NCBI RefSeq assembly: GCF_006345805.1
Contig: NC_043000.1
Location: forward strand, 62,620,001-62,684,000
Direction: 5' to 3'
Length of the DNA stretch: 64,000 bases
Source: Octopus sinensis
Lineage: Eukaryota
Positions 1-64,000 of this stretch are shown here, one piece after another. Below the pieces are notes generated by a model. That model saw nothing but the letters and a program-made list of their open reading frames with translations. It did not search any database and was not told the origin of the DNA. The translations under genes were made by a program, and so were the position numbers. How positions within the stretch are numbered: the stretch's first letter is position 1; each line of letters begins with the position of its first letter.

Positions 1-2045
1 GATAAAATCGTAGCGCACTCATTAGCAACAGATGTTAAAAACCGTTTTGAAATGCTCTCAGGGAACACTGGCGACATTGAAACACAATATAATAACTTCG
101 TTACAGCCACAGAAGATATTGCCCTTTCAAAACTACCAAAGAAGGAAAGAATAAAGCCCAGATCAATTCATGCAGATGATCGTGTGAGATAAGCAAGGAA
201 GCATCTAGAAAGATCGAAACTTAGACATGAACAGAGGCCTACTAAAAATAACTTCAAAGATGCTTCTAAAGCTCAAGGAACACAAGATGAGGCATATGCC
301 AATGTAGAAACAGATTACATTCTAGCTGAGATTAACAAAATTACAAAACTTGCATACTGCAAAGCAACATGCTGCAGTATGGGAATTAATAAACACTAAC
401 TGGAAGAAAATTTAAGCCCTCCCCACTTCAGGCTTAAAGGTTGTTCCTCTGAGAAGCGCAAGGCCAACTGGTTTGACCACTTTCAGAAACTTCTTGCAGA
501 AGCACCACAAACAAGCGGTCTTCCATTTCCTCTACACCAAATATTATTAGACATCAACACGGACCTTTTCACATTGGATGAGCTCAAAGTAGCTCTCAGT
601 AGTTTTGCTAACAATAAATCTCCAGGACTCGATAACATACCAACTTTACTGTAGAAATATCCAATATTTCATGAAACCTTACTAGGTTTCTGCAACGACA
701 CATATGCACATCAATTGCCTCCATCAGCTTGGTTAAAGAGCGAAATTGTCCCTGTCCCAAAACAATGGTGATCTAACAAGTGCAGCAAATTATAGAGGCA
801 TTACGTTGATCCCAATGGCAGCAAGAAGTTTTAAGAAACTTTTGCTTAATAGGAGTGTACCTATGCTTGATCCGCTTCGTAAGAATCAGAATGGATTTAG
901 AAGAGGCCGGTCAACAACTGCTCAAATTCTCTCCATCCGTCGCATACTGAAAGAAATGAAAGAGTTTAACAAGAGCATCTCAATCTGTTTTGTCGACTTT
1001 CGCAAAGCATTTGATTCCATCAGCAGAGATCTTATGTTTAAAATCCTTGCACTCTATGATATTCTTCCCAGGATTGTTGATGCTATCAGAGCGCTGTACA
1101 CAAACACCACTGCCACAGTTGTACCTCTTGATGAAGAGACTGATTTCTTTGAAGTTGAAGGAGGTGTTCTGCAGGGTGACACACTCGTTCCTTTCTTGTT
1201 CATCATTGTTCTCGTCTATGTTCTACGCATTTCCCTAGACGGTATGGAGGAAAAGGCACTCCTTTTGAAACGCCGTCAGAGCACTTGGCATTGTGCACAA
1301 TATTTGTCTGATCTTGACTTTGCTGACGATCTTGCCTTGATATCCCATTGTATTAAAGATGCAGAACCTTTGTTACAAGTACTGGAGAAAGCAGCAAACC
1401 AGGTCGGCCTTTACTGCAACGAGAGTAATACAGAGTTTATCACGACCTCCTCCAAGTTAACTGAACTTAAATCGTTCAATAATATATCAATCAAAAACGT
1501 TGACGACTTCAAATATCTTGGATCACACATAGTAGACTCCCAAAAGAACTTTCGCATCCGCAAAGCTCTTGCTTGGAATGCATGTAACAGACTTGATACG
1601 ATCTGGCACTCAGACCTTCCAACCACGTTAAAAGTTAAAATATTTAGAACACTGATTGAGATGGTCCTTCTCTGTGGATCAGAGACCTGGACCTTATCGG
1701 CTCTTAGAAAAACAACTAGATGGAACATATACCAAACTGCTCAGAAAGATACAGAACATCAGTTAGAGATCGCACCCAGCACTTAGTAAAATCTACGGAA
1801 ATCTGATACCAATATCCCTCAAGCTGAAGCAGAAATGGCTACAATTTGCTGGCTACTGTCATCAAGCAGTGAAAGAGGTTATCTCATCCCTGATCCTATG
1901 GCATCCCTCTGAAAGTGTTTTCTCCAGGAAACTGACATTCCCAGATACTATATATCGGGACTCAGTGCTGGATAGTAGATATCTGTGTGGAAAAGGATTG
2001 TCAATGGAGTTTTGACCAACTATAAGTTGGTCGAAGGATGATGTT
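1..2045 (+). mobile_element. Degenerate RTE-clade non-LTR retrotransposon (ORF2 region to 3' end), cut by window start
   Basis: KSPGLDNIP at ~616, RT ORF 746-1786, frameshifted C-terminus, short GATGATG tail at ~2037. Confidence 0.85.
746..1786 (+). pseudogene. Reverse transcriptase domain remnant of the RTE-like LINE
   Basis: Motifs NYRGITL, QNGFRRGRST, FVDFRKAFDSI, GVLQGDTL, LDFADDLAL, FKYLGS; stops and frameshifts on both sides. Confidence 0.9.
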
Positions 2046-2046
2046 G

Positions 2047-2150
2047 ATCAGACGGGTAGTCATGATGGGCATACTGGACTTCGTATATTTTACACCAGTG
2101 TCACTTTGATGGCATGCATTGCTCTCTCATTCAATAATAATAATAATAAT
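2047..2150 (+). repeat. Repeat family D, 3' fragment with (AAT)n tail
   Basis: TCAGACGGGTAGTCATGATGGG...(AAT)n recurs at 3126 and reverse-complemented at ~50280-50390. Confidence 0.7.
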
Positions 2151-2364
2151 CCTTTCTACTGGAGGCACAGGGCCTCAAATCTGTGGGTAGGGGACTAGTC
2201 GATTACATCGACCCTAGAATTTCACTGGTACTTAATTTATCAACCCTGAAAAGATGAAAGGCAAAGTCGATCTCGGCGGAATGTGAACTCAGAACGTAAC
2301 GACAGGCGAAATACCGCTAAGCATTTCGTCCAGCGTTCTAACGATTCTGCCAGCTCGCCACCTT
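2151..2364 (-). mobile_element. tRNA-derived SINE, family A
   Basis: Minus strand: A-box-like GAGCTGGCAGAATCGTTAG, B-box-like GAGTTCACATTCC, conserved GACTTTGCCTTTCATC...AAGTACCAG core; many copies in window. Confidence 0.85.
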
Positions 2365-2379
2365 AATAATAATAATAAT

Positions 2380-2714
2380 CCTTTCTTTATTAGCCACAAG
2401 AGCCGATGAAAATAAGATTGGACATTACAAAACATGGAGAACAAAGTGGGGTTACATAAAGTGTCGTTTAAAAAGTCGATAACAATGAAAAATATAACAA
2501 AGAAAATGCCTAAAAAAGGCAAGCAGTGAAAAATCCACTAGCGCCCCGACTACTAGGGTAAGAGCCTACTCCCCTTCTTTCAAGGGATTTCTGGAAGTTA
2601 TCCATAGTCCCCGGCCCGAATGTCCTCCGGAACAGACTGGCAAGTTAAAATTCATCGACGCCAAGAGTCTCCCCGAGAACGACGTCGTTTCTTTTCACCA
2701 CAAACCCTCTATAA
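2380..2714 (-). mobile_element. Internally deleted Tx1/L1-like LINE 3' fragment
   Basis: 2590-2714 matches 4300-4430; minus-strand end CTCTTGTGGCTAATAAAGAAA. Confidence 0.65.
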
Positions 2715-2715
2715 T

Positions 2716-2935
2716 CCTATTTGCTATTGGCACAAAGCCTGAAATTTTGGGGAATAGAGAGAGAAAGTCAATCACATCGACCCCCCAGTACTTGACTGGT
2801 ACTTAATTTATCGACTCCGGAAGAATGAAAGATAAAGTCGACGTCAGCGGAATTTGAACTCAGATCGTAAAAACGGACGAAATGCCGCTAAGCATTTTGC
2901 GGGGCATGTTAACGAATCTGTCAGCTCACCGCCTT
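2716..2935 (-). mobile_element. SINE family A
   Basis: Homologous to 2151-2364. Confidence 0.85.
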
Positions 2936-2964
2936 AATAATGATAATGATTAATTCATCATCCT

Positions 2965-3205
2965 TAAAACAACCTTATTCAGGAATTTTTTTAGCGGGAT
3001 GGGCTACTCGACCTAAAAAAAATTCTTACTGGGCCTCACTTGCAAGGTCATGTGCTGTTTATCTTGATATGAGATCACCATGTCACGCACCTATTGTTGT
3101 GATGCATGTGTCTGATGTACCCTTATCAGACGGGTAGTCATGATGGGCTTCGTATATTTGTTCCCCAGTGTCGCTTTGATAGCATACAATGCTTTCTTAC
3201 TCAAT
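2965..3205 (+). repeat. Repeat family D, longer 3' fragment
   Basis: Matches 2047-2150 and reverse complement of 50280-50545. Confidence 0.7.
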
Positions 3206-3230
3206 ATTAATAATAATAATAATAATAATA

Positions 3231-3275
<45 letters not shown>

Positions 3276-3340
3276 GAAGAAGAAGAAGAGAAGAAGAAGA
3301 AGAAGAAGAAGAAGAAGAAGAAGATTGATGATGATGATGA
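3205..3340. repeat. Compound microsatellite (AAT)n(GAA)n(GAT)n
   Basis: Directly visible. Confidence 0.95.
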
Positions 3341-5575
3341 TTTCATTTATTTACCACAAGGGTGAAGGATGAGGGGGACAATACAGAGACAGACATAAAG
3401 CGCAGGCGGTTACATATAGTAATGAAATAATAAAAAAAATTAAAGTATAGAGGGTATACACTGGAAAAGAAAGGACATGTGCATAGCATACAAAGGTATA
3501 AACAAAAAGGTGGGGATGATAGAGATGCCCCCCCACCCGATACAGGAAAACCTCAAAAGATAATCGAGGAGTCCTAGGTGCAAGTGCCTTCTCCAATTCC
3601 TTCTCTCCGACTCACACTTAGAGAAGTACCATCCACTCTTGCCATTTTTGCAACCGTCACCCACCTTTCGATAAACTCACTCAAGAACAGCACTTCCCTC
3701 CCCACTCTCAATTTCCTTCTCAAGTGAGACTTGAAAAAGTCAATGAGAGCTCTACCAAAGAGGAATATGTCTGTCCTCTTGCCTCTCAGCCTTGTCCATC
3801 AAACAACCTCTTTCGCTACAGCCACCAGGCAAAGGAAAACTGCCTTTCCTGCCCGATTGAAGGAGGGCGGCGGATCCGTCCCACACATGACAGCAGTAGT
3901 TCAACATACCTATTTCTTTACTACCCACAAGGGGCTAAACACAGAGAGGACAAACAAGGACAGACACACGGATTAAGTCGATTATATCGACCTCAGTGCG
4001 TAACTGGTACTTATTTAATCGACCCCGAAAGGATGAAAGGCAAAGTCAACCTCGGCGGAATTTGAACTCAGACCGTAACGGTGGACGAAATACCGCAAAG
4101 CATTTCGCCCGGCGTGCTAACGTTTCTGCCAGCTCGCCGCCAGTAGTTCAACATACCACAAGTCAGCAATCCCGGACACTGACCGTGGGCGTACAGAATG
4201 GTTTCGCTACCTCGGACAAGTCCGTCTGACAGCACAACCGTGCCTGCAGAGTTTATCTCGAACCGGTAGCGCCCCCCAGTAGCACTGCCAGACCAAGGAC
4301 ATCTGGAAATTATCCATGATAGTTCCCGACCGGAAAGTCCTCTGGATCAGACTAGCCAGCTCGTTCTCGTTGCCGCCCAGAGTCTCTCTGAGAACGTCGT
4401 CGCACTTCCCCGCCACTAATCCTCTATAAATTTCTAAAGCGGAACATCCACCGATTCCATTGGTAGAGGGCTGTAGGCTCCTGACGACATTCTAGTTCCC
4501 AGGTGCCCAGTCTCAGTCTTTTCTTCACCCAGAACTGCTGCTCCGTCTGGGAGACGAGCTGAGGTAAGACGAGCCTCACAAACGGAGCCCACACACGCTC
4601 CAGAAATCGTTTCAGGTTGCATAACCTAAGCGCGTGTCTGTGCAATAGGAGCCACAGTATACCTAATCTGCCACTCAGAGGATGCTGGCAACAGAATGAC
4701 CGCCTCACCATTTCACGGCATCGTCCTGTCTCCCCAGGAGCCCAACCGCAAACCAACCGATTTGTTAAATGGGATGCCCCTTAGCTGTTCCAGCTTCTGG
4801 AATTGTGGCTCGAGTGCCAACACATATAGAAGAAGCGAAAGCGGGCATCCCTGATGGACCGAGTGTGCGACGCCAAACGGATCCGATCGGTGGCCGTTTA
4901 CTTTGACCACTGAACAGGTGCCGCTGCGCATTGCAGCGATCCAGTCGCTGAAAACGGGCCCAGAGCTGCCTGCTTTCAGGACGGCTTTCAAATAGCGATT
5001 GTCGATCCTATCGAATGCTTTTGATTGGTCCAAATTGTTCAGAGCACCCTCGAAACCAGCTGTGGCCCCGGCCCACTCTATGACGTATCACATAAGGTGG
5101 AGGTTGTCAGGGATAGACCTACTCGGGATTGCGCACGTTTGCGTTTCTCCGACCAGGCTACCGGCGACGAGCGCCAAGCTTTTCGCTAACACCTTGGCCA
5201 AAATCTTAAACTCTGTGTTTAACAGATTTATGGGCCAAAAATTCTCTAGTACGTCCCCATTGTCGGCGTCTTTCCTCAGCAGTGTCACCACACCTCTGCT
5301 AACAGCACTAGTAATCCTCTCGTTCGGTTACCAGTTGCAGTAGACATCTGCCAAGAGGTCGCCAAACAAATCTGGCATGAATACATAGAACCCGAAGGGC
5401 AAACCAATCCAAACCGGGCGATCTGCAAACTTGTGCTATCGCTCATCACCTCCCAAATTTCAGCGATTGTTATCGGTCTTTCACATAGCTTCGTGTCAGC
5501 TGCCGAGAGCCGCGGCAAGCCATCCAGGTACGAACTAAAGTCCAGTACCGTCGTTGACTCATTGCCCTCTCCAAA
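3341..5575 (-). mobile_element. Degenerate Tx1/L1-clade LINE (RT and C-terminal ORF2, 3' UTR)
   Basis: ORF pieces WPINLLNTEFKILAKVLA...QTCAIPSRSIPDNL, DQSKAFDRI, SVHQGCPLSLLLYVLALEP; homologous copies at 37945-39790 and 45410-47330. Confidence 0.85.
3911..4140 (-). mobile_element. Young SINE family A inserted in the Tx1 LINE with 17-bp TSD
   Basis: CAGTAGTTCAACATACC at 3894-3910 and 4141-4157. Confidence 0.92.
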
Positions 5576-5895
5576 CAATGTAAGTCACGCTTTCGACCCT
5601 CATTCCACACATTCTGCAGAGGTCCGATGCACTTATGTGGTATATATCCCTTTTCCCTGACTTGGTGTTCAATGCCTGATCCTGGGCAGCGATGTTTAGG
5701 CTTTCAGACTTCTTTTTATGGCCACCCTTGCTGAGCCACCTCCATGATGCTTCCTGGTCTTTTAACTTGTTAGTTTCACGGTGGAACTGACCATGTAATT
5801 CCATGCGGAGTAGAGTTTCTTCTCTCTCGTTGGTCATTACTATTATTCCACTGGGGATGAGGGTTTCAGTACCACGGGCAGCCTTCAACATTTTG
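5575..5895 (-). mobile_element. R4/Dong-like non-LTR fragment (post-RT region to CCHC finger)
   Basis: LHGQF...SWRWL...AAQDQALNT...CRMCG..VESVTYIV pattern in ORF 5559-5891. Confidence 0.75.
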
Positions 5896-5898
5896 CAT

Positions 5899-6110
5899 AA
5901 GGCGGCGAACTAGCAGAATCGTTAGTACGCCGGGTGAAATGTTAGTTTCATCCGTCTTCACGTTTTGATTTCAAGTTCCGCCAAGATCCACCTTGCCTTT
6001 AATCCTTTCAGGGTTGATGAAAAAAGTACTAAATATAATCGACTATCACCACCACCCCCACGCGCACACACACACACAAATTTCAGATCTTGTGCCTATA
6101 ATAGAAAGGA
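5899..6110 (+). mobile_element. SINE family A
   Basis: AAGGCGGCGAACTAGCAGAATCGTTAG head, core and (TAT)n tail. Confidence 0.8.
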
Positions 6111-6131
6111 TTATCATTATTATTATTATTA

Positions 6132-6178
<47 letters not shown>

Positions 6179-6266
6179 GTATCTGCCAATTTTATCGATA
6201 ATATAATATCAGTTCATGAAAGGAATAAGTTCGTTGTAATACCCGCTTTATTTAATCTGTATGATT

Positions 6267-6337
<71 letters not shown>

Positions 6338-6350
6338 TGTGTGTGTGTGC
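6111..6350. repeat. (TAT)n and (TG)n microsatellites
   Basis: Directly visible. Confidence 0.95.
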
Positions 6351-7249
6351 GCGCGTACGTATGTTTGTGTGTATGTGATAAATGATTTCCAACTTTAACG
6401 TACGACGAGAAAAAAATTTTATCGCGTGGTGTATTTGTAATTATTTGATGCTTAATTGTATATCAAATGCTCATAATAATGTTGCTTACTTTGTACTGTA
6501 CAAATTTAGGATCAACATTATGTAAAGCTTTAGATCATTTAACACCACTTTTATTCCGAGTTTCATCAAAGTGAATCGCTCTTAGTATCAATCTATTGTC
6601 TACATCCATTAGACCGATTCATCGAATTCCTTTCCTTTTTATATATACTTCTTCAAGCATATCTTTTAGATCAATCGTAGCTTTTAATTAGCTTACACAA
6701 TCAGTATACTTTAGCATGAAAATAAATCGATTCTGATTGAATGAATATTGGTTGGTAGAATCGCTAGAGTGTCAGACAAAAAAATGTCTTGTTGTTATTA
6801 GCTCCGGATCTTTAATTTATGCGCTCGAATCCTGCCGAGGTCAATTTTGCAGTTCATCCTACCAGGTTCGATAAAATTGAAGTATACTAATCAAGCACTG
6901 GAGTCGACATAATCGATTATATAACTCCGTTAAGTTTGAGGATTTTGTACCTATGTTAAAAATCACTGTTTGTAAGTTCTACGGAGCAAACCTTGAACTT
7001 CCTCTTTCGCCAAGCAGTTCTATTCCTCTTTTTAAATATGTGTGTTTCTAAAGTTAGTTTAGCTATAAATTTGGAGTGATTCGGAAAGAATACTCTAAAG
7101 TAATATTTCAAACGATTCAAACTTAACGTTTTTAGAAGAGGGGAAAATGAAAGTTGTAACGTTCCTATCTTCCTTAAAGGTAATATGGTTTAAAAGTTTG
7201 CTTCATAAACATGGTTTCATGGTAGATCTTACTTGAGTTACCTTGGGCA

Positions 7250-7830
7250 AGCAACACCCAAAAGTATCAGATTCATAAGGGAATAGTATAAGATGCCTAA
7301 GGCAAAAGCAACTGTGTGGGACTCATTTTCTATTTTGTCTCAGGCATCAGACTGGGAGATACAAGTGGATCTGAAGGAGAGACTCTATTTTCCAGAAGAA
7401 ACAGCAGTAACATCGCTCTAACCATCTGACTGCTATGCAGGAGCACAAAAACAATCATCGGGGCTGAACTTAGTACTCTGATAGTAGAGAGTTAACATTT
7501 TTTTTCAAACCAGAGTAGGCCAAATATCATAGCTTGGCTGATGAAACTCTTGTCATTTCCTATTGAAGTTGGCCGTCACGGTTTCCCAGTAAGATCGGTA
7601 CACTATTTCCTGCAGAAGATTGATTTTAGAACCCGAATAACTGGAGAAAACTACGCAGAGATAGTCAGAGCAAATGAAAAAACTAGTTCAAGGTGGTTGA
7701 GGTTGGTAAGAGATTGTTGATGGCACTCTTCTACACGCGAAGTTTGAATCTTCATTGTCCTACTCCCACGAAACGTACAGGCTAAGGGACGAAACGCTAG
7801 TGACTCTGAGACATATGCTGATAATACGGA
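7250..7830 (+). mobile_element. Remnant of an RLE-endonuclease non-LTR element (Hero/NeSL-like), 3' end
   Basis: Manual translation: DWEIQVDLKERLYFPEETAVTSL*P (from 7350), AKYHSLADE, FPIEVGRHGFP (~7557). Confidence 0.7.
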
Positions 7831-8499
7831 AGGGCTTCCATTATTGCAATAGCTTTAGTCACTATAGGAAGAAAATCTTGCGATATCTACAAGTAGGTCT
7901 TTCAGTTTTCGATTGAGGCAAAGCATCTCTGGTGTTTATTTCACGTACTTGGGGAAAATTATCAAACTAAAAAAAAATTCTTTCACTGTAGGAAATTTTA
8001 AAATTAAGGCACATCCAGAGATAAAAATAAATTACATAAATTAGTGTTCCTTTATTTTCTATATTTTTTACGTACCCAAGAAAATATATTCTTCCAGTCT
8101 GTGGCACCAGAATTCAAAGCAGTTAAGCAACAGGTCATCTTACAGGTGTTGTGAATTCAGTTCGAATGCATACAGTAAAAAATATGATAGGTGTTTGTAC
8201 AGCATTTCATGCAGAGATATTTAATAAGTTTCAATGTGAAATATTAATAAAAGTTAGGTTTACACAAATGTTGTTTGTAAGCTGTCTAAATTTTCTTGTT
8301 TGTAGGAGCCAATTGAATCATTCCTGTATTGTGTAAATAATATTTGCATGATCTAGCGAAAAGATATAACGTCAATTGAAACTAAGGGAAGGAGAGTAGA
8401 AATGGCATCAGTTGTTCATTAGTTCCAATCTATCCAAATCCTGGAAAGGTAACAATTGATAAGAACCAATACAAAACACAAGTTGTAAATGTTGATAGA

Positions 8500-8930
8500 T
8501 CTCTACACGATTGCACTTATGCGCTTCGGTAAGAGCTCTTGGATATCCATCTTGCACAGACATTAAGGAAGCCAAGCTTGCTGTGGATGATTTCGTATGC
8601 AGAACCTTGACTTATCTGCAGAGAATAAGCCACCTCATCGATGATCACTCATCAATTCTCTGGACCCATCTCTCGAGCTTGTTGAATCTTCACGTTTGTG
8701 GTAAAGGTTAATGAAAATCCTGCTCCCTTTTCGTGCTTCACACTCATCCTGCCATTTTTAAACTTCTCGATCCACTCATACACATTTCTAGCAGTAGAGC
8801 GCTGTCCTCACATTGCACTTAAAACTTGTGATGAATTTCAGCCCCTGAAACACCTTCAGACCAGAGAAATTAGATCACTGGTTTCTATTCTTCTTTGGCG
8901 CACTGTGCCAGCAAAGCGACTACGTAAGAA
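8500..8930 (-). mobile_element. Mariner transposase N-terminal remnant
   Basis: Manual translation with frameshifts: FLWSEGVSGAEIH, NVYEWIEKFKNGR, LQISQGSAYEIIHSKLGFLNVCARWI. Confidence 0.75.
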
Positions 8931-9644
8931 AGAAAACTAGAACGACCTAGGTCAGATCTCGGTTACGTAACCATTAGAGTACCACCGTTTTCCTCGCGGG
9001 CGCTGACTTTTTACTTTCCCTCGTAATAAAGATGATTAGTCGGCGACAAAAATTACCATGAACGCATGATACAAATGAGCAAGGTGAGATAACGGCATAA
9101 AGAGCTGCTCAAAATTGACGGTGTGCATGATTGCCCAAGATACGAATGACATCTGCACCAATGTGAAATCTGTAGAAAGTAATTGGACATTGATATTAGT
9201 ATTTTCAACTTAGACATATGGTTTACGCTCATGCCGTCATGTACCTTAAATGAAAACTAAAATCAAAGTAAATTAGTTCGTTGTAGGAAGTTCCGTACTC
9301 TGTAAATCGATAATTGAAAAAAGATCTTTATTGTTATTGCTGCTTAGCACCTGGTCAGTCCTAACTGATGAGTGACGAAAGATGCTAACGTCGTGTTCTT
9401 TCCGTTTTTTTTTTTTTTAGAGATATTTAAGACTCTATGTCTAACTATGGTCGAAGCGTTCCAGCAATGACCATTCATTTCGTTCCAGGCAATGCATTCT
9501 ACATAATACAAAGTGGATCTATATTTTTGAGGTAAGGCGGTCTGATTTAGTAGCTATTTCTAATAGGTAATTTAACTGTAATAGATAATTTTGTTTTAAT
9601 ATTACATGACACGTTTTTGGTGCCTTTTATAGCTGTCATTTCTA

Positions 9645-10075
9645 ATATTGATTTCAAATTTTGGCACAAGATCAGCATTTTTGGTGGGAGGGGTAAGTCG
9701 ATTACATCGACCCCGGTGCTTAACTGGTACTTATTATCGACCCCGAAAGGATGAAAGGTAAAGTCGGCCTCAGGGGAATTTGAACTCAGAACGTAAAGAT
9801 GAACGAAATGCCGCTCAGTATTTTGTCCTGCGTGCTAATGATTCTTATTTCTTTATTGCACACAAGGGGTTAAATATAGAAGGGACAAGCAGGGACAGAC
9901 AAAGAGATTAAGTCGATTACATCGATCCCAGTGCGTAACTGGTACTTAATTTATCGACCCCGAAAGGATGAAAGGCAAAGTCGACCTCGGCGGAATTTGA
10001 ACTCACAACGTAACGGCAGACGAAATACCGCTAAGCATTTCGCCCGGCGTGCTAACGTTTCTGCTAGCTCACTGC
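9645..10075 (-). mobile_element. Head-to-tail SINE family A dimer
   Basis: Two copies of the core at ~9700-9800 and ~9910-10010. Confidence 0.85.
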
Positions 10076-11394
10076 TTTTGTTGTTTCAATTAATCCGAGT
10101 TTCGTAGCCACTTGCCTAACCCTTACTATTCTCTTAACGGCTCGCAAAATAATTTGAAATTTAAAATTGGATATCTTAAGGCTAGATATAAGAGGGAAAA
10201 GGATAAGCAACACGTGTAGAGAGAACTGGCTTCAATCGAGAGTCGAAACTCTGTCACAATTTCTGATCGTCAAATGATTAAACCATGATCTGCAACACTC
10301 CACGCATTATAAGTTAACTTAGGAGCAAGTAGAACTGTGAAGGAGATTGAATCAATTTATTATTGGTACATATTTCATCTCTCCAAACAGATGAAAAGCG
10401 CAATCGATCGAGATATGATTTGAATTCAGACTCTGAAAATACCAAACGAAACAAAGAAAAAAACTATAAAAGCATTTTGCCGTTTCCGCAGGTTAAACAT
10501 CGGCATTGATGTAGATGTTGCTTAGCTTATGTCAGCTTCGACTGACATAAGCTTAAATGTATTCGACTACGCTTAAGTGTATCCCATCTCTGTTTACCCG
10601 TTTCTTATTTCTATGGTTTCTATTTCATAATATATCTAAGATTACATTATCCAATGTATTATTTTTTTCCTCTTTGGGTATATTATTTGAGGGAAATTCG
10701 GCTGCTATTTGTGGCAGATCAAGTGACGACATAAAGGCTATGCTGGCACAAACCTACAAATTTTGGAAAAAGTGTAAAGTCGATTAGATTAACTTTAGTA
10801 AATGACAGGTTTTCATTTTGTGGAACCCAAAGAGAGTGAAGTGTTAACCTCAGTGGATTTGAACTCGGAACGTAAACGGTAGGATTCAGTGCATCGCTCA
10901 TACTTATTTTATGAAGCCTGTAACTGGGATTAATGAACTTTGAATTTCGAGACTAAATACCGACACTGTCCAATAGTTTCGATCTCTTCACCTTTTTTCT
11001 CCCTTCTCTGAATTATAAACTAAGGTCACAGCACCTAACTAGGACATATTTTGTGAACCCGGCAAAGATGAAATAAAAATCAACATTGACACGATTCGTA
11101 GTCACTATGCAAAATAACTAAATATTACGAAGTATTTTGTTCGGCAATTTACCGATTCTGCCATCATCTGCCATTCCACAAGTAAACATTAAAATGGCAG
11201 CCAAATCTCTTTCAAATAGCACACTATTAATCACAGAAATAGAAACGACACACCGAATAATATACTCCGGATTACACTATTCCTGGAAAAAATGGGATGG
11301 ACATGGAATTAGTTACTTTTGATTATTCTGTTCGATCAGGACTAACCTAAAGATTAAATAACAGTATATTGATTATTGAGCTCTAAAGTTAATA

Positions 11395-12177
11395 TTAGTT
11401 TCAAATTTTGGCACATGGCCAGCAGTTCCAGGAAAGGGGATATATCGATTAAATTGGCCCCAGTGTTAGACTGGCATATATTGTATCGACCTTGAAAGAA
11501 TGAAAGGGAAAAGTCAACTCCAGCAGCATTTGAACCAAGAACGTAAAGACGGACGAAATTCCGCTAAGCCTTTTGCTCGGCGAGCTGATGATTCTTTTCT
11601 ACTCTAGGCACAAGGCCCGAAATTTAGGGTGGGAGGGTGCCAGTTGACTATATCGACCCCAGTTTGCAATTGGTATTTAATTTATCGACCCCGAAAGGAT
11701 GAAAGTCAAAGACGACCTCGGCGGAATTTGAACTCAGAACATAAAGACAGACGAAATACCTATTTCTTTATTATCCACAAGGGGCTAAACATAGAGGGGA
11801 CAAACAAGGACTGACAAACGGATTAAGTCGATTACATCGACCCCAATGCGTAACTGGTACTTATTTAATCGACCCCAAAAGGATGAAAGGCAAAGTCGAC
11901 CTCAACGGAATTTGAACTCAGAACGTAACGGCAGACGAAATACCTATTTCTTTATTACCCACAAGGGGCTAAACACAGAGGGGACAAACAAGGACAGACA
12001 TAGGTATTAAGTCGATTACATCGACCCCAGTGCGTAACTGGTACTTAATTTATCGACCCCGAAAGGATGAAAGGCAAAGTCGACCTCGGCGGAATTTGAA
12101 CTCACAACGTAACGCAGACGAAATACCGCTAAGCATTTCGCCCGGCGTGCTAACGTTTCTGCCAGCTCACCGCCTTA
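11395..12177 (-). mobile_element. Tandem chain of four SINE family A units
   Basis: Core repeated at ~11480, 11680, 11865, 12050; junction GAAATACC|TATTTCTTTA twice. Confidence 0.88.
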
Positions 12178-12659
12178 CCTCTAACGCTAATATTGATTTC
12201 TGACATCTTTTACCGGTAAAATACTTTTTTATTAAATTATAATATATAAAGCTTTTTTTTAACCCAATAACTTATGATAAATGTGAGCTAATTTGCTACA
12301 CTTTCTAAATAAAGAGACGTGTGGGTAAAGACATTGCAGCAGTAACTTCCTAAAACATTATTTTCTTTTCCATCTTATAAAAAGACGAGAGCAAATGAAA
12401 AATTATTCCGTTTGACACATACTGAGTCAGATTAGAAGACAACTGTTTTCACCTGTCAAATGTAATTTAAATTAATTCTTCATTAAAGACAACTCTAGTT
12501 GCCAGTAATATTGTTTATCAAAGAAAAAAAATTGGCTGTGCCTCATCCATCAAACCGGAAATTAGGTGACTCGAAAAATACAAAGGCTTTCATGTGGTCA
12601 CTGGACCTACTAGAAATACCAACCAATCACTGTTGAATCACACCCAGCTATCTTTGAAA

Positions 12660-12995
12660 TCTATACATATAAAGCTGAAGTTGTGTGTGTGTGTGTGTGT
12701 GTGTGTGGCAGGTTTGGTAGCTTTCAACTAACACTATCTCCTCTGAGACCCTGCGGCGCAAGTTGACCAAAATTGAGAGTATGATAGAAGGCTTGCTCTC
12801 CATTCCGTAGAAGAAAAAATTCAAATCGGATCATGTTAACACCAAAAATTATTTACATCAAAAAGGCGCTTTTTTCTATGAAAATCCCAATATTTTACTG
12901 CTGTGTCGCCATTTTTCGGTGTATTTCAACCAGAAAAATGTTCACTTAAAGAGAATAACAAGCTACATAATGCAAATTTTTTACTTTTCAAAAAA
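12660..12995 (+). mobile_element. Non-autonomous Helitron-like 5' fragment
   Basis: A|TCTATACATATAAAG followed by (TG)n, same architecture as the 5' end of 21009-21393; no 3' CTAG end found. Confidence 0.45.
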
Positions 12996-13069
12996 GATTG
13001 AAACTATGTCAAAACTTTGTTAACACGACATCAAAGTCTGCCGTTTTAAGCTCAACTAAAAAACAAACG

Positions 13070-13540
13070 TAGTAAAGATTGCATCAAAAAGATTAACATT
13101 CCTCTTCGGATCCAGAAACTATTTCGTCCTCCAAAGACTGCTAGATTTTTACAAAGCTCTGGTGAACACCATAATGAACTATTCTTTCAAGGTGCAGCTT
13201 CTACACATACAGATATCTTAGATAAAATCCAGAGAATGGTCGTCCAACTGTTTGGTTTTAAGTCATTTACAAAGTACAACCTCTGGGTTACATATGTGAA
13301 ATGTCTCCTCTCTGTGTTTTCTTGCACGACAACACTGGCCTCTGCTCCCTTGAGCTAGCTAGACCCGTGTCACCCCCACTCAAGTACTCCTAACTCGTTC
13401 CTCTTTCTTCTTCATCCATATTGTGTGCACCCACCTTCCTGTCATTCCTTCGCAGACCGTCAAATCTCTGGGATTTATTCCTTGCGCATTTTTCCGGAAA
13501 CGGTCTTCTTGCAACTGTTCTCGATGGACATTAACCGCGT
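13070..13540 (+). mobile_element. Highly decayed LINE ORF2 C-terminal remnant (Jockey/I-like)
   Basis: Manual translation: LLDFYKALV.TIMNY, GAASTHTDILDKIQRMVVQLFG. Confidence 0.5.
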
Positions 13541-14140
13541 CGTCGATCTCGTTAAGCTTGGAGAGACAGCAAAGTCCATAGAAACAATCTCTACCTCCAA
13601 CCATCAAAAGCCATTCTGAACAAATTTTTAAAAACATTCTCAGAAAGATAAAAGATACTATAATCTTTGCAATTTTTACCCTGACTAATAAGGATGGAAG
13701 AATAAGCATAGAAAGGAGAGTGAACCCAGTGCGTCGGTAAGCTAATTTTTGTACCGTGTGGTTGAGTGAAGGTTTCACTATCAGTTGTATTACCTCTTTA
13801 AAAATATTCACTAAAAACAATTGGGTTGTACCTGCTCTATTCCGAATATGAATTGGAGTGCAGAAAACAGGAACAACTGATGTCATTTTATATTTGTTCT
13901 GACAAATGAGGTAACATTTAATCAATAAACTCTTTTATCCTTCCAGTTCCTTGGCATTACTCTTTAATTCTTTCCCATTCAAAAGTGCTCAATCATTCAA
14001 CAAATGTAAAAATTAATGGGGGAGTTTGTGCTCCATCTTACTCGTTCCTTTAACGTAGGTTTAATTCAATGACAATATAGAATATGCAATTAGAAAAAAT
14101 GTATATGGTAACAACAGGATCTGCAACATAGCTGAATTAA

Positions 14141-15007
14141 TACGAGGTCTGCACAATAAGTGTCCAGGCTGTTGCCATAGTAACGAAGCTAAAGCACGCA
14201 GAGTGAAGCTGCTTGATACATATTTACCTTGAACTCTGGTGTGCATGCGCACTAAGTTTAAACGTACTAGCTTATTTCCGCTGTTTACAGCAGTGCTTCG
14301 AAGGAAGGTGTGTAGCGTGATATCGTCGCATTGATCATGACAGAGAAAGTTGTCATGGCGATACCTGCTCAGAGGCCTACCCAAAGCTGCAGAAAGTGTA
14401 TGGAAAGGAGTATATGAGGTTCACACAAGTGAACGAATGGTTCAGACGTTTCCAAGATGTCCGAAAAAATGTCGATATTGACGAACGTTCTGGGAGACCT
14501 GCAACCAGAAGAAATGAGAAAAATATCGCCGATGTGCGTGCAGCTGTGAAAGGAAATCTTCGAATTATCATCCGTGAGTTATCAGACGATGTGCAGATTA
14601 GTTACGGTTCAGTTCAGTCCATTATCACTGGAGATTTGGATATGAGACGCGTGTCTGCCAAGTTTGTGCCAAAACTGCTTTCAGCTGACCAAAAAGACAC
14701 ATGGCTTTCAGTTACACAATATCTCTTTGATTGTGTCGAGAACGGTAAAACTTTTTCAATTCTTTGCATAGCCCTCTGAGCAGGTATCACCAAGCTTTTG
14801 GTAAAATTTGATGCAGATTCTCTGCTCAACTTTCTCTGAAATAGTCAATGCTACACACCTTCCTTCGAAACACTGCTGTAAACAGCGAAATGTTAAAATT
14901 TGGTGTGCATGCATAGCAGAGTTCAAATCAATCAAGCCAATTTATTTCGCGTGCTTTAGCTTCGTTACTATGGCAACAGTCCAGGTACTTATCGATCAAA
15001 CCACGTA
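14141..15007 (+). mobile_element. Internally deleted mariner with ~75-bp TIRs
   Basis: TACG..CTGTTGCCATAGTAACGAAGCTAAAGCACGC inverted at both ends; ORF 14396-14779 is mariner HTH (EWFRRF, RSGRP, VSAKFVPKLL); no DDD domain. Confidence 0.9.
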
Positions 15008-15739
15008 CTTAGTAGGGTGTTAAGTTCAAATGCCGCCGAGATCGATTTTACCCTTCATCTTTCGGCGTCGATAAAATAAGTACAATTGTGCACTGGGGTC
15101 GATGTAATCGATTTATTCCCCTTCCCCCGAAATTGCTGGCTTTATGCCAAAATTTGAAACCAATACTTAGTTCGGTGTTTGCAACCTGACAGTTACCATT
15201 ACAACTTTATAATCAGTTCTTTAAATGATTGCTTCTGTAATCAAGAACAACGGGATCCTAGGAAAACAATGTTTCAATTAAGGGATCATTCATGCAATGC
15301 ATTTCCCTAGATAACGAACTTACAGAAGATACACGTTTCTTGACATTACTTCAAAAAGGTTTACTTCTGTAAGTTTGAGAAAACATTTCAGCTAGTTCAA
15401 ACTATCTCAAAGAAAATGGTTTTTATTTCATGTTACAAAAAGAAGTCGAAGACATAATGAAATGACATCAAGTAAAAATGCAATGGAAATGGTCATTTAT
15501 ATCATTTTGATTTTGAAAGTTCTTCGGGTGCTTTCTAGTTCTTGTTATAATTTCTTTTATGAGTATGCATAAAATGGAAGTCATTCAGAAAGGCAACGGT
15601 TTTTTGGTATATTTGGTGTATAGCCATAGCCAGTCGTCATTCGCAAACAAGTATTACTTTATATATTATGTACTATGCTTTTTTTAATTGCTTTAGGTGC
15701 CTAAGTATTGGTGAGTAGACATAGACACCCTCTCGGGCC

Positions 15740-15955
15740 TCTTAACCTTGATCCAGCAGAACATCTAGGACATGACAATTGAAATGAGTGATGGCTACAC
15801 CAGCACACGGTTGCAACACATTTGCAGCTAATCTGACTGGAGCAACATGAAGTAAAATCCCTTGATCAAGTATACAAATGCGACACCAGGTCGAGGAATC
15901 AAACCCACGACTTTTGATTTTGAGCAAAACAACCTCACCATTAGGACATGCACCT
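15740..15955 (-). mobile_element. Old tRNA-derived SINE (CORE/V-like central motif)
   Basis: Minus strand B-box GGTTTGATTCC then CTTGATCAAGG...GTTGCTCCAGTC. Confidence 0.5.
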
Positions 15956-16751
15956 TCACTAAAAGAAGCATGCTATAGCTCATAATAAGAGGTCATATAC
16001 AGAAATTGAGTTTGAATAGGGATCCGAGTATGCAACAATTTCGAAACAGAACTGCATTGATAGAAAAAGCAGAGATATTATACATAGTATGATTTCACAC
16101 TAATGTGAAAATGAGTTCTCCCTATTTTAACAATTGCATCAATTTTTTTTTCTTCTTCCATACCTCTCATACTGATCAACTTCATGTTTTTGAAAAATTT
16201 TGATTTCGTTTCACTATTTTTGCAAGGCAATCGATTAAACCAAACTTACCACTAACTAAGCTAATATATATTTCTTTGCTAAAAAGTTATACCTGATGGA
16301 ATTTGAAATCAAAGCATTGAAAATCAGAATTGATTTCATAAAGTATAAGTTTGATGTTGTGCCGTCTCAGTCAATTTTGTCGCCTTAAATCAGCCCAGGC
16401 TAAATATTAGCGGCACTAATCACCCACCCACCCCCAAGCATACCATCTGTGCAGGCCAAGTAGATCCTATACATCTGATCTTAAATTAATTCCGCAATGA
16501 TTGACCGACCAAGCAGGATTCGATTAACAACGGAGAATAAACGGCAAGTTTGAACACAATCAATCTAAATTTCAACTCACTCGCGGGCAAATGACTGCTG
16601 AGAGAACGCAAATCGTCTAGAACAACCATTTCTCAAACAATAAATATGGGTAGGTAACTGTACTGCAATACAGACTATAACATTTTGAAGACTATCGAAG
16701 TAAATTAGGCACGACATCTTGTAGATTTGTACTAGGTTAGAGTTATTCTAA

Positions 16752-16962
16752 ATATTGATTTCAAATTGTGGCACAAGGCCAGCAATTTCTGGGAAGGGCA
16801 TGAGTTGACCCCAGTGTTCAACTGGTACTTATTTTATCAGCCCCGAAAGAATGAAAAGTAAAATCGACCTCAGAGGAATTTGAATTCAGTACGTAAAGAC
16901 GGACGAAATGCCGCTAAGCATTTTGACCGGCATGCTAACGATACTATCAGTTCGTTGCCTTA
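16752..16962 (-). mobile_element. SINE family A
   Basis: Full copy; GTTATTCTAAATATT occurs on both sides (TSD-like). Confidence 0.85.
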
Positions 16963-18159
16963 GTTATTCTAAATATTAATATATTTCCACTAAACGCAAT
17001 GAAATTATTGCAGAGAAGAGTAATAGTAAGCAGTTTTGCTGGTAATAATTTAATCGTCACCGGAGAGAAAATAAAATTGAGTTGTTGCATTTGAACCGAC
17101 AACGAAGAAATACAGTAAATCAACAAACCTGTAATTGTATCAAATCAAGTTTCTTGTAAAACTCAAGAACTTTCTAAACTGTCTATAATCACAGTAGAAT
17201 ACTTTAGATACTTCATTCTTACTGCGTTTCTATGAAAAATAAGTGTTAAAGGACAGATGAAGTGTTGGTTTCTTAAATATGTGAAGTGATATATTGTGGC
17301 GTTCATGCCTTGTCTAGAAATATGAAAAATATGGCTATTAACATGGAACTGAAAGTATGAGGATTACGGCACTCACCAGAAATGCCTAAAATGTTCATAT
17401 TTCAAGAGAAATACAGGTAATTTTGTTCCCACTATGGCATATTCACATAACTAAAGTAATGTGAAATGGCTTCAGCTGGGAAACAAAATCTTATAACGGA
17501 CCATATTTGTGTAAATTTCTTTATTGTTCAGCTTTGGGCAGGCCTGATTGAGCAGGTGTACGATAAATTCCTGTTGTGACATCATGTATTGTATTTGGAT
17601 ATAGTGTACATATGGCTACACTATTCAGCATGCACCTCTTTACTTTTTTTAAGATAATAGGCTTCTAAATTAAGCGGAGATTTGGTTGTTGTTTCTAGCC
17701 GATTACTTGAACACGTTCCCATATTTTATGAAGACAAAATGCAATACTACTGTAATCTTGTAGGTAATAATTCTTTAAGCGAGCACTAAATTCTTTTTTA
17801 TACCTATATATTGTTAATCAAATCGAATCTGGTGCTGTATCGGAATTTATTTCATTAGCTAGAGCAGTATACTTTGTAAAGCATAGAGATTAGAGCTTTA
17901 CTATTTGTAATAATTTGCTGTTCTATACTTCATAAAACATTTACTTTAATGCTCTACTGTTTCTGACAGTTTATTACTCTCTACTTCACAATACATTTAT
18001 TTTAAGGCTTTTTTTAACTATTCACCGATCTGTACTTTGTATTGTAAGACATTTAACTTAGAGCTATACTTAGGCGTGGCTGTGAGAGACCTTGACCAAG
18101 TGTCTTCTGCAATATCCCTGGGCCGACCAAAACTTTGCCAGTGGATTTGTTAGACAGAA

Positions 18160-18830
18160 CAATATATCAGGAGTCAGTTTCAAAATTTGGAAACCCATTC
18201 TCTCAATACGTAAAAGAAAACTGGAAAAGATTTTTGGACGACTGGAATGAAAACAGATAAACTCCTGGAGTTCAAAAGACTCCTTAATAGCATTAACACA
18301 ACCATACAATTTACAATGGAATCTCTTCCCCACAATATCGCCAGATATATCTCAGTGAACACATTGACAGATGTGCAGAACAACTGCAACCACAATTCTT
18401 AATCTTCCCATTATACTATTTTGCTATTTGGACCTCAACGAAAGTGCGACTAAATAAAGAGGCCTCATTTATCGAAAAATATAAACCAGAACTAAATATA
18501 AACCCATATTGAAAATTGTAGATTTACCCTTTTTATTGAAAAATATAAGCCAGAGCCAAATGTTAATCACGACTGAAAATTACAGATTTACTTCCCCTCT
18601 ACTGAAAAATACCTTGGTTACTAATTATCACCCCCAAGAAAACAAACTTTTTCATTCCGAATTCCATCTGACGCTCAAAATTTGAAAAGCGTTAGCGAAA
18701 CCTGTTATTAAGTTAGAGTGAAAATATCTTATCGTGTATAATATTGTATAATACTTTTGCTATGACGATTCTAATATATTCTTTAGTCTTGCAAAACAAA
18801 TCTTGTGGTTTGTCATCTTACTTCTTTCCT
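18160..18830 (+). mobile_element. Penelope-like element remnant: RT and GIY-YIG C-terminal pieces plus 3' non-coding part
   Basis: Manual translation: YVKENWKRFLDD, LLNSINTTIQFTME, LSEHIDRCA..FLIFP..RLNKEASFIEKYKPELN* (stop ~18512); ends in (TA)n. Confidence 0.8.
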
Positions 18831-18854
18831 TATATATATATAATAACAAATTAA

Positions 18855-19092
18855 TAAATAAAACATATGCATATATACATACATATATGTACGTACCTAC
18901 ATCTATATGTATATATACATGCATATATGGGTACAGGACACCAAAAAAACGTCGAAAACAATGAGAAACGAAAACATAAACACAAAACCAAGGAAATGGA
19001 CATTTTTCTTAAACAACGAAAAAATAGAGTACAAGACATACAACACAAGGAAAATTCTCCTTCTTCAGTCGCCTCTGTTTCATCTACTCCGC

Positions 19093-19093
<1 letters not shown>
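18855..19093 (-). repeat. pLTR-like repeat family E, copy 1
   Basis: GCATATATGGGTACAGGAC ... CTTCTTCAG ... CTACTCC shared with 25720-26330 and 27760-28060; (TA)n flanks. Confidence 0.65.
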
Positions 19094-19162
<69 letters not shown>

Positions 19163-19166
<4 letters not shown>

Positions 19167-20440
19167 GAATGTCCCAGAAAGATTTACCTACCATATTTTT
19201 GTAATTATTCATAATGTATATAAGGGAGAGCAATCAAACATCCTATATTATAAGAACAATATTTTAACAATCAGATTTCACAATGACCCGTTCTTGCTTT
19301 GATCATGGCCTGCAAACGAGTGATGACTGAAGTGTAACAGCACTGCACTTCTTCGTCAAATTTACGCCACACAGTAAGGTCTACTTTCAGATCCGCCACA
19401 TCTGAATATGAAATAGCTGTGATATCACTCTCTAAAACGGACCAAACAGAAAAGTCCATTGAATTGATGTCTGGGCTTGAAGGAGGCCAAATTTCTTGTC
19501 CCAAAAGCTGCAAATTTTCTCTCTGCGTCATTTATGCGTAAGATTCTAGGTGTGGGCTGGGGCACAGTCCCGAGTGAAGACATACCTATTTCCAAATGTT
19601 TCATTTAACCAAAGCAACACTCTTTCTTCCAACATTTTGACGTAAACTGTGCTATTCACATTAACACCTACGTAAATGATGATCAAAGGAGACTTGGATC
19701 CATCAGATGCTACGGTAGCCCACACCATAACCCCAGCTGGTTTCTGGCGACGAAAATGGGTTCGGCTCCCTTCAGGCAAGTCCTGAACATCAGTAGCGTA
19801 CAGCCTGTCGTTCAGCTTGCTCGTTACAGCCTCCACGGTGAAGATCTTCTCATAACTCCAAATGAAGATTTTGTTGTAATGCTGTTCATCTCCGTTAACA
19901 TCATTTTCCCCCTATCGAGCTGTTTTTTTTTATTCGAAGCTGCTGAAATTACTTGTTTGCTTTTTGTATACCTTTAGCCTGGGATCCCACTCTAGCAATC
20001 ATTGCATTGAAGATTTTGAAATATTAAATATTAAGCTCTCTTGTCACTTTTCGCATGTTTCGACGAAGATTCCTGTGAACTCTTTCACTGTGTCGATCAT
20101 AGGTTTGGTGCTGAAGTTCTTTTACGCCCTGGAAATGGCTTGCTTGATGTTATGCCAGATTGATTGTAACGTTTCTAGACATTATACACCGTCTTACAAC
20201 ACACATTGAGCTGTTTTGCAATATCATTGTTAGATTTCCTTGCTGATTTTAATGCAACAATTTGATCCCCTTTAATTCCGGAAGCCATATTTATTGACAA
20301 AACTATTATAGACAAACAAAACTATAAACACTTAAGGCTGAAACACACACGAATCACTGTGCACAATCAATCGCTGTGCTTCATCCAATAAATTTCAAGA
20401 ATTTTTTAAATCATCGATAAATACTTTCTGTGACATCCGG

Positions 20441-20442
<2 letters not shown>
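19163..20442 (-). mobile_element. Near full-length decayed DD37D (maT-like) Tc1/mariner transposon
   Basis: TIRs TACCGAATGTCCCAGAAAG / TACCGGATGTCACAGAAAG within (TA)n; GVMVWA, FTRDCAPAH, WPPSSPDINSMD; 37 codons between last two D after repairing one frameshift. Confidence 0.88.
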
Positions 20443-20477
<35 letters not shown>

Positions 20478-20540
20478 ATTATGGAGATGTACTTGCATAG
20501 CAAGTGACCTGATCTGAAATCGTGTGCTGAACCAAAATCA

Positions 20541-20764
20541 ATTGCTGCGTGGAAGGTGTTTATAAGCCATTTAAAACATACAAAAACTGTTAGATTCACT
20601 TCAACATTTAAATTTAATTTGCCAAAATTCCGTGCTGCATTTTGTCAGTGAACAGGTTGCGGTCTGAAAGCGACGAAAATATTTTAGCAAACTAAATTTA
20701 AATGTTGAATCTAACGGTTTTTGTGTGTTTTTAAATGGCTTATAAACACCTTCCACGCTGCAAT
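20541..20764. repeat. Foldback (inverted) pLTR-like repeat, ~80-bp arms
   Basis: 20541-20620 is the reverse complement of 20688-20764. Confidence 0.85.
20641..20691 (+). ncRNA. Minimal type I hammerhead ribozyme motif, G3-C8 core variant
   Basis: tttgtca-GTGAACA-g-gttgc(ggtctgaaa)gcgac-GAAA-atat-TT-tagcaaa. Confidence 0.65.
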
Positions 20765-21008
20765 ATACTAATCGCTTCATGCATCCGAGACGCGGGTCTA
20801 GGCAGGTTTTTATAACATGCCATGTGTCTCCAAGCAATATTTAGGTTCTAAGCACATGGTCTACTCTCATCTCCATTGAATTACACTACTACTAGCTTTT
20901 CTTTAAAAGCATTTGCTCACGCTTTTGATTTCACTTCTGGTTCTCGTTTTAAACTCCATGCAAGCGAAGTCATGAAATTGCGTTGCTGTTTAAGCTGTTA
21001 TAAATTAA

Positions 21009-21393
21009 CTAGAAGTATCGCACGGCGTTGCTCGGGCTTGTAAGGGAAATAACTATAAAGCATTTTTAGAGAGTTATAGCCAAAAAATAGCAAAAAAATG
21101 GGTAAAAAAATGATGGTAAATTTTTTTTGATAGTTAAAAAGGTCGAGTTGCGTCCCCTAGACCATCTGTGGTTTGTGTTTCTGATTGTCGAACCCATGTC
21201 GAATTTATCGATCTTTTTCAGAACTGGGGGAACTTTTCAAAATTTTCGCTGCGTTAGTTTTGAATTATGACATTGGGCTATGTGTGTGTCAAGTTTCATC
21301 AGAATCGGTTGAAAGCCGTGGTCAGAGTGAGGGTACAACCAAACAGACACACAGAAACACACACAGACAAACTGCCGTTTATATAGAGAGAGA
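21009..21393 (-). mobile_element. Non-autonomous Helitron
   Basis: Minus strand A|TCTCTCTCTATATAAAC ... CCCGAGCAACGCCGTGCG subterminal hairpin ... CTAG|T; no TSD. Confidence 0.8.
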
Positions 21394-22069
21394 TACTTTT
21401 AGATAATACTTTTAATCAATGCGTATTCATTTTGTATGTGCCTGTGCAGATACATACATACACATATACACACTCATACACACACATATACACAGAGAAC
21501 TATATATTCATGTATACATATTCACATACGCATACATACTTATAAGCACACATACACACGCATCCACACATATTATAATATATATCCATAAAATCTATTA
21601 ATTAAACATTTCGAAACCAATTTTGTTTGTTTTTGTTTTTTCTTTGTTTATTTTTTGCTGTTTTTTTTTATTTTTTGTTTTGTTTTTGTTTTGTTTTGTT
21701 TTTCCTTTGAACCAGAACGAAATTCAAGGAGGCTTATATTTGCATAAAAGACACTTAGCCGCGTGCATAGGCCTTCACAACTCAGTAATAGCTTGAACAA
21801 AAGAAGTGAACTGTTAAGTCTTGTTTTTGAACTCCACCACCGCTTGACAACCGATGTCGGTTTGTCCCATAAATTTGCGGTTCGGCAAAAAGCGACCGAT
21901 ATACTAAGTAACAGGCTTAAAAAAGATAAGTACTGAGGTTGATTTGTTCGACTAAACTTTTCAAGGCAATGCTCCAGCATGGCCGCAATCCAATGACCAA
22001 AACAAGTGAAAGATAAAAGATAAACAATCAAGAGTTTATAAAAATAACCACGATAATAAAACGAAAATA

Positions 22070-22470
22070 AAGGTGCTGAGCTGGCAGAATCGTTAGCACG
22101 CCGGGCGAAATGCTTTGCGGTATTTCGTCTGCCGCTATGTTCTGAGTTCAAATTTCGCCGAGGTCGACTTTGCCTTTCATCCTTTCGGGGTCGATTAAAT
22201 AAGTACCAGTTACGCACTGGGATCGATATAATCGACTTAATCCGTTTGTCTGTCCTTGTTTGTCCTCTCTGTGTTTAGCCCTTGTGGGTAGTAAAGAAAT
22301 AGGTATTTCGTCCGTCTGCACGTTGCGAGTTCAAATTCCGCTGAGGTCGACTTTGTCTTTCATCCTTTCGGGGTCGATAAAATAAGTACCAGTTGAGTAC
22401 TGGTGTCGATATAATCGACTAGCCTCTCTCCCAAAATTTCAGGCCTTGTGCCTTTTTTAGAAAGGATATT
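22070..22470 (+). mobile_element. SINE family A dimer with two different tails
   Basis: First unit ends CCCTTGTGGGTAGTAAAGAAATA, second ends GGCCTTGTGCCTTTTTTAGAAAGG. Confidence 0.88.
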
Positions 22471-24254
22471 AAAATGAAAATAAAGTATATACAGTAAAGA
22501 TAATAACGGTATTTGATAGATAGATATATGTAGACTGCTCACAATCCAAGCAACAGCACAACTTTCTTTCTACCTGAAGGGTCCATTAGAGAAAAATGGT
22601 TGTTTTTTTTTCAATTCTTGCGGTCATAGCTTTAAAGATCAACTCTTCTATAAACTCACCTAGAGATTTATTGTTGCTAACCAATACCTATTTCTTTTGT
22701 ATTCTAAATGTGATCCTATGAGTCAGGTCAGTTTAAACGCGAAAGAATATATTAATAATATCGAGCCAAGCGATAGATTTGTAGAATCGTTTGAGTGTTG
22801 GACAAAATGACTTGCGGTATTAATTATTTCTTCTTTACATTCTGAGAACAAATACCACCAATGTCAACTTCGTCTTTCAACCTTTTCTAGTCAATCAAAT
22901 AAAGCCCCAACCATATAGTATCGAGTATACGTATATACCCTGTCCTCAAATGCATGGCTCTTTGCCAGTTTCAAAAATCAATATTATCTAAAAGTTTTAC
23001 GTAGTAGATTTGGATAACCAGCTTAGCGAATTAACGTGATTTCTGAAAATATGCACTCTTGTATCGTACTAAGTAATTATCACTCTTAATATCTAAAACA
23101 CCAAATCACACACAAATCTTTTTGCTTTTGTATTCTTTTTAGATTTTCAATTTCTTTTGTTTTTCCTGAGTTCTGTCATACTCCCACGTTAGAAAGAGAA
23201 ATCAGTGGTTGTGCTGAAAGAAATGAAACAAAGAAGGAGAGTATTATAAAGTAGGTTACATTTATAAATTTATAAAGGTGGAATATTGACAGAGTGGAAG
23301 AGGAAGAGAGGGAAATAAACAGCAGTGAGAGGTTTGTGATATAACAGTAATGCCAGCTAACAGTAAAATACTGTAAGAGATGAAAAAAGAGTGACAAAGG
23401 AAGAGATGGCGTAAGAGAGAAGAGGTGGAAAGATTTGAGAGCTCTGTAATACTTAAAGAGAAAGATTTAAAGTGATAAAGTAACAAACGTATAGACAAAG
23501 AGTAAATATCTAAAAAAAATTATAGAGAACGAGAAAGGAAATTAGAGAGAGTAAAAGAGGAAAAAAGAAATCTAGGCATATGGAAGTGTTTGATGAGGAC
23601 AATAGGAAATATGAAAAGGCAACCAATGTAGATTTGATTAAGAGGAAAATGTGGGGAAAATGTACACAGAAATTGAGAGAAACAGAAAAAAAAACTAATA
23701 AAGCACATGAGTAAGTCCTTAAAAATAATTGTGGAGTGTGGGCAGTAATAAGGAGGATAAAACAACTCAAAGATAAAACGAAACACAAAAGGAAAGTTTT
23801 GAAAAACTACTGGTTTTATTAAGTACTACGTAATTTTGAGTGTGTGTGTGTATGTATGTATGTATGTATATCTATTTGTGGGGGTGTGTACGTGTGAGTG
23901 TGTGTGTGTTTGCTAGAAAGTAGGAAGAGTTTGATAGTGCCCTCGAATTTTGGCTTACTAAAGGTCATCAGAGCGTTAATGGTATATAAACCAAAACTTC
24001 GAAGTCACTATTAAACTTTTCCTTCTGAGCCTTAAAAAATGGCACTCCACTAAAAGCTATTGAGTGATCCTTCGATCTGTTTAACAGCTCATGTGTATAA
24101 AACTTCACATAAAAACAAACACCTGTATACACACACAGTTACACACATAAATACATACAAGTGTATGTGTGTTCTTTTGCTGGACCGCTAAGTTTCACAG
24201 ACATAAACACACCAACACCTTTATACAAATACATATACATACATTTATATATAT

Positions 24255-24288
<34 letters not shown>

Positions 24289-24381
24289 AATATTATTAGA
24301 GACAAAACCACTATTTTGCAAAACAAACAAGGAAAGACTTAATCAATACATAAAATTTTAATAAATAGTCAAAAAAAACCG

Positions 24382-24424
24382 CCACTACAATTGTTTCTTG
24401 TCTTGATCGACAATCTTCAGGTGG
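24382..24424 (-). ncRNA. Minimal type I hammerhead ribozyme (C3-G8)
   Basis: Reverse complement identical to 25384-25426. Confidence 0.85.
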
Positions 24425-25383
24425 ACTTCCAATTTCAAAAACGGGAACCTGCATGCCATGTTGGTGTTGGTAATTGAGTGAAACAGGTCAGTCTTGTGTA
24501 GAAACACATTAGTTTAAAACAGAGGCCATACGAGAAAGAAACCATCTGTTGACACTTACGCTTGGCATTATGCTTCCTTTTTCCCCTTTAGGTCATCTTA
24601 CACATCATCTAAGTCGTCTGGTAATAGTCCTTGACTTAAATGTTGGAGTAGATTTCTGCGAGACAAAGGAAAGACTATGTTCAACTGAACTCCGACAGAA
24701 AAATATTGCATTGAATCAAGTTATTCTAAAGTGTCTGCGTATATATATATAAGCCAATTTCGAATCGTTGTTGTAGAATTAATTAGTGTTTTTGTTTTAC
24801 AAAATACACAAAATGTATACCACAAATAGAGAACTGTATGGCAGATAGGTTAGCAGGTGATGTGTATGTGTACACGAACACATAAATGCTTATTCGATAT
24901 ATGTCCGTGTTGTTTCTTAGCTTTAAGACGTCTTGCGAGAGTCTTCGTTTTTAAATAAAACACATCATAATTACGGAATACTTTGGCTTAGATTCTTTTT
25001 CAAACAGACGGGTGCCTATATATATATATATATATATATATCAGGGGCGACTCCAGGTCATCAGCGTCTCTCGGACTCATCACAGATTTCGCATAAGACA
25101 CATGCCTGCTCGAAGAATTTCTGGTTTTTCCGCTCTATTTCTGGCTCCAAATGGCTTATTTTTTATATCTAGCTCTATGCTAAGGGTAAAAATAAAGCAA
25201 AACCTGCAAAACACAGCTGATCTTTACACAACAGAATAACAGCAATCGAATAGTGACATCGGAATGCACAACAACCATCAGCGATCTGGCTAGCCAGATC
25301 GCTGATGGTTGTTGTGCATTCCGATGTCACTCAATTACCAACACCAACATGGCATGCAGGTTCCCGTTTTTGAAATTGGAAGT

Positions 25384-25426
25384 CCACCTGAAGATTGTCG
25401 ATCAAGACAAGAAACAATTGTAGTGG
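25384..25426 (+). ncRNA. Minimal type I hammerhead ribozyme (C3-G8)
   Basis: ccac-CTGAAGA-ttgtc(gatcaa)gacaa-GAAA-caattg-TA-gtgg; predicted cut after A25422. Confidence 0.85.
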
Positions 25427-25605
25427 CGGTTTTTTTGACTATTTATTAAAATTTTATGTATTGATTAAGTCTTTCCTCGTTTGTTTTGCAAAATAGTGGT
25501 TTTGTCTCTAATAATATTTTATAATATTTTACTATAAAATTGGATTTAATCCTAAATCTGATTTTTTCCCTGTAAATTTAGATTTATTCCCTAATATTTA
25601 TTATT

Positions 25606-25636
<31 letters not shown>

Positions 25637-25719
25637 CAAGCTATACACATACATATATATATGTATATATAAACTTACTTGGAAATGGAGGTGTGGCGTT
25701 CAATCATATAATAATATAA

Positions 25720-26330
25720 ATAATATATATATGTATATACATATGCATATATGGGTACAGGACGTCATAAAACGTAAATAACATGAAATACGAAATACGA
25801 TAACATGAAATAAGAACTTTTTTGCGAACAACGAAAGAAACAAATAGAAAACAAGACAAGTAACATAAATAACGACCCTTCATCAGTTGTCGGCTGTTTT
25901 ATCTACTCCACATTTCGAGCAATTACGACAAGATGTATCTTCGAGATACAGTTGCTCCTGCAAAGCAAAATAAAATTTGGGATTTGCAGAGGGTCAAAGT
26001 TGATAACAAAAACAGGACAGTGAAAACAAACAGTAAGGACTGCTATGCCATAATGAGGTGAGGTGGCGAACGCTGGAGAACAAGCTTTGACAGGAGAAAA
26101 GAGAGGAAACAGACAAGAATGTGTGTGATCTATGTGGCAGATCAAAAGGAAAGAAAGAAGCTCAAGTTAGGAAAAGAAAGGTGGCCTATGGTCACGTGTG
26201 AGCAACGAGAGAGTAAATGAAGAAGAGTGGGAAGGAGAGAGGGACAGATACAGAAAGGTGAAGGGGAGAGGAAAAGAATTAGAGAAAGAATAGAGAGGAA
26301 ACGAAGAAGGAAGAGAGAGTGGTACAGAGA
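25720..26330 (-). repeat. pLTR-like repeat family E, copy 2
   Basis: Homologous to 18855-19093 and 27760-28060. Confidence 0.65.
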
Positions 26331-26353
26331 GTCATCAAAATTATTAAGATAAA

Positions 26354-26405
<52 letters not shown>

Positions 26406-26985
26406 TATGTATATGTATATATGTATGTATGTATTGCATGTGGATTAGACTTAAGCAAAGGATATTTGTTAGAAGTGTATATGTGTCTATATATAAATAG
26501 ATAAGTATGGATATTTTCTCTTTTACTTGTACATCTGTATGTTATGTTTTATTCTATTTAGCTGTAACATGTATTATCTATTTCAGTTTTTTATAAATAT
26601 TTTGAATGTGTGTAAGTAATATATATGTGCGCATATACAAATTGATGTATGCTTGTACTTTTTCTTCTTTATTTAACTTTCTTTTATTTCTACCTTCAGA
26701 AGTAATAAGTATGTAAATAAGAAGTGTATATGTGTGCATATATAAAGCGATATGTATATATGTGTATGTCATTTTACATTATTATACTATTTCTTACCTG
26801 CTTAGAATGCATATAAGAATTTTTTTACCTAGTTAGAATGTATCTAAGAATTATATATATGAGCATGTGTAGATGAATATATCTGTGTATGTTTTTGCAT
26901 CTATACACATCTGTGTATATATACAAAAACATATAAAAATAGATACACTACATATATGGAGGTTAGACTTTATATTTATATATAT

Positions 26986-27041
<56 letters not shown>

Positions 27042-27042
27042 C

Positions 27043-27074
<32 letters not shown>

Positions 27075-27121
27075 CTGTGTGTGTGTATTTATATATATAT
27101 GTGTGTATATATATATATATA

Positions 27122-27390
27122 TATCACCGTGATCACCGTGACCAACCAGGCTATAAGATGTTGCTACACATTGCTGGTCACAATGCACTTCGCATTGTTT
27201 TAGCCTTCTAATGACACCACCCCGCTGGCTAAGTGAGCAGGCCAACAGAAAAAAGAGCAAGAGAAAGTTGTGGTGAAAGACTACAGCAGGGATTGCCTCC
27301 ACCCTCTGCTGGAGCCTGATGGGGCTTTAGATGTTTTCGCTCAATAAACACTCACAATGCCCGGTCTGGGAATCAAAATCGTGATCCTAC
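27122..27390 (-). mobile_element. Another tRNA-derived SINE, 5'-truncated
   Basis: Minus strand begins with B-box-like TTTTGATTCCCAGACCGGGC, ends (CACGGTGAT) repeats. Confidence 0.5.
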
Positions 27391-27745
27391 ATAATTACTG
27401 GTATCCTTATATATCACTATATTTTATATCTCATATCTTATATGCAAAGAATAATATGCTATATGTATGTATGTTATTATAATTATCAGTTTAATAAATA
27501 AATAAGTTAACGTTTTAATGTCCAAAAGTTGATGAACCACCTATTGTTCTCCTCCATTTTCTTATTTGCGATATAAATTAATGGTAAAATATCTCTTTAC
27601 CCTCACCCATTTAATATACTAGGTAATGTAATTGCAATGCAATAAAAAACACTTGTGTATTAATAATTGGGTATTCTACTAGCAGTATATTGGCTTGATA
27701 CTATTCCTTAGTGGGTTGGATCCACAACCCCTAACTTTCTTGGAG

Positions 27746-27759
<14 letters not shown>

Positions 27760-27782
<23 letters not shown>

Positions 27783-28060
27783 TGTGCATATATGGATACA
27801 GGACGTCACCAACTGTGTAAACAACATGAAGTACAAAAACAAACAAGTTCAATACACAAACAGCAAAACAAAAAGTGGCAAATAGGACAAGTAACACAGA
27901 GAGCAACCCTTCATTAGTTGTCGCCAGTCTAGCTACTCCTCATTTCAAGCCTTCAATGACAAATATGAGTCTTCAAAGCAGTTACTCCCAAAAGTTCCAA
28001 AATAAAATTTGGGATTTATGAAGGGTTAAAGTTGTGAACAAAAACAAGACAGTGGAGACA
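27760..28060 (-). repeat. pLTR-like repeat family E, copy 3 (decayed)
   Basis: Homologous to 25740-26030. Confidence 0.65.
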
Positions 28061-28294
28061 TACATATTCTTTTATTCATTTCGGTCATTTGACTGCGGCT
28101 ATGCTGGAGCACCACCTTTAGTCAAACAACCCAGGACATGTTCTTTGTAAGCCTAGCACTTATTCTATCAGTCTTTTTTGCTGAACCACTAAGTTATGGG
28201 GATGTAAACACAGCAACATCGGATATCAAGTGATGGTGGGGGTACAAACATCAGACACACACTCATACACACCCTCACACATATGTATATACTC

Positions 28295-28703
28295 TTTACT
28301 CTTTTACTCTTTTACTTGTTTCAGTCATTTGACTGCGGCCATGCTGGAGCACCGCCTTTAGTCGAGCAAATCAACCCCGGGACTTATTCTTTGTAAGCCC
28401 AGTACATATTCTATCGGTCTCTTTTGTCGAACCGCTAAGTGACGGGGATGTAAACACACCAGCATCAGTTGTCAAGCAATGCTAAGGGGACAAACACAGA
28501 CACACAAACACACACACACATATATATATATACATATATACGACAGGCTTCTTTCAGTTTCCGTCTACCAAATCCACTCACAAGGCTTTGGTCGGCCCGA
28601 GGCTATAGCAGAAGACACTTGCCCAAGATGCCACGCAGTGGAACTGAACCTGGAACCATGTGGTTGGTTAGCAAGCTACTTACCATACAGCCACTCCTGC
28701 GCC

Positions 28704-28705
<2 letters not shown>
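28295..28705 (-). mobile_element. tRNA-derived SINE family B, full length
   Basis: Reverse complement of 42299-42708; partial copy at 28070-28260. Confidence 0.9.
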
Positions 28706-28762
<57 letters not shown>

Positions 28763-28972
28763 CTTACAAACATATGTATACATATGTATGTATATATATA
28801 TATGTGTGTGTGTGTATATATTTATATATATTTATGTATATATACACACACACATATATGCGTGTGTGTATACACATGCACATATATATACATTTATATA
28901 TACTTACTTAGGTGATCAAGAGAGTCATAATACATATATGTGAGCATGTGTGTGTGCATACACACATAGATA

Positions 28973-29011
<39 letters not shown>

Positions 29012-30839
29012 TTACACACATAAATACAGACATACATATATGTATGTGTTTGTGTCTGTGGTGTGTGTGTGATGTGTAAGGTATAAAGTTTGTCTGTCTA
29101 CATTCCTGTATCTTATTTCCAAAATAAGCTTCTCTGTGTCACATTATACTTGGAAAACATGGGATATAACATTTTGGGGTTTTTAACATCAAATTATTCC
29201 ACTAATGAACTCAATCTAAAATAAGAAATAAAAAACTTTAAAAAAAGTATTGCATTCACATTGTTTTTTATAACACAGACATTGTGTTTTGGTAGTTTAA
29301 CAAAAAATATGTACAAATTAAATATTGTGGACCTGGAAAAATATGTCAACATTTTATAACAATAAAATAAGCTCTAAAGAATTTGATTGACACAGACACC
29401 ATTGTTAACAACACGTATACATTAGTTTTATGATACATATTTCCCTAAAAATAGCTGTCATTTGAAGACAGTGCTTCTTAACTTGGAAAGGAAACAATAC
29501 AAATGTTTATGTATGGATCCCAACCAGAGAATAATAACACTACCTACATTGTAAAAGCAATTAAACATAAGAAATGAATGTTTCAGTAACATATACAAAG
29601 TATATTTGGCTCAGCTCCATATCAACAACTACAAAGCATTCTTTGTTGTAATTTCTTCTGGCTTCAAATAAAATCTGAGTAGCTAGTAATGAGGTAGCCA
29701 AATGATTCAATACCTCTTTAATAGCAATATTCCTATTATTGACACAGACAGGTCTTGATGTTAGAAGTGTGTGTTACCAAACTTGATATCACAAAGCATC
29801 TGAATTACAGTTTTACAGTCCAAAGACAAACACAGTTGGCTGAAGCAAGAATCTAACTACCGACCTACTAGAGAGTCAATGGTTTGTATCTTATCATATA
29901 TGAGCAGGTGTAATAGACTCTTAACTGTAGCTGGCTAAGTCAACCTGATTTGAATAAGTAGACTGGTATATTGCAGTAGCTCAGCACTTCAAAGAACAAA
30001 AGTGAATCCATAAAGAATGCATATGTCACTAACCAGTAAATGTCATTGAAGTTCTACTTTAAGCCTGGACCATAACAAAAACATACATCTGAACATTAAT
30101 TATATTAATTTTAATACTAACCACAGAGAGAAAATATGATATCAGGACAATGCTGAAATGAAGAAAAGAAAATCTTATAATTTTAAAAGTGATGTTGAAC
30201 TACACATTCATTAAGTCAAGTTACAGCACTAATTTGAAATAAATAGGTTTAATTCAACCATTTAAAAGAAATATATCCCCTCTCAAAGGATCTTCATTTC
30301 AATGCCACATCCCCTTTCAAAAGAGCTTTGTCTTGCAAGTTACTGGAGACCTTGCCAGTACTGGTGCCACATAAAAACATGGTGTTGTCTTCTACCTAGC
30401 CAGCTCCTGTCAATCTATCCAACTCGTGCAAGCATGGAAAACGGGTGGTAAATGATGATGATGATGATGATGATGAAGATCAATTCATGAGTAATGTAAG
30501 TGGCCATGACAGGTAATATTTAGTTTAATCCTACAGGAAGTAGAACGAAAATATATCATGTCTGTATCCAATTCAAAGGAGTTTATTATTTTTTTTTTGT
30601 TTTGTTTTTTTTTTTTTTGGTATTGGGATTCTGCTAAGTCAGCCTTATAAATTTCTAAGTTTGTAAACTAACTTATAAAATTAAATTTTGACGTTTTTAA
30701 GAGAAGTGAAGTGGTTAGCTCTCTTCTCTCTTTCTCTCTCCCTCTCTCTCTCTCTCTCTCTTTGGTCTTGAGTGACAACAAAGAATTTACTATTGATAAT
30801 ACTGGATACTGGTCAATATTATTTTCATTACCAAAGTTA

Positions 30840-32150
30840 TTTGAGTGACCTGGAAGTGAATTTGGATGCTGAATCTGAACAAGGCATCAGTTTTGCTAGA
30901 TTGGCTCTAGTTTTTGACATAATTGATGACTTTCATACTTGAGAATTTGATAAGCTTAGCCCTCTGAGACCCCTAACATTTTTATGATATACACTAGTTA
31001 CTGAATTGATTTTTAGATATTAGGTCATCTGATATATTTCATATTAAGGGCAATCAGAACACATTGACATAAAATACCTAAATTATTCACTGTGTCATAG
31101 CACTAAAAATCATGGGAATAAGCTCAAAACATTTTATGGTATCTTATGCAATTATAATATATAAGATAATTCAGTAACATTGGCTAATTAAGTGCATTAA
31201 AATATATCAATCAATCCTTCAAACCCCACTATTTGTATTATTTTCTTTTGTGTGGTTTAGCATGACATTCACACTGAATGTTCCAGTAGTGGTCTGCTAT
31301 CATGTATCTGTGTCATCTGCCTTCATATCTTTCTTCCATTACCTTTATATCCTGGTAGAACCTCTCCCCTTGTTCCTCTCTGGAAATCTGCCCAAGTGGT
31401 TATGAAAGAAATGTATTTTTATGTTCAAATTAGCAGCAGTATTTTTAACCCATTGAGCAGCCTTTCCATAAATTCCTCAGAATTGTCTGCTTTCTTGTTA
31501 CCCAAGAAATTCTCAATAACTGAGACATGAGTGTCCCAAGCAGAAATGTCAACATCATTTATATATATTTGGAAAACTAGAATCTTTGATAAGTTTACAA
31601 ATATGAAAACCAGTAAATATTTTACCTTTTAATTTTTCAAGTCCAGGAACGTTCTGCAAAGATAGTGAAGCAATAATCATCTTTGTCCAAAGTTTTAACA
31701 AAATCCTTCATCCGCCCTGCTTTGATATGGAGGGGAGAGAAATTGATGTTTGTTCTTTGAACTAATGATTCATTAACGATATTTGCTGTCTCAATGACCA
31801 CCTTGAAGACCATGTCACTTTTTCTCAAGGATCTTGCTTTGCTCTATTATCCTATAAGTACATGAAAGTACCCATTTTGCTGTCCAAGCATAAATTCACT
31901 ATCTTTATTTTTTTTTCTTTTTCCATTTCTTCACATCTGAGAAGGATATATACAAGTTTTGCATACATTATGGGAACCCATGACTTGTAATTGATTTCCA
32001 AGCTTTACTCCAAAATAAGAAAAATGTGTTTGTTTTAAAAGTCAATGATATTTTTCTATGCTTTTCTATAGCACTTTTGCCACAGACATAGCAGATGTTT
32101 GAACATCTGGATTGCTCAAACAGGTTCTTCATGATGAACTTATATTTAAA
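30840..32150 (-). mobile_element. Decayed Chapaev3-like (CMC) DNA transposon
   Basis: CYVCG and KSWVP, SPLHIKAGRMKDFVKTLDKD (ORF 31637), EEQGERFYQDIKVMEERYEGR..MIADHYW (~31280-31380). Confidence 0.7.
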
Positions 32151-32790
32151 TACATCATATGTAAACAAGCATAAGTGTTGAAATGTATTGTGGAACAAGT
32201 AGAAAAATATATTTTTCAATGCATAAATACTGATAGAACAACATATATAGGATAAAATCCTTTAAGAGCAGAAACATTTTTCAGCAACCAGCATTGAGTA
32301 TTGAACTCACACCCCTCTAATTTCCAATCAGAGTGCTCTACCTTCAAGCTAAACTGTTGTCTGACGAATTTTTCTGCAATTTTAGTTCGATCCTCATGGC
32401 TAGTTGTCGACAAATTTTTCTGCTCTTAAATGATTTTATCCTATATATGCTGTTGGTATCAGTATATACGTGTTGAAAAATATATCTTTCTACTTGTTCT
32501 ACGATACATTTCAATGCTTCAAAAGCAAAATTATGTTTGTTTACATATGACATAATTTATGACATCTAGCATTTCTGGATGACTTTATAGTTCTAAAATT
32601 GCAGTAGAATTCGTCAGTCAGCAGTATAGCTTAAAGGTAGAGCACTCTGACCGTAAATCAGAGGGCTGTGAGTTTGATCCTCATGGCTGGTTGCTGACAA
32701 ATTTTTCTGCTTTTAAAGGATTTTGTCCTATATTTGCTGTTCTGTCAGTATTTATGCATTGAAAAATATATCTTTCTACTTGTTTTATAT
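32150..32790. repeat. Inverted plus direct repeat cluster containing a tRNA-like pseudogene
   Basis: 32195-32385 is reverse complement of 32592-32785; partial direct copy 32385-32560; tRNA-like 32617-32691. Confidence 0.75.
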
Positions 32791-35599
32791 TTATTAACTT
32801 CATAGACAATTTTTAAAGTCAGGTCTCCAATAAAAATTAAATAACAATGTAGAAGAGAAAGATATGTGGATAAGAGTCCTTGCTTTATATGTCAACAAAT
32901 ATGTTAGTAAAGTTACATGATTCAACGTTTTTATCAAATATGGCATTCTCACCTAGGAATTCCTGACTGACTGATTTGCTGAATATCAAATTATTATGAC
33001 CTCTGACCTAAACTTACCTGACTTAACTTCTAGCCAACATTTTAATAGAACTCAGAAACATTCTTATATGTCATATTAGGACGACATTATAATTTGAAGG
33101 AAATCCATTATTTCAAAAACAGAGGTCATTCTTGGACTCAGTGCCACCAAATTACCATAAACTCATTCAAAGATAGTTGGCAACTAATTTTTTTTTTTTT
33201 CTGATAATCAGTAGATTATACCCATCACCAATAATATTCTGTGTCTTCTTAAACATCAATGTTTATAAGCTGCATAATCATTGTAATATTGACAAGTATA
33301 TTGTGAAAGAGACAGTATCAGGTAACTCTCAACTAAATGATCCTGAAAATAAGCTCCACTCTTGTGCAGCACTTTCTAGGAAACTGCGAGAAATGGGAGA
33401 TAATAAAAATACAAAATTAATAAATCAGAATACAAAAGTTCTCAAATATCTATCTATAGTGTGCTTGAGCATTGTAGGTCAATAGCTTACAGTGTGTTAT
33501 TTATTAGTTTTATTTTCGAGTAGTACATAGTTTCTATACTAAAGCCTGTAACAGTATTTTTTTACCTATGATAAATATTAGAATAATATTTTAAGATGGT
33601 TGTCTAATGAAACATCCAAGTATCAAAATCCTAGTAAATGTATGAAATTTGGTTCATTCAGTTAAGTATTCAGCCCAAGTTTAAGGTACATACAAAAATA
33701 TGACTGCTATGGAGTTGTCTTGGCTGATAGTTATGTTAAATGTTATATATGATGGTGAGGACATGACAAAGATCACAGTTTAAGCATATCACAGTAAGGG
33801 CTATTTTTATAAATTCAGACAACATACTGGAAATTTGGAGAATCCTATTTTTCCATTTGTTTTTAATGTGCGTGTATAGTATCTGATTCACCTTTAAAAC
33901 ATAGCCTTCACTTACCCCCTCACACACTCACTCTTATACATTGTCACATGGTCATAGCAACTGAAAGCTAGACATGAAATTTCAGATTCTTTCATAAGAA
34001 AAGCAATTGTAATAGATTTTACAAATTTTCTGCCTTTTATTTAAAATACCTTTTGGAGTGTCCTCTGAAGAGAACTCTGCTTTGGACAATCAAGGGAAAC
34101 AACAAGATTCAACTGGTTTAAATTAATGCCTAAATTACATTTAAAAATATTGGCTTGCTGGAACCCATTGTAGCAGCTCTCAATACTCAACTTTCATCTC
34201 TCATAGAAAGAGATCTGTGACTGCAAAACCTTTCGAATGAAGAACACACACACATTAGATATGCATTAATAGCTGTTGTCACAACTTTCGTGAGAAGTAC
34301 ATAACACACTATATAGTAAAACTTTATTTATTAAGTTCTAAATTTTTATATCAAATTTTGCAGGATCAATAAGAACACTAACATATTAAACTTTTTCCAA
34401 TTTTCTTTGTTGCTAAGTTTCTGATGATTAAACTTGATGTTACTAGACACTACATTTCATGGTTAATGATAATTGCTTTATACAGTTTTCAGTTCTTAGA
34501 GAAATTAAATGTTATTACAGAAAATTGAATATGAATATTTCTTCTATTTTTTTTTTCTATGAAGTTATCCAACTGCTTGGTCTCCCCACTTGTTTCTCCA
34601 TGTTTCATTAAAAAGAAAATAACAGACAGTATTGCAAAAAAGAATATTGTTAATATATTGAATCAGCCTTTAGCAGTTGATAGCAATAATACTAATCAAC
34701 TTAAATTTCTATTTATAAAAATATTTCATTTTAGTGTCCACTAAAGAAGAAATGACAGCAATTCAACTCAGCTCATGACAAGCAAAGATAATAATAAAAG
34801 ACCAAGCAATGTAGAGAAGTGCTATGTAATATACAAATTTGTGATGAATATTATAAATTTGGCTTCATTGTTACTAGTAGCAATAAACATTAGCCATTTT
34901 ACATTATTTGCCATACCAGATTATCAAGAAGTTCATGGTACCATCAAAATTAAGTTACGTACTGTTGAGAAAAAGCATATTAATAAGCTCTCTTTATCAA
35001 TCTATCCAATGGAAACTTAGTTTTGTAAACGTATGAAGTTTCAAAATCAATAACTGAGATGGGGTATCTACAGGAAAAGTTAATATACCCTATAATGAAC
35101 ATAAGAATGAAGTTTCTTATTTAGCAACACCCCTTTTTAACAATGCTGAATTAAAAATACAGTGAGAATATAGAAGAATCTCTTGATTGTAGAATACAGA
35201 ACAGCCTGGGTTCCAACCCCGCATTACATATGGATGGAAGCACAGACATTGCAGATAATTATGATTTAATGTTGATTAAAGGTTTCCATTCATGACAATT
35301 TTACATTTATAACGCATTTTCAAAAATAACAACAGCAGTAGAATTGTCGAAGCTCATGAATGATTCTATCAGTAAATAAAACATTGACTAAGAAATATGT
35401 TTGGGACTAAAAAGCAATGGAGTAGGAAATGTCAGGTTACTACTAAAGATTGTTCCAGAAAATCAATGAATTGCTCCAAATTCTGTATGTGTACATTGTA
35501 TTTATTCACAGGCAAGCTTTAATGATGTAATGTATACCCTTAAATTTGAACTCAATTGCTTAAGTGTGTGTGAACTTATCAAATAGTCTCATCTATTAA

Positions 35600-35819
35600 C
35601 CCTTTCGTTACCAACCAGGTTGAAACCGGCTCTGGCTCTGAGTACAAATGTCTTGTTTCCATAAATTTTTAATTAAAATCTTCCACCAGACCTTAGACAC
35701 AATTTATGTTCCTAACACTAGCTGAATGATAACTAAGTTATTTTACTAAATTCTTTGTTATATTTAAAGTAATTGAAAGAAACACAGAGCATCTTAAAAT
35801 AAATACAGTAACAAAATGG
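35600..35819. mobile_element. piggyBac-type MITE
   Basis: TTAA on both sides; termini CCCTTTCGTTAC / CCATTTTGTTAC. Confidence 0.8.
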
Positions 35820-36532
35820 TTAAATAGTAAGACAGTTACTGCATGAAGTGAATATGTTTTCTTTAACATTGTTAATTGTGATGATTATCTAACAGAAATG
35901 TTTTGGAATTACTACTTCAATTAAAAAAATCAATGTTTATTCTTTTAGATCAACACCCACCATTGGTAATTAATGTCATATTTAATTTAAAGATAGATTT
36001 GATGAATTTAATTGGTCTGTACAGCTGGCCTACTTATGCAGCACATTTCATGACTTAAATGGATTAAATTTGTAAGGTACAAGCCTAAGTGGATTAGAGA
36101 TCCATTCAGTGTAAAATGTTATAGTTAAATGAACTAGAAATGGATTCTATTAACTAAAATTTCACATAAGGCAGTTTTGAAACAAAAATTTCAGAATGTT
36201 TACCCACATAACTTTTAGTTGTCAAGAAGATTACCCAAATTTATAAAGGAAGATAGTTCAATTTCTAATTTCTTTTGTTGCAACTTATACAAGATTGGAT
36301 GTTTGCTTCAGCTTTCTTCATATACTAGTATAAGAACAGAATGGATGTTGAGATAGATATGAGGTTAAGATTAACTTCTTTTCTTTCTGATGTGCAGTTA
36401 TTGTGTGATAACAACCTTATTTTTCACATTAATTTGTGCAAAATTGTTTCTTTTCTATGCCTCAGTTGTTCATTTTCTTTCAGCAGTAAATAGATTTAAT
36501 TTTATAATGCTTTTTTTTTGGTGGTGGGGAAC

Positions 36533-36691
36533 AGTGGATCTTGAATTACATAAAGCCATAAATAATAGCATGTAAATATTGGATTAAAATCCTCTTTTGG
36601 ATAGAAATGTCCACGTTTTCTATCCAGAAGGATTTCTCAACCCAATATTTACATAATGTTATTTATAGTTTTATGTGATTTGAGATCCACT
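36533..36691. repeat. Imperfect ~160-bp palindrome
   Basis: AGTGGATC...TGTAAATATTGG...GGATAGAAA / TTTCTATCC...CCAATATTTACA...GATCCACT. Confidence 0.8.
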
Positions 36692-37944
36692 ACACCAGAA
36701 AAGGAATTATTTCATCTTCCCTTGAAAGTTTATGATGTCAAATTCAATTTTAAATTGTAATTTCAATATTATTCAATAAAATCTAAATTTGATAACATTC
36801 ATTTATATATTATTAACCTTTGAAAAAATATTTAGGGATGCCATGAAAATAAGCTTCAATATATAACAAGTAAAATATTTATATTACACTCTGTTCATAT
36901 TTTTATGGTGTCTATTAAGTTTTAAATCTGAAGTTTTAGTGTTATTACCAGTAAACCATAGCTATTTTGTAATATGTATTACTGTGGGCTACAAATAAAG
37001 TTTATAAAAAAGACTCTGGTCCACTGTCTGAAATTATTTTGGAAGCTGAAGTTGGGTTTTTAAGAAAATCATTTGGCAGAATACATCTCGCTTCAAAGTA
37101 CTACTAAAGAGGGACTGAAACTCAGCATTTGGAGGCAACATAGAGTTGTAATGCTTGTAGTAATTGACAGATCCAATTCACTGGAGGGCTATCATTTCAC
37201 ATTGCTCCAATCTACTCAAATGAGAACAAGTACCAGCTGAGTTGTGGGAGGGTTGAGAAAATGTCTTTGTATGCTTGCAACTACTGAGGCACCAAAAACA
37301 ATTGAAAGCATTGTATATTCTACCATGTCATACTTGCTTGAGTAACAGCCATGTTTTCTTATTTAGTCTTTTTTTTTTGGTTATATCAGATAAGCAATCA
37401 GTAACCTGCAGTCATCTATTACAATACACTTACAGAGTCATTTTTAAACTAGTGACACCAAAACTATCAAAATATAAATAATCTTACATGACATAAAATG
37501 TATCAGTTAATTTACTTATAGTTAAAGGACAATTTCTAAAACAAATTACAACTTTGCAAAATATAATTTTATGAAATTTAGGAATATTTCTAATTTAAAA
37601 GAAAAATGTCTCACAAACCTTAATAAAAGATACTCAACATCAGAAAGTCATCTTTATGTAATCTGTTATGAGCAAACTAACTTGATGTTCCCATGTTTTC
37701 TTGGGCTAGAGGCTTACAGTTAGACAGAATTCATGTAGATTATAATTCACAGGTATAAGACATAAATACAGTGAAATGGTTCATTAAAGGATTCACAAAT
37801 AGATTATTACAGCACTCACACATTTTAGAAAGCATGTCACATTAAATAAGCAATAAGTTAATGAAGTTTTGTTACAGAAGTTATTCAAGCAACAGATTCT
37901 GTTACCAATGAAACAGATAAAGTAGACCAGAAGTTAAGAGCCTT

Positions 37945-39790
37945 CCCTTTCAAAATTGGACTCAGGAGGGCAGTGTCGGCGTATGCGGATGACATCACCA
38001 TCATGGTGTCGGACGCCTCCAAAGTAGAGACGGTCAGCTCCTTTGTATAGAAATATGAGTTGGTTGCAGGGACCAAAATTAACGCTGATAAGTTGGTGGG
38101 ATTATGACTGAGCACCCGGAGAGGCAGATTGATACCATCGGACGGCAGCGGCGGGCACTGGACTGACAAACCAGTTAAATTGCTTGGGGACTGGTTTGGT
38201 CCCAATCTCCAGGTGGATAAGAATTGAGAAGAGGTGATGAACAGAGCGGCTTGTCTTACCTAGAAATGAGCAGTGAGGAAGTTGTCCCTGAAATATTGGG
38301 CAGAGGTGGTGAATGCCTATATCGCCTCTGTCATTATTTATTGTCTGACCAAGGTAGTGAGCTGGCAGAAACGTTAGCACACCAGGCGAAATGCTTAGAG
38401 GTATTTTGTCTGTCTGTACATTCTGAGTTCAAATTCCACTGAAGTCGACTTTGCCTTTCATCCTTTCGAGGTTGATAAATAAAGCACTAGTTGTGTACTG
38501 GGATCGATCAAATCTACTGGCCCTCTCCCTCGAAATTTTGGGCCTTGTGCCTAGAGTAGAAAAGATTATTTATCACCTGACCATCATGCCTTGCCCTAGT
38601 TGCTCCTTGATTAAATTGGAACATACCCTGTTTATTTTCTTATGGAAGGGATGGGTTCCAATGGTCAGGCGGCTGGTCTACTGCCAACTCCCTCTGCATG
38701 GCGGCTTAAGCATGCCATGGCTTTTGATGTGCACACATGCACTCAGGTTGTGTCACCTGCAACGATTTCTAGGTGAACGTGTGTGGGCTCCATTTGTGAG
38801 ACACGCCTTTCTGCAGCTCATCTCCTTGACAGAGCTGCTGTCCTGGGTAAAGGATATGCCAAGATTAGGCACCTGACACTTAGAATGTTGTCAATTGCTC
38901 ACTGTTATCTACAAGTCAGGCAATAGTATCGATGGATGTTCCATTTTAGATATTTACTCAGGACTAGTAACAGGAAGTGTGACGACGTCCTCGAGGAGAC
39001 CCTAGGCATCGATGAGGACGAACTGGCAAGTCTATTCCAGAGGATTTTCCAGTTGGGGACTGTTATGGATAATCTCCAGATGTCTTTGGCCTGGCAGTGC
39101 TACCAGTTCGAGATAAACTCTACAGGATGTGCTGTTAGACAGGCTTCTCTGAGGTGCTTGCAGAGCAACGAAACAGTTTTACATGCACTTATTCAGTGTC
39201 TGAGCATTACTCACTTGTGGAGTTATGTCAAACAGCTGCTGTCGCATGTGGGACGGATCCATGTGTCAATCGACTCCATAATGATGATTGCCTCCTTTAA
39301 TCGGGCAGGCAAGGCAGTTTTCCTTTGTCAGGTGGCTGTGGTGAAAGAGGTTGTCTGGTGGACGAGGCTGAAAGGAATAAGGACAGAAACATTCCGCTTT
39401 GGTAAAGCCCTCATCAACTTTTTCAAGTTTTACTTGAAAAGGAAAGTAAGGGTGGAGAGAGAATTTATGAAAAGGTGGGTGAAAGTTCCAAAAATGGCAA
39501 GAGTAGATGACACCACTCTCTGTGGAGACCTGTGAGTCAGTATTCAGTGTGATCTTGGATGACAGGATTCCTTGATTATCCCTAGAGGTCTTCTTGTATT
39601 GGGTGACTCCACAATTACGCCTTTTTTTTTCTAGTGTCGTATACTATGTAAACATCCATTCTAATGTATGCCATGTATACATTATTTTCCTTTTGTTTTA
39701 ATAATCATTCTATCATATATTAAGCCCTGCACTTTATGTCTGTCTTTGTATTGTCTCCCTTCATCCTTTACTTTGGTAGCAAATAAAAGA
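37945..39790 (+). mobile_element. Degenerate Tx1/L1-clade LINE with SINE A inserted at ~38350-38570
   Basis: SAYADDITI at ~37976; ORFs 38451 and 38936 homologous to 3341-5575. Confidence 0.85.
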
Positions 39791-39829
39791 CGTCATCATC
39801 GTCATCATCATCATTATTATTTTTAATCT

Positions 39830-40265
39830 TTTACTTGTTACTTGTTTCAGTCATTTGACTGCAGCCATGCTGGGGCACTGCCTTGATGGGTTTTAGTCAA
39901 AGAAATCGCCCCCAGGACTTATATTTCAAGCCTAATACTATTCTATCAGTCTATTTTGCTGAACTGCTAAGTTACAAAGATGTAAACACATCAACAACGG
40001 TTGTCAAGCGGTGGTAGTGGGTAAACACAGACACAAAGATGCACACTCATAGATATATACATATATATATATATATATATCATCATCATCCTCATCATTC
40101 ATATATATATATATATATATATATATACAACAGGCTTCTTTCAGTTTCCATCTACCAAATCCACTCACAAGGTTTTAGTCAGCCTGAGGGTATAGTAAAA
40201 AACACATGCCTAATATGCCATGCAGTGGGACTGAACCCAAAGCCATGTGGTTGGGAAACAAGCTT
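39830..40265 (-). mobile_element. SINE family B (CpG-decayed)
   Basis: Homologous to 28295-28705; another decayed copy on + at ~40530-40875. Confidence 0.8.
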
Positions 40266-40461
40266 AATAGTATTACTTTAGCAGTAAAAGAAACACCTCA
40301 TATGGAAAACTGAAAAATTCCAGAAAGTACTAAGATTATTCCATTCATCAAAAAAATAAAGACAGTTTTGCGTCTGGCTAATGGGAGCTTGTCCAGCCCA
40401 GTGAGGCCAGTTTATTGTTAATACTTGTCGCAAAAATATCTTCATACATTCAAATACTTAC

Positions 40462-40494
40462 CATGATTTGTGTGCTGCTTTGAGTAAAACCACT
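40462..40494 (-). other. Candidate 33-bp exon
   Basis: Acceptor TTTTTTTTTTTATATAG and donor ATG|GTAAGT in unique sequence. Confidence 0.5.
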
Positions 40495-41508
40495 CTATAT
40501 AAAAAAAAAAAGCTTTCAAGATAGATGCAGCTATGGCTGTGAATAAGAAGTTTGCTTCTAACCATATGATTCCAGGTTTAGACCCTTAAGCAAGTGTCTT
40601 CTAGTATAGCCTCAGACCAACCAAAGCTTTGTGGGAGGATTTAGAAAATGGAAACTGAAAGAAACCTGTCATCTATGTGTGTGTGAGAGAAAGAGAGTGT
40701 GTGTGTATTGGTATGGTAAATGTTACATCTCCATAACTTAGCAGTTCAACAAAAGAAAGTGATGGAATAAATATCAGGTTTCACAAAAAATAATAATTAC
40801 TGGGGTTGAATTGTTCAGCTAAAATTTTTCAAGGCGGCGCCCCAACATGGCCGCAGACTGAAACATGTAAAAGATATTTCTACAAGCTGTATAATAAAAT
40901 CCTCGTCATCATCATCATTTAAAATCCATTTTCCATGACAATGTGGGTTGAACAGTTCGACAGAAGCCAGCAGAGATATGTGAGATGTAAATGAATAATA
41001 TATTTAGAGTTGGATTCCAAACTGTCCCATTTTATAGATAAAAAAATATACATGAGCTGCTCCAGCTGGTGAAGAGGATTGGCCTGCAAGAGTCCTGTGC
41101 CACTGTCGCATAAAAAGCACTCATGCCGGTGCCATGTGAAAGAACTCGTGTGATTCCACCTTAAATGCACTCAGCACACACTGTAAAGTGATTGGCATTA
41201 GGAAGGGATTCCAGCTGTGAAAACCAAGCCAAGTCAGACTGGAACCTGGCGAAATTCCCCCAGCTTCCCAGCTCTGGTCAAACTGTCCAACTGACATTAA
41301 AGGATGATGATGATGAAGGTGGTGGCGGTGGTGATGGTGGTGGTGGTGGTGATGGTGATGACAAGGAGGAGGAGGAGGGGAGGGGGCAATCATTAAAAAA
41401 AGAAAAACAGCTGAAACTCAAACACTTCCAACCTCAAGCATCTTTGATAAAAGATTATCAAGCTGTTATACACCTGTGTCAGTTGAAATAAACAGTTACT
41501 AAAGTTAC

Positions 41509-41581
41509 CTTTCTGTTGCTTAGTAAAATATCAGGTGCTTTCATTGTATTTTGTATGCAACTAATAAAATTGAAAGTCTGT
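41509..41581 (-). other. Candidate 73-bp exon, copy 1
   Basis: Acceptor TTTTAATTTTCTCTTCAG, donor AAG|GTAACT. Confidence 0.5.
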
Positions 41582-42298
41582 CTGAAGAGAAAATTAAAAT
41601 AATAATGATAACAATGTTACTAATAAATCAATACAGATATCAAAAGTAAGAATATAACACTGCATAACAATATTTTTTTTTTATCTTTATTTCCTATTTG
41701 CTGCTATCTAGAAATCAAAGGAAATGACTACTATTCTCTTCAAACTTTGCTTTTGTGACCTGGACATTAATATTTTGAAACAGACCTATTTTCCATTACA
41801 ATTCAGACAAATTCAGCATTGAGTTGCTGAAGCAGAAATATCGTTATAGCAAATATTCTGCTCAATACCACAGATTTGCTTGTCAGTTGTTTGACTTTAA
41901 CCACTTGAGCATGTCCCTTGGTGGCTGACAATATATGCATCTCTGATCATGAGTAAGAGTTGTGGAGGAGCATCATAGCTATGTGTTGATAGGGATTCTT
42001 TGGGGTTTGAATAAATGCAACAAAAGCAAAGTCTGAAGGAAATATTAGGAAATAACACTTGCTACTCAAGGGCAAAAATCGTGTTACACAGTGTAATTAA
42101 TCTACAATAAATTAATTAATAAAGAGGCTTTTTAACATCAAACAACAAAAATTCTTCCATGAGAGACTTAAACATTTTTAGATACGGTAGACCATCTTCA
42201 AGAGAGTTTTATCTAAATGAACTGTATTATGTGGAAAATGTTAAGCCATAACATGTGTAGATGCTAATCTGTACTATATGAAAAATGTTAAACAATAC

Positions 42299-42708
42299 AG
42301 GCGCAGGAGTGCCTGTTTGGTAAGTAGCTTGCTAACCAACCACATGGTTCCGGGTTCAGTCCCACTGCGGGGCAACTTGGGCAAGTGTCTTCTGCTTTAG
42401 CCTCTGGCCGACCAATGCCTTGTGAGTGGATTTGGTAGACGGAAACTGAAAGAAGCCTGTCGTATATATGTATATATATATGTATGTGTGTGTGCTTGTG
42501 TGTCTGTGTTTGTTACCCTAGCATTGCTTGACAACCGATGCTGGTGTGTTTACGTCCCCGTCACTTAGCGGTTCGGCAAAAAGAGACCGATAGAATAAGT
42601 ACTGGGCTTACAAAAAGAATAAGTCCTGGGGTCGAGTTGCTCGACTAAAGGTGGTGCTCCAGCATGGCCGCAGTCAAATGACTAAAACAAATAAAAGAGT
42701 AAAAGAGT
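42299..42708 (+). mobile_element. Young SINE family B with AATAC TSD
   Basis: tRNA-like head (GGTTCAGTCCC B box), CTTGGGCAAGTG motif, internal (TA)(TG), (TAAAAGAG)n tail; empty site at 44013-44017. Confidence 0.92.
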
Positions 42709-43227
42709 AATACTATGTGGAAAAGATTAAGCGTTTTAGGAGGAAAATATTAAAATATACTTTGTGGAAAATGTTAAATTATAATTATATCACACTGTAG
42801 AGTGGTAGGCATTTGGAAGGATATCAAGCTGTAAAAGCCATGCCAAAACTAACCTCACTTATGTTGATGCCACGTAAAAAGCACTCATCCCACTCTGCAG
42901 AGTGGTTAGTGTTAGGAAGGGCATTCATTCATAACCACCATGCCAAACAAACACAGAGGTATGATGCAGACTTCTGTCTGACCAGCTCCAGTCAAACCAT
43001 TCAGTCCATGCTAGTATGCAAGGAAAATGTTAAACAACAACGATGACGACGATGACGACGACGACGAGGACGAGGGGGGGGGAGGGAGGAGGGGAGGAGG
43101 AGGCAATCATTAAAAAAAGAAAAAACAGCTGAAACTCAAAACACTTCCAATCTCAAGTATCTTTGATAAAAGATTATCAAGCTGTTATACACTTGTGTCA
43201 GTTGAAATAAACAGTTACTAAAGTTAC

Positions 43228-43300
43228 CTTTCTGTTGCTTAGTAAAATATCAGGTGCTTTCATTGTATTTTGTATGCAACTAATAAAATGGAAAGTCTGT
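43228..43300 (-). other. Candidate 73-bp exon, copy 2
   Basis: Same splice sites retained; one substitution versus copy 1. Confidence 0.5.
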
Positions 43301-44114
43301 CTGAAGAGAAAATTAAAATAATAATGATAACAATGTTACTAATAAATCAATACAGATATCAAAAGTAAGAATATAACACTGCATAACAATATTTTTTTTT
43401 AATCTTTATTTCCTATTTGCTGCTATCTAGAAATCAAAGGAAATGACTACTATTCTCTTCAAACTTTGCTTTTGTGACCTGGACATTAATATTTTGAAAC
43501 AGACCTATTTTCCATTACAATTCAGACAAATTCAGCATTGAGTTGCTGAAGCAGAAATATCATTATAGCAAATATTCTGCTCAATACCACAGATTTGCTT
43601 GTCAGTTGTTTGACTTTAACCACTTGAGCATGTCCCTTGGTGGCTGACAATATATGCATCGCTGATCATGAGTAAGAGTTGTGGAGGAGCATCATAGCTA
43701 TGTGTTGATAGGGATTCTTTGGGGTTTGAATAAATGCAACAAAAGCAAAGTCTGAAGGAAATATTAGGAAATAACACTTGCTACTCAAGGGCAAAAATCG
43801 TGTTACACAGTGTAATTAATCTACAATAAATTAATTAATAAAGAGGCTTTATAACATCAAACAACAAAAATTCTTCCATGAGAGACTTAAATGTTTTTAG
43901 ATAAGGTAGACCATCTTCAAGAGAGTTTTATCTAAATGAACTGTATTATGCAGAAAATGTTAAGCCATAACATGTGTAGATGCTAATCTGTACTATATGG
44001 AAAATATTAAACAATACTATGTGGAAAAGATTATGCATTTAATGAGGAAAATGTTAAAATGTATTGAGAAAAATGTTAAACTGTACTTCGTGGAAAATGT
44101 TAAATTATAATTAG

Positions 44115-44390
44115 TTCACACTGTAAAGTGGTAGGCATTTGGAAGGGCATCAAACTGTAAAAGCCATGCCAAAACTAATCTCACCTGTGTTGATGCCACG
44201 TAAAAAGCACTCAGCCCACTCTGCAGAGTGTTTAGTGTTAGGAAGGGCATTCATTCATAACCACCATGCCAAACACAGAAGTATGGCGCAGACTTCTGTC
44301 TGACCAGCTCCAGTCAAACCATTCAATCCATGCTAGTATGGAAGGAAAATGTTAAACAACAATGACGATGATCATGATTATGATGGTGGT
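44115..44390 (+). mobile_element. SINE-like family C with RTE-type (GAT)n tail
   Basis: GTTAGGAAGGGCAT motif and CCATGC.AG.ATGGAA...(GAT)n end; also at ~30330-30480, 41080-41370, 42790-43075, 48675-48850. Confidence 0.7.
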
Positions 44391-45409
44391 GGCAAAATGT
44401 TCCAAATACCCGTGTGACAGTTTATCATTGTTGTTGAATAATGCTGCTCAGCTGGTGTAGACCCAGCACTGAAGAGATGTCTAGATTTTTAGATTAAGTT
44501 TCATTTGTAATCAGTGGTCTATCTTACAGGCATCATATATCAAATGTAAGCAGGCTGTCTAAAGATATACAAGGGGGTATTGAAAAGTTCCTGGTTTTGA
44601 GTAAAAGAAAATACAGGAGGATCAGATTCACACACTTATTGCAACAGTCCTTCAGTTTTTCTAAACTTTATAAAAGAACTCACAAAAGCTTAGTTGGTGG
44701 CCCAACCAGGCCTTTCATGATACCCTTAAAGACAAACCTTACAGCACTTCCTCACATAACATGTTCTTGTTCCCATTTAACACATAGTAAGGTCTTTATT
44801 CTATATCAGTTTGTAAACGAGTGTTGTTAGTTTTAGGTTTTCAATAGACTACTCTCTGGTCCACTTCATTGAGAGTTCATTGCAATGAAAATAATAAGGG
44901 AACGTCTATAACTTAGTACAGAACAAATATTGAAAAGCAGTTGATTTTATATATATATATGTACTAAGTTTTCTTGCTGGTGCTAACATATTTCCTCAAT
45001 ATACATTAGTAAAAGATATAAACACATGCACATGCATGCACGTACACACACACACGTACACACACACACACACACACACACATTGAGAGATGCAACATGC
45101 TTTTGTAGTTTATTCCATTCACAAGATCGTCATCAACTTGCAATGTATCATGCACAGAAATTGAATCCAGAACCATATAGCTGTATAGTAAAGATTTTAA
45201 AAACAGGGCTACTCCTATACCCATCAAGAGAGATGTAATTAGATTTTCTATTCTGAATAAGATAAGTAATACTATATGATTCAGGGAATTGACCACAAAT
45301 AAATTGGTTAGCTTTATATTCTAACATTGCTAAAATAAGTAGCAATCAATTACTGGGGGTCAACAAAATTACTGGCCTTGTGCCTAAATCAGATGCCATT
45401 ACTATTATT

Positions 45410-47330
45410 TGGTCAAAGTGTTAGCTATGAGGTTGGTGCTTGTTGGGGATCTGGTAGGGAAGACATAGACATGCGCCATCCCGGAAAGATCCATCCACAA
45501 CAACCTCCACCTCATGCACTAAATCATTGAGAAAGTGACTAAAGAACCTGGCACAGGTGGGGTCCTGATCAATTTAGATCTGTCTAAAGCTTTCAATAGA
45601 GTCGACTCTCTATGCCTGGTGATGGTCCTCAAGGCAGCTGGTTTGGGGCCTGCATTCAAGGACTGGATCACTGCAATACACAGTGACATCTGTTCAGTGG
45701 TGAACAGATGTGAACAGTCCCTTCTCGGAGCCATTCAACACCATGCGCTCAGTCCGACAAAGTTTTCCCCTCTCGTCTCTCTTGTATATACTGACTCTTG
45801 AGCTACTACTACACAACACCCACTGCGTGGTGGCCTGGGCATGCCATAGTTGATGATGTGCAGACATGTGCTTCCTTGATGGTGAGCAGGTGTGGTCACC
45901 ATTCACCAGACATGTATTTCTGCTGCTAGTTTCTTTAATGGAGCTGCAGTCCTGGGTAAAACAGAGACCAATGAGGAGCATTTGGAAAGTGGAATGTTTT
46001 CAAGCACTCACAGCCCTCAACCAATTGAACACAGTGTTAGGTGGAACGACCACTTTAGTTCTTTATAGAGGATTAGCTGAGGGAAAGTGCAACGAAGTTC
46101 TTGGGGAGACCTTGGGCATAGAAGATTAGCTAGTCACTCTTTTCCAGAGAACTTTCAGCCCGGGATGTGAAATTTTTTTCCCACAAAAGTTCTGGACCCC
46201 AGTAATGAATTTATTTGCATACAGCCAATCAGAGCTCACCTTGACCTTGTTGTTTGTAAGTTGACCAATCGCCAAATTATGCCTGATTCTAGGAGGAAAC
46301 AAGTAATTATATTTGCATCTATACCTATTATTGGATTTTGTTAGGGTCTCATATGGCAAAGATGTGGATGGGAAAAATGTGTAGAGGTTGATGTGCTAGC
46401 AACCCTTTCTCCTTATTGTTTTAGAAAGTAAACAACATAAATAATTATGCAGAAGCAGCCATGGTTGAAACAGGAACAAGAACAGTAAGCATTCTTAACA
46501 GAGAAAATAAGCATGGCCATTCCTTACCCAAGTGACCTTATCTTATCGTCCATCACTTGTTATGCACTCATAGATTAGTTTGATAATTGAGCTCTGGTTG
46601 GCTGTGTGCAAATGAGTTCATAACTGGGATCTGGAACTCTCATGAGAAAAAAAAAATCTCTGGCCTGGCAGTGCTACTGGAGAACATAAACTTTACTGGG
46701 AGATAAACTTTACAGGCACGGAAGTGCCGTCAGTTGAGCATGCCTGAGATGCCTGCAGTACAATGAAACAGCCCTGCATGCACCCATCCAGTGCCCAAGC
46801 ATTGCTGACCAGTAGGTTTATGTCAAACACCTGCTGTCATGTGTAAGACAAATCTGGCTGTCAACTGAATCCCTCGTGAAGATCACCCCATCGCCTTCCT
46901 TTAAGTGGGAAGGAAAGGCTGTGTTTATATGCCTGGTGGTCATGGTGAAAGTTGTATGGTGGACGAGATTGAAGGGGCTGAAGACAAACACTTTTCTTTT
47001 TCACCAATCCCTAATCAACTTCTTCAAGTTTCACTTGAAAAGGAAAATAAGGGTATAGAGGGAAGTGTTGTCTTCTAGCCAGTTTGCTGAAAGGTAGATG
47101 AAAGTGGTGAGAATGCCCTGAGTTGGAAAAAAAGGCACCAGCCCCAAAAGTCAGAGTACCCATGGTTTTTATGGGGGTTTTTTCCATGAGCAGCCCTTGA
47201 ACATCTCCTCCCTATTGAGGGTGACACACCATTGATTTTTTTTTCTAAGCTTGTTCAGCACACTCACTCACACATACACGCACACACATTTTTTTATTTT
47301 GTCCTGTACTGCCCATAATGTTTTCCTTAA
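45410..47330 (+). mobile_element. Degenerate Tx1/L1-clade LINE interrupted by a foldback element
   Basis: LINLDLSKAFNRVD; C-terminal pieces homologous to 38936-39535. Confidence 0.8.
46165..46657. mobile_element. Foldback element, same TIR family as 59854-60576
   Basis: TTTTTTTCCC..GAGTTC.GGA.CCCAGT.ATGAA.T.ATTTGCA.ACAGCCAA.CAGAGCTC at both ends. Confidence 0.8.
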
Positions 47331-47334
47331 TGCA

Positions 47335-48150
47335 CTTGGGTCGATGTAATCGACCTATCCCACACCTGAAATTGCTGGTCTTGTACCAAAATTTCAAAGC
47401 ATTATTATTATCATCATTATTAAAATGAAGATGGTGAGCTGGCAGAACTGTTAACACACTGAACAAAATCCTTAGCAACATTTTTTCTAAATTTATGTTC
47501 TGCTAAATTCAACTTTGCCTTTCATCCTTCTGGAGTCGATGAAATAGGTACCTGTTGAGCACTGGATGTAATTGAGCAGCCCCTCCCCCATATTTCAGGC
47601 TATGTGCCTATAGTAGAAGGGATTGTTATTAAAATGCTTAGTGGCATTTTATCCATCTTTACATTCCACCAAGATCGACTTTACTTTTATCCTTTTGGGG
47701 TTGATAAAATAAGCACCAGCTGAGTGCTAGGGTTGATTTAATCATTTAACCTGTTCTTGCAAAATTTCAGGCCTTGTTCGTATACTAGAAAGAATTCTTA
47801 ACATTACTAATATGCTTAGCAGCATTTGTCCCAGCTCTTTAGATTCTGAGTTGAAATCTTGCTGAGGTCAGCTTTGCTCTTCAGCTTTTAAGTACCAGCC
47901 AAATACTAGCACAGATCGATGTATTTAACTAAACCCCTGCCCTCAGAATTGCTGGCCTCATGCCAAAATCAGAAAGAATTAGTATTATTATATCACTACC
48001 ATTACAAGGTGGTGAGCTGGCAGAATTATTAGCATGCTGGGCAAAATAACTTAGCAACATTTTGTGCATCTTTACATTCTGAGTTCAGATTCTGCCATAA
48101 TTGACTTTGCCTTTCATCCTTTCGGGATTAATAAATTAAGTACCAGTCAA
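47335..48150. mobile_element. Cluster of decayed SINE family A copies
   Basis: Five or so partial cores. Confidence 0.8.
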
Positions 48151-48174
48151 GTACTTAATTTATTAATCCTGGTA

Positions 48175-48854
48175 CAGGCATCACCCATGTTATGGATACC
48201 TCGGGTTGTGGAATTTCATACTTACAGAAATTGTGAAGTATGACCATTAATTTGGGGATATGGTCTGTAATTTTGCTAACAATTTAAAACTATACTTATT
48301 TTTTAGTTCAATCAGCATTTGTGTTTTATTTAAGATCAACATATATATTCAACTATTTGGAAAACTATAATCACGTTATACACATACATGCACACATATA
48401 CACACATGTATATATATAATGTACATAATATGAGAATATATATATATATTCTATTTATAAAAGAAAGTATTTGTGTATATGTGTGTGTGTTTCTATCAGC
48501 AGCACCAACACATCCACCAAAGCAACAGTAATATATAGTATGAAGAAGACAAGCAAATCCATTTCAAATAAAAACATATAATGAGGTGTCATAGAGCATT
48601 TTTAAAAATTGAATGCAATGTCTTTGATCTTACATCTATGAGGATTGATAAAGACTAAGCAGTAATAACAATATATGCCGGTGGCTTGTAAAAAGCATTC
48701 ATTACACTCTTGGAGTGGTTGGCAAATCAGACTGGATTCTGATGCAGCCCTCTGGTTTACTAGCTAGTCAAACCATCCAACCCATGCCAGCATAGAAAGT
48801 GGACATTAAATGGTGGTGGTGTGGTGTTGTGTGGTGGTGGTGGTGGTGGTGATG

Positions 48855-48889
<35 letters not shown>

Positions 48890-49940
48890 AACCTACAGTT
48901 AGAGATTTCTGGAAGAAATTCAACATAATGAAAGCTATGGATAATATAGCTGAGTCATGAGATGAAGTGAAACCTTCAACTTTGAAAAGTGCTTGGAAAA
49001 GTATATGGCCAGACTGTATGCATGAGATTACAAGTTTCCTTCAAGCATAAAGTCTACATCAAATTTGGAAAGATATTGAGACATTTGCAAATGATGTAGG
49101 ATTTGAAGAAGCTATAGAGGATGATGTGATTGTGTTGCTAGAATCCCAGAGAGAAAGTTTATCTGACATGAAGCTGATGTTGTTAGAAAAAGAAACTGAG
49201 AATACAGAAGAGACAACAGAAATTCCACCTACACCACTTAAATTGACTACAAAAATTATTGTTTAAGGGCTGGCACATATCAAGGACGCTTGGCAGGTTT
49301 TTGCTGATAAAGATTGTAATCATGAAAATAACATGAAAATTACAAATTACAAAATTACAATGAGCTCAGGTTCCTGCTCTGGGCTGTATGAAGAGATGAT
49401 GTGTTATAAACAACAAACAGCTTTGTATAAATTTTTTGCCTCTCAAGCTGAAGTTCATGAGAATGAACTATAAGATAATAAATATTGCTGCTCATCCTCT
49501 TAGTAACACTCATTCCACTGCTACCCCTCACAGAGTAGTCAACATCTTTTGTAGTAAGAACATACTCTTATGATATGATTCTTATTAATTCTCTAAAGTA
49601 GTCCTGTAGAAATAATTTTGGTTTTATGTATTTATATTGTACTGTGTGTTATTTTCATGTATCTACATTATATTATTTTTAAGTATCTATATTATTATTA
49701 TTATTTCCATGTATTTATATTATACTGCATATGTTTTTTCATGTATAAAGGTGACTGTGTTGCTTGTTCTCTGCTGTTTTCTTGTGCTCCTTCTTTTTCT
49801 TCTTTTTTTCTAAAAAAAAAAGAATGCCATTTCACTTGATAATATGAAAATCAATAGGTAAATTAACTCCATATTATGGAATTTCACATTATAGCCAGAT
49901 TTTCAGGAACGCATTGCTTCTGTAAAGTGAGGGATTCCTG
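48175..49940 (+). mobile_element. Decayed Tigger/pogo-like DNA transposon
   Basis: TA|CAGG...CCTG|TA ends; PTVRDFWKKFNIMKAMDNIAES*DEVKPSTLKSAWKSIWP at ~48890-49015; GFEEAIEDDVIVLLES. Confidence 0.75.
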
Positions 49941-50279
49941 TATTTGATCATGGTATTTGTGAATGCCATTTGATATTATCTCAAAAGCATTCACAGTAGG
50001 TTCTTCTGTTTCATCTAGTATTATTAAATTACTATTATTAATCTCGTATTAATAAAGGGATATCAAGTAGGCAGAATCATTAGTACCCTGGATAAAATGC
50101 TTAGTAACATTTCTTCTAGCTCTTTATGTTATGTATTCAAATGCTACTGGAATCAGTTTTGTCTTTCATCCTCTTGGGGGGTCAATAAAGTAAGTACCAG
50201 TCAAGTACTGGGGTTGCTGTAATCAACTTTCCCCTCCTCATCAAAAGCTGCTGGCCCTGTGTCAACATTTGAAACTATT

Positions 50280-50875
50280 ATTATTATCATTATTATTATT
50301 GACTGAGAGAGCAATGTATGCCATCAAAGTGACACTGAGGTACAACTATATAAAGCCCAATATACTCATCATGATCACCTGTCTAATAATGGTACATCAG
50401 GTGCATGCACTGCAACCATATATGTACAACATGGTGATTTCATATCAAGATAAAACAGAGCATGACCTTGCAGGAGGGGCACACTTAGAATTTTCTTCAG
50501 GTCACGTAGCCCAACCCACTCAAAAGATCCTTGAATAAGGTCTGTTTCAGAGTGATGAACAAAACACTCATGTTTCCAGAAGTGAATTATTCAAATCTCA
50601 AAGAATTCTTCTCAACACATGACTATGGTGCTCCCCACTACTCATGCTTGTGATCAGAGCTGCTCATATCATCAGCCACTAAGGGACATATTCAGGTGGT
50701 TAAGGTCAAGTAACTGAGAAGCAAATCAGTAGTATTGAGCAGAATATTTGCTGTAGCCCATCTTTTATACCAAGACAAAATAGCCCATCTTTTATACCAA
50801 GACAAAATCTACAAGATAACACTTCCAATCAGTTAAGATCAAAAGCCATGAAAGCCACTGCCTGATATTGCATCA
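50280..50875 (-). repeat. Repeat family D, longest copy
   Basis: Matches 2965-3205 and 41848-42012; internal 27-bp tandem duplication at 50754-50807. Confidence 0.7.
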
Positions 50876-50929
50876 AGGTGTTTGTTATCATCATCATCAT
50901 CATTATTATTATTATTATTATTATAGACA

Positions 50930-52600
50930 GTGGGCTTGGTAGAATGGTTAGCATGCTGGGTGAAATGCTTAGCGGTATTTCAGCTCGCTACGTTCTGAGA
51001 TCTAATTCCACTGAAGTCAACTTTGCCTTTCATCCTTTTGGGGCCAATAAATTAAATACCAGTGAAACACTGTGGTCAATGTAATTGATTAGTCCACTCA
51101 CACCAAATTTCAGACCTTGTACCTTTACTAGAAAGGATTTTAAGGTGGCGAGCTGGCAGAATCACAGGCACACCAGATGAAATGCTTATCTGTATTTCAT
51201 CTGCTGCTACATACTGAATTCGGATCTTTTCCTTTTGAACGGCACTTTTCAACACAATTTCTAGTTAACTAAACACTTTTAAACTTTGTATACTGGTAGA
51301 ATGTGTCAAAATAAAACATTTTTTTCTCTTGGCTTTCTTGAGAAAATTGTAATTTGTTTGTTTAACGTAGTTTAATTTTTCGAATTTTAACCAATCCCAT
51401 GCCCTCTATTTAGCTAAAATCATTTGCTGTGTCTAAAACAGACAACATCCTGTCACTAACCCTAACCCTAAATTTTAGCCTTTCATTTTTTTTTTCTTAA
51501 TTGTTAAATTAATTTAAGGATAACAATTAAGAAAAACAAAACAAAAGGCTAAAATGAAAGCAATGGAAAATAATTTTAATTTAACAATTAAGAAAAAAAA
51601 AAAATGAAAGGCTAAAACGAAAGCAAAAACTCAAAACAAAAACAAAACGAATAATTTTAGACACATGCATAACAATTAAATTAATTTAACAATTAAGAAA
51701 AAAAAACGAAAGGCTAAAATTTTGGGTTAGGGTTAGGGTGAAGGTTAGGGTTAGTGACAGGATGTTGTCTCAGTTTTAGACGCAGCAAATGATTTTAGCT
51801 AAATAGAGGGCATAGGATTGGTTAAAATTCGAAAAGTTAAACTATGTTAAACTTACAAATTACAATTTTCTCAAGAAAGCCAAGAGAAAAAAATGTTTTA
51901 TTTTGACACATTCTACCAGTATATGAAGTTTAGAAGTGTTTAGTTAACTAGAAATTGTGTTGAAAAGTGCCATTCAAAAGGAAAAGATCCCTGAATTCAA
52001 ATTTCACCAAGGTCGACTTTGTCTTTCATCCTTTCAGGGTCAATAAATTAAGTAACAGTTGAGTACGGAGATGTAGTCGACTATTCCCCTCCCCACAAAT
52101 TTCAGGCCTGGTGCCTATGACTGAAAGGATTATTATTATTATAAGCAGAGGACTAGTAGAATCATTAGCATGCTGGGCAAAAATGCATAACAGCATTTTG
52201 TCCATCTTTACGTTCTGAGTTCAAATTCCACCAAGGTCAACTTTACCTTTCACCTTTTCAGGTCAATAAAATAAGTACAAGTTAAGCACTGGGGTCGATA
52301 TAATCGACTTACTCCTACCCCAAAATTGCTGACCTAGTGCAAAAATTTGAAATCATTATTTTCATTATCATCTAAAGTGACAAGATGGCAGAATTGTTAG
52401 CACATCAAACAAAATGCTTAGCAGAATTTCTTCTAGCTTTTTATGTTCTGAGCTCAAATTCCACTGAGATCGACTTTGCTTTTCATCCTTTAAGGGTTAA
52501 TAAAATAAGTTTCAGTTGAGCACTGGGGTTGATGCAATTCACTAACCCCCAACTCCCTAAACATGCTGGCCTTAATCCTCATTTGGCAAGCTGGCAGAAT
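50930..52600 (+). mobile_element. Cluster of decayed SINE family A copies, one split by a foldback element
   Basis: Repeated heads and cores. Confidence 0.8.
51222..51990. mobile_element. Foldback DNA element, ~295-bp TIRs, 8-bp TSD, internal (TTAGGG)n
   Basis: TSD CTGAATTC 51214-51221 and 51991-51998; termini GGATC...GATCC. Confidence 0.92.
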
Positions 52601-52885
52601 TGTTACTTAACCCCCTCCCTTGTTTGAAAACATAAGGACACAGAACGCTTGTGTTACATGGCCAGCTGGAAACGGTATTTCCTGGGGTTAAATGGCAGTA
52701 GCATTTTTCCTTTTCCTGGGACTGCCACATTAAGTTGGCAACAAATCATCACTATATATATATATAACATTAAATTTAGGGTAAAAATTGATATTTATCA
52801 ATTAGAACCAGTGGCCTAGCAGTGGCGATTTGACGTCTATATCTAGCATGTTGACTGTCCACTTTTTCGTGTTCAGTCCTTAATT

Positions 52886-52920
<35 letters not shown>

Positions 52921-52923
<3 letters not shown>

Positions 52924-53160
52924 CACAATGACCTCAAACCCAGAAGAGTAAACAAGAGAGACAGAGACAGGCAGAAACAAGGAAAATGCCACTTGTATTT
53001 GAATACTATACAAATATTCTTTTTAAAAAACTTTTCTTTTAATTTTTCTAAATTTAATTGTTTAATTGTTACAGTTGAAAAAGTCTCAATAACTGAAACC
53101 GGTACTGAAATGTTTTTTATAAAACTAATTTAGCATTTTCTATCTTGACTTTTTTTCAAT
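52921..53160 (+). repeat. pLTR-like segment flanked by (TA)n
   Basis: (TA)n both sides, T-rich tail, contains hammerhead motif. Confidence 0.6.
53072..53107 (+). ncRNA. Minimal type I hammerhead ribozyme motif, U3-A8 core variant
   Basis: cag-TTGAAAA-agt(ctcaata)act-GAAA-ccgg-TA-ctg; predicted cut after A53104. Confidence 0.7.
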
Positions 53161-54252
53161 ATATATATATGTATATATTTATATAGTTAAAAGCCTCACA
53201 TTGATATACAAAAAAAAACTAGAGTGATTAGTTTAGTAGTTGCGTCATATAACTTAGTAAACTTAATTAAGTTTCCACTTTACAATAAATTATCCGTAAT
53301 ATTCATTTGTTGGCAAAATGTTGATTCTATTTGACTTCGATGGAAAAGATCAATATAAAGGTAGCTAACTCTCATTGTCAACTGCGATTTTGTTTCGCTT
53401 CATATTTCGCACTCTTGTCGGATTGTTGGGGGTATTGGGGGTACAAATTGCGTATGCAAATATATACAATAAATGTTTAATTCTATGTCTATCCTTAGTA
53501 CATGTCTTTCACACACACGTATAAATAAAAAGAAAAAGTATAAGCAATATAGAATCAACGACGTGTGAATACATAAAAGCTCACAATATATATATTTTTT
53601 TTATGTATGTATGCATGTTGGTTTTGCATTTATGCGAAGGGACAAAATCATTATAATTCGTGTTCATATCAATTCTTTAACTTATTTAACGCATTCGTTG
53701 TCATTTCTAGGATCATTCCAACAATAGAAATACAATAACTAGCAGACCTGGGGGCGACTGGTTAGGACTGTTCCACAGTCACAAAGTGCACCTGAGCACT
53801 GTACGCAACAATTTCCTTCATTATTATTATATTGTTACAGTTCATGTTGTCTCGTCATGACTCTTTTAATAAAATTGTCTATGAATTGTGCACACAGTAT
53901 TTTCCCTTTTTAATAAACGGAAATATAGATACCCTAGGTGAGAAAGTTTACTCGTAGAAACGAGTAGTAGAGACTCAAACGCGAGAGATGTAATTAGATG
54001 GAGACAGTGAAACAGAAACAATAATAAAGATAGAGGAAAGAAGACAATTAGACTAATAAAGAAATAGCTTTTTCCTCTCTCTCTTGAGTTTTTTTTATGC
54101 GTATAAGAGCTCTATCTGTCTATCGCTTGCCTACCTATTTCCCATCTCTCTCTCCTTCACTCCCCTCCTCTCCTTCTCTCTCTCTCTTTCCACACATGCA
54201 TACACGTAAACGCACACACACATACACACAAACTAATCGTCTCTTTACTTAC

Positions 54253-54921
54253 ATCGTGTCTAAGGACAACTATATTTGAACTTCATTTTAAACCTGTTGC
54301 GATGCCAACTTTCTCTGTTAGTGTGTTTATCTAATGTGCTAGTAAATTTCATACCGTACATTCCTTTCAAAATTGTTTACCGCTAATACCGTATTCCAGG
54401 TTGGATTAGCAAATTCTTTATTTCTCCTACGACCAGCAGCAATGGGACTAACTCAGTCCCGCTATTATCATTATATGATATTTACAAAACAAAGTGTAGA
54501 ATGACTTTATATCTTTTCGCTTTGGACAGCGTTCCCACAGGAGTACGTCTCTTGCACAGCGTACTCTACCATTTCTTTACAGTATACTTTCACAGTCATC
54601 TTACAGTAAATAAAATTGCTAGTGCACTGAAGTCTATATTCTTCGCAGTTTGCCATTTCTCTAAACTTGTATGAATCAAGGAACATTTATTAACCTTTCA
54701 ACATCGTGTTGCCATTTTAGTGGAGATTATCAAACCATAAACGCACCATATCTGTTGGAGGAACTTTATATAACTGTTGGAACGTCTAATGAATAAAAGC
54801 GTAGATGACTTTTCCTACTTCTCTACAGACTGATTAGCAAGCATTAGCTTTCAAAATATGAAGTCACTGACTTGTTGCATTGTACGTTCTATGCAGAGTA
54901 CCGCTTCTCTTTCTCTACTGA
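54253..54921 (-). other. Candidate first exon and TSS of a minus-strand transcript
   Basis: Donor GAT|GTAAGT at 54247-54252; Inr-like TCAGT at 54917-54921 and TCAGTC at 54828-54833; CpG-retaining unique sequence. Confidence 0.4.
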
Positions 54922-55197
54922 TTAGCTTTACGGTCACGTAGTTGGGATGGCGAAAATTATTGAGCTCCAGCATTGTAACTTAATGTGAAGAATACCATAA
55001 TAATTCTTGAAAGTGTTCTATAGACATAAAACATTAAATAAACTGACAATTAGTGTAAGACGAGTGGCATAATTGACATTAATCAGAACATTTAATAATC
55101 ATTTGGCTCTTGCCAATTTTCTATTCATCCTTCTAAGAATATGTATTCACAAATGTTTCACATGTGAATTCCACTATTTTTAGTTTATGGTCTAAGA

Positions 55198-56217
55198 CAA
55201 AGGTTCTCAACGGGGTGCATTTGGAGCCACAAGAGGGCGTTTTGGAGCAATGGAGCATTGCTGGAAGACCCGCATATTTGGGAAAATTAATTTGAAATTA
55301 ACGAGTGGTAGCCATATTTTCACATCTCTGCGACAGTCACTTTAAAAAAACCTGTGTCATTTTGTTTCAAACTTTCAAAAACTTAAGCACATTTTCCACT
55401 ATGACGACACCAAGCAAATTCCTGGTACCATGTGTAACTGGTGTCGCAAAAGTGAAAACCCCCAAAACAAAAACTAAAAATAGATTAATAAGTGACAGAC
55501 GATTAAAAGAAAAAAGTAATGAATACAAGCGAAAAGCTGAATGTGTGTGTGCAAATATATAAAGAATGGTGGTCAGAATTTTGGATCAAACTGGCTTTTG
55601 GGAGTGGCTGATAGGTATGTACTTGTGTATGTATATGATTGCGTGTATTGCCGTTTTGAATTCCTTTCTGCGATTGAACTTAAATTGACCCCCTGGCTAT
55701 TAAAGACACAACCACACACACATTTGTTTTAGGTTTTGTACCCATTTGAACTGCGGCTACACACCAGATAACGTGGTAAGTCTTATGTTCTAAAATTTAA
55801 ATTTTGAATATGTTTCAATTATAAAATTACACCCCAGCTAAAAACAAATCTTTTGGCTTTGGAAGACAGAACCTTCTCTTTCTATATTTCTTGTTAAGTT
55901 AGAATTTCTCTGTTTTGGTGAGAATTTTCCAATTTCCAGTATCAAGCAATGGACAGAAGCATTTAAAAAAAAATAAATTCATAGAGCCGAACAAAATCAA
56001 AAATATTAATTTTAATCGTAATGCTGGAGAGGAGTAGACATTTTCCCTTTCCTTAATACAAACAAGAGCATAGCATGAGGAAGATTTGGCTCTTATTTCT
56101 AGCAAATTGAACAACCACACAGAGAGTACCGCATTGGCTCATCTGTTGATGTGTATAAGTAAACAAAAACTAAAGGAAAAACAGACACTAGCAAAGACGC
56201 GCGCGCGTGTATGTATA

Positions 56218-56273
<56 letters not shown>

Positions 56274-57726
56274 GAATTATGATGTAAGCACGTGCTAAAA
56301 CCCCTCATAACTTTCGTATTTTTACAAATTTTTTTCGATTCTGTCTTCTGCATAATGGAATTGATATGATTATGCAACAACAAAAAAATCTCTCCTCCTC
56401 TTCCCCGCTAATTTTTCTCTTTTTTAATTCGTGGTTTTAAAATATAGACAGTCCGAATCTACCATTTGTTTCTCTTTATAATTTCCAAATAATTTTTTAA
56501 TACTTTTATGGAAAAAAAAGTCAATTGATGGTCTTCACACTTTTTCACGTAATCCTGGACTTTATATGTGAAATGTCAGTGACATGCTGCATGTCCATCA
56601 GCAATATTAGCAGACAGACAGCCGTGCAGTGGTACGACATATAAACTAAGTAGGCGAGAGCCTTCTGTTTAAGAGGGAAAATGAAGTTGGAAGAGTGGTG
56701 AAGAAATTTTGGATATCTGTGATTGTCGTAACCCACGTTATGCCAGTTTTTATGTGTGTATGTGCGTGTATAATATGTCTGTATATAATTAAAACAATAC
56801 GTATACACCCACGTGTATATACATCTATTTGCTTAATTTTTAACTACTGTTTCTGGCACACATTTACGCAATTTTGATTTTGAAGTATTTAAAAAATTAT
56901 TTGGAAATTATAAAGAGAAATGAATGGTAGATTCGAACTGTCCGTATTTTAAAACCACGAATTAAAAAAAAATTGTGTGCGTCAATTTTTTTTCTCCAGA
57001 AGTTCATGGCTTCGTAGGAATAAGCGTGGAAAACTGCATCAATATAACCAATTGTCAGGTTTTTTACTTCCTTTTTAAAAAATGCAGATTTTGTGAATGA
57101 AACAAACTAGATCCTGAATAAGAAATGAATGTTTAATATGACAAATTTTCAGATTTTGACTTAATTTTAAAAGGGGGCTGATTTTGTAACTCAAACTAAC
57201 TAGATCCAGTACAGTGAATACCATCCTCCACAATTGGCTACTCATATGAAGTGCATATGTATTTCAAGAATTTCAGTCAAATACACTCTTTCTTGCGCAT
57301 AAAAAATGCTCTTCCCGGGTTTCAATAACTTATATGTTAGATTGTTGCACAAGTTCTAGCTGTTTTGATAAGGGAAATCGGAAAGGTTTGAAATGATTTC
57401 ATAGGCATTTACTTATACGAAAGAGCACTCTTTCGATAAACTACACGTTGATCTCATAAGTGTCGCATGGTGAAAATAAACGCAATTACCAAACTTTCAA
57501 TTCATTATTTCGTTTGCTTGTTTTTTTTTGGGGGGGGGGGCATTTCAGTTTGTACATTTGTACTCCCAACTGCGTACAAACGCATATGTAAAACAACGTC
57601 CTTTATTTTTTAATCATTATCTGCTGATATCAAAATAGGTAGTATATTGAAAAATAAATATATTTTCGGGAGGGGGGAGCAATGGTCAAAATGGGGCCTT
57701 TAGCCAAAATGGGTTGAGAACCTTTA
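55198..57726. mobile_element. Non-autonomous hAT (Charlie-like) element, 2.5 kb, with nested material
   Basis: TIR (C/T)AAAGGTTCTCAAC; 8-bp TSD GTCTAAGA at 55190-55197 and 57727-57734. Confidence 0.85.
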
Positions 57727-59375
57727 GTCTAAGATACTTGATTTGAGTTTGGGTCATTCTGAGCTCTGTTATATAATCATCACAACAAACATGAACAATC
57801 AATGTCGCCCATTGTCTCCCTTGATAAAAGGACTTTCACTTTGTTTCCCGCCAAAACAATTAACTTGTACAACAACGGCAGTCGAATAAAGTATCTTGTA
57901 TCGTTAACACGTTGTTTCAGTCTCTCTCATTTTCTTAATCTTTCATACTAAGTACTCACTACTTCCTTTAATACTCAATACATTATATATATATAACAAC
58001 AACAAGCTCGACAGTCGGGAGTTTATCTCTTTGGCTAAAATTAAATGCTAGACTCTAAATTAACGAAAATTTTGACAATACAATAGTGCATTATTGTATA
58101 TATGCTATAGAAAATTTCAGTTGAAACTCTACGTATCGACAGTAATTAGGTATTAACAAGCTACAATTCGACTTAAAGATTCCACGAACGAAAGCAAAAG
58201 CTTTTTCTGTTGTCCCTATTTGGTACTAGCCTGTATATTCACTTTTATATGCGAGTATATTATCTCTAAACTCGTATTATCTCTAAACTCTCTAAAGATT
58301 TCTATTATTTCCTCTTTTAAAAGCTTTGTCTCATTGCCAAACATCAGAAACTTGATTGTTTTTAAGCATAAAGGAATTTGATATCAGCGAGAACTTCCTT
58401 GAGAATTGAATGCATAATAATTTTCATTCTTAGTATGCATCATTGTAGTTAATTTTGAATTAGGAACAAAAAAATAAAGCATGTTCCTTGCAAAAGTATC
58501 AACGAACGCTTCTTGGTCACGTTCAGAGAATCTGCACGAACATTTTAACAAAACGAAATGGGCTGCTTGACCAAATAGGATTTCAGCGGGATTCAAGAGA
58601 ATTTCAAAGATGTGAACATGATACAATGCAATCATAAGATTTAATTATTGACGTTTTATTAGGCAATATGCCACTTCAACAAGTGATTATAGATCTACAA
58701 TCAGTGCTACCAAAGAAATTAACTTGTTTTACGGTGACTCTCTTTTGTCTTGTCCCTTCCTAAAAAGTTGTTTCGTTATATTTCAATCTATTTTTGTCAG
58801 CCTCATTATTACTCCCCTTCCAGATTTCATGCTAAACATTTGCTCAACTTCTTCTCTACCGAATCCCATTTAATTTACCTTCTAGTAAGTTTTCTTTGTT
58901 TTTTTTTTTCGTTCCATCTCTAAACCAAACAATTAAACTATCACACAACAAAAGAACTTAAGGAGTTTGTGACTTGTTACTTTTCCTCTGACAAATAAAA
59001 ACATATTAATGTAAACAATCTCGTTAATTCTGTACACTTTGAATATTCCAGAATTTTCATGGTTTCTATTTTAATACTTCTTTGCTCTGATGTTTGATAT
59101 TTCAAAAATATTTCCTGGGTAAGATTATTTCAATATTAATTTGAAGACAGTGTTTTGGCTCTGTTATGAATACCTTTCTAACACACCCAGACAATACTTT
59201 TAAAGTAGTGTAACAGGATGAAAAGTCTATAACACTGGCGGGGTGCAGCTCTCATCGCTTACATTAAATTATTAATCGAAGGAAAAACCAAGACTTCCGA
59301 ATATCTTCAACAGCATAAATATTTTTATTTCTGGATTCGCAATATATACATTCTTCTTCAGGGTGAATCGGCAGC

Positions 59376-59640
59376 CTAGGAGCTCATCGCAGTAGTCAAG
59401 TGGAGTGAGCCAAATCCTGTCCGTTCAAGCATAGTGTAGCCACGAGGTGGCAGTTTGAGAGAGCTGCTGCAACACGACCGTCCTGTTAGACTGTCAGTAT
59501 TCGAGAGAGGTCGATACGCGGGAAATTTTGCTGCTGCTAGTTTTCTGCACATACTCATGAGGGAACTTCCGGCAGGCCTCCCGGAAGAATCCAAATTCTG
59601 CGCATGCGTGTTGAAGATTTCCAAAATGGCATCACTACAG
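59376..59640. other. GC/CpG-rich unique island: promoter-like motif cluster or minus-strand terminal exon
   Basis: CCGGAAG on both strands, TGCGCATGCG, CAAAATGGC; 82-codon minus ORF with weak upstream AG. Confidence 0.3.
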
Positions 59641-59853
59641 TAGCATCAGCGTGAATAATTCACTCTTATCATCAAGAGCTGCCTATTGGTTTCAAATTTG
59701 AGCACAAGGCCAACTAAGTCGATTACATCGACCTCAGTGCTCAACTGGTACTTATTTTATCGACTCTTAAAGAATGAAAAGCAAAGTCGACCTCGTTGGA
59801 ATTTGAACTCAGAACACGAAGAAAGACAAAACGCCGCTAAGTATTTCACCCAG

Positions 59854-60576
59854 CAGCGAATTTTTTTTTCCCGCGAGAGTTCCGGACCCCATTTTATGAA
59901 TTCATTTGCATACAGCCAGTCAGAGCTCACCTTGACCTTGTTGTCAAGTTAACAAAGGTTGGCATTCAAAATGGTGACCTCCGATCGCCATGCGAATCTT
60001 GTGTTCTGCTCTCATTCTGCCAATATCCTTGATACTAAACACATACGCTGGTTAGCTGTAGGTTTGACATAGAATTAAATTCAATAATTATAATAAATTA
60101 ATCTATAATTACTACTAATAGTACTCGCACATTTTCGCGACTTTTTTTTTTGTACAAAAGCTCATAAAATAAATAAAAATTCGTTTTTCGCTGAAGACCA
60201 CAGGAAAATGCACATGTAGGACTTGGATAGCTAAAGATACATTAACAATACACACACGTCCATAATTCGTATCAGTGAATCAATGCGTATTCATAAAACC
60301 TTCAAGCAGTTTCCGTACTTTCATATTCGTTCAAAACATTATCTTTGATTGATATAGTAATTCAAACCTACAGCTAACCAGCGTTTGTGTTCAGTACCGA
60401 TGATATTGGCATCTGAATGAAAGCAGAACACAAGATTCGCATGGCAATCGGAGGTCGCCATTTTGAATGCCAACCTTTGTTAACTTGACAACAAGGTCAA
60501 GGTGAACTCTGATTGGCTGTATGCAAATGAGTTCATTACTGGGATCCGGAACCCTCATGGGAAAAAAATTTCGCCG
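59854..60576. mobile_element. Foldback element with ~215-bp TIRs inserted in a SINE A (59686-60612, minus)
   Basis: 59854-60068 inverted at 60361-60576; flanks CCCAG / CCCGG; SINE halves join across it. Confidence 0.9.
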
Positions 60577-62795
60577 CCCGGCATGCTAACGATTCTGCTA
60601 GCTCGCCGCCTTACACTTATCATCAACTACTGTATATTGATATTTTATTATGTGTGAGAGAGAGAGAAAGAGAGAGAGTTGTTTCCCAATTAAACATTTA
60701 TGGCAGTTACTCCTTGGCGTTTGTTAGATAAGCAATCTGACATCAAGCTAAAGAATGTTTGAAACATTTCAAAATTCATTTCTGAAATCTTTGGCAACTA
60801 ATACCGAAATAAAGCAGGAAAAGAAACCCCATGATATTTTGGGGTGTTTATAAACATAATCTACAGTAAACGTTGATTAGAAATACAGGTAGCTGTTTCT
60901 AGCAGGCTTGAATAAAGTCTAACTTTAAAACGATACGCCGGTAAAATTTTATGAGTTCAAATCTACCTTAGAACAAGCACAGGAGCCATAGTATGTTTGT
61001 CAGAAATAGATACCACTTAAGTGAATGGCAGGTCAGCAATATCTGCTAGAAAAAGAAGCCAGGTATCTTCAAATTACACCACATTTATCTAAAAAAGAAA
61101 GACTTTTTATAATGTAGACCACTGTATGGGTTGCTTGTCTGATGATCTATTTGATCAAAGCTGACATGGAGCTAAACAACATCAACAAGACTGTTAAAGA
61201 CTAGGTTCTCTATCCCGAAGAGAAAACAATGGAATCCTGGTATCACAAGGCGGTATTTCGGTCATTCCCATTCATATGATGCAAAAGTTTGCCTTCTCCA
61301 CCGTCACAAGCGTTCAAAATACGTAGAATATTTTATGAATAACCGAGAGAACTAACATCACCGAATAAAATGATTAGTAGCGATAGGCCGATTGGGTTTT
61401 AGTTTAGTTAAACGATACCAAACGTCTTGAAGGGGAGTGCATAGAAATATTCTATGCGTTCATTTGCTGTAGAGAAAGACAAATCCTACGTTTCATGCTT
61501 TTATTCTTTGTCCGGGAACAAAGGAAAAAGTAGAATTGCAAACGAAAAATACAATGAGTCGTTGAACTTTTCCTGTTTTCATTTTCAGAAAGAAAACAAA
61601 AACGGAAGTTATATTAGGCGCTTTTTTTAAGTGGGTAAATTATTGAAATTTAGGTTGTCTTTCTCAATGAAGAATGAATTAATAATCTTTTTATATTGAT
61701 TAACTAAAAACGCTTACTTTAAAAATGTTGCAGTTCCTTTTCTGTGAACCCAGCATAGACATAGTACAATATTTACATTTATTTAGATGACTTTTCCAGA
61801 CAATGTATCGAGGAAAAGGTTCAATTTCCATCATTATGATGTAGTTTTGTGACTGATTCGAAGGAAATTTGGCTGATATTTCTAGCAAGTCGAATGACTA
61901 CATGAAAGCTCTCATATTTATATGTTTATGTTTGTAAGTAATATTTATCGCAGACGATGAATTCTTAAAAAAATAATGTTGCCAACAATAACTTAACATT
62001 TCAGTGCTAGTGCAATATCTTAGCCAAAACTCCCTCATACTGAAAGTAAGTGATAAAATAGTTTTCTTTATCTAATTTTTTTTTATTTCCAAAATTGTTG
62101 AATATCAATATAAGTGGAAAATATATATTTGCCTTTACTATCAGCAGAACTTTTTTTTTTTTTTTTTGTAAAATAGTTTACTAATCTCGAATATAAGAGG
62201 TTTGAGAATGAACCGTATTCTATAAATCGAATTAAGTTTACAATAAACTGTACCTTTCATATTCTTCCAGTCTCCCCATCTTTATCCTTTTCCTTTCGTC
62301 GCAGTCTATTGTATTTTAAGAGTGAAATAGTCATGGTGATTTTTATTTTCCAGAGGTACGGTAGGAAAAAAATAAATCTGACCAAATGCGTTACCTTCGT
62401 AAATTCAATGAATAAAACGAATTCATTGTTATTTCGTTTCTCCAATTACTTGGAAATTATGGACCACATATTCATAAGAGTAATCAGCACATTATGACAT
62501 CATAACAGAAATGTGTTAAAATTTTCAAATGAAATATAAAGCAAAGGGAAAATATAAGCAAAATTACTTTCTTTTAATTTTCTCTGTTGAAACAATGATT
62601 GAAATGATGTCATAATACCTTTATCAAATTATGAAATCATTGAAATACGGTATGGTATGACAGGTGGATAGACGGAAAGACAAACGGACGGAGACATGGC
62701 TCTGTTAACACAAACAGACACGCACACATGAGCACAAACACATATGAGAAATTAAGATAAACACAAGTTTATATTATTAGTAGTTCCTACGTCTA

Positions 62796-62993
62796 AAGGC
62801 AGCGAGCTGGTAGAATCGTGAGCACGCAGGACAAAATACTTTGCTACATTTCGTACGTTCTAAGTTCAAATTCCACCGAAGTCGACTTTCAGAGTCGATG
62901 AAATAAGTGCCAGTTGCGTACTGGGATTGATGTAATTGACTATTCCCCTCCTACCAAATTTCAGACCGTGTACCTTTAGTAAAAAGGATTATT
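62796..62993 (+). mobile_element. SINE family A
   Basis: Head, deleted core, tail; ATTATTAGT(A)GTTCC-like flanks. Confidence 0.8.
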
Positions 62994-63120
62994 AGTTCCC
63001 ATGTACGTTTCATCATTGTGGTTCCTTTGGAGTTCTGCATTGGGTGTTTCAACTGAAATTGGATGTTTCACTACCACTGATCACCAGGGAACAAGTTACT
63101 GTCTTATGTTACAGAGTATT

Positions 63121-63240
63121 TCATCATCATCATTGTTCGACCGTGGTCGAGACAATGGAATTTACCATGCTACGCCAGACTTCACGGTCCATCATGGCAT
63201 TACGGAGGTCCTGTTGCTGGATGCCTGTATCCCTGGATAC
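63121..63240 (-). mobile_element. 5'-truncated RTE-clade LINE 3' end
   Basis: SRDTGIQQQDLRNAMMDREVWRSMVNSIVSTTVEQ* then (TGA)n. Confidence 0.75.
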
Positions 63241-63579
63241 AGAGCACTAATGTCTCAATTATAATATAACCTTATGTTTATCTTAATTTCTCCTATATTT
63301 GCACTGTAGTTCATTATTAGTAATATTAAGTATAGAAGTTGATTACCACTGAAACAGATCGGACGTCGATAATTTACGTGGAACATTATATTTAACAGTA
63401 GCAGTTGTACATCTATTTCTTCACAGAATATCCGCTATATATTATGTAGTCGTTGGTTATGGCTGGGTAGAAAGTTACCTCATGGATCCAATAGTCTCAG
63501 TTGTTCGACTTCCTTCGAACTTTTAACCGTGTCGACTACATTTTCATAGAGAACGCTAATGGGAGTATCCCATATTCTA

Positions 63580-64000
63580 AATAACTCCATGCATTTTGTG
63601 TCAAATAGGTTAAGTAATTTTTTTTCAATGCATAAATGATTGTCCTTTTCGTTTCATCTCGAAAAGTTACGTTGCAAATACATTCGCCGTTGAAATATAG
63701 TTTCTTTCCTGTAACACCATATGCTTCTTTTTTTTTTATATATAAATAATTTCGGCTTACCGATTTTTCGCCATGTTTCTTCATTTGTGATAGTGATATC
63801 ACAACCTGTGTCTAATTGCATTTTGACACTAGTGGTTTCGATTCTCACCTTGATGGATTATCTGTTCGTTGTGCAAACTTTTTTTCTCTAACGACAAACT
63901 ATTTATTTTTTCTCGTTTAGTCCAGTTTTTCATCAGCTTAGTTCTGTAGTGCGATTTAATGTGTCCTGTTTTCCCACAATGAAAACACGTTGCTTTTTTG
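63580..64000 (-). mobile_element. Ty3/Gypsy LTR retrotransposon gag-protease remnant, cut by window end
   Basis: Zn knuckle CFHCGKTGHIKSHY (~63945-63990), protease MQLDTGCDITI.NEETWRKIGKP, GVTGKKLYFNGE. Confidence 0.8.

Follow-up and report, generated by a model that had tools for sequence, protein, structure and literature searches.

Hammerhead-shaped motifs with three different 3-8 core pairs at three microsatellite-flanked repeat loci of Octopus sinensis

Hammerhead-shaped motifs and the repeats that carry them

The window analyzed here, a stretch of 64,000 nucleotides from Octopus sinensis (contig NC_043000.1, positions 62,620,001 to 62,684,000), contains four motifs resembling minimal hammerhead ribozymes, which are located in three repeats designated G, C and U after the letter at core position 3. 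Upon inspection of the sequence, the cores were assigned as G3-C8 (+20648), C3-G8 (+25388 and -24420) and U3-A8 (+53075). In agreement with the first-pass annotation of this DNA, all four motifs were present at the positions given there, with stem III palindromes AUAU (G3-C8), CAAUUG (C3-G8) and CCGG (U3-A8) and with (TA)n/(TG)n runs adjoining every motif at all three loci. Such flanks are a weak sign by themselves as microsatellite runs are common in the window (52 TRF rows).

The G locus comprises the following features:

20441..20477, no strand: (TA)n(TG)n run at the G element's left end (sequence and repeat scan)
20478..20764, no strand: fold-back repeat of the G family; left arm 20478-20628, spacer approximately 20629-20638, right arm 20639-20764
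20478..20570, minus strand: frame of 31 codons that opens with an ATG and reaches the end of the left arm; a mirror ATG occurs at +20735, 51 nt past the predicted cut
20641..20691, plus strand: G3-C8 minimal hammerhead motif (sequence and descriptor); stem I 20641-47/20685-91, core 20648-54, extra G 20655, stem II 20656-60/20670-74, GAAA 20675-78, palindrome 20679-82, U16.1 20683, U17 20684, predicted cut 3' of 20684
20765..20877, no strand: repeat piece of lower depth (public sequencing run X2) that stands on the right where the mirror of 20478-20540 would be

Self-blast at this locus returned a palindrome spanning 20541-20764, and the fold-back is predicted to form a hairpin of -115 kcal/mol (z -15.6). 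The left arm (20478-20628) does not contain any hammerhead part. In the motif itself, the catalytic positions U4, G5, A6, A9, G12, A13, A14, A15.1-U16.1 and H17 are all intact. From the uniform layout that had been ascribed to the four motifs, the 20648 copy deviates by the extra G (20655) before stem II and by a mismatch at the second pair of stem I; it was accepted solely under a rule allowing six of seven stem I pairs. The left arm in the window independently carries the G that repairs stem I. The ends of this copy are asymmetric and sit in a microsatellite, so that a target duplication is unreadable. Depth in run X2 does not exceed about 23,000 over 20765-20877 vs. 10^5-10^6 in the arms, and the likeness of this piece to the left end is not significant (57 of 1000 shuffles). 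A Tc1/mariner-like remnant adjoins the G element, and further fold-back repeats occur elsewhere in the window.

The 31-codon frame may possibly, albeit on slender grounds, represent the start of a parent open reading frame. It extends up to the G element's end and is short enough to occur by chance. The only stop in it, at 20538, falls on a position at which another letter makes up 93-99% of the family depth. For the encoded peptide, 14 candidates were obtained, none of them at E<=1 among longer proteins, and there were no matches in 1.84 billion representative proteins.

The C locus is an inverted duplication:

24278..24481, minus strand: left arm (98% identity, 204 columns), ending in (AT)n 24229-24293
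24382..24424, minus strand: C3-G8 minimal hammerhead, copy 1, core 24420-24414, identical to copy 2
25252..25331, no strand: perfect 80-nt palindrome immediately 5' of the right arm (self-comparison)
25327..25527, plus strand: right arm, extended on one side up to 25593, then (AT)n 25594-25671
25384..25426, plus strand: C3-G8 minimal hammerhead, copy 2 (sequence and descriptor); stem I 25384-87/25423-26, core 25388-94, stem II 25395-99/25406-10, GAAA 25411-14, palindrome 25415-20, U16.1 25421, A17 25422

Stem I of the C motif consists of 4 bp and stem II of 5 bp with a closing U-A pair. At the U locus, the inverted partner present at the C and G loci is absent, stem II has merely 3 bp and stem I has 3 contiguous bp:

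52921..53158, plus strand: insert of 238 nt with a (TA)n run on each side (sequence and repeat scan)
53072..53107, plus strand: U3-A8 minimal hammerhead (sequence and descriptor); stem I 53072-74/53105-07, core 53075-81, stem II 53082-84/53092-94, GAAA 53095-98, palindrome 53099-102, U16.1 53103, A17 53104

Motif statistics and independence of the loci

A descriptor with free letters at positions 3 and 8, which was composed post hoc with the motifs already known, yielded precisely four matches on both strands of the window. In 200 block-wise dinucleotide shuffles, the mean was 0.13 matches (maximum 2) and dropped to 0.04 when a Watson-Crick 3-8 pair was required; the motifs thus outnumber those expected by chance. 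All four share the N-UGA-N-N-A core, GAAA, UH, a Watson-Crick 3-8 pair and a palindromic stem III of 4, 6 or 4 nt (G, C and U, respectively) within A15.1-U16.1. The literal consensus CUGANGA(H) is found at the C locus only, and the U3-A8 and G3-C8 motifs deviate from it. The expectation that CUGANGA searches overlook variants holds for two of the three types. Only two non-canonical cores were seen, and one of these, U3-A8, has been published. Among chance matches other than C3-G8 in shuffled sequence, 139 of 530 were likewise Watson-Crick at 3-8, and the chance that both non-canonical cores are paired in this way amounts to approximately 0.07. Of 6,327 shuffled windows, 8 contained a motif that was C-like in quality and had a Watson-Crick pair in its core. 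A relaxed descriptor gave one additional candidate (+57365), the stems of which lean on G-U pairs and which was treated as chance. There was neither a tandem array over any motif nor a direct second copy in the window. None of the three motif types is predicted to adopt the complete hammerhead shape as a monomer, and an Rfam scan did not return any hammerhead entry among 123 matches at E<=10.

Both C3-G8 motifs belong to the arms of a single inverted duplication, and the number of independent loci is therefore three instead of four. The earlier assignment of all motifs to a single ribozyme family could not be upheld: blastn between the motif flanks revealed nothing in common except a 19-nt AT-rich match. 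An alignment of the G and U repeats that took in the inverted arm scored better than shuffles, with 2 of 1,690 AT-matched segments scoring as high; without this arm the number rose to 77 of 2,092 control segments, and for the 3' flank alone it was 169 of 1,358. The weak score obtained without the inverted arm is not convincing as a sign of kinship between the G and U repeats. Three cores in repeats without demonstrated homology do not constitute covariation either, and the argument from natural covariation to selection is not supported in the form given. Selection for cleavage itself is something that we infer.

The G family in public sequencing runs

Contigs matching 20478-20900 were found in three public runs, namely 10,634 in X2, 4,715 in X7 and 442 in X11, the last of which is RNA by guess only; contig data cannot reveal RNA ends. 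In the raw-read run X22, which carries the same species label as X1, no matching reads occurred among 12.9 million. These four runs were taken from a list of 24. With regard to the stems, the family differs from the window copy in a consistent manner. At 20658, T is replaced by C in 89, 93 and 84% of depth (X2, X7 and X11), turning a G-U into a G-C pair in stem II, and at 20686 A is replaced by G in 97, 98 and 99%, which mends stem I. Position 20687 is G or A (A in 53, 76 and 53%), either of which pairs, and the remaining common variant (20666) falls in loop II. No variants are listed at 20648-54 or 20675-84 in the contigs of these runs. Positions 3 and 8 accordingly offer no covariation signal either way, and a compensatory double change was not seen within the family. 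The majority form has a stem I of 7 bp and a stem II of five Watson-Crick pairs with G-C closing, and none of 6,327 shuffled windows combined at least five Watson-Crick pairs in stem II with a stem I of at least 7 bp. The G3-C8 motif is a family trait, its fold being the majority form of an abundant repeat family and not a peculiarity of the window copy.

Contigs with a loose end behind 20628, of which there were 95 and 67, do not prove full palindromes because a single reversed arm looks identical. Pattern scans for relatives gave zero and then at least 116 loci in metagenome contigs (52/64 parts), zero and then 18 loci in viral contigs, and 8 loci in genome contigs, all regarded as chance. 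None of these 134 + 8 loci, one per distinct match being scored among the 134, combined both stems with a palindrome or had flanks in common.

Origin of the repeats and rival readings

We regard the four motifs as hammerhead-shaped sequences at three repeat loci that are probably non-coding end pieces of three Penelope-like families; the parents would have possessed minimal hammerheads slowly cutting as dimers in tandem transcripts, and the copies in the window would probably be silent. Traits of Penelope-like elements (PLEs) include inverted 5'-truncated partners, one-sided tails and a bias for (TA)n (PMC8557442, in excerpt), and a further published trait is an element end about 110 nt into the open reading frame. 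Two of these insertion traits recur here, i.e., an inverted partner on the 5' side at the C and G loci and a (TA)n setting at all three. The one-sided extension has a length of about 63 nt at the G locus and of 65-80 nt at the C locus vs. 30-40 bp for the published PLE tail. Pfam searches of the surroundings of the three loci (18 translations in six frames, X standing for stops) did not detect a reverse transcriptase or GIY-YIG domain, the sole find being the helix-turn-helix of a neighbouring transposase, and no autonomous parent element was seen there.

A Penelope-type reverse transcriptase/GIY-YIG enzyme may have inserted the pieces at (TA)n sites in 5'-truncated form, twice with an inverted partner. 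The 3-8 pair would have been swapped once per parent lineage, retained since core pairing mattered, and later copied passively. Two motifs could join via the palindromic stem III and be cut after position 17, perhaps with the assistance of a protein, the putative cut positions being 20684 (G), 25422/24386 (C) and 53104 (U). Cutting by the copies in the window appears unlikely because read-through RNA of the G and C loci is predicted to form long hairpins in which the motifs would be buried, because the U motif lacks a stable stem II, and because the two motifs of the C locus sit on opposite strands.

For the G family, a different history is conceivable, though unlikely, in which a fold-back, MITE-like DNA element was amplified as a palindrome and the hammerhead is the fossil of an older retroelement stub without a role in spreading. 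The central spacer is flipped ahead of the motif in 122 X2 contigs, which implies copies whose spacer is flanked by a motif start on the left and on the right; by extension of the fold predictions, the two motifs of a full palindrome would end up inside duplex, and the Tc1/mariner-like neighbour and the other fold-back repeats in the window match such a history as well. Set against this are the asymmetric ends of the window copy, the target duplication being unreadable within the microsatellite, and an X2 depth of 3,000-4,500 across the spacer vs. 79,000 at 20639, such that full palindromes may be a minority or have been removed by the assembler. A MITE would, moreover, still require a hammerhead-bearing ancestor, and the G3-C8 variant remains.

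There is also a small probability that the G3-C8 fold was kept as a binding or folding signal for the element's protein without any cutting. In the anole PLE, hammerhead mutants had no effect on insertion, cutting required added protein and no RNA-seq read ended at the cut site (PMC11167929); minimal PLE hammerheads are weak in vitro, rescue by G3-C8 is merely partial (PMC11167929) and an extra G can harm (PMC3705267, in excerpt). However, every catalytic position is preserved and the swapped 3-8 letters are still complementary, which would be expected of a retained active fold, and U17 avoids a G3-C17 mispair, the activity of a G3-C8 variant being reportedly lower for C17 than for G17 (PMC3884650, in excerpt). 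That AT-rich repeats gave rise to the motifs by chance is highly improbable and largely refuted for C and G, even if the descriptor was post hoc, the 20648 and 53075 copies are imperfect, neither monomer folding nor Rfam indicated a hammerhead and family data do not speak against chance for the U motif. Against chance stand four matches where 0.13 were expected, the rarity of C-like (8/6,327) and G-family quality (0/6,327) in shuffled windows and majority letters of the G family that strengthen the fold rather than weakening it.

Returning to a Penelope origin, it is possible, if doubtful at present, that the abundant G family consists of palindromic, non-autonomous derivatives of Penelope, each arm of which carries a functional natural G3-C8 hammerhead. 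It would then be the first natural family with a flipped core pair and would point to hammerhead families in animal genomes that were missed by C3-G8/U3-A8 searches. If so, evolution also uses the flipped 3-8 pair, the family would constitute a natural test of what compensates for G3-C8 (the extra G, U17, a stem I of 7 bp or assistance by a protein), and ribozyme numbers obtained for animal genomes by means of descriptors would be too low. Such a family would also provide a handle on whether Penelope elements need ribozyme cutting.

Comparison with published hammerheads

Minimal type I hammerheads of metazoan PLEs were described by Cervera and de la Pena (2014, PMC4209133), and the proposal that the motifs look like them is consistent with their layout. 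The published consensus (Fig. S3) comprises a U-rich stretch, stem I, the core with an optional extra base, stem II, GAAA, a palindrome, UH and an AU-rich stretch. In common with them, the present motifs have a short stem I, a stem III that is palindromic, an extra base in some cases, and U or A at position 17. The AU-rich surroundings are shared as well, as is the occurrence both as scattered single copies and as pairs on opposite strands, for which distances of 100-700 bp were reported (PMC4209133); in contrast, no PLE open reading frame is attached at the present loci. The C and U layouts without extra base are akin to the shrimp and Saccoglossus(2) rows and the G layout with its 4-nt palindrome and U17 to the Drosophila rows, while the U motif agrees with S. 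mansoni(4) of Fig. S3 in the 8 letters that begin at position 3 (PMC4209133). Published PLE-type stem I has 2-6 bp vs. 4 bp (C), 3 bp (U) and 7 bp (G family majority), and published stem II about 4-8 bp, usually closed by G10.1-C11.1, vs. 5 (G), 5 (C) and 3 bp (U). The extra base is H in the PLE consensus and G in one of 56 published examples (PMC4209133), and an extra G was reported to be strongly harmful in a viroid hammerhead (PMC3705267, in excerpt).

Non-LTR retrozymes, for which derivation from PLEs has been proposed (PMC7229834; bioRxiv 10.64898/2026.07.22.740005), are likewise non-coding hammerhead-bearing repeats but form head-to-tail tandems, unlike the inverted partners found here. 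With regard to function, minimal PLE hammerheads cut weakly in vitro, and insertion of the one PLE tested in vitro did not require cleavage (PMC11167929).

As to the 3-8 pair, the 56 published examples comprise 53 C3-G8, two U3-A8 and one U3-G8, none being G3-C8 and none from a cephalopod, and about 1,300 U3-A8 matches are on record for S. mansoni (PMC4209133). Natural core variants were also surveyed by Perreault et al. (2011, PMC3088659), where the swap at 3-8 is natural as well and section 8 names U3-A8 alone at this pair. C3-G8 and U3-A8 minimal PLE hammerheads are thus already published (PMC4209133, PMC3088659), and the motifs of these types contribute a new host only. A G3-C8 pair is familiar from the laboratory: C3G/G8C is the textbook partial-rescue mutant, G8 being the source of the general-acid 2'-OH (PMC8495972, in excerpt), and for a G3-C8 variant C17 is stated, with data not displayed, to give lower activity than G17 (PMC3884650, in excerpt). 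In the anole PLE PAc hammerhead, C3G/G8C partly restores cleavage (Frangieh et al., 2024, PMC11167929); the flipped pair and the PLE-type motif are the same as here, but PAc C3G/G8C is a laboratory double mutant and not a natural family. A natural G3-C8 hammerhead was not found in print within a partial coverage of the literature, and the G3-C8 motif, the new part of the present set, would be a candidate new natural variant if it is capable of cutting.

Hammerhead Motifs Detected in the Window

With a hammerhead descriptor that left the letters at core positions 3 and 8 free, four matches were obtained on the two strands of the 64 kb, and all four motifs proposed in the first-pass annotation are present where it had placed them:

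20648, plus strand, G3-C8 core
24420, minus strand, C3-G8 core
25388, plus strand, C3-G8 core
53075, plus strand, U3-A8 core

Using this descriptor, which was composed post hoc with the motifs already known and which the copy at 20648 passes only via its 6-of-7 rule, 200 dinucleotide shuffles of 500-nt blocks averaged 0.13 matches per window; matches pairing by Watson-Crick rules at 3-8 averaged 0.04, and no shuffle contained more than 2, so that the four observed exceed the shuffled controls. No match with a non-pairing 3-8 combination occurred in the window by the same descriptor, and hammerheads were absent among the 123 Rfam matches to the window at E<=10. A fifth, weak U3-A8 look-alike found with a relaxed descriptor (57357-57410, +57365), the stems of which rely on G-U pairs, was set aside as chance.

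Three Separate Loci

The four motifs had been regarded as one family with natural covariation of the 3-8 pair. They belong to three separate loci, the kinship of which is unsupported by their flanks: blastn revealed no common flank except 19 AT-rich letters. The two C3-G8 motifs lie one in each arm of a single inverted duplication, the arms of which (24278-24481 and 25327-25527) are 98% identical and are accompanied by a perfect 80-nt palindrome (25252-25331); the G3-C8 motif is located directly right of the centre of palindrome 20541-20764, and the U3-A8 motif resides inside a 238-nt insert with a (TA)n run on either side. A weak alignment of the G3-C8 with the U3-A8 locus brings the cores near register; without the inverted arm, it is equalled by 77 of 2,092 AT-matched window segments. 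Because there is no common flank and this alignment is weak, the proposed covariation amounts to a comparison across repeats of unsupported kinship and is not upheld. Of 530 chance matches whose core is not C3-G8, 139 have a Watson-Crick pair at 3-8, and the probability that both such cores in the window (2/2) pair by chance is near 0.07.

A separate piece (25042-25291) lies between the C3-G8 arms, extending from the centre of the 80-nt palindrome to (TA)n at 25017-25041; close to its end, the minus strand contains UGAUGA twice as well as a small hairpin, with no GAAA partner.

The G3-C8 Motif as a Family Trait

Four of the 24 public sequencing runs listed were compared with 20478-20900. Matching contigs numbered 10,634 (run X2), 4,715 (X7) and 442 (X11); since the unique flank is covered in X2 as well as in X7, these two are close kin, not independent lineages. 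Despite the abundance of the repeat, none of 12.9 million reads in the raw-read run X22 matched. X22 bears the same species label as the best-matching run; a fault in label, filter or sample may be responsible. Summed depth relative to the unique right end, which is inflated by short overlapping contigs and does not equal copy number, was about 1,100-1,700-fold at 20639 and 31,000-33,000-fold in bin 20658-72; a rough estimate for the family is at least a thousand arms.

The G3-C8 motif is a trait of this family. Where the window copy differs from the majority form in the stems, the majority form pairs better (shares in the order X2/X7/X11): C at 20658 (89/93/84%) converts G-U to G-C, G at 20686 (97/98/99%) repairs stem I and is also present, independently, in the window's own left arm, and 20687, with A in 53/76/53%, pairs either way (A-U or G-U). 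At 20671, T (4/3/15%) changes G-C to G-U, and at 20666, a loop II position, C or T predominates. No variants at the 8% level were found at 20648-54 and 20675-84 among those listed for the three runs, which extend down to a support of 1-5 contigs per run. Every change is one-sided, and no compensatory double change was seen among the contigs, which lose rare variants. Loose ends behind 20628 (95 and 67 contigs) read as the motif's reverse complement, starting at A6 and including a perfect stem II. Five Watson-Crick pairs in stem II together with a seven-pair stem I occurred in 0 of 6,327 shuffled windows (810 Mb). In 122 X2 contigs the central spacer precedes the motif in inverted orientation, which means that in some copies a motif begins on both sides of the spacer; depth over the spacer is low.

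Insertion Context and Coding Traces

All three loci adjoin (TA)n or (TG)n, and at two of the three an inverted partner is present, the 3' ends face outward and there is a one-sided extension. Microsatellite site, inverted partner and one-sided extension are also insertion traits described for Penelope-like elements (PLEs) in PMC8557442. Eighteen translations around the loci yielded neither a reverse transcriptase (RT) nor a GIY-YIG domain, all domain matches there being to helix-turn-helix families and belonging to a Tc1/mariner-like remnant left of the G3-C8 element; PLE membership is not claimed because no ORF is attached. A 31-codon frame begins 51 nt past the predicted cut of the G3-C8 motif and extends to the arm's end, and reverse transcription of an anole PLE begins 111-118 nt into its ORF (PMC11167929). 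The length of the frame is compatible with chance, family variants include replacements and searches returned no protein relatives of the peptide, which would constitute a weak coding trace.

Further repeats and coding remnants of the window are as follows:

737-1786, open stretch of 349 aa, resembling the RT plus the C-terminal region of an RTE-type LINE
14141-15007, inverted ends with a transposase-like frame (14321-14779), which we take to be a Tc1/mariner-like remnant
19300-20440, Tc1/mariner-like remnant (helix-turn-helix matches at about 20120-20260, minus strand) that stops at the microsatellite adjoining the G3-C8 element
32155-32787, possible fold-back of a tRNA-derived SINE, seen as a large inverted repeat (arms of 192 nt, 88%) with one tRNA-like sequence per arm (32286-32358 on the minus and 32620-32692 on the plus strand by ARAGORN; 26.5 and 33.9 bits with Rfam tRNA)
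41368-42298 and 43085-44017, direct duplication, 933 columns, 98% identity
51215-51999, inverted repeat, 221-nt arms, 95%, inner ends with a few telomere-like TTAGGG units surrounding nested palindromes
36533-36691, 56420-56969 and 59853-60577, more fold-back or MITE-like elements, none with a hammerhead motif by the relaxed descriptor

One SINE-like repeat of roughly 240 nt fills the window in many copies; the appearance of the SINEs is that of octopus DNA.

Predicted Activity

Most likely, each parent element would have given rise to tandem transcripts in which motifs paired via the stem III palindrome and were cut after position 17. PLE minimal hammerheads showed no activity as monomers and weak activity as dimers (PMC4209133), and the anole PLE hammerhead requires an added protein, is partially rescued by C3G/G8C and is dispensable for insertion in vitro (PMC11167929). 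The window copies are predicted to be silent. Read-through RNA of 20530-20775 is predicted to form a hairpin of -115 kcal/mol that absorbs the 3' strand of stem I, every listed plus-strand motif base in read-through RNA of the C3-G8 locus is predicted to pair with the antisense copy, and stem II of the U3-A8 copy has 3 bp. An extra G before stem II in the G3-C8 motif may be of concern for cleavage; such a G is reported to be harmful in a viroid hammerhead (PMC3705267) and is present in 1 of 56 PLE examples (PMC4209133). U17 in the same motif would avert a G3-C17 mispair (compare PMC3884650).

Comparison with Known Hammerheads

Natural U3-A8 hammerheads have been published (PMC3088659, PMC4209133). 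Of 56 examples aligned in PMC4209133, 53 are C3-G8, two U3-A8, one U3-G8 and none G3-C8, and G3-C8 is not among the cores sought by the descriptors given there. The published mentions of G3-C8 that we found concern laboratory mutants (PMC3884650, PMC11167929, PMC8495972). Provisionally, as most subscription journals lie outside the coverage, the literature searched contained no natural G3-C8 hammerhead, and neither cephalopod hammerheads nor a palindromic PLE derivative with a hammerhead were the subject of any paper found with the same coverage. The C3-G8 and U3-A8 motifs are known kinds in a new host. Judged by sequence, the G3-C8 family appears to be a new hammerhead variant with a well-supported structure and is a candidate ribozyme. 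In their working, the motifs of the window would resemble the minimal hammerheads of PLEs, from which they probably descend.

Follow-up and report, generated by a model that had tools for sequence, protein, structure and literature searches.

Minimal hammerhead ribozymes of Penelope-like elements (PLEs) were described by Cervera and de la Pena in 2014 (PMC4209133), where, in the portion of the paper covered, the core pair between positions 3 and 8 occurs only as C3-G8 or U3-A8, and where an extra nucleotide separating position 9 from 10.1 is given as a trait of the Penelope minimal motif. The 3:8 pair is a core pair of the hammerhead catalytic fold and is known to covary naturally, the covered text of Perreault et al. 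(2011, PMC3088659) naming only U3-A8. The pairing G3-C8 is encountered as an engineered change: C3G/G8C partly restores cleavage, including that of a Penelope hammerhead dependent on its protein for cutting (PMC11167929, PMC8495972), and G3-C8 appears in PMC3884650 as an engineered change in a data-not-shown remark. G3-C8 thereby serves as proof-by-rescue of the hammerhead active fold. A natural G3-C8 hammerhead was not found in the text of the literature searched, including the covered portions of PMC6155905, PMC6765202, PMC7229834, PMC10085705 and PMC2377424. For the Anolis Poseidon element PAc (Frangieh et al. 2024, PMC11167929), uncut RNA was reported to be the template and insertion in vitro to proceed without cleavage, RNA-seq gave no reads with an end at the cut site according to the part of the paper covered, and the so-called tail corresponds to the stretch between two internal reverse transcription (RT) start sites. 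Inverted truncated PLE copies with a one-sided tail have likewise been described (Craig et al. 2021, PMC8557442).

Here, a window of 64,000 nucleotides from Octopus sinensis (contig NC_043000.1, positions 62,620,001 to 62,684,000) was analysed, which, judged from its sequence, is host to two inverted pseudo-LTR (pLTR) pieces, one of them tailed, of a Penelope-like retroelement. We consider it rather likely that this is a dead two-arm pLTR insertion, and that the hammerhead of the family, which carries G3-C8, still self-cleaves after U17 in intact elements. The 51-nt motif lies on the plus strand and begins with the 5' arm of stem I, TTTGTCA (20641-20647). The core GTGAACA follows at 20648-20654 (G3 at 20648, then U4, G5, A6, A7, C8 at 20653 and A9 at 20654), with an extra unpaired G (20655) in front of stem II. 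Stem II and its 9-nt loop span 20656-20674, the five pairs, one of them U-G in this copy, being formed by GTTGC (20656-20660) and GCGAC (20670-20674). The segment 20675-20684 comprises GAAA (20675-20678; G12, A13, A14, A15.1), the palindrome AATATT of helix III (20678-20683) and U17 (20684), after which the cut is predicted, and the 3' arm of stem I, TAGCAAA, closes the motif at 20685-20691. All letters of a type I minimal hammerhead (U4, G5, A6, A9, G12, A13, A14, A15.1, U16.1, H17) are thus present, while the canonical letters C3 and G8 are absent throughout the family and the Watson-Crick 3:8 pair is kept as G-C. Taken together, this supports the motif as a homologue of the type I minimal hammerhead with a family-wide G3-C8 pair. 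The initial annotation had read the core, stem II, the GAAA, the palindrome and the flaws of stem I in the same way, without mention of the extra G, and had placed the motif in the loop of a foldback. The latter holds only partly, as the right arm overlaps the cut site and the 3' arm of stem I.

A G3-C8 hammerhead descriptor matched the window once, at the motif, and gave two matches in 500 Markov control windows. An Rfam scan (E ≤ 1) returned no hammerhead family at the motif but a weak hairpin match alone, and published hammerhead descriptors use CUGANGA (PMC8557442, in part). Since standard searches thus miss G3-C8, genomic hammerhead counts are likely too low.

In stem I of the window copy, 20646/20686 is a C.A mismatch and 20645/20687 a U-G wobble. 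The mismatch is due to a private G-to-A change at 20686, which breaks the second pair, as the G is kept in the opposite arm of the same insertion (20619-20623) and, at position 1.2, in 79 of 85 sampled arms. With this G and the A at position 1.3, seen in 49 of these arms, the restored stem I predicted by the initial annotation is indeed the commonest form of the family. In intact copies, both stems are part of the minimum-energy structure (P of at least 0.99 for stem II and at least 0.92 for the five inner pairs of stem I). The same stems reach a P of only ~0.01 in the window copy, both alone and within the foldback, with penalties of 7.6 and 14.4 kcal/mol. This predicted failure to fold is attributed to the private change at 20686 and to the inverted arm, and makes the window copy, which is probably dead, the wrong substrate for a cleavage assay. 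Its core letters are all intact, as would be expected of an active or co-opted ribozyme at this locus, yet such a role is very improbable given the mismatch directly adjoining the cut site, the predicted loss of both stems and a divergence of ~10% from full-length copies; that the copy is decayed agrees with the initial annotation. In the energy model, a double-hammerhead dimer via the palindromic helix III is feasible but unfavoured, the forced dimer having -28.8 kcal/mol compared to -30.8 for two monomers and -32.7 for the best dimer.

The foldback around the motif, with inverted arms at 20541-20628 and 20681-20764, folds with a z of -18.8. On the minus strand, the ~60-nt Penelope tail (20478-20540), representing the long 3' end of the unit and present on this arm alone, shares 91% identity with the 5' pLTR/ORF start of the full-length copy L132; in full-length elements it encodes part of the ORF N-terminus. 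The adjoining inverted pLTR arm (20541-20628) begins shortly ahead of the cut site, ends at the short end and contains the ORF start codon (20570-20568), the frame of which is broken after 10 codons. At the junction (20629-20639), also read on the minus strand, comparison with other copies reveals that the pLTR leader is fused via a shared ATTTTG directly to the 3' arm of stem I, and hence the minus arm lacks a ribozyme core. A template jump of the RT is the likely origin of this junction, as far as its letters tell. The remainder of the plus arm (20692-20763) continues to the short end, with the ORF ATG at 20735. No clear target-site duplication was found for the window copy. The long inverted arms and the thousands of candidate copies in the genome would also suit a MITE or foldback DNA transposon in which a hammerhead-like loop arose by chance. 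This explanation can be given next to no probability: junctions vary between copies, arms are unequal, many copies are single, the copies do not show a fixed interior flanked by equal terminal inverted repeats, and the unit forms the end of an RT-encoding element, its link to an RT/GIY-YIG ORF refuting a DNA transposon. That ORF link, the inverted truncated copies known from PLEs and the one-sided tail instead lead to the two-arm pLTR insertion. In such an event, the protein of the element would nick AT-rich DNA on both strands, and two reverse transcriptions would start on uncut RNA at two internal sites, the short end and the tail end, both running towards the RNA 5' end; their products, joined head to head at microhomologies, would give the foldback. 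PAc resembles this arrangement in its two internal RT starts within the 5' end of the ORF, which generate the tail, as well as in AT-rich targets, cutting of both strands and an uncut RNA template (PMC11167929, in part). PAc differs in its C3-G8 pair, G3-C8 being only engineered there, in a tail of 30-40 nt compared to ~60 nt here, and in the position of its ATG at stem II instead of ~50 nt after the cut site. Elsewhere in the window, further repeat-like fragments were noticed at 737-1786 (+), presumably a LINE-type RT fragment, and at 14321-14779 (+) and 19546-19911 (-), which we take to be mariner-like, in addition to tRNA-like matches at 32286-32358 and 32620-32692.

Across the 2.72-Gb genome, 3,688 candidate copies of the element were counted. 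A 35-nt G3-C8 pattern gave 1,151 exact matches and none in the control. When positions 3 and 8 were left open, 999 matches resulted, the first 100 of which comprised 87 with G3-C8 and 13 single mismatches (counted by eye), with neither C3-G8 nor U3-A8 among them. In a sample of 88 arms, drawn by a pattern downstream of the ribozyme after 42 rows from the loci of one amplified composite had been dropped, 62 of 66 arms have G3 and 62 of 69 have C8. Frequent stem changes in the sampled arms are CpG decay, except for A to G at position 1.3 (34 of 85 arms), where a wobble is retained. At positions 3 and 8, contigs from four runs (organisms A-D) list no variant reaching 4%. Copies consist of a ~215-nt unit with two alternative 3' ends ~60 nt apart and reside in AT-rich or (TA)n DNA, either single or as inverted pairs with variable junctions; the long end is joined to the short end in 45 of 48 inverted entries, in which overlapping loci may have been counted twice. 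In one locus (L034), ~110 nt of unrelated GC-rich sequence separate the two arms. A fixed-junction inverted pair was seen amplified within a larger repeat of at least 1.4 kb (L031, L061, L065 and about one third of the sampled arms). Close tandem pattern matches on C2 and C1 were rejected as full elements, representing a larger composite repeat with one inverted pair.

Several of these traits are shared with the PLE minimal hammerheads of PMC4209133 (as covered), i.e. location in the pLTR, the extra nucleotide between 9 and 10.1, G10.1-C11.1, a tiny palindromic helix III, and thousands of single copies besides pairs on opposite strands. In contrast to those, the present family has G3-C8 and a stem I of 7 bp instead of 4-5 bp. 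Non-LTR retrozymes (PMC7229834; bioRxiv 10.64898/2026.07.22.740005; both in part) are similar as short non-coding, PLE-tied hammerhead units, and a few head-to-tail arrays exist here as well, whereas the window copy consists of two inverted pieces with a single core, and the cut site marks neither the start nor the end of copies. At 3 of 20 ORF-linked loci, monomers that each hold a hammerhead follow one another head to tail, an arrangement that the window copy lacks; in these (L126:974-3177, L128:2555-3098 and L137:2396-3050, oriented), retrozyme-like arrays of short units are separated by (TA)n, with a core in each unit.

The coding element was traced through the long-end pattern, as 20 of its 22 matches continue into one common sequence. 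Two copies (L118, L132) have the order pLTR-ORF-pLTR with the ORF starting at the ATG within the unit, and another (L258) holds an open frame of 1,042 aa. Among the 30 best endonuclease copies, 26 have the unit within 1.5 kb downstream; it is absent from the 30 best PF01541 loci, and one of 20 wider loci has an unlinked single copy. The ORF encodes a telomerase-like RT, judged from Foldseek ranks 1-5, all TERT, and from RT motifs read in the sequence; its similarity to another PLE ORF is weak (E 6e-10). A GIY-YIG motif was read at the C-terminus, which shares 53% identity with a domain from a family of which one member passes PF01541. Pfam searches of the ORF itself yielded no RT or GIY-YIG match, and a PDB sequence search of the ORF yielded none. 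As in endonuclease-bearing (EN+) PLEs, the pLTRs are arranged in tandem or inverted, and a tail occurs on one side. Further agreement with Neptune/Nematis-type EN+ PLEs (Craig et al. 2021, PMC8557442, in part) includes the C-terminal GIY-YIG, the CX3CxxC linker, CCHH, (TA)n targets, inverted 5'-truncated copies and the one-sided tail. The linker appears Nematis-like by eye, and the tree used here was built without reference proteins of the Neptune, Nematis, Poseidon and Hydra clades. As in Nematis, linker spacing is short, while ~60 extra RT residues between motifs A and B distinguish the present ORF, a feature on which the covered text makes no statement for canonical elements. These residues (~280-350 of P0001) are well folded in the model and sit at the place of the telomerase insertion-in-fingers domain. 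Among named proteins, the ORF comes closest to one from Octopus vulgaris, whose C-terminal part is family-3-like by eye.

Family 3 is one of two sister families in the same genome, both 52-54% identical to the ORF of the window family (family 1) over ~420 residues and 59-60% identical to each other. The three families form one clade (support 100/100), with family 1 as sister to families 2 and 3. Read behind the endonuclease, the core pair is G3-C8 in 27/27 cores of family 1 (from 23 of 30 loci); at the same place, it is U3-A8 in 18/18 cores of family 2 (18 of 30 loci) and C3-G8 in 25/26 cores of family 3 (20 of 24 loci). Hence, judged by sequence comparison, the 3:8 pair naturally covaries in three sister families as G-C, U-A and C-G, as it does among natural core variants (PMC3088659). 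In an alignment of 10 natural copies, six of 11 named pairs change on both sides, namely two pairs in each of stems I and II, 15.2-16.2 and 3:8, and 99% of cells pair compared to 30-48% in slid controls; as these copies represent three lineages instead of ten independent ones and the structure was chosen from the same sequences, the figures are not probabilities. U4, G5, A6, G12-A15.1 and U16.1 are invariant across the three families. Family 3 (L306:975-1024 (-) and 19 other loci) combines canonical C3-G8 with a C at position 9 and has a non-palindromic helix III of 2 bp. A PLE family with a 781-aa ORF (L099:918, 1583, 6851, 7518) carries in each pLTR a U3-A8-type motif and, ~665 nt further on, a canonical C3-G8 motif, and several other PLE families have U3-A8-like cores.

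Since two related families carry the other two pairings, G3-C8 is likely a working natural variant, and the family motif is, by prediction, probably active. Preservation of this core pair in three forms suggests selection on the catalytic fold. Cleavage in intact elements would probably be slow, with the RNA acting as a dimer or together with the protein of the element. Located upstream of both RT start sites and ~60 nt downstream of the point where copies usually begin at the 5' end, the cut would trim the leader or release unit-length RNA from tandem transcripts, while not every insertion would require it. Against activity, none of 96 sampled arms (61 without the amplified composite) starts at the cut site, the nearest start being 3 nt upstream, and most extend 45-64 nt further upstream than the cut site, which argues for uncut RNA as template. 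Moreover, the 3:8 pair is lost in 7 of 31 cores from ORF-linked loci, with some of the losses recurring among the copies of a single locus; RNA with a broken pair may thus still have served as template. Both observations fit the PAc result, yet they also permit a non-cutting role. The motif could accordingly descend from a hammerhead, cut no longer, and be retained for its fold as an RNA signal in protein binding, splicing or translation control. Uncut templates, the C in place of the expected A9 in family 3, the recurrence of pair-broken cores near ORFs and the normal insertion of dead mutants in vitro (PMC11167929) all suit such a signal. We nonetheless deem it unlikely, as it would leave unexplained why the 3:8 pair, a part of the catalytic fold (PMC3088659), is Watson-Crick in three forms in three families, and why the core letters listed above remain invariant.

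What is new here is the natural high-copy G3-C8 family, as far as the searched literature reaches, minimal PLE hammerheads and natural U3-A8 having already been published (PMC4209133, PMC3088659). The statement in the initial annotation that G3-C8 is known mainly as an engineered rescue agrees with the papers found, which contain engineered changes only, whereas in this genome the pair is natural and family-wide. Its presence beside U-A and C-G sisters provides evolutionary support for selection on the pair in Penelope elements. A further-reaching proposal, which at present appears somewhat unlikely, is that one small retroelement clade in one genome fixed all three working 3:8 versions, the slower ones having been favoured because the elements copy uncut RNA, with cutting taking place late or only in the own protein complex. 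To our knowledge, no job has been assigned to the ribozyme of Penelope elements. Should the proposal be true, the trio would offer a natural series in which to study the purpose of Penelope hammerheads.

Some minor features concern the 5' end of the unit. In L052 and L258, a long-range stem is predicted to be closed by pairing of this end with the short RT start site. Upstream of the unit in L118 and L132, branch-point, pyrimidine and AG signals occur just before the usual 5' end of copies; additionally, L132 has a donor-like site 215-350 nt upstream, and GAG or TG precedes the usual 5' end in 13 of 22 arms. A leader-splice junction pattern gave 76 matches compared to 12 in the control, mostly in other repeats, with a 9-nt candidate-exon match in two. 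These signals are only suggestive of a spliced leader; alternatively, a cap-derived extra G may be involved.
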